A stretch of 63,973 nt of DNA, filler included, from Rhabdomonas costata (GCA_019059605.1; 30 parts of 30 records of this genome joined end to end with filler, not necessarily neighbours in it), one strand, 5' to 3'. Positions 1 to 63,973 are shown, counted from the first letter of the whole stretch. A program made the numbers and translations. Notes: generated by a model not told the origin, from the letters alone.

Positions 1-1176
1 GGGTGGTGGTGCCGCTAATACCTGAGTGTGTGATGCGTCCGGAAATCACACCTGTGGATCTCTGATCCGGGTTGACAATTCTGCGTTGTGAGTTCCACAA
101 TCCGATGGGAGCTTCCGCTGCACCGACCTTCGGTTTGAACCTCTCTACCTTTTAAATTCTTCAAGAGCCGCTTCCGTATGTGTGGGATGGTAAATAATAA
201 CAACAACAAAAGACTACTGTATGCATGTAGTTGCCTGTGTATTCTTTTTGCTTCAGGGTGGTGTCGGATTGAAAGAGTTGGGGAGGGGAGGGGATGAGGA
301 ATGGAGGGCCCACTTTCAGTGGAATGCAGGGTTGATGCGAAGCACTGTGTAAGCGGTTGTGCACAGTTTTCGACTGGTGATTTTGGTTCACGCCATTAAT
401 TCTTGTTGCTACGTTGGACCTGTTGCCCCCAAGCGTGCTGCCACCGTTCTGACTGCGTTTCGGAGAAGTCTGGCGGGTCGTGCTTTTCAGAAGGGTGCCT
501 GTGGTGGATGGTTGTTTGTATTGGGTGGGGGACTGAAAGGATCCCATACAGGCAGAGGTTGTCATCAACTTCCCGGCTGCCATCCAAAGGTTTGTTTAAT
601 TCAATGTGCTGCCGTGCGTTTCGTTGATATGGCTTCCATTCCCTGGTCGACTACTCACCGGGAGTTCAGTGTGCTCTTCTGAGCTTTTCTGGACGCGGGT
701 CTCATTTTCCAGCTTAGGACGAGTCCTCCATCTCCAGGTCATTTGGGCCCAAAGGTTAGGAGATCTTCTGTTCAATAGTGGGGCAAACCAAATCCGTCTC
801 GGGAAAGCCTTCATGTTCACGGTGTGGTGCTCTTTCCATTTAAAAATGATTGCTGGGTGTGTCCAGCATTTTTTGTTGCATTGAATGAGGAGGCCGCGCA
901 GATATTGTTGAAGTTACCCTTTTTTGAAGTTACCCTTTTCGTGCTTTTGTATGGCTTATCGATTATCGGGCAGCAATCACGAGATGAGAAAGGTGCTTGC
1001 CCCTTGTTTAGATAGGCACAAGAGCGACCCCCTCATGGCGGACAAGACAAAATTCTGAAGAGCAATCTTTATCAGTTAATCTTTTCCACCGCACCCATGA
1101 ACTAATGATTACAGCTGATGGCAGTCCGATTTGTAGGAGAGCCCATTTGTATGTGTGTGAGGGGGGGATGTGTCAG

Positions 1177-1793
1177 GGAGACGGCTGGCCCGACTTTGTG
1201 TTCGAGTTCTTCCCGGTTCACCTCCCCAACAGCGTTGTCGGGCTCGATGCACTCGCCGTCAAGGCTTGCGAGCAAATCGAGCGCTATCTGGCACACCACC
1301 CAGGTGCGCCTTTATTGTGTGACCTGTTTGCCTGCCTCTCTGTTCTATCTGCTTTGTTGCAGCGGTGGCTCCAAGCTTGGTGCTTTTTTCTTCGGGACAG
1401 GACAGGCTGTGTTAACTTTCCTTGTCCATCACACTGGGGACAACATGGTTGAAACCTTTCAATGGTTCCCTGTCAGGAGACACTGTGGCAGTGTTGTGAA
1501 GTGGCGTGTGTCCTGTCCGATACCTCCATCCTGACCATCTAATCTGTCCCGCACCATCCTCATTCTGTCACCCGCTTTCTTCCTCACTGTTCCTCGGGAT
1601 AGGGCGGTATGACCGGTTCTCGCTGATGGGCCACTCACTGGGCGGGGTGTACTCGAAGCAAATGCTTGTGCTGAGGGGGCAGCCCCACGGCCGGTACCCC
1701 AGATTTGCCGCGCTGCGTCCCATGAACTTCATCACCTTTGCCTCCCCTCATTTGGCCTCGCGCAGGACCACCATTCTATCTGCTGGCCTGGAG
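1177..1793 (+). CDS. DUF676-family putative serine esterase/lipase, two internal exons (about 1177 or 1233 to 1303; 1603-1793)
   Basis: Nucleophile motif FSLMGHSLGG followed by NFITFASPHL; phase-1 GT-AG intron 1304-1602 joins in frame (HHPG-RY). Confidence 0.85.
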
Positions 1794-2035
1794 GTGCCCG
1801 CCGTCGCCCCTCCCCACAGATACGAAAAGGCCCAACGTAAACCTAACGTAGCTCCGCTTTTCGGGTATTTGAGCCGAATTTAGTGGTCCTAACTCCAACC
1901 CCGTTTTCTGGTGACCTTGACTGAGGATGGGGACAGGGGTTGGCACCATTGTGGTTTGTGGTATCGGGGTTACCACACAACCTGGTACGAGTGGCACCCG
2001 TACCCGTATATCGCGTTGTCACGATTGGCCGGAAT

Positions 2036-2135
2036 NNNNNNNNNNNNNNNNNNNNNNNNNNNNNNNNNNNNNNNNNNNNTTAATTAATTAANNNNNNNNN
2101 NNNNNNNNNNNNNNNNNNNNNNNNNNNNNNNNNNN
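2036..2135. other. Artificial contig-joining spacer N44-TTAATTAATTAA-N44 (first of 29, recurring about every 2.13 kb)
   Basis: Identical 100-bp spacer at 2036, 4170, 6332 ... 61841; the 12-mer gives stops in all six frames; the genes on either side are unrelated. Confidence 0.99.
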
Positions 2136-3985
2136 GGGTGTGTGGACCGCGCCAGTACGCGCAGTTTGGGCAGCAGCGCGCGGAGCGCGCTGGGGTTCTC
2201 CTTCACAAGCTTGCTGAACTCGGGGCCCTGCGCGAGGGAGAACCATCCAAATAGAGGCAGACACCAGGTGCAAACTAATAAACGCATACAATATCTACCA
2301 TTAAAAGGATTCTAGTTACTATAAAAAACACTCGCTTGGCTTCCCACCTCTGCTATTCCCATGTCTGTAACCTGGGACCCTTCACCCCTGGCAGGTGCCC
2401 TACCGTGCTCGAGCAGCTGGGAGGGTTTCCATGCCCCAATAGGGATTTCTGGCATTTGTGCATCGGGCGTCGCTCGAAAACAAAGCGAGTGAGGGAACTT
2501 ATTATACTGCACAGGAAATGTAACGCAAAAAACCCCTCAAATCATCCAAAGCAAACTCCAACGTGGTGAGGGACTACGACAAATCTGAATGCCATGCGAC
2601 GAAGAAAGAGCACCTGCATTGCGAGGTGGCCCCTGTCCTCCTGGTAGATGCCGCATTTCGTGGCTATGGAAATTGCAGTTTGCTGCAAAAAAGCAACAGC
2701 ACAAGGTGTGGTCATTTAAAGGGCTCGCCGCGGTTCAAAACCACCTTCACGATTAGTGATAGCTGGGTTGCGTGCCCCCTTCTGCTCTGTGAGTTGGGTA
2801 GGCGCAGTTCTGAAAACCAGAGTGCAATGCGCTCGCTCAAACAAGTGAATTCAACATGCAAGGAAAGGGAACAGAATCCCAACAGGAAAGTGCGTCCTTC
2901 CCACGATACGAAGGGACAGCTTCTGAACAGGGAATCAACTGAAAAGGGGCCTGGCATACCAGGTTGTCCCCCGTAACCATTCGCACGGTAATCCCGGCGC
3001 CCTCGCAGGCACTCACGGCATTGGGAACCTCGTCGCGAATTGGGTCCTGTGTGGACAAAGCGCAGCGCAAAAGTGCAAATAAGCCGAACCGCTTGTGCTA
3101 CAAAGCTTCCGCGCCGGAGAAAGCCAGCTCACTGTGGCTTGGTTCACAAAACTGCGGTGATGCGATCAACGAAACACCCACCAAAACAGTTGCAAGAGCG
3201 CTCCTCGGACCACTTAAATATAAAGGGAGCGAGTATCTGTGTCCTTTTTTGTAATTGATCGTGTCCATACAACAAAGAATGTTTCGATCGGCTTCCCTTT
3301 CTCCCACATATGCAATTGCCTTACCACCACGGAGCTCTATTGCCCCCACCACCGTTTGAAAACGCAAGTAAAACATCTTTCATGACAAGTAATGGGATCC
3401 GCAGGGAGTTTGGAGTGAAAAAACACGACAAGGTGAAAGGCGGTTTTCCATTGCCAACCGGCAATCATAGTGGCAACGAGGACCTTCGCATACCACTGCC
3501 CACCTTCCCCAACCCAGGTATCATTTGCCGCAGAATGGCAGGAAATACGAATTCTAAGGCAGCCACCCTGCTGGGGGCGGCAGTCGATCCCTTTCGCTCA
3601 CATCCTGTCACCATCCCACAACAAACGCTGGAAAGGTGATAATCACGGCAAAAATATTGCAAACGGCAAAAAGAAAAGCAAAGTTAACGGAATCGTTGAC
3701 ATACAGTCTGCAATCAGTGGAAAAAAGCAGGTGGTGGTTCACCTGTGAGATTCTAGAAAAGGACACCTGAATCCCTAGCAAGGCCAGCAGGGTCAAGGGC
3801 TCCCCGAAGGGCTCCTTCTCGGGCAGGGTGGTGGTGCCGAGGTGCTCGGAATAGGCCACGGCGATGGTGCGGTTGCCCTGGCCTGCCATGTCCACGATCA
3901 CCTCCTCCAGCTCTGCCCGGATGCTGGGACTGAGGGCCTGGACCTCACCACCAGGGGCAATCACATACCGGCAGTCCGCAAGAAC
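2136..3985 (-). CDS. PMCA: P-type IIB (PMCA-like) Ca2+-ATPase fragment; exons 3985-3767, 3046-2960, 2682-2614, 2227-2136
   Basis: [52 protein letters not shown]...LRVLARS; three GT-AG introns join in frame. Confidence 0.92.
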
Positions 3986-4876
3986 CTGCGCCCACAAAAC
4001 GGATTGAACAGCAAGGGCCAGCGTCCATGTTGTTTGCCCCCTCCCCCACGCCGATATTCTGTCAGCGTTCACTGAAATGTGGAAGGATGAAGGCTTCGCC
4101 TCATCTAACAAACGAACCTCGAACTTTCTTTCCACGAAAGTGGTGCAGCTGATGGAGCTCACCACAAACNNNNNNNNNNNNNNNNNNNNNNNNNNNNNNN
4201 NNNNNNNNNNNNNTTAATTAATTAANNNNNNNNNNNNNNNNNNNNNNNNNNNNNNNNNNNNNNNNNNNNGGTTTGTGGGGGTTTTGGGAAGGGATGGTGA
4301 GCACATGCACAACGGGCCAGATACATAGGAATGGTTAGAATGGACGGTGGAGCGCGAGATGGAGAGAACCACAGACCCCGGTGTGAGAGCTGGATCAGGC
4401 GAGAAAAGGAGTCCCCAAGAAGTGGCGAGTGGCAGCGAGGAGCGGAAAGCCTGCGGTGGGTCACGAGCAGCCCGGTTCAGCACAAGAGAAGGGAGAATGG
4501 CAGCGAGAAGTGGGAGACCAGAGAGGGAGTGAGGAATCAATACGGAGGGCCACAAGGCACGAAGGGATGCCCGGGCAAGTGGAGAGTGGAAGTGAGGTCC
4601 AGATGGCAGCAGGGACAGAGTAAGGTAACCAAACCCGTCCACCAGGAAAGCCCGGAGTGGGATGGAGGACCCAAACCCACAACGGCAGTCGGGCCCAAAG
4701 GGAATTGTACGAGCACGGAAGGTTGGGTACCTACAAAGAGATCTCTAAACGCGCCCATTGGCGTTCCCAAAGCCCCGCATACACTGTGGATTGGGGTCAC
4801 ATGGGGTAAGCCAACCCGACCTGACAAGACAGCAAAACAAGGTACCGTGGGCCGACAAGGGTGTGAGGCCCGATGG

Positions 4877-4959
4877 GCCCATGCCCCATCGAAAGGTGGA
4901 AGCCAAGTGGGGAAGTGGACGTCGAGTTCTCCCGAGAAAAAATGCTTCCTTGCCAAGTG
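4877..4959 (+). repeat. Dispersed repeat family, copy A (83 bp)
   Basis: 73 of 83 positions identical, ungapped, to 5928-6010. Confidence 0.9.
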
Positions 4960-5889
4960 GGGTGCTGTGCAGCACGTCTCAGAGACCGGCGGCTCCCGTC
5001 CCCTTGGAAGCATGTGGAGGGGTGGCGGAAGAAGTCAGTCCCTTCTGAAGGAAGTTCTCGGTCCTGGAAGCAGTGTGCAGATTTTGCCAGGAGAATTTGG
5101 ACAGAGGGTCACGAAATCAGCAACAGAGAAAGATTTGGCTAAAGATCCTGTCAGCTCAGGTTCAGTGGAGAAGGAAACGGATCGCGGATTTCGCAGTGGA
5201 AGCAGCCAGGAGTGGACAAAATACCAGAGGGTATTGCATGCATGATTTGCCAACATCGAAATCCTATGTGGGCATGGCCTACAGAGGAGCCCACCACAGC
5301 AGACACATTGGAGAGCGAGATTCAGAGAAAACGACCCGTGTTATTTAGTGATGAGAATATCAAAGACGCCCCTCGAGTGGTTGATGTGGCCGATTGAGCA
5401 ATTCCCTCAATGCAAAGGAAAATGATATCAGAGCTTTCACCGGGGAATAGCCCCGACAGAAGGAGACTGGGCCAATCACCTGGACACGTGGAGGCCGGGG
5501 GGGTTGAACATAGCGGTAGGAGCCCGCAAGCCCCTCACGAGGGCACACTGTAACATCTAATGCGGGAAGCGCGCTTGGCAGCAGAGCAAAGCAGGCACGC
5601 AGGCCAGGCACGGCGCCACGATTAGGACTCTCCGTAGTATGAACAAGATCTCAGGATCCCAGGCAGACGAGGAGTTGAAGAGAGGCCTTGAGCTCTCAGC
5701 AGACGGCGAGCGCAGAGGGTTGGAGCTCCTTAGATCCGCGGTGGATTGCACCATTGAGGTTTTTGAAGTACCCAGCTGCACACACAGGGGTGATTCGCAC
5801 CTCCGAGACGTCGCCAGGGAGCGTAATTGCATTTGAAAGCCCTGGAGGCAGAAACGACCCCCACCAAAACCATGGCTGCCTTGTGCACG

Positions 5890-5892
<3 letters not shown>

Positions 5893-5929
<37 letters not shown>

Positions 5930-6037
5930 CCATGCCCCATCGAAAGGTGGGAGCCCAGGGGGGACGTGGACCTCGAGTCCTCCCCAGAAAAAACTCATCC
6001 TTGCCAAGTGCACCAAGTGTGTGTGTGTGTGTGTGTG
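5893..6037 (+). repeat. Dispersed repeat family, copy B (core 5928-6010) flanked on both sides by (TG)n
   Basis: Matches copy A; its 3' half plus GCACCAAG(TG)n matches the minus strand at 41838-41942. Confidence 0.9.
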
Positions 6038-6052
6038 CATTGTTGTGTGCAG

Positions 6053-6239
6053 GTTTCTGTTGGAGAAGTTCCCGCTGGGGCTGAGCCGGTGCAGCTCCAC
6101 GCTCAGCCTGCTGTTTGGACGGCAGGCCTCCAGCCCCTTCCCGGGGTACCCCAGTCTGGCCCAGTGGGGGGCTTCCCTGGCCGCGCAAGGCAACCCCGAG
6201 CTCGCCCTGCTAGTCTGCCTGGCCACAGGAGAGCTGCAG
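6053..6239 (+). CDS. Single internal exon of an unknown protein (FLLEKFPLGL...LATGELQ)
   Basis: GC-rich open frame bounded by TGCAG| and CAG|GT. Confidence 0.5.
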
Positions 6240-7353
6240 GTCCACGCACGCACGCGCGCGCACACACATATATACAAATGCACGCACCCTTCCTTCCGCC
6301 AACCGCCGCTTAATTCCGCGCTTCCAAACCANNNNNNNNNNNNNNNNNNNNNNNNNNNNNNNNNNNNNNNNNNNNTTAATTAATTAANNNNNNNNNNNNN
6401 NNNNNNNNNNNNNNNNNNNNNNNNNNNNNNNTTCTCCATCGACGCCAGGTGAAGCGGAGTGTTTCCTAAGAAGCGGTGGTGAATGGAGGTTTGTTGCTTT
6501 CAACGTTCGGGAGTCAAACAGCCGGACGCGTTTCTTCAGTATGACACTGCTTTTCAAGTGCAAAGTGTATTGTATGCGAAGGTGGGGTGGGCGGTCAGCA
6601 TATGGGGGGTCTTACTCCATATAACAACACCGGCGACCAAAGAATACAGAAACACATTCACAAAACAAAAAGTTCTTCACTCACATATGGAACGCCATAT
6701 CCGGGTTTGTCCCAGCAGCCAAAGTCCGTTTTCCTGTTTACTCCTCACCAAATGAGACTCAAGACTCAACTCCTCCCAGTGCACCACATAAGTTGCCATA
6801 AAAAAGCAGCTACCAAATCACTTTTGTGTGCCCTTCACAGCTCCTCCTCTCCGATTTTATCAGAATTTTACACGTTTTAATAAAAGACCACCATGGAGAA
6901 AAGAACTGCAAAGGATTAGGATCTGGCAGCACTGGCATCCAACAACATTATTCGCCGAACAATCTCAAGAATTCTCAAGAAGCTTGCTTGTTCCTGTAAC
7001 GTAGGCCGAGATTCGATGCTTCTGAGAAGAGCGAGGACTGACCCCCCCCCTTCGGATTCGCCACATCCCCATTGCCTTGTTCGGCAAATGCAAAGTCGCT
7101 TTAATTCGTGTGCGGGCTCGTGCCCTCATTATGTGTTCCTCACCATGGTTTCTTTGGGGGATCATCATGCACTGCGCGGGACACAGGAAAGGCAAACAAT
7201 CCAGAAAACACTCAAGCAGATGTTTAGGCGGACGCTGAATGCGAGGAGTGACATGCCTACTGCCTGTGTCATCATGCACCCATAGAATTTGAAGGGCCAA
7301 AAGGTGGGCAGCGAACTGCACCAAACTGCAATCCTCTGTACCCCAGGACACAC

Positions 7354-7533
7354 CTGAGCAGCCTGACAAGGAAAAAGTCCCGTTGAAGGTGCTGCACGTC
7401 ACGGTGGGGACCCCAAGGAAGCCGTACGCACACCGCAGCCCCGCGCAGCTCGCCGCGGGCACGGTGCCCTCACAGCTGAAGCCGTCGTAGCCATACACCG
7501 CAGACAGCGGCGTGGGCAGGGTGCACGAAAGCG
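7354..7533 (-). CDS. Cysteine-rich extracellular module exon (six Cys, sushi/CCP-like)
   Basis: CTLPTP...SCEG...SCAGLRCAYGFLGVPTVTC...FSLSGCS; 180-nt phase 1-1 exon with AG/GT ends and high GC3. Confidence 0.65.
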
Positions 7534-8213
7534 CTGCAAGAGCAAATAGGATGACGCAAAGGAGTGCCAAAGCCCTGCATTGGTGGAAGGACTGCCTAGG
7601 GACAAAGCTGGGCTCCATCCGATGAGAACTTCTCGAAAAGCCACACCCCAGGCAGGAATCGGAAAATACCACCCCCGAAAACACATCAGAGAAGTTGTTT
7701 TGAAAAATGACACGGCCCCCCAAAGTCCATCTCGGAGGATCAGCGGAGTTTTCCACTGGTAAGGCAACTAGTCGGGACAGGAAAGCAGGAGTCCCATTCA
7801 AATCCTAAGATCGAAAAGCTCAAACGATGTAACTAGCTTCCCTGCGACCATGATTCTGTGGAAGGCACGATCGGTGTGTGGGAGAAAGCTACCATAGTGA
7901 CACGACTCAAGAGAGGCAAATAAAACCATGGGCCGTTTGAGCAGTTAGTCATCTCTAACGTTGAAAAGTATTGTTTTCAAGGGCTTTCAGGAGAAAGCAC
8001 AAATAAAAAGGAAAGGATGTGAAGCGATAACATGAAAGGCGGTGACATCAATGTTGTGTGGATAACACATCTATAACGATGAGATCACAGTGGAGTTTTG
8101 GGAAAGCGCATGGAAGATACGGGCCGAAGCACAGAGAAGGATGCATGCACGGGACATACCTTGTTCCCCACAGTCATCCAACAGAACCAGAATCAACCGC
8201 AGTCCCATCTGTG

Positions 8214-8457
8214 CATAAAACAGCCGCACCCAAATGATGACCCACAGCCTTCACTCAAAACCTCAAACAGCCTTCATTCAAAAACGAGATGATCAAATGC
8301 TTATGACAAAACTCGAAATGCTTACAATGGCTTAAAAAGGACAATAATTCTGTATGTCGTTACCCCCTCCCCTGCCGGTCAATGTTGGGCCCCAAAATGT
8401 ACAGGGCCGGGAGGGACATAAAACAGCCGCACCCAAATGATGACCCACAGCCTTCAC
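8214..8457 (+). repeat. 41-bp exact direct repeat (8214-8254 and 8417-8457)
   Basis: CATAAAACAGCCGCACCCAAATGATGACCCACAGCCTTCAC occurs twice, 203 bp apart. Confidence 0.9.
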
Positions 8458-8653
8458 CAAACACCCNNNNNNNNNNNNNNNNNNNNNNNNNNNNNNNNNN
8501 NNNNNNNNNNTTAATTAATTAANNNNNNNNNNNNNNNNNNNNNNNNNNNNNNNNNNNNNNNNNNNNGTTTGTTTTTCCACGGTGGATTACCGCCCTTTTC
8601 TGACCCTACAGTGTTGGGGATTTCAAAGCCTGTATACTTTTTTGTGCATAACA

Positions 8654-10442
8654 ATGTCAGTCGAGGATCTGCTCAAGGACCCCTCTGGGCTTCCCCGGGA
8701 TGCGCTTCTGTCCCTTTTGGACAGACTCTTGGACCAAACCCAGGCATGCATGGAGAGAAGGAGAGATTAAGAGTGGGGCACATACCCCTCGTCGTGGTTC
8801 AAGAAGAAGCAGGTTAGACAATACTCTCAAGGGATGAACTGGAGTCCAACGTCGCACATCTACGTTCGTAACTTTCGTGTCAGCTGTGAGCACTCGTCTG
8901 CCTGGTTGAACATGTGAATCGTGGTTCCTCCAGGAATGGGGGGGGGGGAACTGCTTTGCGGGTGCCTGTCTCTCCTCGTATGCTGCAATGCCGCTGGTGT
9001 TCAAGACAAGCTGAACAAATGCATGCGCAGTGACCTCCCTCGCTTTATTTTCTGTCGTATTTCTTTCTGGCTCATGTGCAGCCCGTCGACGGAGAACTCG
9101 GAGCCGTGGACGCCGCCGCGGCTCGCCGGCTCGTGGATCTTGCACTGGGAAGCCTGTCGGATACGCAGGTACTCGTCACACATCCACCTTTTCACAGGTG
9201 GTCTGGTTTTTCCTCCACCCAACGGCCACTCAGATACGTGGTGCGTAAGGTACATGTTGCGTTGCAGGCAACCGTCCTGAAGCTCCCTTTGGGTGCAAAA
9301 AGTACAAGCGATATTCGAGGTGATGCAACAGTGGAGTAAGATGGCGCCACTTTTCCCGAAAATGCTGGCCGGATGAGGTGACAGGATTTTGGGTGGTGGG
9401 TATTTTTGCTCTTCTAGTGACACATGCGCGCCGCTCGGCATTACAGTGCAATTCTTCACAACATGCATCATGAAACAAACCCTGGTGGAAAAAAAACAGA
9501 ACCCTGGTGGGCTCTGCCTTGCCCACTTCCAACTTTCCACTGCCAGTTTCCATGGCTTCTCATACTCCCGACATTCATCGGTTCACCTGCCAGCTGTCCT
9601 TTGAACGGTTGCCCTTTATCCTCCAGGTCTGCGTGAGCGTGGTCAATCTTATCGCCCAGCTGCTGAGCTGTGGTGATAAAGCTCATGGGGCATTTGCCGA
9701 TGAAGGTCCGCTGCAGTCATGATTGCTTTGGTTACCTCTGCGCGAATAATGCTGGAAAGCTTAGCACACTGTCACCGCCACAAAGAACTTTCAGGGAAGT
9801 AATCGATGATCTTTCTAACGGTATACAGCGGTCCAGCAAGAGGTGCTTTCCAAGCTCCAGCCGCTAACGCTTTTTGATTCCAACCGCCGGTTTTAAGCTC
9901 ACTTGTCTCACGCTCTGCTTTGCATTTTAGGTGCACTCTTTCATAGAGCAGATGCGTGTTTTGATAAACGCGCCGGCGTCTCGTTGTGTGGCTCGGTGTG
10001 ACTCGTTTTTCCCCACTCGGACTCCCCGGACTCCCCTTCTCTCAGCTCGTTTAGGGGCACGTCAAACTTATGCTGCGGGGAAAGGTGCAGCATGAGACAA
10101 TGGGAGGAAAGGCAATGGCAGTCAGGGCCGCCGTGTGTGTGGGGTGGAGGGAGAACGGCCCTGTGATATCTTTCCCCAAAATTGTACAGCGATAAGACCT
10201 GAGCAGCTTTGAAACTTAGAGTAGGAGTGTGTTTTCATCATTTTGATTGTGGACCTTAAATCTTCCCACACTGATCGTGTTTCTGCGTCGCCGTCTGTTC
10301 TTTTGTGCCCTTTTCGTAGATGTCCTTCCGCAGCTTAAGGCGCTTTACGACGCCGCGCCCAAGATTGAGGTGCAGCCGCTGCTCAGCGTGGTGGAAGTGG
10401 TGCAGATGCTGTCTGAGGAGCCGTCTTCCAAGGAGGCCATAG
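8654..10442 (+). CDS. Unknown helical (ARM/HEAT-like) protein, 5' exons 8654-8743, 9082-9168, 9627-9672, 10320-10442
   Basis: Four exons join in frame with consistent phases (0,0,1); Leu-rich amphipathic segments; first intron needs a GC donor. Confidence 0.6.
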
Positions 10443-10701
10443 GTGCGTCTGGATAGCACACGCTCGTAACTTGCATGGCCAACACTCACTGTAGAGGTTG
10501 GTAAGAATATACCTCACGAACAATATTTTGTTTCGTAGACGCTTAGAACTCTCAACGTAGATCATCTCCAGAAGTGTTTACCAATTTGACCCCCAACCCC
10601 CNNNNNNNNNNNNNNNNNNNNNNNNNNNNNNNNNNNNNNNNNNNNTTAATTAATTAANNNNNNNNNNNNNNNNNNNNNNNNNNNNNNNNNNNNNNNNNNN
10701 N

Positions 10702-12741
10702 AACCATCACACATCAAGGCAGTACAGTCATGCAACATCCCTACATCCTTGCACCCCAGGAATGCAGCAAGGGTCAGGAATGCATCAAGGCACCCAAGAA
10801 TGCGTAGAGGGTGGGGGTGAGTGTCCCCAAGTCGAGGATGTCATAGAATCGGCATTTACCCTCAGCATAAAAGAAGGCATCAAGGTACGTAGCGATGGTC
10901 GGAAGGGCATCGCGTAGTAGAGGGCACCGCAGGTAGAAGATGAAGGCCTTAGCCATTCTTTACTCTCCCTATCCCCTACAGTCATGCTGATACCTTACAC
11001 CATACACCCCTAGCCTCACAGAATGCCTCAACTCACCAACCAAGAACACGAAAACAAGAAGGCCAAGAACCCCACTCCAACATCAGAAACACAAGCGTAG
11101 TAGAAGCACTGATAACACACAGAGACAGAAACACTGAAGGCATGAACCCCACCACGAAATCCTGACACCCTACGACCCAAGAACCCTCACAGCATGACAC
11201 ACAGAAGCAGAGTACACAGTAGGACATTGACACACAGAGAGACGTAAACCCTGAAGACGTAAAACCCACAGCCCCTCGAACCACCACACCCTCCAACCCC
11301 AGCACATCCACAGAGCCATGAACCAACGTAGCAGCAACACAACACGCAACAAGCAACACAACGGTAGCACGAACAACAGGAGCAAGAACATCGGACACAG
11401 AAGCGGATACGGCATGGTTAACGGATACGGCATGGTTGGAGAGACTGAGACGGACACCCTGACACCCTGACACCGTGAGACCTTGAGACCGTGATACCAT
11501 GAGCCCTTGAGACGGAGACTGAGAGCATGGTAGACCGACACAGAGAGCATGGTAGCAGAAGCCTACAGCAAGAACAGCAAGAACCAGACACCCTACAGAC
11601 TACGCTACACCTAACCCTACAGCTACAGCTACACACAGACATAGTAAGAAGAAGAACACACGTACGCGTAAGGAACCGGAGACCTGGATACACACTTGGG
11701 AGCACAAAGCCGGATAGGAAGGAGCATCGAGCACACACAGCAAACCCACAGCAGAAGGCAACACCACCCATAGAATCGGCTAGAGAGACAGAGACGCAAC
11801 GACTACGAACGCAAGCCCCACAGCAGCACCACAGCACACCAATAGCGATACCAATACACACGATGACGCAGCAACATAACCCACCAATGCACCCCTAGAC
11901 ACCACACACCACTCCACAAGTCCACCCAGACACAAGGCTACCATGACAGCAGCAGAGACCATAGCACACGCACCCAATCCATGCAATCCAACCCCAGCCA
12001 TGACCACCACCAAAGCACCACAACCCACCTAGGAACACAACGAAGCCATGAGCACACCTGACACACTACCCAAAGCACCCTACAACGAACCCAGCAACCA
12101 CGCACCGATCCCACACCCAAGCTTCAACCCAACGATGACCACCACCCCACACGCAACTTCCACCCCACTGCACCCAACACTCGACACCATGCACCACAGA
12201 AGCACGCTCAAACCCGCTTGTACCACCAACTACACAGAACCCAGACCACCCTCAGCATGCACACCACCCAAGCAACTCTGACCCACCTTGACACCCGCAG
12301 CAACCTTCGACACCGACACCCCACGCACCACCATCCCGAGCATCACCAAAGAAGCAGCATCCACCCAAAGCACCAACCATAGCAGCATCGTACCACAAGC
12401 CATCTGACACACCACAAGCAAACCAATACACGAAAGCAATACCGCAAGCACACCCAATGACACCAAGGCACCTTCAGACCTACCCTACGCAAAACCCCTC
12501 ACGTCAGCACCCACACCATCCACACCATCCACACCACCCTTCGAACCCACATGAGCACCTGTAGAAGCCATACCACCACTCTGCAACATCGACCCCACCT
12601 TCGTAACACCCTCCGCGGCACTGGACAGAAGAGCCGAAACCCCCAGCAGCGGACACTCCAACCCCTGAACACCACTTTGACCCACAGCAACACCGGAAGG
12701 CAACGTACCACAAGCAATCCCAGCACCACAAACGCATGCAC
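10702..12741. repeat. Strongly A/C-skewed low-complexity contig with short degenerate tandem repeats
   Basis: T is rare on the + strand; 8-mer array GACACCCT/GAGACCTT at about 11453-11516; (CCACACCAT)3 near 12511. Confidence 0.7.
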
Positions 12742-13014
12742 NNNNNNNNNNNNNNNNNNNNNNNNNNNNNNNNNNNNNNNNNNNNTTAATTAATTAANNN
12801 NNNNNNNNNNNNNNNNNNNNNNNNNNNNNNNNNNNNNNNNNGGGGGGGTGGGTTAATGGATACGTGTGGAGGCAGGAACTGACTTAAACCTTTTGCAATT
12901 TAACTTGAATAGGTCAGACGAAACATGATAGCACCTTCGAAATGACTTTATTGTATGTAAAGGGTTTGGTAAATTTTGCCAGTGCTCCCTGAATGGGATT
13001 TGTTTTCTTAGCAC

Positions 13015-14616
13015 CTGAAGACTGCCACTGGCTAAGCAATGGCTGGGATATGGGCGGACTAGAGGGACAGCAGTACTGCAGGGGCCAGCGACGTGGCGGC
13101 CGGAGCGGGCAGCTGGGGCTGGGCCTTAAACGACTTTTCAGATATGGAGAAGTTTTTTCCACTGGAACACCCAAAATTAACTGCATCCCACCAGTACTTC
13201 TTTCCGAACTTCATATGCGTTGTTCTGAAACCCACCCCAGTTCTGCAGATACATGCTGTCTGCCACAGCACCCCAGCTCTACCATGCTCCCATACTCCCC
13301 AACCCTAACCCCAGTGAACGTTCACAGAGCGTTGCTGCTGTTGAGGAGGCGGATGGGAAACGGATATAAGGCTAAGAAAATTGGCTTATAGAGAGCAAAG
13401 GTCGGAGACATACCACAACTCAACGGAGACCAAAGCGACCGTAACAAGGAGTAGTCCAATGCTTGCCAGCCCCCCGAGAAAGCGGTAGGTCTCCTGGTTG
13501 CTTGGCCAGCTTCCATTGGCGTTGGCCAGTGCCAGGGTCTCCACCACTGCGGGCGACGCACTCCCCACAACAAGGAGGTTTACAGGCAAAGTGTGGTCGG
13601 CCGACGCTCGGGCGCTGCGCTGCTCGGAGGTCAGCCAGCACAGCAGACTCAGCGCCAGGAGCGCGAGCCCGGAAAGCGCTCCCACACTGAGGTACCGGCG
13701 CCTGTCGACAAAAGGTTGAGATGAAAGGAAACATGGACAATCACATCGCGCATCCGCGTGTTTAACACAGGAGGTGAGGACAAATGGTCGAGCGATGATA
13801 TGCGAATCTCACAAATACCGTTAAAAGAGAGTCTAAAAGAGAAATCGATGCTGAGTTCACACGTCGAAGGTGTGAGATTTTTCTTTTGCAGTTTGTTGTG
13901 GGAAAGTAACACAATAGTTCTGACATTCAGTGTATGGTGGTATAAGGGCAGCTTTGTAATTAATAATCGTAACGAAGGATTCCGCAGCGGCTTAGTACAA
14001 TCAATCGGCTTCTGTACAGTCCAGTCCAGTCAAAGTCACCAGTAATTAACAATCTAAACCTAATCCTTAACGTACAATGTTCAAACTGCCGACCCATCCA
14101 TCGCCGCACTTTGCTCACACGCAAACAGAAAGGCTTAGGAGTCGAAGCCTATAACATGAAAGAGAACGTTAGAGTAAACCTCATCAGCCTTGCCTGGCAG
14201 TTCTCCGCCACAGCAGGGTTGGGAGGCAGAGGCTGCGGGGGAGACTTGCAAGGCGGTGGGGAGGCATGCGCTTCCGGGCTGTGTCGGGGGCTTCCAGGAC
14301 ACAGCCGGGCACATCCTCGCAGAGGAGATCGGGCACCTGAGATGATGGGGAGGGGGCACGACCCCACCCTCTGGAGGTCCAGCTCCTCCCCTCCTGAACC
14401 ACACTCAGAGATCTCACGCAGCTTGTTAGGGAACGCCCGAGGGACGCTGCGGCACCCGACTGGGATTGCCGTGAGCGCAGTGAGCTGGGGTGCAACGAAA
14501 AGACCACTGTGGAAGGACGCGCTGGTGGGCAGGATAGCCCGGGGGCATACGCTTGAGCCCCCTGCTGGAGAGGTCATGGGCGGGCTGGACGAGATTGCCT
14601 CTTTCGGGCAGGGGCA
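13015..14616 (-). CDS. Unknown membrane protein; exons about 14616-14180, 13701-13414, possibly 13124-13015
   Basis: Phase-2 GT-AG joins; two hydrophobic segments (GLALLALSLLCWL; LASIGLLLVTVALV). Confidence 0.45.
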
Positions 14617-17345
14617 CTGATTAAGCGAATAACAGGAGTAGCTCTTCTTGAAGGGAGAGAACAGCGTCAGACCTGCAGCGCGCAAGAATTAGGGCAACAT
14701 CGACTGAAAATGAGGCGGAGCACAAGAAAGCTCCTAAACAAAGTTAACCCACTGGTACAGGGAGGTCTTCCCACGCTCACCACACTTCGGAATCTTAAAA
14801 CTAATTCTCTCACGGTGCCAGCACCAACTGGAGAAACCCCGAATAACTGAAACACAGTTGATAATGACCCAACCCCNNNNNNNNNNNNNNNNNNNNNNNN
14901 NNNNNNNNNNNNNNNNNNNNTTAATTAATTAANNNNNNNNNNNNNNNNNNNNNNNNNNNNNNNNNNNNNNNNNNNNGGGTGTGTGTAGCAAAGAATTTCA
15001 ATGAATGAAGGCAGTTTATAAATGACGGAGACTGCGCCTACAGCGTTTTAGAATGATGTTGTCAACTCCACCCACAGCAAACCTGGCACCTGTATAACAA
15101 CCACGTCGACGAAAGCCTCGCTAAAGTGTCACAGAAGGCATCTTACATCCGAAGGCCATGAGTTAAGACAATACAAGGGGTAACAAATTTTTCATGAATC
15201 AGAGACATAGCATTCATTAACTTTCCGGCCACGCCTTGTGGCATAATAGTGGAGACCGCTATCCAATGGAAACTAAAGATGCCCACTTCTCAGCTACTGC
15301 AATGCCAGCAAGCACGCGCTCCATGTGCCCCGAGCCCATGATGCAACGTAAATCCATAACACTGCAGATGTTTTTGGTGCATTTTTAAGCTGCAAGGACG
15401 CCAACTTCGTCTCATACAGAGTCAAAAAGCAAGTATGCAGGCCAACTATGGTGGCAAGTTGGCTACCCGACAACAAGGACACATTCCATGTCCACACTAG
15501 AACACCCACCGGAAGCTGAATCATCGTGGTCAGCAAGGATCCAGTCGGAAGTTCTTTTTACAAGATCCGGAGACTTGCGGCTGGGTGTGCTGACACTCAA
15601 CAGAAGACCTACGCATCTCTGTCCGCAAACTCTCTGCCGCACACCTCACTGTCAGCCTTCAGTTTAAGCGAGGGCGCTGCAGATTCCTGGTAGTAGGCCT
15701 TACAACATGCCCGACTTCGCTTCGAGATTGAAATGAGCTGAATTTCATATTGAAGCTCAGTTTGAACATCTTTCTGGGATTCCAGAGCCAAAGTAAAGCC
15801 AATTGCTCGATTAGCATCTCAACAGAAGTTCCTGAAGTTTCTTGTACAATAGAAGCTGGCGACACCTGCGGAGGCTTGGGTGGTTAAAAAATAGCCACGT
15901 GGAATTACTGCAGACTTAAAAAGTGACTAAGAGTATGCAGCCGAAGGATGACTCGCGCGGGGAAAGCTGTCAGCGAAAGTGGCAGAGGCGGCATTGGGTG
16001 AGTGAGGGTGAGTGGATTTCCACTTTTTCTGGGAGATACAAAGTGGTCGGGCAGATTCCGGCGAAGTAAAATTTGCAGAAGTCGTAGCAGTATACTTCTG
16101 CGGAGAACTGCGAGCAATCTCATCCGATGAGAGCTTTTGATCCTTAGAAAATTGGTTTCGAGGACGTTGTAAAGGATCAGCCCGTGTAAGCCGAGTCGGT
16201 ATGGGCGTCGACATTCTTGGAGGGTGTCGACGTACCACCACGGGCAGGATGCTTAAGTAACGGGTAACCTACTGTCTCCAGCCTTGTCTTCTCCACGAAT
16301 GTGGCGGCAAATGGCCTGAAAGCGGAAAATGTCCCACCAGGGCTGTTTAAATGGCTTCGGAAGCGGAGGAGTATTACTGGGGCAATGCGCATTTCCGTGG
16401 TCCCACTGCGCTTTTCAAAGGCCTTCTCCTCAACTCGCGCTGCTGTACATGGACTTTGTGCCTCAACCCGCCGCTACACCCGGTTCAAGTGGATGACAAG
16501 GCGCACTCACTCAGGAACTAAAAAAGTGTCTTGCATCCTCTTGTCCCCGTTGCCGGTCACTGCCACAGTCCATGGCAAATAAGGCGCGTTTTGCCAGAAT
16601 AAACCGTGACAGGTGGTGACGGTTGGTTTTGTATTCGGCTAATCCAAACACACCCGCGGCTTTTACTTACTGGACTGCGATTCCCCGTGTCCCCCAAATG
16701 GAGCGGAGCGATCCAGCTCAATTGACTGGTGGCGAAGACCGTGCATTCTACTTCTATTCCATGTTTGAATGGATGGGCGCCCGCCATTAATGCCAAAGCG
16801 TCGCCTGTGTTTGGGTTTCTGTTAAGGACCCCGCTCCGCACGGGAATCCGCGGGGGCTGCTCCGCACGGCCCCCTGCCCATTCCGCATGGGCTTCACACC
16901 GGCGGCGGAAGGGAACCAGGAGCCAAGACGGGCTACTCGTCTTGGCGTGGCCGCCCCGGCCGGGTCCGGGAATCGAAGCCGCGACCTTGCAGCCACGAGC
17001 CCCACCCCACCNNNNNNNNNNNNNNNNNNNNNNNNNNNNNNNNNNNNNNNNNNNNTTAATTAATTAANNNNNNNNNNNNNNNNNNNNNNNNNNNNNNNNN
17101 NNNNNNNNNNNGGTTGGGGTGGATGGGCACTGCACACATCCTCACCCGAAACTCCCTGTGTCCAGCATGAACAGTTGCATGGACAACCCGCCGGCATCTC
17201 AACATCTGTGGAAGACAGGAAGCAGGGCAACACGCGGCATACCACTTCTTTGTGCGTGCGTGCGTGCGTGCGCGTGTGTGCATTCGGTTTCGTGGGAGTC
17301 GATGGATAACTCAATGCAAGGTTTCTGCTTGCGTGTTGATGCTAG

Positions 17346-17502
17346 GGTTTCTGCACTGGGACCCAGCTTTGAGGTTCAGTGCGGATGACGGTCTGCGGCA
17401 CGAGTGGGTCCTTCAGGGGGCGGCCGCGCTGCTGCCTCCCCCTCAGGCCTCCCGCCGGCCCGCTCCCCCTCGGGACTCCGCTCACGGGGCTCACAGAAGA
17501 AG
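17346..17502 (+). CDS. Protein kinase C-terminal exon (subdomain XI, DYRK/CMGC-like)
   Basis: FLHWDPALRFSADDGLRHEWV resembles L-x-WDP-x-x-R-x-T-x-x-x-AL-x-H-x-W; bounded by TAG| and AG|GT. Confidence 0.7.
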
Positions 17503-18609
17503 GTGCCTCGCCATCCCATCAGTGCCGCTAGCATGGAAATTGGTTGGTTTTAATTTTTGGAAATATTTTAATAATAAAATGGTTTTATAGCGGTGCAATA
17601 TAACTCCAACTGTCCGAAATTCTTCGGTGATGGAAAAAAATGGGGTTGGGTTGGTGGAGGAGTGAGTTTTTCAGGCGGCACGGTTTACTCCATTTTGCAC
17701 CTAGTTCTCCCCAAATAACCCTGCTTTCCCCTGAATGTTTTGGTCTATGTGTCTGGTATACCAGGGTATTGCATCAACAATATATCGAAGAATATTTTTT
17801 CTTACCGTGCATAATTATGTTTAAGGTGAATGCAACTGTGGTCTGATGAGGTGACCACGAAAAAATATGCACTTTTGCAGAGAGCGAGTCTGAGTGCGCG
17901 ATGGGTTTGTGTGAAAGAGTTCTAGGTAGAACGAGCAGGGAGTGTGGCGTGTGTGCATCGATGGGAATGGAGTATGTATGTCATTCGCCTTTTTCATTGT
18001 CATCATCACGTTTCAAGCCGTCAATTGAGTGATTACCGTTGTCAATCAGAATTAGCAGTGGTAATCAAAATTACAATTATCTGCGCACAACTACCTGGAC
18101 ATCGTAGTTTGAGTGCAGCTCAGTTGGATGCTTTGCGCTTTTTAACTGTTATTGGCTTACACCCTTATCGGTCACTGTTTTTCTTTGCGCCGCTTGCAGG
18201 CACCACCGTGAGGTGTCTGTGGGGGTTTCCTCAAAGTTTATGGAGTCCCACAACGCCACCGCCGACCAAGGTGCACTTCGCACACTTTTTTCAGCCCAAT
18301 ACGCAGAGTGCGGGTGGATTGATTGGAATAAACACAACAAACACGGACGGTCGAAGGTTACAGGGAATTCTTAAGTGGTATTTTCAGTTGCTCTGAATGC
18401 CTACACCCGAGAGAAATGGGAAACAATTGCATCAGGAATACCGGAGAAAACACAAACGCACGCTTTTTGGTTTTGGTGGGAGGAGAGGGGGTCGGAAGCT
18501 GTGATGTATCAAACCAAGGAAGGCTCAATATATATGTAAGCGAATTGTGGTCGAAATTCCAACTGAAAGTTATTTTGCGGTGACTTCAGGCTTCTGGCTG
18601 TTTTTCGGT

Positions 18610-19146
18610 GTCGGTGTGGTAATATTGGTTGAACTGCTATGAAGTGATTCGAATTGTACGAGGTTACCTGCTGTGGTGCTTCGCAGCCCCGCGAACTGCC
18701 TGAGTTAGTTCTCTGGGAATGATTCTGGTGTTTTTTACTTCTGCATTTTTCTGTTCTCTTAGCCTCTTGACGGACGAAGGGGGCGCTGCCTGTATGCTAA
18801 GATTCGCGCTTCTCGGATTTTTGACCTCGGCTCGACATTCACTGTTGCCTGTTGCATGTGCTGTGCATCAGAGGGTGCTTTTTGCCTCCCTCCCGCTGAG
18901 ATCCGCACGACGAAGCCTTTTTTGGGGTAGCCAGCTCTGAGCAGCAGGTGCAGCACCAGGTGTTGCCAGGCTGTCCTAAGTGGATTTGGGCAAAATCTTT
19001 GAGGTTGAAGCCTTAGTAGCTGGTTAAATTCGACGCTTGGAGAAGGATCAAGCAATTTCGTGCGTCTATACAAAAAGCAATACAGCAGGTAACCTAGTAC
19101 AATTCGAATCACTTCATTGCAGTTCAACCAATATTACCACACCAAC
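18610..19146. mobile_element. MITE-like / non-autonomous TIR element, possibly truncated by the contig end
   Basis: 65-bp inverted repeat 18610-18674 vs 19082-19146, 62 of 65 matching; no transposase ORF inside. Confidence 0.7.
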
Positions 19147-20177
19147 NNNNNNNNNNNNNNNNNNNNNNNNNNNNNNNNNNNNNNNNNNNNTTAATTAATT
19201 AANNNNNNNNNNNNNNNNNNNNNNNNNNNNNNNNNNNNNNNNNNNNGTGTGTGTGTGCCTATATTTGCAGGATTGTTTCTGGAGGATTCTTCTTTGCACA
19301 GAATCCACCAGAATCAAGATCCAGACACAAATTAATTAAGTGTGTATGTGGGTTGTGTGTGTGTGTGTGTGTTGTGCACGCCGCCAGCTGCGAAGCGGTA
19401 GTACCCCCCTGCTCAACTCCGCGAAAGAATGACAATCCATCCATGCAAATCAGTCTGTGTGTGGGCGCAATATGGGGAAGAGATCTGTCGGTGTCTGGGC
19501 TGTGAAGTTCACGTGTCGTGGGTAAACTGCATGCTGTTTCCGCCGTGAAACGGCGAGACCTGTGTGAGTGAGTGTCATTTGTCATGGCGCCCCTTCCCCA
19601 GTTTGTTAAACACTCGGCCCTTCTGGAGTACCGCAGTGCAAATGGTGGCAACGTTGCTTAGGACAAGGTACGGGCAGAACCGCCGCGGTGGCCTTGTGCG
19701 GAGAAAATGTCAGAATCTCCCAAGTTCCGCGATTTCTGAAATCGTGACTAGCTGAGTGATTCGATCGGCATTACTTGAGACGCTGCGTGGGCTCACGCCA
19801 CATGTTCTGCCCCGAGCGCCCGGGCAGCGCAGGTCGGACCTTTTACTTTTGGAAATGGAGCAAGGGTCCTTTGGAGTATTCGTTCTTCGTCTGAGCGACC
19901 CCACGTCGACAACATTAAGCGCTCAGTTTGGAACTATTGCTTAGGTCGCATATTGGGCATCTGCGCAGGTGTTGATATTGGAAATGAGAGTTTTCTGCAA
20001 TGTTAACTGACTGGGCTGGAGGGGACCCATATATACCCATATACGCGCAAAATTTTTGACGTGGGTATTGAGGCTTCTGTATACCGTTCTCGCCTCAGTG
20101 CGGTCGGACCGTTTTCTGACTTCTGCAGAACAGCCTTCTCGTTTTGCCCCCATGTCCCCCCAGCCCAGCCCTTTTAA

Positions 20178-20513
20178 ATGTCCGAAAAGAGCGGTGCGGG
20201 GTTGATGGCCGCCTCACGTGAAAAAGCGCACTGTAGGCCTTGCGCTGGGAAGAGTGCCGGCGGGGATGATCCTGCCACGAAGCACCACCTCAGCGCTCTT
20301 GAAGCGGCGCTGCAGTCTGGTCACCACGGCCGTATCCGGGAGGCTTTCGTTGACTTGGGGCTCCGGCTGCACCACCAGAACCGGAATTTAGAGGCCGTGC
20401 CGGTGTTCGGACAGTTGGTGGCATTCCTGAAGAACTCGGGTTTATCTTCCGCGGAAGACTACGTCGCACTATCCATAGCGTACGACATCCTGGCTGCTGT
20501 GTACAAGCAGCTG

Positions 20514-20548
<35 letters not shown>

Positions 20549-21088
20549 TGTGTGTGTGTGTGTTCGATGGGGGACCGGTATTTTGTATGCGCGGGATGTG
20601 CCTGCGAGCGTATCTATCACGTGGCGTGAGTGATTATTGATGCTTGTGCTTGTGAGTGACCGTGCCTGCGTTGTGCCTGAAAAGCATGACTGTGAATGCA
20701 ACAGGGGGGACATATGGCTGCACGTGCCTGTTCTACCAACGTACCAACCACTGTTAGCGGTTGCCGATGTTCCCTGCTCCTCCCTGCCCGTGCACAGCTT
20801 CACTTCGTTTTGGTGTTCTTGTGGTCTTGCCTGACGAGGTTGCTCTGCGGTGTTTAACTAACTGGTTTGTCGTGCCCGTCTGAAAGGAAAGCAGTGAAAA
20901 TCAAGTCTCAGTGAGCTATTGTTTGCGTTGTGAGACATAATATTAATGCTTTCTTCATGTGGTGGCTGTCCGCCGGGTGCCTGGAGTGTGCTCCTCTCAT
21001 TTACTTGTGAATAATTTCTCTGACCTTGTGTGCTCAGGGAGACACCGAGCGGAGCGCGCAGTTCACATCTGAGCAAATTGCTGTGGAG
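20178..21088 (+). CDS. TPR-like protein fragment; exons about 20178-20513 and 21038-21088
   Basis: AFVDLGLRLHHQNRNLEAVPVF and AYDILAAVYKQL-GDTERS fit TPR helix patterns; phase-0 GT-AG join. Confidence 0.6.
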
Positions 21089-22155
21089 GTGGACATGTGT
21101 CTCTCTGCCTTCGATGGACCCCGTATGTACTTGCGCATCATCATCGTCATCATCTTTTTGCAGAGGCCGGCGGCTCAATTGAGAGGTTCGCAGACGGCGT
21201 TTACACCCACAGACCCAACCATGAAAAGCCAAGGAAGTCCAAAGAGTCGTCAGGGTTCCAAACCAAAAACCCCAAACACACCCACACNNNNNNNNNNNNN
21301 NNNNNNNNNNNNNNNNNNNNNNNNNNNNNNNTTAATTAATTAANNNNNNNNNNNNNNNNNNNNNNNNNNNNNNNNNNNNNNNNNNNNGGGTTTTGGTAGT
21401 TTCACTTGTCATACAAGTCATGTCGGATCTTTGGTGATTGGGAGCCACAGAAAAACGAATTGAAAAAACGGGCAAGAACTTTTTACAAGAAGGCAAATTC
21501 CATCACTGAAGGGCAAACTAGGGGGGAATAGATGCAGGAGGGTTCCTTGTACATAAGGTGCCTTCGATCACCTCCGCTGTGCTGGGGAAAGATTGACACA
21601 AGATTCATCTAAAATAAAGAAAAGAGGCGTCAAAGGGCGTAACGGGTGGGTACCGGCCTGAGGTTGCAAGGACCGGCCGCGGAGGCCTTGCTCGTTGGTC
21701 ACGGTGTAAAATCGCTGAAAAATTCCAGCATCGTTTTTTCTCCTCGGTTCTCAATTCTTTTCCATCAAACGCCTCACGTTTTGGATGAAAGAAAGCCATC
21801 ATCCTGTTGCGCTGTTTTTTTTGGGTGGGCCGTCTTCACGGGCTTCCAAGCTGACAGAGTACAATGCGAAGTGAGATTGAGGGTAGAGTATCATAAAACA
21901 ACCGAACGGAACAAAATTCATCCGAGGAACGAACTCGGAGACCCAATTATTATCAAGACGAACTTCTACGCTTAACTACTTTACCGTTTACGAGCCTCCC
22001 TTGGCCTGACTGTCCTGCTCCAGCATCCAGCGCACATTCTAAGGACAGGACACATGTGGGTTCTGGCCTGAGGGTGGAAGGACCGACCTCGGCGTTTCCG
22101 GAGCCCCGCTGTAGGTAGACGGCCCGACTTCGGTTTCCCCTCTAAACAAACTTAC

Positions 22156-22896
22156 AGGAACGAACGAGCTCCAGTAGTGGTGGGCTTGATCCCGGCAAGC
22201 GTGGACTGTGATTTTGGTAGGCACCAGGGCGGTTGAGAGCCAAGCTCAAGCTCGCCTCAAGCGAAAGCGACTCCCAGAAGCAGCAATCAGCCCTCGAATA
22301 GAGCGGGAAGGGGGTGCGCACCTCGTCGAAGTCCCACAGGGAGATGTTTACCGGGCCACACGGCTCGCGGACGAAGCCGTAGATCCCACCCCCTGTGGAG
22401 GTGAAGTGGATGTCGCTGCTGAACTCGGTATTGCGGAGCTGCGCGAACATGTGGGGCAGGAACCCCCTCGGGGCCATCGGCAGCAGCCCCGTGCGGAAGG
22501 AGAACTTGTTGATCTGCACCAGGGCCTCCACCCTGAAGATAGGACGGTACCGAGACGGCAAATCAGCACCGGGAAGAGAAAAAGCCAAGAGAAATTTCAG
22601 CACCTACTTCCGCCCAGGAAACAACGCCGGTCGATCACAGGATCGGACACAACACAGGAATAGTACCACATTGGATGGACCTGAAGGCGGGCTGCCTGCC
22701 CTTCCCGTTTTTTGGAGTAAGTGGAGCGAACGGAGACCAGAATGGGGATGAATTCCCATTCCCCTTTCTTAACTGGATGCACACTGCAACGAGGAGTCGT
22801 TCCCAAAGCAAAGGGGCACAGGCATACTGCACGAGGTGGTGCTCAATGAGGCTACGAGTCAGCGGCAGGATCTGCGACTGGAAGCTCTGTCCCATG
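22156..22896 (-). CDS. Unknown protein; exons 22896-22828, 22532-22322, 22205-22156
   Basis: High-GC3 frames joined in phase by GT-AG introns (HHLVQ-VEALVQINKF...WDFDE-STLAGIK). Confidence 0.6.
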
Positions 22897-23294
22897 CTGA
22901 GCAAGTCCAACACAAAGAAAAGAAAGAACCCTCAGATCGGTGATACACGTGTCTACCTTTCTACATTTCCCCTGTTCTATAAAATAAAAAATCACGCGCG
23001 ATCCGCCGGTGCTCTAAACGTACCAGCTATAACCGCATAATTACTACAGTGGGGTAGATGTCAACGCACCCACTGCTTTTGGTGGATGACGTAGCATCCA
23101 CGTGATGCCGATTGTGTCACAACACACACATTCTTTCCTTGGGTGTTGGGATATTACACCGAAGCCACTTAATATTGTGAAAAGTATGATTGTGAAAAGT
23201 GTTGAAAAAACACGGCACTGTTCAGCCCGAACTCGATCCTAAATATATTACCCGAGAGCGCGCGCGCACACACACACATGCACACACACAAATA

Positions 23295-23421
23295 GGATGT
23301 CGCTGCTGAACTCGGTATTGCGGAGCTGCGCGAACATGTGGGGCAGGAACCCCCTCGGGGCCATCGGCAGCAGCCCCGTGCGGAAGGAGAACTTGTTGAT
23401 CTGCACCAGGGCCTCCACCCT
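23295..23421 (-). repeat. Exact 127-bp truncated duplicate of exon sequence 22408-22534
   Basis: Base-for-base identity; the copy stops mid-exon next to a (CA)n tract. Confidence 0.92.
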
Positions 23422-24072
23422 NNNNNNNNNNNNNNNNNNNNNNNNNNNNNNNNNNNNNNNNNNNNTTAATTAATTAANNNNNNNNNNNNNNNNNNNNNNN
23501 NNNNNNNNNNNNNNNNNNNNNGGGGTTGTAGTGCGATGCTGGTGCCCCCCTTGGAATGCTGAGACCTAGCGAGTGGTTGGGCTTCAAGTGGAAGACTTGA
23601 GGGCTGGAGGGCGATTCGCGTGGGTGTCCTGGGACTCCAATGGAAGGTCTGCTGGGGTGTAGAGGGCAATGCACGCAGTTGTGGACTACGTGAAGGATGG
23701 TTGAAGATCAGTAGCGGCTCATGCGCGTCCCTGATCCCGCCTTTTCTGGTTTGATTGGGTATCAAAGAAAAATATGGGAAGTGGTGTATACCCTCCTCTG
23801 GTTTTCTGTTTGGCACTTTGGTATATCACAGCCTTTCTCTGCGTAGACTGCTTTTATCGCTCTGGATTTACTGCTCCTTAGCCCCGCCCGTCGTGGTGAG
23901 TAGCGGTGAGTGTTGTCGAAGCAGTCGCGAGGGTCGTGAAAGGATCAAAGAAACACACCTTTAGAAAAGAGAAAGAGAGAGAGAGAGCGGCAGCCGTTCT
24001 CAGCACCGAGGTGCTGTTGCGGAGGGTGCCCAGTGTGCGTGCACTATTCTGAGCTCATTGGGGGATAGGGAA

Positions 24073-25171
24073 ATGTCTATCCCTCGCGGGGCCTTTGGGA
24101 CGCAGCTGGTGCGGACCCCAGCAACGATCCGAAATGCAGAGCTGATCTATGACCGCCTTACCCAGCTGGGGCTGAAGTACCCCTTGCACCCCTTTGAGGC
24201 GCTGATGCGTTCAGACAAGCCCACCGGGCTGGTCCCCCCACTGCGGCCCCTTCAGGTGCGCAACCTCTTGGCGCGAAGAGAGTGTCCACGGATCTCTCCC
24301 GTTTGAATGGTGACAGTTCAGTTCATGCAATCCCCACAACCAGGTGCTATGAATGCTCTGATGATACGCTTGATAATCGCTAAATTGAAGACTGTGGAGG
24401 GGGCTGTTATGTTTATGTACTTGTCCTGGGCCGGGATTAAGGTGCATTTTCAGATTTCGTTGAAGTCACTGGTACTCATTAAATTTGATAAATTAGGACA
24501 TTACTTGGCATTACTTGGTGACGGTAAAATGCCGCCCATGACAGAATGTAAGAGAGATGAATCGCCCTAGCAGATCTCCCCCCCCCTCCGAATCGTCTGT
24601 TTCCAGTGGACAAGGGTGTCTGAATCCCCAGGTTAATTTTTGTTGTAGTACTTTCTGCGCCAACGAGCAAGCGAGTACGAGAGAGGGGAACCGATACTTC
24701 AGCAGCTCGTTCGACAGACATCGGGATGCACCGCCCCCTTCTCCTCGGATAAAAAGGGGAAACAGATCTGAACAGGTGCCACCGCGATTCCGATGTGGTT
24801 CACCACTTGTTATCCATGTGAGCGGATGAGCTTCCTCTCATTCATTTTGCCTCCATACGGAATTCGTCGTTGATCATTTGACGAACGGCAGGTTCTACTT
24901 GAGTTTGCAGTTTGTGTTTGCATACCTAGCTGTCCGTGTTGCCTGGACTTGCTGGAAGTTGATTTGTCAGGTACGCCATTCTGATGTCAGTAATGGTCCG
25001 TTTGGTCCGCCATTTGGGCCAGCTTGCTCACCGTCTCTCATTTTGGCCCCTCCCCAGCCGCTGCCGTTCTACGTCGAGCTCACCAATATGGACAACCTGC
25101 CGGTGTACCTGCAAATGGTGAGGAAGTTGTCTGTGGGAACCCGAGTGAAGCGGCTTCACGGCGATATTGTG
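24073..25171 (+). CDS. MRPL49: Mitochondrial ribosomal protein mL49/Img2, 5' exons 24073-24255 and 25058-25171
   Basis: LPFYVELTNMDNLPVYL...TRVKRLHGDI parallels the mL49 core LPYFV-R-x-x-x-x-N-x-PVY...TVIRKVEGDI. Confidence 0.75.
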
Positions 25172-25785
25172 GTGCCACCCACACCCACAAACACAAACAC
25201 AAACACAAACACACACGCACACCTTCCCTGATGCCCCCTTTCCTTTCCCATTCTCTGTCCTTAAAGCTACCCACCACCTCACTCCCCCTGGGTATCCCCG
25301 ATCGAAGAGATCGTTGAGATGGCAGAAATGCTTCAGTGGCGAGGTATGCGTCACATTTTGCAGTGGAAACTAGTAAAGACTGATGATGGCAGCGGCCAAA
25401 TAGAGGTGCCATCCCAGCCCCCCCTTCATGCGCCATTCCAAGGTTGAGGTGGGCGAGATCGTTGCTGCAACACCCTCTCCAGGCACAACTGAAACATCTG
25501 TACATCTCTCGCTGGGGGGGGGGGACGTGTTAGGAGTTTTCAATGGAGCTGAGGNNNNNNNNNNNNNNNNNNNNNNNNNNNNNNNNNNNNNNNNNNNNTT
25601 AATTAATTAANNNNNNNNNNNNNNNNNNNNNNNNNNNNNNNNNNNNNNNNNNNNTTTTTGGCATGCCCCTGTGATCTCTGATGTTTCTTCTTGTCAGCTG
25701 TTAGAGTCAACCAGGGATTGAATGGTGGTGGGTGGTGGGTTCTGGAGGACGGCTCTTTCTTTGATTCGGCCCCCCTCTGCCATAG

Positions 25786-26046
25786 GTGTGCTTCTCGATC
25801 ATCCCGTGGTCGGTGTACCTGGGGTTCATCAACATGTGTGTCAACGGCCCGTACTGGTTTGTCCAGCAGTGGTCCTACGGCGCAGGCTACAGCAGCACCT
25901 CGGTGTACAGCTACTACCCCAGCGGGATGATCCCGGTGTCGTACAACCTCACCAAGGGCAGTGGGTGGTGCCTGTCCGTGGCGATCTTCCCGATCTCCTT
26001 CCTGGGGTTCTGCATTCTGGGCTACTACTTTTACCGATGCCGCCAG
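25786..26046 (+). CDS. Internal exon of an unknown multi-pass membrane protein
   Basis: Very high GC3 phase 0-0 exon with two hydrophobic segments. Confidence 0.65.
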
Positions 26047-27788
26047 GTTGCCACTGCTGCGTCGAGTGACGGAGTGTTGTCGGTCCACAAAGGAAAGGAC
26101 TTGGGGACTCTGCAGACAATTCTTTCTGCTGCGAGAACATTGTGCGCTGTTGCCCCTTCACATCCTGGGTTAAGTGCCCGTAAATTCCTCCACCTGCGTT
26201 CGGGCGCGTGAGAGAGCGATACGAGGGCAAGGGAACATTGGAGAACCACCCTTTCAAGCTCTGGAAACCTTCTGGTGCGCATGGTGCTTTTCAAGCTTGG
26301 TTATCGGGTTCGCCATTGCCAAGTCCGAAATTCCACCTGAGAAAGCTCAGTCAAAGCTGAGATAATGAAATTGTGCTCTGGAATGCGCTGAAATGCACTG
26401 TAGGCGAACACGTTTCCTCACATTAGCTATGGAGAGCATCCTTGGCAGACTTCTGGTGATAAAAGCTAGTCCACAATTTCTGGGACCGCATCAGAATTTC
26501 TGGATGGGAAAGATCGGCGCACAGGTCGGAGTTTCCCGTGTACACCTTGGTAGCGGCAGGGAAAAGCCGGGGCTCAGGAGATGACAGGCATGCTAGATGG
26601 CAGATGATGGAAGAGGATACAAAAACCGTCGTTTTCATTTCCACACAGCGCGTTAGCCCGATGCCACCAAGTATTGCTGGCACTAATGCAAGGACACAGC
26701 GTCCGCGTCCAAAGCGACATCGATCTTCTCATGCACTGGTGGAGGACCTACAGGAAGAGCTGACTGAGATTCAGGATGTAGTGTCTCAAGTGCTTGGTGT
26801 CGGATGGTGTCGGATGTCTTGAGGCTTGCCTGAGCAAGCAGCGCAGAGCCCGCGGTGTGAATGTTCGTCACGGGTTGCTCGGAAAACTCGCTCCAGCCAT
26901 TCCTGGTCCAATTTTTACGCGATTCGTCCTGGAGTCCTTAGTGGTCTCACTTGCCATCAGAAGTCCATCAAAAGCTCGTTGGCTTGGCACTGCGTGCCCT
27001 TTGAGTTCGTTCAGCTGGAAAATTTTGACTTCGAGTGCCTCATCGCTTCAGGCGGTGTAGCAGGGCTTTGCCAATGCATAAAAGCTCGGTCTGGCGCTCA
27101 TGTCTCTCCGGTGAGTCGCAGAGAATACTGAAGCACTTGGGGACTCGCCCAATTGTCTGGATACTGGAGGCCGCCCGGGGGTGTTTGGGGTGCGGTTTTA
27201 GCGATTTAGGACAAGCATCTCATCATGGTTGATGGTTTCGCTCTACAGGAAGCAGTGATCTGGAGAGTGAAGGCCCTGGAAAGTGCTGAAAGAATAACTT
27301 TTCAACTTTGAAATACGGAGATTTGAAAGCAGCCGCACCAAATTAAGGTGCCAAACCACATCGATGTTAGCCATGTCTGCAAAGTCTGGACTGCAGTCTT
27401 CCACTGTATTGACTGAAATCGTGGCTGTTGTGGATTTCTACCCTTCTTTTTCTTATCCGCGGTGAAGTGTGTTGATCCTATCGGTATTTGGTGTCTGAAA
27501 AAAAAACACAGCCCTGGAAGGTTGCGAAGCACCTTCTGATGGGCCTCTCTCTCTCTCTGATCTCGATGGATGTCCTAGGTGTGAGTGTAGTGCAGTGCAG
27601 GGGGGACGCAGGCAAGGTGTAGCAGGTAGGCAGGAGGAACACGGAGAACAGGTCACACCTGTGGAAAAAGCGAGCTCGGTAAGTGGAANNNNNNNNNNNN
27701 NNNNNNNNNNNNNNNNNNNNNNNNNNNNNNNNTTAATTAATTAANNNNNNNNNNNNNNNNNNNNNNNNNNNNNNNNNNNNNNNNNNNN

Positions 27789-29835
27789 CACGATGCCCAG
27801 CATTGTATAAAAGGGCTATATGTTTATAGCCTTTTACGTAGTTGGGGCATCGTCAAAAACAATGGGCATCGTTATGTGCATCGTGGAAATTGTCATGGGC
27901 ATCGTTTGGGCATCGTGACAAATCGAATTCTTGTCATAAGAAAACGTGATTTTGCAGAAAATTAGGGTTGAGTGATGACTGTATTTTTCTCATTATGCAT
28001 ATTTTGTGTGGTTTTTTGCCTTCATTACCGCTTTTTCTAAGGTTTTCTTACAGGGCCTTTCCTGAGCATTTTTCGTCATCTATGGTGATTACCTCTTTCC
28101 GTCGGGCGTTGGCTGCTTTCCTTATATTGAGCGGTACTTCGTACAGAACCATCTCCGCCAAGTGTGGCATCTCTCTCGGCTCCGTTGCCCTCATTAAAAA
28201 GAAGCTTTTGCAAAAATCACCTGTTACCAGCTTCCCGAAGCCAGCTGGTCGCCACCGTAAGCTTGGGGCTCGAGAGAGGCGCCTGCTCATCCGAGCAGTG
28301 GGGAAAATGAGTGATGACTGTATTTTTCTCATTATGCATATTTTGTGTGGTTTTTTGCCTTCATTACCGCTTTTTCTAAGGTTTTCTTACAGGGCCTTTC
28401 CTGAGCATTTTTCGTCATCTATGGTGATTACCTCTTTCCGTCGGGCGTTGGCTGCTTTCCTTATATTGAGCGGTACTTCGTACAGAACCATCTCCGCCAA
28501 GTGTGGCATCTCTCTCGGCTCCGTTGCCCTCATTAAAAAGAAGCTTTTGCAAAAACCACCTGTTACCAGCTTCCCGAAGCCAGCTGGTCGCCACCGTAAG
28601 CTTGGGGCTCGAGAGAGGCGCCTGCTCATCCGAGCAGTGGGGAAAATGAGGAAAATGAATGTAAATTTTTCGGTTCGCCAACTGGCGAAAGAATGCGGCC
28701 TGCTGTCATGCGTCTCGCTGTCCACCCTATATCGGGAAATGCATCGAGGTGGTCTGCAGTGGAGCAATTTGCGCAGGAAAGGAATTCTATCCGCTCAAGA
28801 CCGAAAAAAGCGCCTCGCTTGGTGCCAAAAGCACAAGCATCTCCCAGCTTCGTTTTGGGAAAACGTCGGTCTTTACCTGGATTGCGTGAGCTTTGTGCAC
28901 AAAACGAGGCCAAAAGAATCAGGATGTGTCACGAAATCAAAGGCGTGGCTCAAAAAATCTGAAAAGCTTTCTGTGACTGCCAGGGGTCGCCACGAGCACG
29001 AATCCAAGTCAAAGGTTCTTCACCTCGTTGTTGCTATCTCTTATGGTTCTGGGCTCATGGTGTGCCAGCCTTATGAAGGCATGTCTGGGGCGTTCTTTGC
29101 CACGTTTTGCAAACGGGTTCTCCCAGCGGCGCTTCGGAATGCTCCAAAGCCCTGGACAATACTCCAGGATAATGACCCCAGCCAATCCAGCGCCGCAGCT
29201 CAGAGAGCCTTGCAGAGGATTGGTGTCTCGAGGCATGGTTTTTATGCGTTTGCCATGTGTATAACAGTCTCAGTCATTTCGCACTGCTTATGTTCCATGC
29301 AAAGCACAACTATGCTCATGATGTTGCGCTGTCAACACCTATTTTTGCATAACATTGCATTTGAAACAAATTAATCACTCGATGGAGGTATAATCTGGTT
29401 TTTTCTGGTTTTTTTATACAGAATTTTAATTCCGGCACGCTCACCGGACTTAAACCCAATTGAGAACATCTTCAACAACGCGAAAAGAGACGTCACCGAG
29501 GAGGCCATTTACAACAACATAACCGTGGAGAACTTCGATGAATTTACGGCTCGCGTTATGCGAGCTTTGTGGCGTTCCGCAGAACTCCACGGTGACAAGA
29601 CAATTTCCTCAATCCCAAAGCGAATCCGCGAGGTGATCCGCATGAAAGGCGGTCGCAGCTCTTACTGAACTGCAAAGTCTTGCTCTTGATTATATATGAC
29701 TGCTGCTTTCTGGGGCTTCTGTTTGTACCACCCGCCAAAATCTTTACCGTATTCTTCGAACCGAAAATCATGTTGTCTGTTGGTTCAGACGACAAACCGG
29801 ACTGAAAAATCATCGTGTTGTCTCCATTCTGACCT
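27789..29835 (+). mobile_element. Tc1/mariner (IS630-Tc1, DD34E) DNA transposon; true termini not resolved
   Basis: Transposase CDS; GGGCATCGT repeats and a hairpin at the left end; internal 339-bp tandem duplication. Confidence 0.92.
28421..29668 (+). CDS. Tc1-like transposase; exons 28421-29232 and 29422-29668 (upstream in-frame duplicate ATG at 28082)
   Basis: HTH region, GRHRKL (GRPR-like) linker, RLAWC, LYLD, ILQDND, SPDLNPIEN, C-terminal KGGRSSY; splicing gives exactly 34 residues between D and E. Confidence 0.92.
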
Positions 29836-32800
29836 NNNNNNNNNNNNNNNNNNNNNNNNNNNNNNNNNNNNNNNNNNNNTTAATTAATTAANNNNNNNNN
29901 NNNNNNNNNNNNNNNNNNNNNNNNNNNNNNNNNNNTGTGGGGTGTGCCCTGTAACCTGCAATGCAGTGCAATGCTTTAGCTGTCGTGTGCTCGGCGCCAG
30001 AAGAGGCCTCCACGACGTGAATGGTGAGTTCCAGGGTGAGGTGTTTGGAGCTGCTGCTCGCTTTCACGCTCACTTCGTCCTGTGCTCATTAATTTTATAG
30101 CTGCCCGCGCCGCTGCTGACAATCCGAAGGCAGAGCCTGCAGCAGAGAAGGCAGCGCCCGCCGAAGGTTTTTTTCCTTTGGGTTTTCTGTTGTATGTTGC
30201 CAGAGGCCTTCCCTGCCTCGCTGCCCTCCGACTGCCTGCCGAGCTTCTCTTCTTTTTTTCTCGAGGTAGCAAACAGACAGTTAAATGTGTGTCCAGTGGG
30301 CTATGGGTGGTTAGCTGGTTTGAATTCTAGTGTATTTGAAGCAGCCTGTGTGCAAAGTGCGATCGGGCGAAGTTCCGCGTTTAAGTATCTGTCCACCCGA
30401 GAGTTTGTGCGGTGATTGTTGTATCGAGAGTTCCGCAAAGTAAATGACCTGAGATTCACTGAGAGATGGAGCCAGAGTGCGGTGAGGAAGCAGCAACTCA
30501 GACCGAGCCGCAAGGTATTTATCTGGATGAAGTGATGAATTTCATGGTTTTCGAGGTCGTTGTGTGTGTGGGGGTTCTCTTTTTATCAACGGCCATGATG
30601 TTGTTTTCGTGTTTACCCATTCCATTTCGTAGGGGCAGAAAGTAAGAAGAAGGCGAAGCGAACCAAGCCGAAGGCAAAGAAGTAAGCGCTGCGGGGCCCA
30701 TCCTTTCGGGGCGTGACCGCCCCGAAGGGCTGGCTTTCTTGCTCACTTTTCCAAATACGGTTGCTGTGTCACTTTGAAGCTTTTTTGCACTTTCTGGACA
30801 TATTTTTGGAAGAGGGCTCGAGATGGGTGGTTCTGCGTTCTTTTGCGCTTGCGACAAGCGCAGAAGTGCGCTGAATAAGGGCAGCACCGCAAGCTTCTCT
30901 CGTCTTTTGGTCGCTCTGTGGAAACCAAAAACCCCCCCCATTCCGCCCCCCACAAACGCACCGGATCAGGTCATAGGATCAGAACCTGATCTTGGCAAGG
31001 TTTAGCGAAGTGCCTCATCTGAGGTGATTATGGGGTGCAATGGTGCAATGGAAGTGGGGGAGGTGGAGTGGTAACCGTTACCAGTGGTAGCATTTTCTTC
31101 TACGGCAGCATATTTTGAAAAGTTGTTGTCAGCCCCCAAGGTCAAGTCCCCCGCTCCAGCTGCCCGCTCCGACCGCGGCGCGGACGGAGGCCCTAAACAA
31201 ATGCTCGACTCGTCCGGCCATAACTCAGTCATCGGCGAGTACTAAGCTCTAGTTATCAGCTGCTAAGCAAAAAAACACATTTATTCAGGGGTTCTGGCAT
31301 ATTTAACCTAAACCCCACAAAAAAGTCGTTTTGAGGGTGCCCCCCCCCCTGGATTGAGAATCACGAGCTGAAAAGGCAAAACTATTGCTCTGATCCCCAA
31401 TACCAGAGCCGGCTCGCTTTACTGTCCAGGCAGTCATGGGCCATGGTGCTGGCGACTGTGAAGAAGAGTTTACTCGCCAATTGTTTCTCCCGGGTTAGGA
31501 TTACTTCGCAATGTAATGTAAGGATGCGGGATGACAGTGTGTGTGCAACAAAGCTTTTTGCTGCGAAAGCGCAGGTTTTTATGGTCACTTTCAAGCCTCT
31601 GGGACAGGTTGCGTTTCACTCGCGGGGTGCAGCACAGGGACTCTGTTTTGGCTACCGATCCTGGGGACGGGTTTCTTGTGGCAGGGCGCAACCCTCTGTT
31701 TCTGTTGTTGTTGTTTCCCCAAATCTGTATCAGCACGCAGGTAAATGCCCGCTTCATTTTAAGGGATTTCGGTTTCTGTCTTCAGTGACAGCTTTCGTTG
31801 CGTTAAAAAGAATTTTCGCTGTCGTTGACAGCCTTGGCGGCATAGCTACCAACTATGTAAAACCAACTAAAACCAACCGAAATAACAACGAAAACACACC
31901 ATGATGAACAATCAAACCACAATCAAAGAGCTTGTACTCCGATCACCATCCCCCACTTGCCACCCAAAANNNNNNNNNNNNNNNNNNNNNNNNNNNNNNN
32001 NNNNNNNNNNNNNTTAATTAATTAANNNNNNNNNNNNNNNNNNNNNNNNNNNNNNNNNNNNNNNNNNNNGTTGTGTTGGCGTCAAAGGTGGCAGCTTGCG
32101 CAATCACATGCTTCACTAAACGGTCGAGCCTGGACCGGTCATTTGGGTCCTGGTACAACTCCAGTCTCCTGGTGCACGAGTGGAGCTCCCACCGGAGGTT
32201 CCTGTTGGCGATTCTCGGGCTTTCATCAACGGGGGGCGGTCTTTTTTGTCTAAACCGCCCCAAAGTGCTGAGGTGGACATTTCCATGCAAAAGCCGAAGA
32301 TGACCCCGAGTCAGCGGGAAGCGGTACAGAGGGACAATGTTCAGCATATTTCCAACCCGTCAAAAATGAAGGGGCAGGGTGCTGCAAAAGGTGAAAGTTC
32401 CCATCGCAACTCCCTCTCGTCCCCTGGCGCAGGAGAAACGCAATACATTGGCTTTCCGCTCAAATGCATACCACCACCCATTCTCGCTTGCGTTCCCCGA
32501 GCCACTCCATGTCAACAAGCGCAGAAACAACAACCGCGCATGATCCTTTTGCGCAAAGCCCAGTTGCAGGAGAAGGCTGCTTCAAATTCGGAACAAAATT
32601 TGTCCACATAAGCACCCGATCTCGTGAACCCAGGCATGGTTTTCGAAAGATGTTTTCGAGAATAATCCTACTCACGTCCCGACAGAAGCTCAACCCGAAA
32701 TAAAAGTATTGGGATTGAGTACGAAAAACAACAACCAAAATAACACTGGGATAGTGGAAAAACTTTCGAGATTATTGACGTATATTAGAATGGCTCCCAC

Positions 32801-33381
32801 CCGAAGCAGCCCGGTCGCCTAGCGCTTGCGAACTTGCTGCATGTTGATTCGTCAGAACTGTTTGAAGGGATACTGCTAACTAATGCATTATTTCTTGCAC
32901 TGGTGACCTGGGTGTCTTTCTTAACAGCCCTGATTTCAATTTGGCGCGGGTCAATGTCAAAAGAAAGAGCTACAGCTGAAAGGATACTTCTGAAAAAAAA
33001 ATTTACCACGTAACCTCAAAGGCGATATGGAGCGACAGATAAGGTCGTTTAATGTCCGAAATAGGCTATAAAAAACATAAAACCCCCCAAAAAGGTCGAG
33101 TGCCATGAGAGAAATTAGGAAATATCGCTCGAAAGGAAAAAAACGCCTCTCAAAAACATCTCAAAAACTCTCCCTTAAGGTGGCGCAGCAATATGATGCG
33201 CCATTAAAACATGGGTATACATTTTGGAAGCGTACAGACCTATGACAGCGCTTCGAGAGAGTTTCTCGAAGACCAAGAGCACTGGACACAACGTGCAGCC
33301 AACCTTTACTTGCTTTAGCAATCTGCTGATCATAGAATGTAACAGCATGTAGTGACCCCCCCCCGCAAAAAAAAAGCCTTC

Positions 33382-33759
33382 TCAGATCTTCACATTGGCC
33401 AGGCTCTCCAGCACCCCCACCACCGCGGAGTTGTCCTTCTCTCCCATCCCATTGGCCACCATGGCCTGAAAAAGCTGTGCTGCGGCCGCGGTGCCGGGCA
33501 GGGGTACCCCACACTCCCGTGCGGACTCCATCACAATGGCCAAGTCCTTGGCCTGCATCGAGGCCTTGAACCCCGGCTCGCGGTTGCCCTCGAACAGCCG
33601 CGGAGGTTTCACGTCCAGGGTCCAGCACTGCGCCGCGCCGCCCTTTACCGCCTCAATCACCTTGGCGGGGTCCACCCCGCTCTTCTTCGAGAACACCAGC
33701 ATCTCCCCCATGGCCACCATTTGCGCGGCAACCATGATCTGGTTGGCCGCCTTGCACAC
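33382..33759 (-). CDS. garR: Beta-hydroxyacid dehydrogenase family, 2-hydroxy-3-oxopropionate (tartronate semialdehyde) reductase-like, last exon
   Basis: CKAANQIMVA (catalytic Lys), SGVDPAKVIEAVKGGAA, PGFKASMQAKDL, DNSAV; TAG| acceptor and stop codon. Confidence 0.8.
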   Translation of the reverse strand: MCKAANQIMVAAQMVAMGEMLVFSKKSGVDPAKVIEAVKGGAAQCWTLDVKPPRLFEGNREPGFKASMQAKDLAIVMESARECGVPLPGTAAAAQLFQAMVANGMGEKDNSAVVGVLESLANVKI

Positions 33760-34652
33760 CTACTCGAACCCCCTCCCCCACGACCACACACACACACACG
33801 CAAGGGGTCGCGCGCGCGTCAGAGAGACCATGACACAAACTCACCCTTCTCACCTTCTCAGGCTCCCGGGGCAGCCTGGGCATTTCCAAGTTTTAACGAC
33901 GAAGACACTCCTTTTGTTTCTTCTGGAGGGTTCTTCTGCAGCACTCGTTCTCCCCATTCTTCCGGCTTTCGGACCTGTGGCACCCGTCGAGAGTCACGGC
34001 AGAAAAAAGTGAGTGACTCTGGCTCGGAAGCTCCTGTTTTCGCCTGCACTTGGAGCAAGCATTCAGGTGCACTTTTTATCAGACTGCATCGGACACACCA
34101 CCCNNNNNNNNNNNNNNNNNNNNNNNNNNNNNNNNNNNNNNNNNNNNTTAATTAATTAANNNNNNNNNNNNNNNNNNNNNNNNNNNNNNNNNNNNNNNNN
34201 NNNGTGTTGGGGGCTGCAGGGTACACACGCCGAGACCAACACTCCAAAAAGAAAACACGGCAGGCGGGAGAGGGGCAAGGTGACGCTCTCTCTAAGGACC
34301 AGCACGAAGAAATGCAAACCTCGACGGAAAAAAAAAGCACGGGAGCGCAGGGGGGCGGAGGAATTACAGTGCAGCACCGATGAGCAGAAAACAGCGGGCA
34401 AGGGGCACACATCACTTTCCCCCTGGATCGGGAAAAAGCGGCCCCGCCCAGGACTGATAAAAAATAAAAGGATGTGAGCGACAGTGCGAGGGTGCAACAA
34501 GCCGTTACGCTGCAACGCACAGCAGCAGCGCACTGCTGCGGGTTGCGAGCAGGGGATCCATCCGGTGACAGAAGACAGACCCGTCTCAGACAACCACGTC
34601 ACACCACAGCTAGGCTCTGGTGCTACAGGTGGCGTGGTGATGTGAGTTGGCC

Positions 34653-35964
34653 TCAGCCGGTGCTGGGAAACCTTCTCCTCACTTCGGCAGCCAGCGCGGC
34701 GTGCCGCGCAGGGTCCTCAGCAATCAAGTCCAGAGCGGCTTGTATAGACCACACTGACAGGGGTCTCATATAGCACAGCGCTCTGAAACACCACCCAAAG
34801 ACCGAGTGACCGAGCCAACGAACGGCACTCTTCAGTTAACGCAAGTCGCAGAAAAACAAACAACGTGTCTAGTACTGGAGTGGTCCAGTCAACCGAATCC
34901 GCAACATCAGAGCCGGCTCAGGTGTCGGGACGGATGATGGATATGGGGGGAGGGTCAGGGGCGCAAAGTTGGCCTACTCCCATTTTCCAGACTCCTTCCT
35001 AAACCTCCCTTAGTTGTGTAGCTCGGGGAAAAAGCTCGGGTGTCGGCCTTACTCTCCCTCTTAGCGAAAGCGAAACCACACCAGATTGCCAATGCGGTCA
35101 ATTTTCGCGCGCACAATGCGAAGCGGGGGCACAGAAAGTACCGGAAATTTCCGTTGGCCAGCCAAGCCTCTGGAGTGGAAAACCACAGCCCGAAGGAGAC
35201 GTAGGTGCCCTCATAAACACCCTGCAAAAGCGAAAAATTCACAGAATACTCCATGGAGAGCCGATACTCTCCGATATTCTGGTCGCGACCGCACAATGCA
35301 ATTGATCACAAAAAGTCAGACGAGCCTTGTGAGCCACAATGAGTGTCAGCCTGAGGTGCATCCGTTCGCGACGCAGCTTCAGAAGGATGCAAACTTCAAC
35401 GGAAAGTCTGCAGCTTTTTCCCTCGCTGTTCGTCATGGGCGACAGCAAATAGTGAGCTGATGGAAGAGGGCTACCGAATCCTGGTCCCACACCGTGGACA
35501 GGATGGAGAAGCGGACACACAGAATTCCGCCACCACGCCAGAAAATCAGGCAAACTCCCAAACTTCCTATCAGGCTCATCAACACTTCCGAGCACAAGCG
35601 GCGGCAAAAGGATGGGACACGTGCTACTAAAGTGAGCATCACACGAATACAGTGTTTGTTTTTGTGTGCGGAAATAATCGTCGCCGTTCTGCGGATTGTT
35701 GTCACCCTTGCAACTTGCAAGTCTTGCAGTAAAGACACACTACCAACAGCCCACTCATGGGCCGCAGCAACCGAACTGTCACTCCACACCACTCTGAGCC
35801 CCTCTGACCCACATTCGTCTCCATCCAACCGAAATGACACCGAAGGCCATTAAACGCAAAGAGCATGCGGACGCAATCCGCACCCGCGCAGTGTTCCAAG
35901 CCTCCTCGACCAGTCCTTCCATTAGCATTCCCGCGGCGATCATGTAGGTCGTTCCGGTCCACAC
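34653..35964 (-). CDS. GBA2: Non-lysosomal glucosylceramidase (GH116), last three exons 35964-35884, 35221-35142, 34782-34653
   Basis: VWTGTTY, GVYE...GLWFSTPEAW, R-ALCYMRPLSVWSIQ; GT-AG introns in phase. Confidence 0.92.
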
Positions 35965-37446
35965 CTGTGAGTCCCCAACAAAGCATCAGAGCATGGGCTG
36001 CGTTGTGTCAGCAGCTGCGGGCACATATTAGCCTCTAAATTTAGGAAATCGAAATTGGATCTCTTTAGAACATTTAAAGCAACAATGAGAAAGTCGTTTC
36101 TGGCACACCGGTGCCAGCCTACAGTTCTCTTATCAGTATGCAGGCCTGCAAAGGGCCTAATAGGGCCCTTGCAAGCCTGTGTGAAGGCAGAAAGGGCTCA
36201 GAAATACTCCAAAATGGCCCTGAAATGGCTCAAAANNNNNNNNNNNNNNNNNNNNNNNNNNNNNNNNNNNNNNNNNNNNTTAATTAATTAANNNNNNNNN
36301 NNNNNNNNNNNNNNNNNNNNNNNNNNNNNNNNNNNGGGGTGTGGTGAGGTAATTATGCAGGTACGCGTAGGCCAACACAAGAGACCCAAATTAAAGCGCA
36401 CATACGAACTAACACAAAGTTCGACTACTATACAAGAACACGGAACCAAAAATAGGCAGTAGAATAACCCGTCGATCACGATCCTGCGCATCACAAGTCA
36501 TGCGCTACGACACAATATTCGCCTCGGGACTGCAGTTCACTCCCGCAACGGAGGCCTTTATTTGGCCACTAAATGCCCAATGGAGTTAGGGATGGAGTTA
36601 GGGAGGTAGGCCAACAACTGGCCAAAAATAAACGACAACAAAAAGTCCTGCCGCTCCCCTCTCCCTGCGACCTGCACGGCGGCAGCCTGAGGTGGGTGGG
36701 CTTCCGTGGGCTGCACGCTGGTCTGAAAAGCACGGAGAGGGAGAGGGAGGCAGCGCAGCCTGTGAGTAGTCAGCTGCTGTGTAAGAGTGGTCGGCGCGTG
36801 TTAGCAAACTGCGATATCTTCCACTGCGGGCTGTCCTAGAGCCACTGTTTCAGTTTCGTGGGACTGTTTCGGGGGACGCATATGTTAGTATGCGATGCGA
36901 TCGTTGCGTCGGCAGAAGAAACATTTCTGTCACCGTTTTGCCAGGCAAAGACGCAAAAATTGTTGATTGTGGTATGACAAAATACAACCAACCAGCAAGC
37001 CAGCAAGTTCAAGCACTGCTCGGGCACATACTTCTGATGTCTTAATTGGTGTGCTTACGTCTCTCTCGGAGAACGCACATACGTTTTCGTGCACATACAA
37101 TTCCTAACCCCCGCTGGAAAATCCCGGAGGCACCACCAACTCGGGCCTCATATAATTCAGAGAGACTCAACCCCATGGGCGTTTCAACAGGGAAGAGCAA
37201 ACAGAATCGAGAAGGACACGGGCAAATAATTAGGGCACGCGAAGGAAGTAGACAGCCAAGAAAAAACCTTGCCCTGGTTGCCCCGACAATTGAACGCAAC
37301 AGCTGTGCGGCGTTTCCCTTTTGTGTTTGGGCCACAGGATGCAAAAATTCGCAGGGGAACGTACAAGACCAAACATCCTGCTGCAAAGCGATAATATTTA
37401 CAACGGTCATATAGGGTCCAAACCAAACGCCGATCCCAACCTCAGC

Positions 37447-38058
37447 TCACACCTTTTCCTCGAGCTGATCGTACACCAGCACGTAATCGTCCTTGCGCTC
37501 CTTGGTCCACTTTTGTGGGTCGAAGACTAGAAAAGAACCCTTTTGCGTTGGAGGTGGGGGGAGTTTGTTGCACTTCATTTCCTTTAAGTCCTTCTTTTCA
37601 TCTCTTCATTTCATGTCCGTCCCTTTGGACTAAATCGTTTGCTCTCAATTTCGCTTTACTTAAATCTCAACCAGAGCTGCTCCCAGGACACAGGGCTCGC
37701 TCTGGCAGATTTTATGGACGACGCTCGGACTCCGATGCTCCGGAAGAAGGCCTGCACTGCACTGGGAAACTTTTGCAGAAATTAAAACAACCCCTGCCCT
37801 TCGCCCTTCCCAAAGGCTGTCTGCCCAGTTCTCTATGAATTCCTCTTTTTGACCACTCCTCCTCCTTCCACGGCTGCCAGACAGCAGGTATGGGACCTCC
37901 CACGGTGTGTGTACGTGCACGGTGTAACCATGTTGGGTGCGCTGGAGTGCGGGAGCCATGCCTTCTCGTACTGCTCCGTTTTAACTGTGGGCTCCGTGTT
38001 GGGGGCACGGGTGAACCACAGCTTCTTCTCCTTGTGAAACCTCCAATCGCGGTTGTAC
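37447..38058 (-). CDS. CNOT2: CCR4-NOT subunit NOT2 (NOT-box), last exons 38058-37962 and 37539-37447
   Basis: YNRDWRFHKEKKLWFTR...YEK-GSFLVFDP.KW...Y..LE; joined by a GC-AG intron. Confidence 0.9.
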
Positions 38059-41000
38059 CTTGAAGGAGATGAGCGGGAGAAATCCTCCAAGGAAAACTCC
38101 GCAACGAAGGAATATACCGAAGCAGGAAAAGGGACATGCAAGAAAAGCGCGCCTGGGGCATCAGCAGGCATTGAATAGAAACAAATATAAATAGAGACAC
38201 TAAATAGAGACAAATATTCGGTGCATTAAACCGGGGGAGCAACCCAAGACAACCTGCTACTTCAGTTATACGTACCCGCGGTGTCCCCCGTACCTTTGGA
38301 ACCTGTGCAGCTTCGATGAAACCCCCTCGAAGAGTCCTGGCGCCTCAAGAGAAGGCGGCAGAACAACACNNNNNNNNNNNNNNNNNNNNNNNNNNNNNNN
38401 NNNNNNNNNNNNNTTAATTAATTAANNNNNNNNNNNNNNNNNNNNNNNNNNNNNNNNNNNNNNNNNNNNGTGTTTGTTTAAGCTTCAAGACAAAAATCTG
38501 GAATTTCCGAATTACAAAGAAATGCGGCTAATTTTTTCCGTAATAGATGAAAGATTTTTTGCAGCGTTTTGGACCAAGTTTCAAATTTTGCGTGCGACTG
38601 GAGATTTTGCTCTGTTTGCAAATGGAATCATTGCAACGAATTAGACTTTTAGCAATTGGTACATTTTACGAGTACGCTGAGAAAAAGATTTTTACTTCGA
38701 CGTAGGACTACAGTTGCATGGAGTCTGTAGAACTCAAAAATTATAAGCGGTTATTTTTGCAGTTAACACGAGCATTTCATCACATGTCAAAATAGTTTGG
38801 CAAGTACTCGGGTCAAAAAACGCTCAGTTGCAGTATCTGTTTGTAGTGGTGTTGAATGTGGATATACAAGCCAAGGTAATGGCGAACGAGCCACAGGAAT
38901 TCGACGAGGCACTGTGGAAGACCTGGGATTACTCTATTAGACGAGACAATCACCACAAATCATTGGCAAAGTTCCATCGTCGTTGTTGCAGTGGTAACAG
39001 AGTTGGCAGGTTTTTGTATTTTCTGATTTTTGTTAGCAGTACGCAAAGTAAGTCTCAGTTGGCGCACTGTTGATTGCAATCTTTTCGAACACAAAAGATC
39101 TTGCCACTATGCTCCATGATTGCAAGAAAATCGTACTAAAAACTTGCGCGATATTCTTGCTGTCTTGGACTGAACACTTCTGATAATACGGAGAATCTTT
39201 GACGAATGTCACAATACCTCATCAACTCATTTAAAAACAATGAAAAAACACTGCATATTGTTTACTCACAATGCTTCTCTGCGGTACACTGTAAATGACC
39301 ACATCTTTCAAAAATAACTCTCATCTAGATCAACTTGTGAGATGAAACTAGAACAAACGTACTACTTTCTCCGTCAGTGACAGTCAGAATCTTGGACTTT
39401 GTAAGAATCATAATCACCTTGAACATACACAATACATGCCCTTCCCTCACCGATGTGTACACAGGTCAGACGAAAAATTTCCGTTTCACAGTAACCTAGA
39501 TCAGGTAATTGTTTCAACTGGAAAAATGAGTGCCTGATTTAAATTGTTTTTGACAAACCCCACGTACCAGTTGACGATTACTGTGAATTTGAGAACTGTT
39601 GCAAAGTATTGAAGTCCACTACGGATTTGTTATTCATCAGAACTCCGCAATGTTCTGCTTTCGCATAATTGTTATACTTTGCCATCCCCATCTCCAAATA
39701 TGCACAGAAATATTTCAAAAGTTTCACACTAAACAAGCGGCTTCATTCTTCATATTGATCTCGTAAGTCTTCATGTTCAAGTTCGATTCGTGTTGGTCTA
39801 CTTGTAAGTTCTTTTCTCCACCAAAGTTTCCTCGGAGAACGCTCTTGAGATAGTCATGGTACAAAGTCGAACTCTTCACACAACTGGGCACCTTTTTTTT
39901 CGCCGCTTCTAGTTTCCTACTGCCTGCGGCACTCCAAATCGTCAAAAACGGCTTCTCTGCTAGACTTCTCTGTTGGTTTTTGTTCGCTTGCCTTCCTCCG
40001 TCAGAATAGCCTGAAATCTTCTGAAAACTCAGCTTTATCTTTTGGCAGCCATTCCCTTTGCATCCTGGTGTCTCTTTTGCTCGGCTTTTTGCCCAAAATG
40101 CGCCTTTTTGACTGCTGGTGATGCTGCTGCTGGCTCGTTTGCCTCTATTTTGCTCTCTGCTTTTTGTCCCTTCTTGTCCCTGTTTCCATTTCTCTCCGCT
40201 AAGGCCCCCCTTGTACCAGTAAATCGTTCCAAAACCGTAAATGTCTTGTTTCACCCAACCCATCCCATAAAAAAGTATACTTTTCATGTTTAATCCGTCC
40301 CAAGGGCGCCAAATGGGGGACAAGATTCTGGCGGCAAGATGCGAGAGCGGTAAGAATGCCCAGGGGGTCGTTTCCAATCCAACGCAGCAGAATTGGCAGT
40401 GCACCGAAAATAATTGCTCAGACTACGAGGGATTTCACCCTCTCACCCCTCCACCTGCTCTTGCCCAGTTTTTGGCAACACATTTTGCGCGCACACCCCA
40501 ACCNNNNNNNNNNNNNNNNNNNNNNNNNNNNNNNNNNNNNNNNNNNNTTAATTAATTAANNNNNNNNNNNNNNNNNNNNNNNNNNNNNNNNNNNNNNNNN
40601 NNNGTGTTGGGTGTGTGTGGTTGGGTTGTGGTTTTCAAAAAGGGTCATATCGAAACTGGTGACGTACACATTTCTGATGGTGTGAGAGGGCAAACGAAAC
40701 AAATTCGGTTGACGAGGTTTGTGGATGCGTCACAAGTTCGCAGAATGAACTCACAAACACGCTAGTAAGCTTCAACAAAAAAAGCAGAGCACGATGTGCT
40801 GGGTGCCAAACGTTTTCTTTGCCCCACTAATGATGAAGATAACCATATCCCCAAAACAAAACCGGGGAGATACCCACTTTACCGACTCTTAGTTCTAAGG
40901 TGGCACCGGCAAACATGTGTGAAATCATGCATACCTCTATATCTTAGGCCCTTATCAAAAGTGAGAAGCGAAAAACTAAGGCTAATGCAGATCGGTAAAA

Positions 41001-41282
41001 TTAAAATCGTTAATCGTTAAAATAAACCTCGGCATGCTCCAGAAAAGAAAACCTGATTTTAGGTAGTTCCAATGCATAACAAGAGACTATGCTGACATGG
41101 TTAACAAAAGACGCCTTTTTAACAATCCCAAAAACCCCCCTGTGAGTCCAAAACTATCGCTTTTTGGTATCACACTTCTCACTTTGAAGTGGCAGGGGCA
41201 ATATCACATTGCGTGCAAAACGACCACTCGGTGAGCTGCACTCATGGCACCCATCCACACCCATCCACGTCCCCTTACATAC

Positions 41283-42233
41283 CGTTGTATTGGTATTGGA
41301 TCAGGCAGGTGAAGGTCTCCAGCAGGAGCTTCACCAAGGCAATGTTGCGCGGACCCAGCCCAGGCTTAGCCAGGGCCCGCGGGCTGGACAGGACCTCAAA
41401 CAGGCTTACCAGCTTCGTGCACGACAGCAGGCTGGCCACAACAAAAACAGCAATCAAAGAAAACAATGCAGGCATCTATTTATTCCGCTCTCACACTCCG
41501 TGCACAAGGCATGGGCGGAGGTCCTTTATGCCTCGATTGGGTTTTCGAATGCTCTCTCACCACTTTGGAAGCTTCCCGGGGTGAGGATCGCCGCTCTGCT
41601 ACTGGGTGGAAGGTGTTGGGAAACCTCCCCCGCAGTTCACGGAAGCTCTAACCCTCTGCGCTCTCCCGGTCTTCGCATTTCGCTAGGTGGCCTTTCTTCT
41701 GCCTCTTCTTCTGCCGTGGGATCCTCAGGTCTTCTTCTTCTCGCCCTATCATGGCGCTTTCCCTGGCCCTCGTCGCAAGAGCACGGGACTTCGGCACAAA
41801 TTGGATCCTTATCTGCTGCTCCCTGCGGTCTTTGTGCGCACGCACACACACACACACACAGGCACACACACAGGCACACACACACTTGGTGCCTTTGCCC
41901 AAGGTGAAATTTCCTGGTGAGGACTCCAGGTCCATTTCCCCCGTAATCGAAATGTTTTGGGACCCCCCCCCCAATGATTCAGTATCATCCATATCAGATG
42001 TCAATGTCAAGGGGCAGCCAAATTGGGTGCAGGGTATAAGGAGATAGACCGATGAGGAGGCAGGGGTGGGCGATGGATCCAAAAGAATGGTGGATCGTCA
42101 TGCCTGAGGGACTTGCAATACGGTGCGGCGTTGCAGATTGTCGTGAGCCAGGACTCGTACAGCGGCCGCAGCCAGGGCTTGTTGGCCACCATGCACTGGT
42201 GCAGCGCGATGACAAGCAGATCCATGTGGTTCC
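41283..42233 (-). CDS. HID1: HID1 (Dymeclin/HID1 family) internal exons 42233-42104 and 41431-41283
   Basis: HMDLLVIALH...LRPLYESWLTTICNAAPYCKSLS...KL...LLETF..LIQYQYNG parallels HID1 DLLIVVFH...LLTIVVNVSPYLKSLS...LLEVFNNIIQYQFDG. Confidence 0.88.
41838..41942 (-). repeat. Dispersed repeat family, copy C with (TG)n tail, inside the HID1 intron
   Basis: Reverse complement GGGGGAAATGGACCTGGAGTCCTCACCAG...GCACCAAG(TG)n aligns with 5959-6037. Confidence 0.75.
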
Positions 42234-43036
42234 CTGTCCGCATCCCCCGTTCCCCGGAAAAAAACATGTGCCCCGGAAAAAGCCTTAAATGGTTTCTGGT
42301 GAGCTTCATTTCAACAGGAGCTTTTAACCACCGGCGGTTGACGGTTGGTGTTTTATCTATTGATGATCAGATGTTGGCGGTTGGCGGTTGGCGTTTAGGG
42401 GCTGCGGCTTGAAAGAAAATCTCCAACACCACATGATAGAGACCGCTTGATAAGCAGCAAGGAAGGGAAACAAGGAGAAGCAGGAGTTAATATGGAGAAA
42501 GCACTCCCTCGGAATATACCGCCCTTATTTTTTATTATCTTTTGCCAAACCGTAAGCTGTAGGGCTGGGCCCACCTGTGATTGGCGGCAGCTCCGCCGTG
42601 GGGAGCGTATCCATGAAGGGCCGGTTCACCCCCAACANNNNNNNNNNNNNNNNNNNNNNNNNNNNNNNNNNNNNNNNNNNNTTAATTAATTAANNNNNNN
42701 NNNNNNNNNNNNNNNNNNNNNNNNNNNNNNNNNNNNNGGGTGGTTTGTATACTTCTGAGGGTTGAGCCAAATGAGTAGTGAAGAAGTTAAGAAAGAAATG
42801 GACCCGTGCCGATGATGGCCCGTGTAAGGCCTCAAAAAGGCCTCTGTTGCAACTGCTGACTGAAGCATTCGGGCGCATTCCGCTGACATTGTAAAGTACT
42901 CTTAGGTTCAACCCTCAGAAGTATACAAAGCAGCCCCAGAGGGGAGCTTAAGCTCGGAATGCAGGCCTGTATAGCCTCTAAAAGGGCCCTCTCTTCTCTC
43001 CTTCCATCCTTCCAACGACCCATCGGAGAGGCACAC

Positions 43037-44240
43037 TTCTAGCTCGGCGGCCAGCTGGGCTTCGAACAGCCTCTCTCGGACCGCCACCTCCTCGCGCACC
43101 TTCTCCGCCTGCTGCCGCACCATCGCCTCGAAGGCCTCGGGGTCCAAGGCAAGGGTGGGTCGCCCTATAGGGGGCTTTCCACAGCCCTCGCGGGGCAGAG
43201 CAGGGGGACGCCGAGGCCGAAGGACGTTTCCCCGGCACTGCAGGACGGGCCGGGCGTTCACAGCGGATGGCAGAGCCCCAGGGCATGGCTTTCCCTGAAG
43301 ACCTGCAAGGACGGCAGTGGTGGTTTAGAAGGGCGCGACCACATCCTAATGTGCTCCAAGATGACAACCAGGCAAGCAAGACACGAGAGAACGAGAGGGT
43401 ACCTCGTTGGCGTCTGCAGATGGCGTCTGCAGACACATGCGCACACTGGGGAACCTCTTCCATTCAATCACTCCTGCCTCTCGCTAGTTATTCGCACTAT
43501 CCTTCAACTTGTCCCGTGGGCAAATGTAGGTCATTATGAGAATACATACCCCGTTGTGACCCTGAGTACCCCTCCTTTGTGCAATCGAGACACTAGTTCG
43601 AGTGCTTACCCTGGCACTGCTTTTTTTAGTGCCCTTCCAGAAGCGGAAACAAAGATGCACACCACTGCGGGGTTTTGCCCCGAGTGGCTCGGAGAAAAGA
43701 CTGCCGGAAGTGCCCTCCCGCCTCAGTTGCGCCCGAAGCCTGTCCAGGGCAAATGTCGAGGCCTCGTCAGAGAACTTCTCCACGGGCTCGCCCGCACTGG
43801 CCTCCAGAGACGACGTGCGGTCCAGGGCTTCCGCAAGGAATCCACGCGCTAAAAACAGCAAAGGCTAATTCCACCGAAAGAATAAACCCGCTGGTATCAA
43901 ACCTAACTGATTCTTCAAACCGGAGATGCGGGAGTGGGAGCATCCACTTCAATGATGTTTCAGACAAAATTTTAAGGCGTCGAAGGATGTGATGCATTTA
44001 GAGTTTCGAATTCTTGGAATACTTCAGGTTTACGGAAACGCTGACATCCTAAGGTACACTAAAACCTTTTCCGTATTTATCAGGACAGATGCTAATACCT
44101 TCATTGACATCCTGAGCGTCCGCGCATGGCGGGGCTGACCCTTCACACACAGCCTCCAAGGGAGACGCCCCCAGCAAGGCCGTCCGTGCAGCAGAGGGCT
44201 GCAACGGGCCCGATGGAGGGGCGGCCTTCCGGAAACTCCA
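43037..44240 (-). CDS. Unknown protein with a coiled-coil segment, three exons (5' boundary approximate)
   Basis: Phase-1 GT-AG joins keep the frame through to EAFEAMVRQQAEKVREEVAVRERLFEAQLAAELE. Confidence 0.5.
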
Positions 44241-44985
44241 CAGCCCAGACATTCCAGGTTCCAAACGAAAAAAGAAAGAAACGCACGCACAACACGTTGC
44301 AACTACTGCTGACGCAAAAATGCGCAGTATCATAGCCACAGCAGGGGCAATTAGAAGGGACCCACCTTGAAAGTATTTCTTTACTACCCCCTTGACGACA
44401 TCCATCCTGTTGATGGACAGGTCACAGCACACTGACTGAACTCCTCAAAACAAGCACACCATAGGAGCTGACGGCGTCAGATGCAATTAAATCGCCATCA
44501 CCCAAAGACTTCCTTCTCCCTGACAACTGTGTTGCACAAAGTTTCTATCAAAACATCTCGGGGCATGACTTTTGCGAGACTCTGACATGTCTCTTGATCT
44601 GATGGAGTTTATGACATTCTCTCACAAAACGAACGGGTCGGGGTCTCGCCCCTAGCACCGCGGAAACACGGAAAGCTCACCTAGAAATGTAACCACACAT
44701 GAGGCAGCTGCTTGGAATCAAACAGTGCTGCCGCAAGTTCGACCAAGAGTCCCTCCATTCCCCAAAAAACANNNNNNNNNNNNNNNNNNNNNNNNNNNNN
44801 NNNNNNNNNNNNNNNTTAATTAATTAANNNNNNNNNNNNNNNNNNNNNNNNNNNNNNNNNNNNNNNNNNNNCCGGCAGGTGATACGTGCAGAGCCTCCAC
44901 GGCCGATTTTTCTCACGTTTGGGAGAAAAGGCACAGCGTTGCGACCTGAGAGGCTGTGGGAGACGGTTGCTGGGGGTGGGTGCAG

Positions 44986-46632
44986 GCAGTGGTACTTCTA
45001 CTGCCCTACAACATCACCGTGCTGGCATTTGACTGCTCAGGCTCCGGTCACTCCGGAGGGGACTACATCTCTCTTGGCCACTATGAGCGTCAGGTCCACC
45101 AATCCTCCTAGACCTCTGCCCTTATCATTCTCCCTCTCCCATTCCTCTCCTTCTCCTTCACCTCCTCTCCCCTATTTTTCCGTCTACCTCAAGTGGGTGC
45201 AATGCCTTTGTTGATGTGATGGGAGAGGGTGGCTTCTTCTCTGTCCCTATTCGCTAGGCATGTAGCAATAGGAGCTGCTTGAGTTTTAATTCATTGTATG
45301 CAATTGTAATTGAAGGAGCCAAAGTATCAATCGGCATCACTCTGGTGACTGACTCGGTGCCACGCGGCGAAATGAGTGTCAAGGGTGCAGATGCAGAGAA
45401 CGGCTGAATGCGTCTCAGACCTCTGCCCGACCATCAATGTTTCAATGTTTCTTTCCTAGTTTTCATGTGCTCTCCTTTCTTTTTTTTGTTGACACGTATC
45501 TGTGCTTCAAAGTGAGTTAGTGATAGACAGATTTTTATCCAGGGTTATACTGATTTGGATGGAAACCTTGGAGAGCTGAATCGCAACTTTGTTTCTTTGA
45601 TCTCCTGGCGATGAGCTGTCTTGGACTCTTTGTCGGGGAGGTATGTCATCGCTATGTTCAAATTCAAGGCAGCTTAAGCGGCGCAGTGGGATGGGGAGGG
45701 GCATGCAAAAAGGATCTTGCCGCGGTGGTGGAGTACCTTCGAAAGCAGCCCACAGTGTCCCGCCTGGGGCTGTGGGGGCGCAGCATGGGCGCCGTCACGG
45801 CGATCATGTACTGCTGCCGGGACCAGACCGCCATCTCCGCGATTGTCGCGGATTCTCCGTTCAGCACTCTAGTGCAGGTCATGGGCACTGAGAGAGGGAG
45901 AAGTCGGCGTTTCTGCGTGTCTCTTTTAAGGAGTGCAGAAGCGAGGATGGCGTTGTTGTTAGAAGTGATAAAAACCGACGCACCTGTGAGAGGCATGTAT
46001 TCCCAGTTATTGACAGATTTTGCAATACATGGGGATTTATCATATTATATGAGGTTTAACGCATACCTTGAGTCCACCTTGATTCCAGTTGTTTGTTTGC
46101 AGTGGTCAGCACTCAAGCACGTAATCACGAACGCAAACACACACAATCGAGCAAGCAAACATGACTGGGGTTGCCGAAGATGCTGAAGTGCTGACTCCAA
46201 AGCATATCTTTCAAAATCCGAAGCTTCTCCTTGTCGGTCTGCGATCTGACGTCCAGCGACCCTTCACTGAGGTGCACCATGCAGGGCACACGGCTAATGC
46301 AAAGCGCTCTCCACACAGGATCGCTTCAACTCTCACCTGCCCGCGAATAGGTCATGGTGGACACCGTGCGGGCGAATCGCCCGTGGATCCCCGAGCTGGC
46401 CACCAGACTGGCGCTGCGGGCGATGCGGCGGTCCATCCTCAGCAAGGCGTGGTTTGACATCAACGAGCTGGACACGGTGAGCGCAGCGCGGCACTGCCCG
46501 GTGCCCATCATCTTCGCCCACGCCCGGGGCGATGACTTTGTGGGGAGGCAGCACGCCTGGCTGGTCCACGAGGCCTATGCCGGGCCAAAGCGGTTCCTCG
46601 AGTTCGAGGGCGACCATAACTCTGAAAGGCCT
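44986..46632 (+). CDS. Alpha/beta hydrolase; exons 44986-45093, 45713-45877, 46351 to about 46632
   Basis: FDCSGSGHSGGDYISLG, LWGRSMGA (Ser), DSPFS, GDDFV (Asp), EGDHNS (His). Confidence 0.9.
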
Positions 46633-47259
46633 GCTTGTGGTGCACTGTGCTTGACTCTTTTCTCAACATGGGCGTATGGGCGACACCAGGGCAGCTTAGA
46701 GAGTGTGGACAATGGGTTTGTTTCCCCTGGTGCTTTTGTTGGGTGGTGTTTTGCGATGTTGTATGTGGCCTTTTGGTGGTACGATTTGTACCGAGCAGCA
46801 GAGGTACTCAAGGACTCACCTCATGGTGTACTCAAGTACTCACTTCTGCTTGTTTTCTAATTATTGCTGCCACTGTCAAAGGCTCAATACAAAAACAACA
46901 AAACNNNNNNNNNNNNNNNNNNNNNNNNNNNNNNNNNNNNNNNNNNNNTTAATTAATTAANNNNNNNNNNNNNNNNNNNNNNNNNNNNNNNNNNNNNNNN
47001 NNNNCCACGAATGCATTCATTGGAAATTGCCCTCCCACTGAGGGCTGCCATTACACAACCAACAGTTGATGATTTTCCCAACAAAAACATGCAGCATGGA
47101 CAAATTTGATCGCCAGCCCCTTGGGGCCAACCAGTCGATCAGCGGGCTTTCTTAATCTCAACGACAGCTGCCCAAGCCACCGCAAACCCGGTGTGCAGCT
47201 CCCCAGAGAATCCGGCAGGCTTCTTAGTACAACGTGGCCGTCGACCGGTCGCCTACCAT

Positions 47260-48814
47260 TCATGGGCTCGAGAACGTTCGGTACATCGGTGTGTGGCCCT
47301 GCTTCACCGCAGTCGCCAAGCCCACGCCACACAGACGCTGGCTTGTGCTGCGCCCCGGCTCGGTTGCAGTGGTACCTCCGCATTCTCTTTCCAACAAAGG
47401 GACGGTCTCGGAGTGTGCATCGCCAGCAAGGCACCGGGCGTGGGCGCTGGCGTGGGGCCAGTCAATGAGGCCCAGGCAGCCCAGAAACGCGGCGGCGGTG
47501 CAGCCGTAGCCCACGGCGAGACCAACCCACAGCCCTCGCAGCCGAAGTCCGGTATACAAGCCAAGGTAGCTAGCCAAAGGGAGCCCCACAACGTAGCTGC
47601 CTACCATAGACGCAGAGGAGAGATGGGCATCCGCAGAATCGTACCCAAAATCCAAACAGGATTATGGGGTGCGTCTACATTGTGCTTAGCGGAGCTATGA
47701 TTGACGACCCAAGCCAGCAACCTCGAAGAATAATTCGAAAACCAAAGGAAGGGCCTCACATCTCGCATAGTGGGGAGGGGGAGTGATGAATGTAAACCAA
47801 CTCGAACCATCGGATAATATAGGCTTGGTGCAAACAGGATTCATTAGATTTCCTCCTCAAAACCCTTTCACTTTTTGTGGCGCCCAAAACAATCCGAAGC
47901 AAAGGGTGTGTTGAGTTATGCGGGAAAAAAGGGAGGGGGAGAGCGCCGTGGGACGCGGAGGACGAGGGACCTAGTAGCATCACGGCAGGACCCCAGGCTT
48001 GCTTCCCTGCACCCCGGACCACCCCCTGGCACACCCACTGCACCGCGTCCAGGGGAAGGAAGACACAGAACAGGCCAACCGCGGAGATAAAGTTCCTGCA
48101 TATTGCAGAGCGGTGTTGTTGGGCTTCCCATATGGTATGTGCCTCTCCCAAGCGTTGGCAAAGCAGAAGATAAGAAGATAAGGTTTCCACCCTGGGAAAC
48201 CGATTTCAAGTCGTGCAGAATGAAGGGTGGTAGCGTAGCCTGCCCCCACCACAAAGGCGTATCTTCCGCCTCATATCCACACTTTCTTGGCTGCCTTTTT
48301 TCTAATCTGTTCCGAGTCGAGGAGTTGGGTTGAGGTATCGGTTGAGCACGCCCTGCTTCCGCAGCTCGAAGTTAACTTTTGCATCGGTGAGGGATTCACC
48401 TTGTTAAAACACCCAGCCTGTGAAAACATTGATTGCGTTTCAAACGCAAAAACAATAATAGTATTGGGACTCTTCCCGTTTTGGGGTTGGGAGGGAAGCG
48501 TTCATGCCATACTGGAAGACTGGAGCCATTACGCGTCGTCTTTTATGTCACAGCACTGCTTTTCATGCTAAAACCCCTCGCATTAGGATGCGCGACACAA
48601 GAGAGGACCGAATGAATATTTCCTCCCGGCCCGCCCTGTGCCGTTCAAAATCCCGTTGGCCTTCTCCAGTTGTGCTCGAGCTACCACTAATCACCAATGA
48701 GCCCCAGCGCATACAATACCGGTGTACGGCAGGGTCTGAAGTGAACAGCCCCGCCAAGGGGTCTCTCAACAGAAACACAGCGGTCCCCAGCAGCCCGGAA
48801 ACAGAGGCGCCTGC
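47260..48814 (-). CDS. MATE family efflux transporter, 3' exons 48814-48720, 48095-47971, 47600-47260
   Basis: LFTSDPAV, LDAVQWVCQGVVRGAGKQ, SYVVGLPL, GLRLRGLWVGL, IDW. Confidence 0.9.
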
Positions 48815-49143
48815 CTAAAAAAATATACGGCAGGCGTATGAAGGGCACCCCCAAGAAAAGTAAACGCCTAACAGTCGATGCTCCGATTCCGATGCAGAGC
48901 CGATTGTCCTCCGGAAAGGGCCCCCGGACAGCCTCCGCAGGAAGGCACCACCCACACAATGGATTCATCCCTGCGTCCAAAGGTTACTTCTGAACGCACC
49001 GGTGTAAAAAAAATACTGTTGTAGTGTACCCAAAACCNNNNNNNNNNNNNNNNNNNNNNNNNNNNNNNNNNNNNNNNNNNNTTAATTAATTAANNNNNNN
49101 NNNNNNNNNNNNNNNNNNNNNNNNNNNNNNNNNNNNNTTGCAG

Positions 49144-51125
49144 GATGGCGTGCCGGAGACAATCGCGGCTCTTCGCGAGGCCGGGGTGGCGGTGTGGATG
49201 CTGACCGGGGACAAGGCGGAGACTGCGCAGCAGATCGCGGTGGCTTCCAACCTGCTGCTTCCTGCGGAGAAGATGATCCGGGTCGACGGTTTGGCCTGCG
49301 CGTGAGAAAGAGTGTTTTTCGTTGCTCGATGAATGCCGGAAAGTATCCACTGCCTTACTCATGGTATACCACCTCAGCAGACACGATTTCGATACAAAGA
49401 AGGCTTGAAAAAGGAAATGCGCCCAGCATGGCTCATTCCACATAGTGAATGAGTGAGTGTGTCACTCTGTGTGTTGGGTGAACCAGTAGGTACACTCCCT
49501 GTGGATGGGGAAAGCGGAATTGCAATGGGAAACTATCCCGCTCACTAACCTTTCAGAATACTCTCGGTAGTTCTGGTGATTGGCCTGGGTTCTGGGTTGA
49601 CCTATGTTCCGCGCTTGGTTTTATTTTTTTGTGAACCCGTTTGAATACTTTGAGGACTCTGTCTGGACATCATTGTGTCCGGATTGATGTTTTGACAAAA
49701 CACCTTTGCCTTTCCTTTGGTTTCGCTGTTGTGGAATGCAAGGGTCCCCTTCACAAGGCATCCGTTCAGTTCACCCGCAACTCATCCACAAAAAAGGCTC
49801 TACTGTGGCGGAAGTCACCTCCAGTCTGGGCCGTGCTCAGCATAGCCTGGCTCAGCTGCGGCAGCGGCACCCCGACCACTTCCCGCCGGCACCGTGGAGG
49901 GGCTTCGAGGAGCTCATGGAGGAGCTCGAGCACCCACCGTCATGCCCACGGCGGTGCTGGCGCGGCGCGCGCTCCGCTCTCCTTGGGGCGGCCGCCGCCC
50001 AGCCCTCCCGCGCGACAAAGGTACGCTGCTGCACCTCCCTCAGCTCAGGCAGCCCTGGCAGCTCAGGGAGGATCTGAGCGAGGTTTGGTGGCGATCTCGT
50101 GGCTCGCTCTGAGGTCGACCTGCTAACTCCGTCGACTTTTCAGAGTTAGCCGCCCGAATATGTATCCACGCATATGCACACTCTACACAAGGTACTCTAA
50201 ACTTTACACAACCGATTCCTAATTGTCTCAAAATGGTTCCAACTCATAGGCATGATGGGTTGGAGAGGTTATTCGAATATCTTCTTCCTCAGTCGAGAAC
50301 GGCTGCCAGGTTTCTTTTACTCTTTTTTTTCTCGCAGTCCCGCGAGGCAGACACCAAGAAGCTCGTCCGGCACTCACAGTTTCGCGAGGGTGGAGATGAG
50401 GGCGTGGGGCTGGACATGTTTGCCGCGCCTGTAGGGGGACCGCCCGCGGTCGCGCTGGGCCAGGATTCCACGGCGGGGGTGGAGCTCGGCATTCCCTCCG
50501 AACCCGAGGTGCAATGCTGCGTGAAGGGAGAGGAGCGACGGCGTCCTCCCGTTCTCGTTGGGTTGTACTCCTGTTTCTATCTCTTTTTTTTTGTATTTGT
50601 AAAAATAACGTTCAAAATTACTGACCTCCAAAGTCTCTTCGACCTTTCATCTCTGCGTTTAATTGTCTGACCGCAAATGAGAACATGTACTTCGACGAAG
50701 GGGCTCTGCAGCTCGAACGTTTGAAAAGGCCCTCTAGGTGCAATCCTCTCAGCTGCGTCCGTTCAGTGTTGACCGGCTTTGCTCTTTTCTTTCTGGGCCG
50801 GCGCAGGATTCGGGGACGCGGGGATGCTGCCTGCTGGTGTCTGGGAAAGTGCTATCCATCGCGGCCACCTCGCAGCGCTGCTGGAAATTCCTCGCGTACG
50901 TTCTTTTTCAGGTGCTTCCACGCGTGGAATGAGTTCCTCGATTTTCTTGTGCGTGCTCCTTTTTTTCAGCAGCGAGATAAAAGACCTCGAACCCACCTGT
51001 ACTTTGGGGTACGGCTTCTCAGGTGCCCTGTGTGGTGTGCTGCCGTGTGACTCCTGGGCAGAAGGCGGAGGTGACCCAGCTGGTGAAGGAGGAGGGCCGC
51101 AAGACCCTAGCCATCGGCGATGGAG
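49144..51125 (+). CDS. P4-ATPase phospholipid flippase fragment; exons 49144-49288, 49797-50020, 50338-50508, 50807-50911, 51023-51125
   Basis: [38 protein letters not shown]; all GT-AG joins in frame. Confidence 0.92.
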
Positions 51126-51270
51126 GTCTTTCAAGCTCCCAGAAACCACCCGTTCCTTGCTCGGTGCTGGNNNNNNNNNNNNNNNNNNNNNNNNNNNNNN
51201 NNNNNNNNNNNNNNTTAATTAATTAANNNNNNNNNNNNNNNNNNNNNNNNNNNNNNNNNNNNNNNNNNNN

Positions 51271-52268
51271 TTTTGGGCATCTGAAGCCCACTGGGCTCCC
51301 CCTGTGCCCTGCGGGTCCGCGCAAAGAATGAAATCCCCTTGTCCTGCCTGCGGGCCCCAGTTCCAGCCCGCGGAGACGTGCGCAGGAGCGTCAATCTCCG
51401 GCAAGATCATCACCCCAAAGGAGTTGGCGTAGGCCTGCAGGCTGGCAATCGTCGCGGCGTCGTACACCTTGTCGCTGCTGTAGGCCCCGTACCTCGTCAT
51501 CTCGGGCTGCTCTGCGATCTCCACAGGAAAACTTGCGGTGTCCGTCAGATGGAGGTGAAGCACGTTCATCTTGTTGTAGCCCATGGTGCGGATGATGTCC
51601 TTGATTGTCTGCGGGGAGAGGTAATTTCGGGCAACGTCAAGCATCACTCCGCGATATCTGAACTTGGGGCTGTCCGTGATCGTGAAGGCGGAGGGCATGG
51701 TGAGAGTGTTGGCACCATCGTCGAATGTGACCAGCTGGCTGACAGTCTCCAGAGCATGTCTGGCGCCGAAAAATGTGGAGGCGGAAATGGTGACCTGCAG
51801 AACATTGCCCTGGAGAGTGGCACTGACACTGTAGCTCTCGTCGTTATCAATGGAGGCAGTTGTGACTGAGAGATTGCTGATGCTGAACACGATCCTAATT
51901 TTAACCGCCCCCGGGTGGGGATTCGGCACCAGAGAGGAGAGGGAGTTCCCGAAGTTTGCACAGGCGGCCTGGAGAAAAGCGTTGTTGTTGCTAACGCAGG
52001 TGGCACCGTTCAGGCTGACTGTAATTAGCGAGCTCCCAATAGTGGGCGGAGTAGAGGGCTGGGGCCAGAGATTGCCTTGCTCACATGACAGCACACATTG
52101 GCCATAGCTCAGTGTTCCAGAGGTGCCGGTCCCCGGGGGCTGCAGTTGGCAGCCTCCACTGACGCAGAGGTATCGCTTGGGAAGCACATCCGCGGCGACG
52201 GCAGCCAAGAAAACGATCAGGACAAGTGTGAACCCCAACATACTGGGCATAGGGTTGCGAACACACAT
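51271..52268 (-). CDS. Secreted/lysosomal beta-N-acetylhexosaminidase (GH20), N-terminal part, no intron in this span
   Basis: Signal peptide; LWPQP, DESY, FGARHALET, ITDSPKFRYRGVMLDVARNY, KMNVLHLHLTD..SFP, PEIDAPAH. Confidence 0.95.
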
Positions 52269-53729
52269 GCTTGCCTTGGAGAAGGCTGCAAGAAGAAAGG
52301 ACAATCTGCACTGATTTCGATGTAGTAACGATGCCTTCGCACTACCTACGTTTGAAGTGCGCTCTCTAAAAATCCTGTCCTGTAGCTGCCACAGGCTTGC
52401 TCCACAGGAGCTTAGTGATAGAAGTCAGCGGCACCGAACTCCAGTGAACCCCAGTGACTGCTGAGAGACTTTGAATAGCATTATTGCTTGCCGTGCTTGA
52501 ACATTATACTGCGTGGTGTTGGATCGACCGACCGAAAATGCGAATTCTCGGACCCTTCTTTATGTCCCTTTCTTGTTTCTTTCTTTCCTTCCTTCTTTCT
52601 TCGTCATCTTTCTAGCAATCACTTTGCGTTACCAGATGCAGCCAGCTCACTCAATGGCAAAGATAGAGAATCGGTAAGGCGCCCAGGGGGCTCATAAGTA
52701 AGCAGCAAGTAAGTAACCTGCGCCAATCCGGCAAACCAAAACACCAACACAGTGACTGACTCACAGTCTAAACTCTAGGCGAGAGTTCAAGCGCTTTGTG
52801 AAAATAGACATTCTGGTACGTGACAAAACATCTGAACCCTTCGACTGAAACACACAGGCTCCTGAGGTCTCACAGTGAGGTGTGCTGACCTACAGGCGTC
52901 TCAGACTTCTAAAATCAAGCCAATTTATTACGGAAGACCAACGAGTACAACTGCCGGAAGTACGGGAGAAGCTCTCACAATGTCATTCGTCATCAGTAAG
53001 AAAAGGTTCGCCCTGAGGAGCCAACAAACACTCTGGGTCGACACACATGTGTCACGCGTTCCAGCTGAAGCAGCTGAAGCAGCGTGAACGCAGTCCGAGC
53101 AGAAGTATCCAGGATGAGGTAACAGCAACAAGGAATGGAAAGGATGAGAGCAGTCACCCAATCAAAGCAATCCAACAAAAAGGCTCCGAACGACTTCCGC
53201 AATCACGATGTCACAATAAAGAAGGGTAGAAACACGATTAATCAACCAGTAGTAGCACTGGCAACCAGGTTAGCCGATGACGGATCCAGAAGTCACAACA
53301 CAAANNNNNNNNNNNNNNNNNNNNNNNNNNNNNNNNNNNNNNNNNNNNTTAATTAATTAANNNNNNNNNNNNNNNNNNNNNNNNNNNNNNNNNNNNNNNN
53401 NNNNTGTGGGTGTTGAAAGGGTGAACTCTGAGTTGAGCAGCTGGATGATCTGATGTCTTACTGGAGTGACTGGCGACCCTGACGGAGTGGTTGGGTCATC
53501 ATCATCAAGGCACCATCTCAGCCTGCCTTGGACGCTCTTCGTCGGGTTCTTGCGACTGTGGAGTGGAGGTTCGAGGGATGCTTCGCATCTGAGGATCGGA
53601 GGATAGGTCGGGTTCTGGATGGGCGGTGCTGGGTGACGGAATGATGGATGCAGACCCAGTGGAGGAATGTTGGTCGCGTTAATGACAGCAAAAAGTCTGC
53701 AGAATGAAAAACTCACCCGAAAAACACAC

Positions 53730-55061
53730 CATCAGAGCTATGTAGCCATTCGGTGCCGATTCCAGCCGCTCCTGAAGGGCTCGGCTGCGGCGGTAGTTCC
53801 CCACAGCCAGGAACGCCAGAACCCCCAAGGCAATAACCCCAACTATGGGGATGACAATCGCAATAATCCGGATAATAGCCCCCGAGTCCGAGGACGGCAG
53901 CGCGTATACTGGGTCCGGGTTGTACCGCTGCTTCAGTGTGTACACCAGCGGCGTGCTGCCGTCCGAGTCCACGCACCGCATCTCATTTGCTTTTGACACC
54001 ACCTGCACCTTCAGCGTGCTCTGGATCGGTGAGAACCCCTGCGTCATGGCAACCACCTGGGTCGACGGTGCGAAGGCAAACATGACGTACTCCAGCAGCC
54101 AGTACGCTTTTTCGCACGGCATCGTGGAGGCCCGATACACAAAGTATTCGTAACCCGAGATGGGGTATGCGGGGTATGGTGCGTTAACAATCACTGCAGA
54201 GAAGTCCGAAGCCAGCGGGAAGGCCAAAGCGGCCAGCGCCGTGGTGTTCGCATTCATCACTTGTAGCTGCCCCTCTGAGGTCACAAACTGCGCCGAGGGC
54301 AGGCTGTACAGCAGCACGGAGTCGTACCCCACGTAGCCGATGCTGTATGGCGTCCACAACACAGAAACCGCGACCCCGGAGCTTCCCGTGGCCTGACGAA
54401 GCATCCCATTGCTGTTGGGCCATGTTATGGTCGTGCCCACAGCAGTCCAGTTGGAGTTCGGGAAGGCCTTCACAGGAAAAAAGCAGGAAGGAGCCAACCC
54501 CACGACGATAAAAATCGAAGCGAGGATGCAAGGGCACACAGAAGGAAAGAAAAAGTATACCTTCAGGGCATTTGTGAACACCGAAGTCGTGCCGCTGGAG
54601 TCTTTACGAACAAAGCGAGTGAAGGTAGCGCTGGGAAGCTGCGAGGCAAGAGCCGGGTTCAGCGCCACGATGCTCGGGTCGTTCCAGGTCGTCACCCGCT
54701 CCGCGAAGATGTCCGCCAACAGCTGCGTGGTGAGGTTCAGTGAAGGGCTGCTCATCGTCATCCCTGGGATGTTATAGATCACCGCCACCCCAATCACGAA
54801 CAGCGGGAGCTGCTGAATATCCGTCGCACTGGCTTTCTCCGCTGAGCTCAGACTGGCCTCCGAGCACGCGAAGTCACTCTGTCCCGCGATTACCGCAGCC
54901 TTGCCCGCTCCGCTGCCTGTGCCCGTGTACGTCACTTTGTTGGAGGAGAACGCGAAGGTCAGCTGCTGCTCCAGAGGCCCCGCCATGGTGGAGCCTTGGC
55001 CCTGCAAGGTAGCCCCTGCGCTCCCGACGACCAGCAACAGAAGGAGTGAACTGAGATGCAT
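53730..55061 (-). CDS. Type I membrane receptor with an extracellular PstS-like phosphate-binding domain, probably followed by a class III nucleotide cyclase; exons 55061-54561 and 54467-53730
   Basis: Signal peptide; GSTMAGPL, YTGTGSGAG, DFACSE, RKDSSGTT, SIGYV, YPISGY; one long TM segment; cytosolic part ends at APNGYIALM|GT. Confidence 0.85.
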
Positions 55062-56514
55062 CCTTTCGGTCAGAGTATTGCTGAGCTGTGTGCGGCGAGA
55101 AAAGAAAACCCCACTTGTAGCGAGAAGCAGGGATGTGGTGCTCCCCTAATAATTTGAGCACACTATATATCGACGCAGTATTCTCTTCTCGACCTGCAAT
55201 TGGCAATGCGGCAGCAAGGAGACGATAACAGTCACCAGAACTTGTTGTGAGTTGTAGGGTTCGGCAAACACTGCCTTCGGGTGAAGTGATTGGGAGGAAT
55301 GTTTTATTGAAGAGGAGCCGCGGCTGCGCTGCACAAGTGGGGGCGGGATGGAATGGGGTTCTGGAGCTTTTTTCGGAAAGTTGAAAAGAAGCCAGCACAC
55401 TGCCCGGTTATTTTACTGATTCTCAAAGTCTTAACCCNNNNNNNNNNNNNNNNNNNNNNNNNNNNNNNNNNNNNNNNNNNNTTAATTAATTAANNNNNNN
55501 NNNNNNNNNNNNNNNNNNNNNNNNNNNNNNNNNNNNNGGTTGTGTGTGGGGGTCCCAACATCCATGTTGGGGACATGTGCATCGCTCCCTAACCCCCTAC
55601 GAGATCTTGTAACGTGTCCTAGGGGCCACGTGAATAGCCACGTAACCCCTGCGTGATCTTTTGTCATTTTCTAAGAGGTAGGTGATTGAAACCCTCACCC
55701 TGTACGGTCAGTAAAAGGAGGGGGGTTTCCAAAAATAGCACTTGATACGGGGGTCCCCATAATGATCCAGCGTCCCAGTTTTTTTTCATCCCTTTCAGCT
55801 TTTAAGCCCGGAAATGCCTATGATTTAGAGTGCACTTGTTTCAGGTGTGACTTGATGTGGAGGTCCGTTGATGAACAAAAAGCCGCGCCGTTTTGCGCCA
55901 GTCGCCGCCCCCCTGGTTTAAATTTATCTGCGATGGTGGGGGCTGTTGAGTTCACTGAGCTGGGCTTTCGGTCTTGCTCTTGTTGGGTCTTTGTCTTGAG
56001 CTTTCGGACTTTTGGTCAGCACTTCAGTGTCAACGCTATCTGGCTCTCTCTATCTCTCAGTGATGCCCTGAAGCGCTCGATTAGTGATGCCACTCGGTCT
56101 GCCCGGCGGGTGCTCGCGGGACCGGCCAGCGGGATTAGCTTCGGGTGGAAGGTGCTCCCTCTCACTCCCCCCATTCTCCGTGGGTGCAATGGACGCCACC
56201 TTTTTCGCAGTGCCTTTGAGACAAGCGAGTCGCGGACTCGCGCTTTCGTCTCTGTCCCGGCCCACCCATTTTTCAGTGAGTGTGCCTCTCCGGCTTGGCG
56301 CTTTGCCTTTCGTTGTTTCCCACTTACACCCAACCGCTCTCCTTTACTGCCTGGTTGGAAAAAGTCGTGGTAATACTGCGCATGATCTATCCTCGATGAA
56401 GAGAAAGTGAGATATATCAGGTGCTAAATGATTGTCTAGTTAACTTTGTCGAGGTGCTTCATTATACGGTATGCTCCATAACTATCCATTTCTGCTGTGT
56501 ATGTGTGTGTGCAG

Positions 56515-57154
56515 GACTCCTACCTGATCAACATCAGCGTTATTGACCATCAGCACAAGCGGCTCTTTGCAATTATCGAGCGACTGGCCCAGGTCACCCT
56601 GGACCCGACCTGCGAGACTCGCCACACAGACTTGGTGTGTGTACACTGGCGTGTGTGCACCCTCCGCGCCTTCACGTCTGCCGTGCTGAGCTTCTTTTTG
56701 GGGAGTGGGCGGCAGAGACCGGAAATTTGCGAGCTTTCCAGTGGATGACGATGACGAGGGTTTTGTGGTCGGAGGAGCGGCACAGTAAGCTAGAAACATG
56801 GTTCTTGTCATGAATGGCAGATGAGTGTTCTCGGAAACTCATGGCGGACGAAATACTATCGGAAGGATGTGTGTCTTCAAGTGAGAAGAGGTAGCGTTTT
56901 TGCAGCCTTTAATTAGCTTCACACCGCTCGGTCCCCGCGTCTTTGCAGGCGAAGGTGCTGAAGTCCTTGCTGGAGTACACGCTTTTTCACTTCCTGGCGG
57001 AGGAGGTGGTGATGCGCCGGATTGGCTACCCCCAGTACAAGCAGCACCACTTCATCCACCAAGCCTTCACCCAGCAAGTCCTAGACATTCAGCAGCAGTT
57101 CAACAGCAGTGCCGTGGACGTCGACGGCCCGGTGATCTCCTCGATGTACCAGTG
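56515..57154 (+). CDS. Hemerythrin (bacteriohemerythrin-type di-iron) domain; exons 56515-56634 and 56949-57154
   Basis: IDHQHKRLF, YTLFHFLAEE..M...GYP....HHFIH; last H-x4-D ligand exon not seen. Confidence 0.9.
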
Positions 57155-57242
57155 GTGTGGCTTTCTGTTCCCTTCTCTCTCGCGTCCTTCCCGTGTTGGG
57201 GAGGGGTGCCCACCTCCGCCAAAAGTCATGCGGGGTGTTCAC

Positions 57243-57243
<1 letters not shown>

Positions 57244-57282
<39 letters not shown>
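57244..57282. repeat. (CA)n microsatellite
   Basis: Direct reading. Confidence 0.95.
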
Positions 57283-57283
<1 letters not shown>

Positions 57284-58374
57284 TCTCAGGTTGTGAGCGG
57301 GTGAAAGACCCACAAAGAAACAAAGAAAGCACAACTTCAGCAGGTCGTGACAACGTGTTCAGGAAGGAGAAACAAAAGTTCGGTTTGTGTTTCACACCTG
57401 CAACTCAACGCAGATAACCCCGCTCCAGTGCATGCTCTTGCGCTAATCAGCACGGAAAGCTGGAGCACTGGCAGCTGTCATTGGACTGTTATGGCTTTTT
57501 GGTTAGAATGAAGAAACGTGAAAACGCGCAGAAGTATTTCAAGGCCCGCCTACCCTTAACCCGTGCCCCACAACCNNNNNNNNNNNNNNNNNNNNNNNNN
57601 NNNNNNNNNNNNNNNNNNNTTAATTAATTAANNNNNNNNNNNNNNNNNNNNNNNNNNNNNNNNNNNNNNNNNNNNGTGTTGGTGGGCATCGCGCCTGAAC
57701 TTTGCGACTGGTGTACAGGACATCAGAGTGGACGCTTGGTTTGGCGAAGACCTGCCTTTGGGGTGCCATAGGATCGAGGACGCCGATGGGCTGTTCAGTT
57801 GTCGAGTCACTGGATCTGCGAACTTCCGCAAAAAAAAACCTCCGCAAATCCAAAAAATGCCCCTCCTGCGCTTGAAGCGTGAATTTATACCCCGAAACAT
57901 CGCCCATCGTCGGGCCAGCTTTGGTTTCGCCTCAAAGCACACAAACTTTCCTCCGTCAGAGTGGCAGCGTTTGGTTTGGCAAAAGTCCTTGCTTTGGAAG
58001 GCACTTGAATCGGGATCGGACGTCCATTGGCTATTCTTTTAATGAGTCGCTGGATCTATGAAAGTGAACCTCCACAAATCCGCAGAGTCCGTTAAGAGCA
58101 GTTTTTTCCTACTTTTGAAGCCACCAATGCTGCCGTAACATCATCATCTGGCCAGCCAGTTTCGCCGCTACCCCTAAGCACGCAAACTTTCCTTTGGTTC
58201 TTTCTTTTCCTTCTTTCGGAATGTGCAACGTTCCGCTGCCATCACGGCCAGTTTGTGAGTTACCTGCTTGGGTGGTAGCTTGTTGAGCCCTTGTTTCTGG
58301 TGCAAGGTTTTTTCTATTTCTCTCTGTTCCCGTGTTTTCCCGTCACCACTTCCGTACCTCCGGACTCCGCAGCG

Positions 58375-58948
58375 ATGCTCACCGGTGTTGTGAAGAAGTG
58401 GAACTCGGAGCGAGGCTTTGGCTTCATCACCCCCGATGAGGGCGGGTGTTACACCACACTCCCGCCCTTCTCCTCTCCTCTCCTGTCCTCTCCTCTGCCT
58501 TGCTCTGCTCTGCTCTGCTCTGCTCTGCTCTGCTCTGCTCTGCTCTGCTCTGCTCTGCTCTGCTCTCCCGTTCCTACGTCTTCCCCCCTCCTCTCCCCTC
58601 TCCTTGGCTTCCTCTCCATTCTCTTCCCACCAGTGCCACGCTCTGCGCGGTTTTCTATGTCAGAACTGGCGTGAACTAGCGGCTTTTGTATAAAAAGCGG
58701 CTTGCAATGGGCAGTTTTTCTGGAACTCAGTGCTTCATTTCACTGCCACTCAATATGTTGGGCCAACTAGGCAAGGCGCAGGTACAGCCGTCAAGGTTTT
58801 GGATCCAGCACTGACACTCGAAGCGCTACCAACTCGGACGTCTTGCGTACCAGACAGTGGTGGTGTGGGCTGACTTAGGGATGATGTCTTCGTGCACCAG
58901 ACGGGGATCAGCACGGAGGGCTTCCGCAGTCTCCAGGAGGGCGAGAAG
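58375..58948 (+). CDS. Cold-shock domain protein, 5' exons 58375-58445 and 58879-58948
   Basis: [31 protein letters not shown]...[10 protein letters not shown] (RNP1/RNP2); phase-2 GT-AG intron. Confidence 0.95.
58501..58566. repeat. (TGCTC)n pentanucleotide microsatellite in the cold-shock gene intron
   Basis: About 13 tandem units read directly. Confidence 0.95.
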
Positions 58949-60759
58949 GTATGCCACCATCGTAGGCATCTCTCTTCTATCATGGAACTTCTTCGAACGT
59001 CACATTTGTTCCATCTTTTTTCGCCGCTAGAATACTGGAGGGGTTCTCTGCCGCAATGTCCTTTTGTTGACAAATAAGGAATGCACGAAACCACGAAAAA
59101 CAACCACGAAATCAATTGAATAGCGTCGGTACGGTTGGCAACTCTTCCTGGTTCACGCAAATGACCGATCTACTTCAACGGGAACGAGAACTTTCTTTAT
59201 GTTTTCTCCCGCACAATCTGCTTCGGATGTTCCAGACTCTTGCTCTCCTTAGGCCATCATCCGCCCCTTCCCTTTCTTGTCGCCTGTGCCAAGGTTGTCG
59301 CGTTTTCCACCCTTCTTATTTCGGGAATGGCAGGCATGCCAGTGCTAGCCCTTCCTTGCTTTCAATTCGAAAGTTTCTGTTTCGTTAATCACATTGATTG
59401 TCGCCCTTACGCACCTGTATTCCGGGAGGTGGTTCAAAGCCGGTTTTTTTCTACACGTGTAAAACGAAAAAGACTGTAAAGAATTTGTATTTTTTTTGAC
59501 AAGTGCTTATGTTCTCTGTATTGTTTGAATTTAATGGATTTCCCTGAAGGGCTCCTGCAATTGTGCTGGCTTCGGGTCATATTATCAAACAAGATTGAGG
59601 AACAGAAGAGTTAGATAAACCTCACCAGCCCACTACAATGTTTGGAGCATCAGCATGTTCTCGACGTTTCCTTTTCTCACGTAGCAGGCAGAATCTTACC
59701 ACAACAANNNNNNNNNNNNNNNNNNNNNNNNNNNNNNNNNNNNNNNNNNNNTTAATTAATTAANNNNNNNNNNNNNNNNNNNNNNNNNNNNNNNNNNNNN
59801 NNNNNNNCGCGTCTCTGTCTCTCTAGCCGGTTCTATGCGTGGTGTTGCCTTCTGCTGTGGGTACGATTGGCCTTCCTTCTTCTGGTTCTTAGGGTGGTGG
59901 TGGTGTGATAGTGGTAGTGGATGCTCGTATTCCTGTGCTAGTTCTTGACTCTGTTTCTGTGGAGGGTGTCAGGATGGGGGGTGGGTTGATGGCTGAGGGT
60001 GTGAGTGTGAGGGTCGATGCTGCTGATGTTCCTGCTGTAGCGCTGACATTCCTACCAGGTTCCTTCAACTCATGGAGGCATCTTCCTGCGGAGCCTTTAC
60101 GCTTCCATCCACTACTACGGCATGCCTTCGTCCCTCAGACATGCCTTGGTGACCTTCAACATCCACTGGTATTCTGTGCTCCGGCAACGCCCGGCCGGAA
60201 AATGCCGTAAGCACCTAATGGTGGTGGAGGGATGTGGAAAGACAGGTATAGAAGAAGGGTAAAGATGTTGATGCTTGTCGGGATGTCTCGCTACACTCAA
60301 CATCCCTCCTACCTTATTCATACGTTCTATCGATCACGCCCTACTTCGCATGACCTCCGGCCATGCTACGTGACAAGTGATGGTGAGGGAGAGGGTATCA
60401 CCGAGAAGGATGCACTCATGATGCTAAGCGTCGTCTTTTCATTTTACCAACCAAAGCGGTTTGTGTACAGCGCTGGGGCCGTAGCAGTTCACAGACTGCA
60501 AAACCGTAAATAAAAAAGAGATGGAGCGGGAACCGGCAGAGGAAAAAAGAATGTCTAAAACGTGATGAGAAGGAAGGGACATGGGGGAAACGTCAGTCCC
60601 ACAAAAACACACACCGATAAGTCACAGCTCTTAGCTCTTGTCAAGCCAAGGGGGTTATCGAACCCTTTAATAGTTCAGCACAGAACAAGATATGCCAAAT
60701 CCTTGATTCAAACAACGCAGCAGAGCCGCAGTCCACAATTTCCTTGGCAGCCCGGAGAC

Positions 60760-61151
60760 CTCTTCTGTCGCCTTCAGAGCCATTTGAGCCACGGCGTCGT
60801 TGTCGAGCAGCTTCTCCATTTCGATTTCTTCCTGGACCTTCAGCGCCTCCCGGACCTTCATCCGCTGCTTCCGGGTGGACTTCTGAGCGCCTGTTGGGCC
60901 CAAGGCCAGCATAGAGAGACCATTGCCCGAAAAATAGGCACAATTGCTTTATCAACCCTTCTTTCCGCAAGTTAAGCTTTAAAGGTGTTTTTTTTGACAA
61001 TTTTCTGCAGCAAAGATTGGAGAGGCGCCTTCCCCTTTAGGGTAAATGATGAGAAAGGGCACTCTACGCAGAGCCGGCAAACGCGAAACAACAGCAAAAC
61101 CTTGCAGGTGTCTGAAAAACGCCTGCAGCTCTTCGGGTTGCTCACCGCCAC
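60760..61151 (-). CDS. hslU: HslU (ClpY) ATPase I-domain fragment; exons 61151-61101 and 60890-60760
   Basis: EELQAFFRHLQG...KQRMKVREALKVQEEIEMEKLLDNDAVAQMALKATEE parallels the HslU segment just before GIVFIDEIDK; Walker B exon not in this contig. Confidence 0.7.
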
Positions 61152-62399
61152 CTGAGACCCCGTCCCTCAAATTCACTTCCATGAGAACACCAGCAGAACA
61201 AAAAGGAGTTTCTCGCTTGAAATTCCTCTGGTTTCATTTGTTTCAAAGATTACTTGAAGCAGATGAAGCAACCGAAAAAGGAAGCTGCCTTCCCTCCTTC
61301 TCCGAGATGTGCTGGCTAGCTTTTGGCCGGGCCTGCTTAGCATTTCTAAGGGTAGAGCCCTGAGGAGAACTGGCACCGGAGTGGGCCGGAATGCTTGCGT
61401 TTACAGCCACCTAAGAGGCCATTTAAGGGGCATTTTTGTGAGTTATTACCCCTTTTTTGCTTTTACACAAGCTTGGAAGGCGTTTTATACGCTTGCTATA
61501 CTCGGGCTTGGGATTTGATATGAGAAAGAACTGTGGGCTGGCACACCGCCCACCTGACGCCGGTGACGCCGGTTCCAGCACTTATTTTAACAGATTGCAA
61601 CTGCTGCTCACCTTTCCTTTCAATCAATACTCTTTGCAATTAGCTCAAACGCTGCCTTTTCATCTTCTGTGTGTACTCGTCGTGCTGATCTATGTTCTCT
61701 GTAGTTTGCAGCTACTCCCGTTCCACTGTGCCCATCTCCGAAGAGGCCCAACGATTGGTGAGGTGTGGTGAGCTGAAGAGGCTAGATAAGCCTACCCCCG
61801 ATACCATAAGAGCTGTAGAGAACTGTCGATACAAAACCACNNNNNNNNNNNNNNNNNNNNNNNNNNNNNNNNNNNNNNNNNNNNTTAATTAATTAANNNN
61901 NNNNNNNNNNNNNNNNNNNNNNNNNNNNNNNNNNNNNNNNTGTTGGGGTTATGCTCTAACCTGGCCTGCGTGGGTCCTGCAGAACCCATGCCTCTTCCCT
62001 AACCTCTTTCCCGAGACTTGCTCCGAAATGCCCCAGCAACTGCCAATCCGATTCTATGTCTGGTGGTTTTTTGGGTTTGATTCGCTGACGAAGCTTTTCT
62101 GTTACTAAGAAATAAGAAACCTGTCACATTCCTCACGCTCTCTCTCTTTCGATCGATCGCGTCCCACAATCGTCATAAAGTTTCCTTTAGAGACCTGTTT
62201 TTTTTTCAACAAGAGGAAGACCCCCCCCCTTCCTCACGCAACCAAAGCCGCCATTGCATTGAACTCGAAAGCTTCTGTCTTCCTCCGTCCGTGAGAATAG
62301 GTTATTACAATCCCACACGCGCATAAATGCAGAAAAAGGCCACATCACAACGTGGCTTCCAAAGAAAACAAGCAGGCAAGCCAGCCAGCAGTCAACTAC

Positions 62400-63923
62400 C
62401 CGCAGGGTGTCGTCCTCAAGGTTCTCCCCGATCACCGCCATGACGGTGTACGACCACAACCGTCGCCGCTCAGCGCAGGGCAGATTCTTCGCCACCCACC
62501 TTCCCCCGTTCCGGTTCATCGGGTCCTGCGTGCGGGCGTGGGCAAGTGCGCGATCAATCGGAAGTGGAACGCAGAGAGGTGGTCGGAGTACAAGTCTTAA
62601 TCCTCGTTGGGTTTCGTAGAAAGCAGGGCGAGTGTGGGCACGCCACTGGGAGCCACTAGATTTTGACCCTGGGTCTGTATTTGCCTTCGCCCTCAATACA
62701 GCCTTTCAAATGTAAGCCGTTCCGGTTGAATGCCACCTACCCCAGAGATTCAATGCAAAAAAGTGGGAGGAGGCTATCCCTAAAGCCTTCTTTTTCTCTC
62801 TCTCTCTCTCTCTGTTTCTAGACCTGAAAGTTATTGCCCAAATTGATCACGAGCTGCTCTGAACGCCGAATACGGTACTTATGGACTGCAGCCTCTGATC
62901 GAGTGATCGACCAGGTAACATCGCACACAGATACTCATAGTAAAGACAACAATGGAGTTGGTCTACCGATCAACATTTCAAAATACAAGCTCATGGAAGC
63001 AAAAAAAACCGATGGCCCGAAAACGCATGAATGGATGCAGCCAGGTGCGTGACATGCTACCGGGAATAACAGGCAACACAGGGAGTATGCTTTTAAAAAC
63101 GCGTGCGTTTGAAAAGCGTGACTTTCCTCTACGATGCCGAATAACCCCATTAAACTTGTCCGTTGGATAAGAAAACGTATGGGAGATGGGAATAGCAAAA
63201 CGCCAGCAGTAACAGAACCATAGGAACGCCGCAAAGGGTAGAGGGCAACAACGATATAAGGATGGGGAACGCTGGGAGGATGGGCAGAGACAAACCTCCC
63301 ACAGGGGTTTGGTTCCTCTGCGGAACATTCGGAGGTTGCAGTTGTCCTTCAGCTGCCCCACGTTGAGGTGGTTCCAAAAGCTCCAGAACCCTATGCCCCC
63401 CCCCAAGGGACACAAAACTGAACCGCCAGCAACGGTTGCCATGTTTCAGCATCAACCTGTCACAATAATAATAAGCCCGCGTCATCTCAGAAGCACTCCT
63501 CGAAATTACTACAGGGAGTCAGCTCCGTGACTTTTTGAGGTGTTAATCTGGATAAGGGTAATGCCGTTACGTTACACGGGCATGGACGACGGGAGGTGGT
63601 AAGAATGGTATAAGAATCTGTTGCATGACTTTATTAAGGAAAACAGAAAAAAAACATTCCATAATCGTAACTGGATGTTGCCCTGCTTTCCTGCTGCGCA
63701 AAGACTTGCACTCGAGGTCAGCTTTCCTCATTCCCTACCGCCCATACACACCTTCGATGGTGGAGAAGGACCCCAGCTCCTCCAGCGCCTCGCTGAAGGG
63801 CACGTCGGAGGGGCGGTACACGCTGTCAAACCAGAACGTCCACTCGTGCTCCAGCTCGTGCTGCTCCGGCACTGGCAGGGTGCACGTCGGGCTGGAGTTC
63901 GACGACGCCCCGGCCTCCAGCAA
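62400..63923 (-). CDS. eIF4E: eIF4E-family cap-binding protein; exons about 63923-63752, 63390-63296, 62525-62400
   Basis: HELEHEWTFW, FSTIEGFW, FRRGTKPLWE-DPMNRNGGRW, LWSYTVMAVIGE; GT-AG joins in frame. Confidence 0.93.
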
Positions 63924-63973
63924 CTTAGCCTGCCCCCAGCACAGCCGAAAGGAACCCAGGTGCCCAACCCCCC

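Follow-up and report, generated by a model that had tools for sequence, protein, structure and literature searches.

Probable GC-AG introns with a common AG/GCATG donor in DNA of likely euglenid origin

Why should introns in four unrelated genes begin with GC rather than GT, and all with the same donor, AG/GCATG (the slash marks the splice boundary)? The window, meaning the whole stretch of 63,973 nucleotides that we analysed, consists of 30 separate contigs of about 2.03 kb joined by N/TTAATTAATTAA linkers, which excludes a single locus. The preliminary description had placed the introns in one region, 8741-42105, but the sites lie on four different contigs of about 2 kb in this 30-contig concatenate. 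The window has a GC content of about 50%, and 42 of its 60 contig ends start with at least eight bases of G or T only (manual count). For comparison, the Rhabdomonas costata draft was prepared by Sigma WGA4 amplification and has 51.63% GC, an N50 of 1194 and a longest contig of 8093 (PMC8219788). The contig ends, base composition and fragmentation of the window fit this draft, a circumstantial match that makes R. costata the probable source.

Four junctions with a GC donor

At 8744 (+), 29233 (+), 37961 (-) and 42103 (-), the intron reads GC at its first two positions, with AG before and ATG after at 4/4 sites; the common donor described earlier is therefore present at all four. Judged from the sequence, the four GC-AG introns listed here are real or very probably real, the one at 8744 being only plausible, and we infer that splicing takes place at these sites:

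8744..9081 (+): probable GC-AG intron, 338 nt, gene for a helical protein, 3' of its first coding exon; donor cag/GCATGCAT, acceptor GTGCAG/ccc
29233..29421 (+): GC-AG intron, 189 nt, Tc1/mariner DD34E transposase gene; donor gag/GCATGGTT, acceptor ATACAG/aat, T-rich 3' end
37540..37961 (-): GC-AG intron, 422 nt, gene with a NOT2/CNOT2 C-terminal domain; donor aag/GCATGGCT, acceptor CAAAAG/ggt
41432..42103 (-): GC-AG intron, 672 nt, phase 2, HID1 gene; donor cag/GCATGACG, acceptor GGCCAG/cct

As proposed earlier, protein conservation sets three of these junctions: NOT2, HID1 and the transposase each have a GC-AG register that restores a conserved reading frame, as judged by Pfam continuity and, for NOT2, by PDB alignments. 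The NOT2 exons 5' of the donor and 3' of the acceptor match Pfam NOT2_3_5_C at 70-102 and 97-126, respectively; in the spliced product, YEK-G aligns with YER-G of human CNOT2 (PDB 4c0f_A) and KGSF with ERGSY of yeast Not2 (PDB 4by6_B). The HID1 exons match the Pfam Hid1 profile at 458-502 and then 495-549, giving continuity to about one position only. This intron was also picked by an exon-chaining script run without a splice-site model, and we found no solved structure of HID1 for comparison. The transposase exons match Pfam DDE_3 at 16-102 and then 111-139, in addition to HTH_Tnp_Tc3_2, and a direct count across the GC-AG junction gives a D-to-E gap of 34 residues. The intron at 8744 was chosen by the exon-chaining script assisted by PWMs. 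No Pfam family matched this gene and it has no homology support, although the reading frame is nonetheless restored; in two frames, the exon 3' of the intron is open with a high GC3, which leaves its frame ambiguous. For these two reasons, we regard the 8744 intron as only plausible.

The gene models themselves might be at fault, with nearby GT donors used in the true mRNAs or with some of the genes being pseudogenes, the transposon copy and the 8744 gene being the main suspects. In favour of such artefacts, the claim that NOT2, HID1 and the transposase offer no in-frame GT alternative proved incorrect: within ±45 nt there are 12, 4 and 8 frame-open GT-AG pairs, respectively, and 0 at the 8744 site. 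Moreover, the two HID1 profile matches share a few positions, the 8744 gene is without homology, and on the transposon contig the N-terminal HTH region is present twice, in an exact direct repeat of 300 nt, so that this copy or its assembly is aberrant. However, every GT-AG alternative in the three genes gains or loses at least one codon within a conserved stretch. In NOT2, an alternative donor joined to the same acceptor changes the product by -8 or +11 codons, while an alternative pair with the acceptor moved by +30 nt adds only one codon but replaces the conserved GSFLVFDPQK; both kinds disrupt the contiguous YER-G of CNOT2. Similarly, the transposase alternatives would disrupt the 34-residue D-E spacing. 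G stands at -1 in just 3 of the 9 distinct alternative GT donors, compared with 19/19 reconstructed donors, and we consider an artefact of this kind unlikely.

Donor composition and frequency

Our reconstructed set comprises 19 donors (4 GC and 15 GT), and a best-supported subset of ten has profile or homolog continuity on both sides. GT-AG comparators in the window are:

45094..45712 (+): GT-AG intron 1, alpha/beta-hydrolase gene; cag/GTCCACCA; by tblastn of euglenid homologs, the exon ends ...YERQ and the next starts DLAAVV
45878..46350 (+): GT-AG intron 2, same gene; cag/GTCATGGG; tblastn continuity at residues 180-182 of P0196-P0198
54468..54560 (-): in-frame GT-AG intron, 93 nt, gene for a PstS-like phosphate-binding protein; aag/GTATACTT; Pfam PBP_like_2
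58446..58878 (+): GT-AG intron, cold-shock-domain gene; cgg/GTGTTACA; Pfam CSD 2-22 then 23-50
58949 (+): second donor, cold-shock-domain gene; aag/GTATGCCA
63391..63751 (-): GT-AG intron 1, eIF4E gene; aag/GTGTGTAT; Pfam IF4E 2-35 then 36-67
62526..63295 (-): GT-AG intron 2, eIF4E gene; gag/GTTTGTCT; Pfam IF4E 36-67 then 67-108
3047..3766 (-): GT-AG intron, plasma-membrane Ca-ATPase-like gene; cag/GTGTCCTT; script-predicted, with alignments to PMCA2 (PDB 9gsd_A)
2683-2959 and 2228-2613 (-): two further predicted GT introns of the Ca-ATPase-like gene, called by the script and in keeping with the general features of the family

Against a local HMM built from 57 homologs, the PstS-like protein aligns at residues 40-195 and 231-392, which leaves 35 residues facing three profile positions. 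For the Ca-ATPase-like gene, the upstream ORF aligns to PMCA2 up to residue 661 (weak, E=0.35) and the downstream ORF to residues 656-693 (E=3e-8), a range that takes in read-through before the acceptor; DPIRDE of the downstream exon sits on DPVRPE of PMCA2, at about residue 662. A candidate fifth GC donor at 61991, 3' of eIF4E, had no IF4E match and was rejected.

GC donors make up 4/19 of the reconstructed set and 3/10 of the best-supported subset. With a GC-AG rate of 1%, the probability of at least four among 19 is 3e-5, and among the roughly 35 introns counted in the preliminary description it is 4e-4; a share well above 1%, as had been suggested, thus holds. At the 5.4% rate of Euglena gracilis, the corresponding values are 0.017 and 0.12. 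The GC donors have a stricter downstream motif than the GT donors, with ATG at +3 to +5 in 4/4 and 3/15, respectively (Fisher p=0.009), which fits the idea that a GC donor needs a near-perfect remainder. The GT donors are heterogeneous (n=15; +3: A 6, G 6, C 2, T 1; +4: T 8, C 5) and favour R, T and G at +3, +4 and +5, respectively. The proposal that AG/GYATG, and not GTAAG, is the optimal donor stands in part: U instead of A at +4 suggests that the 5' end of U1 departs from the textbook sequence, but the GT donors themselves lack a GYATG consensus, as only 3/15 read GTATG. Some of the GCATG uniformity may also stem from the way in which the GC donors were recognised in the preliminary description.

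Could T have been changed to C at donor position +2 by PCR-based whole-genome amplification or during assembly? The contigs do appear to derive from amplified DNA, and coverage of the R. costata draft is stated as 10-20x (PMC8219788), but four independent errors at the same position of the same motif would be needed among about 19 donors. Moreover, the scarcity of GTATG among the GT donors indicates that the GC donors are not simply miscopies of a common GT form. We regard such errors as highly improbable.

The AGGCATG heptamer occurs 18 times on both strands, compared with 10.3 expected from a Markov model and 7.7 from composition. Within homology-based models, sense-strand copies go unused in the hydrolase introns (45258 and 45993) and in the transposase exon (29079), indicating that the motif is not sufficient for donor use. 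When 17 AGGCATG sites were scored as exon ends, 2/17 reached 8 or more in the coding score of the upstream sequence, the same share as for all AGGCNNN and thus without excess. Chaining exons ab initio by their GC3 codon bias was too weak without splice-site models. With such models, the script recovered 13 of 15 training donors, but when donors were scored neutrally as G+N it called 40 introns (GT 18, GC 10, GG 6 and GA 6), and its GC calls outside the four known sites were no commoner than the GG/GA decoy calls, which makes it unfit as a census.

Spliceosomal and nonconventional removal

The four are probably ordinary, U2-type ("conventional") spliceosomal GC-AG introns of a euglenid, most likely R. 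costata or a close relative. In this mechanism, the 5' end of euglenid U1 would pair with a donor of the GU(G/A)UG type and not with GUAAGU. A change from U to C at +2 would cost one base pair, and a donor would then remain functional only if all its other bases formed Watson-Crick pairs, which calls for an exon ending in AG and for A, U and G at +3, +4 and +5. The requirement for full complementarity once the +2 pair is lost would explain why all GC donors read AG/GCAUG while the GT donors vary, and GC donors restricted to GCATG fit this ordinary rule. We infer the pairing of U1 with the donors in the window by analogy with E. gracilis: a uniform AG/GCATG is consistent with the GTGTG/U1 pairing of that species (PMC11170887). 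Rfam and tRNA scans of the window gave no matches, and thus no snRNA. The earlier equation of GC use with unusual tolerance through an altered U1 is not required, as the putative U1 5' end in Aureococcus and Micromonas pusilla equals the consensus (PMC3033335).

Euglenids also remove nonconventional or "intermediate" introns independently of the spliceosome, and a GC-AG appearance could arise if intron boundaries slide over short direct repeats. Since AG closes both the exon and the intron, all four GC introns can be slid by 2-3 nt, and neither register nor machinery can be fixed from the sequence alone. There is a documented precedent in E. gracilis tubA intron 5, which is nonconventional yet readable as GC-AG, and in register -2 all four introns have C-A at +4,+5 as in the CA(+4,+5)...TG(-7,-6) model from the same source (PMC3935182). 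This weaker model, however, also requires TG at -7,-6, found in 1/4 (HID1), and the signature N3-CDG...CH'G-N5-6/R (PMC12501133) occurs in 0/14 complete introns, the four GC introns among them, in any allowed sliding register. In a crude test of end pairing (duplex energy between the two terminal 30-nt segments of each intron, set against 200 shuffles), the 8744 intron gave z=-2.0, but the other three showed no pairing (z=+0.35, -0.15 and +0.85).

Nonconventional borders are defined as not GT/C-AG in any register, and each of the four introns has a GC-AG register. Their AG/G...AG context is also that of the GT introns: G at -1 is found in 19/19 donors, an AG exon end in 15/19, and G after the acceptor in 9/12 listed introns (manual count), so that donor ends and acceptors give GC and GT introns the same general splice-site context. 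In addition, the consulted portion of the R. costata draft paper reports only seven putative nonconventional introns (PMC8219788). Removal outside the spliceosome therefore seems improbable to us.

Two other systems were rejected. The U12-type (minor) extended donor consensus is [AG]TATCCTT, which donors GCATGG, GCATGA and GCATGC do not fit. The GC/GA-AG system of dinoflagellates was considered because GC donors are present and G tends to follow the acceptor; the window holds 0 matches to the dinoflagellate spliced-leader relic, its best protein matches are euglenid, and GA donor calls equalled GG decoy calls (6 vs 6). The 3' part of the R. costata spliced leader was likewise not found in the window. 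A foraminiferan source (Astrammina) was discarded because neither its amplification method nor its GC content matched.

Euglenid relatives and known GC-AG systems

The euglenid matches come from one gene. For exon 3 of the alpha/beta-hydrolase, the top four representative clusters have 53-55% identity and are all euglenid (Anisonema acinus, Ploeotia sp., Entosiphon sulcatum and a cluster holding Euglena mutabilis), compared with at most 46% for all others; Anisonema and Rhabdomonas share the class Anisonemea. In the ESM Atlas, the hydrolase clusters listed were all bacterial. Elsewhere in the window, a hexosaminidase ORF has a best protein match of 45%, with no named sequence among its nearest matches, the PstS ORF has bacterial-type matches of at most 33% over long stretches, and a protein search with the ATPase fragment gave no match.

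GT/C-AG "conventional" introns are an accepted class in euglenids, a lineage context that the preliminary description had missed. E. gracilis has 659 GC-AG and 11,527 GT-AG introns, or 5.4% GC-AG among conventional introns; its GT-AG consensus, GTGTG, pairs with its own U1 at five bases with one G-U wobble, and G5 is prominent in its GC-AG introns (Gao et al, BMC Genomics 2024, PMC11170887). The window resembles this fellow member of Euglenida in having GC-AG introns as a spliceosomal variant of GT-AG at a share well above 1%, G at +5, and GT donors with G/T-rich consensus positions, which in E. gracilis pair with a lineage-specific U1. It differs in that A at +3 and T at +4 are common to its four GC donors in addition to G at +5, the only position reported as prominent in E. 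gracilis, and in a possibly higher share (4/19, p=0.017, or 4 of about 35, p=0.12) than 5.4%; the source, most likely R. costata, is moreover a different species and a non-photosynthetic osmotroph. The R. costata draft is probably the same genome as that in the window. The paper describing it (Soukal et al, Sci Rep 2021, PMC8219788) defined conventional introns as GT(GC)/AG and reported 29 complete GT/AG introns in six genes, and in the portion consulted its main text neither counts GC-AG introns nor describes a motif for them. Its Supplementary Tables S2-S6 of mapped introns may already contain these junctions.

GC donors at 10-50 times the usual rate, with an apparently normal major spliceosome, are known from Aureococcus anophagefferens (39.6%), M. 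pusilla (22.2%) and Chlorella (7.7%; PMC3033335), and from Emiliania huxleyi (56%; PMC4028052). Those genomes have 65-70% GC, to which the effect is partly ascribed, unlike the window at about 50%. The animal GC donor consensus is GCAAGT-like, in contrast to GCATG here, which would reflect a different U1 register. As in metazoa, where GC-AG introns amount to about 1% (as in human), a GC donor appears to be tolerated if the rest of the site compensates (PMC3167603). Symbiodiniaceae dinoflagellates, with 25-74% GC/GA-AG introns, share with the window a moderate GC content, G after the acceptor AG and common GC donors (PMC11453091).

The GC-AG introns described here are thus a species-level detail of euglenids, a group already known for several percent GC-AG, and not a new splicing system; they open no new question, since an elevated GC-AG share and a non-textbook donor consensus are already published for Euglena (PMC11170887). 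They do mean that GC donors have to be allowed in gene prediction for euglenids, as conserved genes such as NOT2 and HID1 would otherwise be broken. Because two intron-removal systems coexist in euglenids, knowing which non-GT introns are spliceosomal helps to delimit them, and a strict GCAUG rule would serve as a criterion that is simple and can be tested, and would report indirectly on the 5' end of U1. More tentatively, and with some doubt, GC donors could account for 10-20% of the conventional introns in this heterotrophic euglenid, or several times their share in E. gracilis, as a sharply defined AG/GCAUG-only subclass whose Watson-Crick pairing with the 5' end of a euglenid-type U1 would be perfect. 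The species would then be a natural system in which to read how U1 and U6 pair in a divergent spliceosome, one that works alongside a second, non-spliceosomal route of intron removal.

Four introns with GC donors

The window comprises 30 pieces of 2,032-2,062 bases each, joined by linkers of 44 N + TTAATTAATTAA + 44 N (for example, 2036-2135 and 8467-8566). The near-equal piece sizes identify a size-sorted set of short contigs and, because the window is a concatenate of these 30 contigs, adjacent pieces are not genomically linked. The introns with GC donors are spread over four separate contigs (pieces 5, 14, 18 and 20):

GC-AG introns with the donor AG|GCATG
8744..9081 (+), probable, in a gene for a helical protein
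29233..29421 (+), in a Tc1/mariner transposase gene
37540..37961 (-), in the NOT2 gene
41432..42103 (-), in the HID1 gene

The heptamer is present at all four sites, and for three of them the junction is supported by protein conservation. In NOT2, the exon 5' of the intron ends in ...TEQYEK and the exon 3' of it starts with GSFLVFDPQKW. The two reading frames match positions 70-102 and 97-126 of the Pfam family NOT2_3_5_C, with the K at position 101 and the G at position 102. Human CNOT2 (4c0f_A; ...KTNTYERG) aligns to ...KTEQYEK plus the next residue, and in yeast Not2 (4by6_B) ERGSYVFFDPQRW aligns to QKGSFLVFDPQKW. The HID1 exons match Pfam Hid1 458-502 and then 495-549, and the junction codon AG|C yields ...PYCKSL-S-LLSCTKL; profile continuity here is precise only to about one position, and we found no solved HID1 structure with which to sharpen the junction. 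The transposase matches DDE_3 16-102 and then 111-139, and the GC-AG junction places the catalytic D and E 34 residues apart, the spacing from which the Tc1 family takes its name.

The fourth gene, with its donor at 8744, matched no family in a Pfam search, and two frames of the exon after its intron are open and rich in GC3. This donor is the sole donor-like site upstream of a stop codon, with no in-frame GT-AG alternative within 45 nt. The preliminary description had reported no in-frame GT alternative for the other three sites; this does not hold, as we find 12 such GT-AG pairs within 45 nt at NOT2, 4 at HID1 and 8 at the transposase. Every one of these inserts or removes codons within a conserved stretch; they draw on 9 different GT donors, of which only 3 carry G at -1. 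The original observation of four GC-AG introns is thus essentially right, with the one at 8744 unproven.

The Tc1/mariner element (27789-29835) carries a GGGCATCGT-like motif repeated several times near its 5' end, and CACGATG and CATCGTG at its two ends. Its HTH region is present twice, through a direct repeat of two identical 300-nt copies (27969-28268 and 28308-28607); this could reflect a rearranged copy, or a chimera of amplification or assembly.

Of the 60 contig ends, 42 open, in the inward direction, with a G/T-only stretch of 8-32 bases (for example, 40604-40635 and 21258-21287), none of the 60 starts with a C/A-only run, and longer G/T-only sequence continues from two ends. Such ends look like remnants of the degenerate "self-inert" primers used in kits for PCR-based whole-genome amplification, and should be trimmed ahead of work on contig ends. 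The published draft genome of Rhabdomonas costata is described as coming from sorted cells by Sigma WGA4 amplification; it has 51.63% GC, an N50 of 1,194 and 36,105 contigs above 1 kb, and its longest contig measures 8,093 (PMC8219788). Another direct repeat, of two identical 127-nt copies (22408-22534 and 23295-23421), one of which lies at the extreme end of the contig, probably arose during assembly or amplification; it misled intron prediction on that contig.

Frequency and consensus of donors

To gauge donor frequency and consensus, we reconstructed introns in every recognised gene. GC content is about 50% in the window, and reaches 70-88% at third codon positions of secure exons. Seven introns with GT donors show profile or homolog continuity on both sides, and eight further GT donors have one-sided or frame-based support.

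GT introns of the comparison set and their support
Two eIF4E introns: both-sided, IF4E 2-35, 36-67 and 67-108
Cold-shock-domain intron: both-sided, CSD 2-22 and then 23-50
Two alpha/beta-hydrolase introns: both-sided, tblastn of euglenid homologs
PstS-like gene, 93-nt in-frame intron: both-sided, local HMM, 35 residues opposite 3 positions
Ca-ATPase intron: both-sided, PMCA2 to residue 661, then DPIRDE on DPVRPE at about 662

With the GC sites included, the set holds 19 donors, and GC makes up 4/19 overall and 3/10 among the best-supported. The true share is uncertain, given 4/19 here and 4 of about 35 in the preliminary description, and on either count it is clearly above 1% (p=3e-5 and p=4e-4, respectively). 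G occupies -1 in all 19 donors, and AG precedes the intron in 15. The 15 GT donors are mixed at +3 (A 6, G 6, C 2, T 1), +4 (T 8, C 5, A 1, G 1) and +5 (G 7, T 5, A 2, C 1), and GTATG occurs in only 3 of 15, compared with GCATG in 4 of 4 GC donors (Fisher one-sided p=0.009).

Heptamer counts in the window show AGGCATG 18 times against 7.7-10.3 expected, and the textbook donor word AGGTAAG not once against 2.7-7.1 expected. AGGTGAG is also under-represented (6 observed, 12.5 expected; Markov). Exon-end character is no commoner at the remaining AGGCATG sites than in controls (2/17), and the uniform GCATG may thus stem partly from how GC donors were recognised. On the sense strand, AG|GCATG is apparently unused at 45258 and 45993 (+) in hydrolase introns and at 29079 (+) in the transposase exon. 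Donor use must be decided by context beyond the heptamer. Chaining exons ab initio from codon bias proved too weak to serve as a separate census: when every G+N donor was given the same weight, the script returned 40 introns (GT 18, GC 10, GG 6, GA 6), and the six GG and six GA calls beside ten GC calls make any GC call beyond the four known sites no better than a decoy.

Conventional or nonconventional introns

Two intron classes are described from euglenid nuclear genes: conventional ones, bounded by GT/C-AG, and nonconventional ones, whose borders differ (PMC3935182, PMC12501133). The R. costata paper gives the conventional class as GT(GC)/AG; it counts 29 complete GT/AG introns across six genes and lists seven more as putatively nonconventional (PMC8219788). 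An AG at the end of both exon and intron lets the borders of each of the four GC introns shift by 2-3 nt. We therefore checked all permitted registers for the genetically defined signature of nonconventional introns, N3-CDG...CH'G-N5-6|R, which none of 14 complete introns carries. A weaker CA...TG model fits HID1 alone, and end-to-end pairing is unremarkable in three of the four GC introns. GC and GT introns share the exonic AG and the G after the acceptor AG. From the absent signature, the pairing and the GT-like sequence context, we concluded that the four GC introns are probably conventional.

Nonconventional introns may have a part elsewhere. We found no next exon or clear donor-acceptor pair after ...GDHNSERP of the hydrolase (46633-46904, +) or ...QEGEK of the cold-shock gene (58950-59707, +), both of whose homologs extend further; these continuations may lie behind nonconventional introns or in exons past the contig end. 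Three other loci stood out:

33385-33759 (-), NAD_binding_11 domain (3-hydroxyisobutyrate dehydrogenase type; E=2e-37)
50981-51169 (+), ORF with what we take to be the signature of P4-type (flippase) ATPases
53682-55145 (-), PstS-like periplasmic phosphate-binding protein (PBP_like_2, E=5e-26; 93-nt intron)

The NAD_binding_11 domain starts directly after an AG|G acceptor, and no upstream exon was found on its contig. Pfam returned no match for the ORF fragment. By eye, the PstS-like protein appears to have an N-terminal signal-like and a C-terminal hydrophobic segment, and it is about 30% identical to its nearest relatives, which are of bacterial type. The gene has the look of one acquired long ago from bacteria, with the intron gained later.

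GC donors in a euglenid setting

In an exhaustive protein search with hydrolase exon 3, identity reached 53-55% for four representatives (Anisonema acinus, Ploeotia sp., Entosiphon sulcatum and a cluster including Euglena mutabilis) and 46% at most for all others, next among them a diplonemid, jakobids and Euglena longa. The best matches being euglenid, this one gene indicates euglenid affinity, and the best of them, Anisonema, shares the class Anisonemea with Rhabdomonas. Word-indexed protein searches with the hexosaminidase, the ATPase fragment and the PstS ORFs returned no close relatives.

The E. gracilis catalogue lists 11,527 GT-AG and 659 GC-AG introns (PMC11170887). Our GC share is only marginally above the 5.4% of E. 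gracilis (p=0.017 for 4/19, 0.12 for 4 of about 35). The GT consensus reported for E. gracilis, GTGTG, pairs at 5/5 bases with its own U1, one as a G-U wobble, and in its GC-AG introns G5 alone is reported to stand out (PMC11170887), whereas the GC donors here are uniformly GCATG. High GC-AG shares are also described in Aureococcus and Micromonas, with the U1 5' end unchanged (PMC3033335), and high GC-AG or GC/GA-AG shares in Emiliania (PMC4028052) and dinoflagellates (PMC11453091). Rfam and ARAGORN scans of the window gave no matches.

By analogy with E. gracilis, a U1 complementary to GU(G/A)UG, forming a wobble pair where G stands at +3, would match GUAUG perfectly. Changing U+2 to C would cost one U1 pair, and a donor retaining A+3, U+4, G+5 and the exonic AG would still be strong enough. 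GCAUG would then be the familiar compensation rule for GC donors in a euglenid register, and this rule would explain the GCATG motif with no further change in the machinery. The earlier proposal of an AG|GYATG optimum with altered U1/U6 recognition is partly right: it stands as to a non-textbook optimum and raised GC use, and misses the euglenid host, in which both features are documented. Resting on four sites, the strictness of GCATG and a GC share perhaps above that of E. gracilis may be new.
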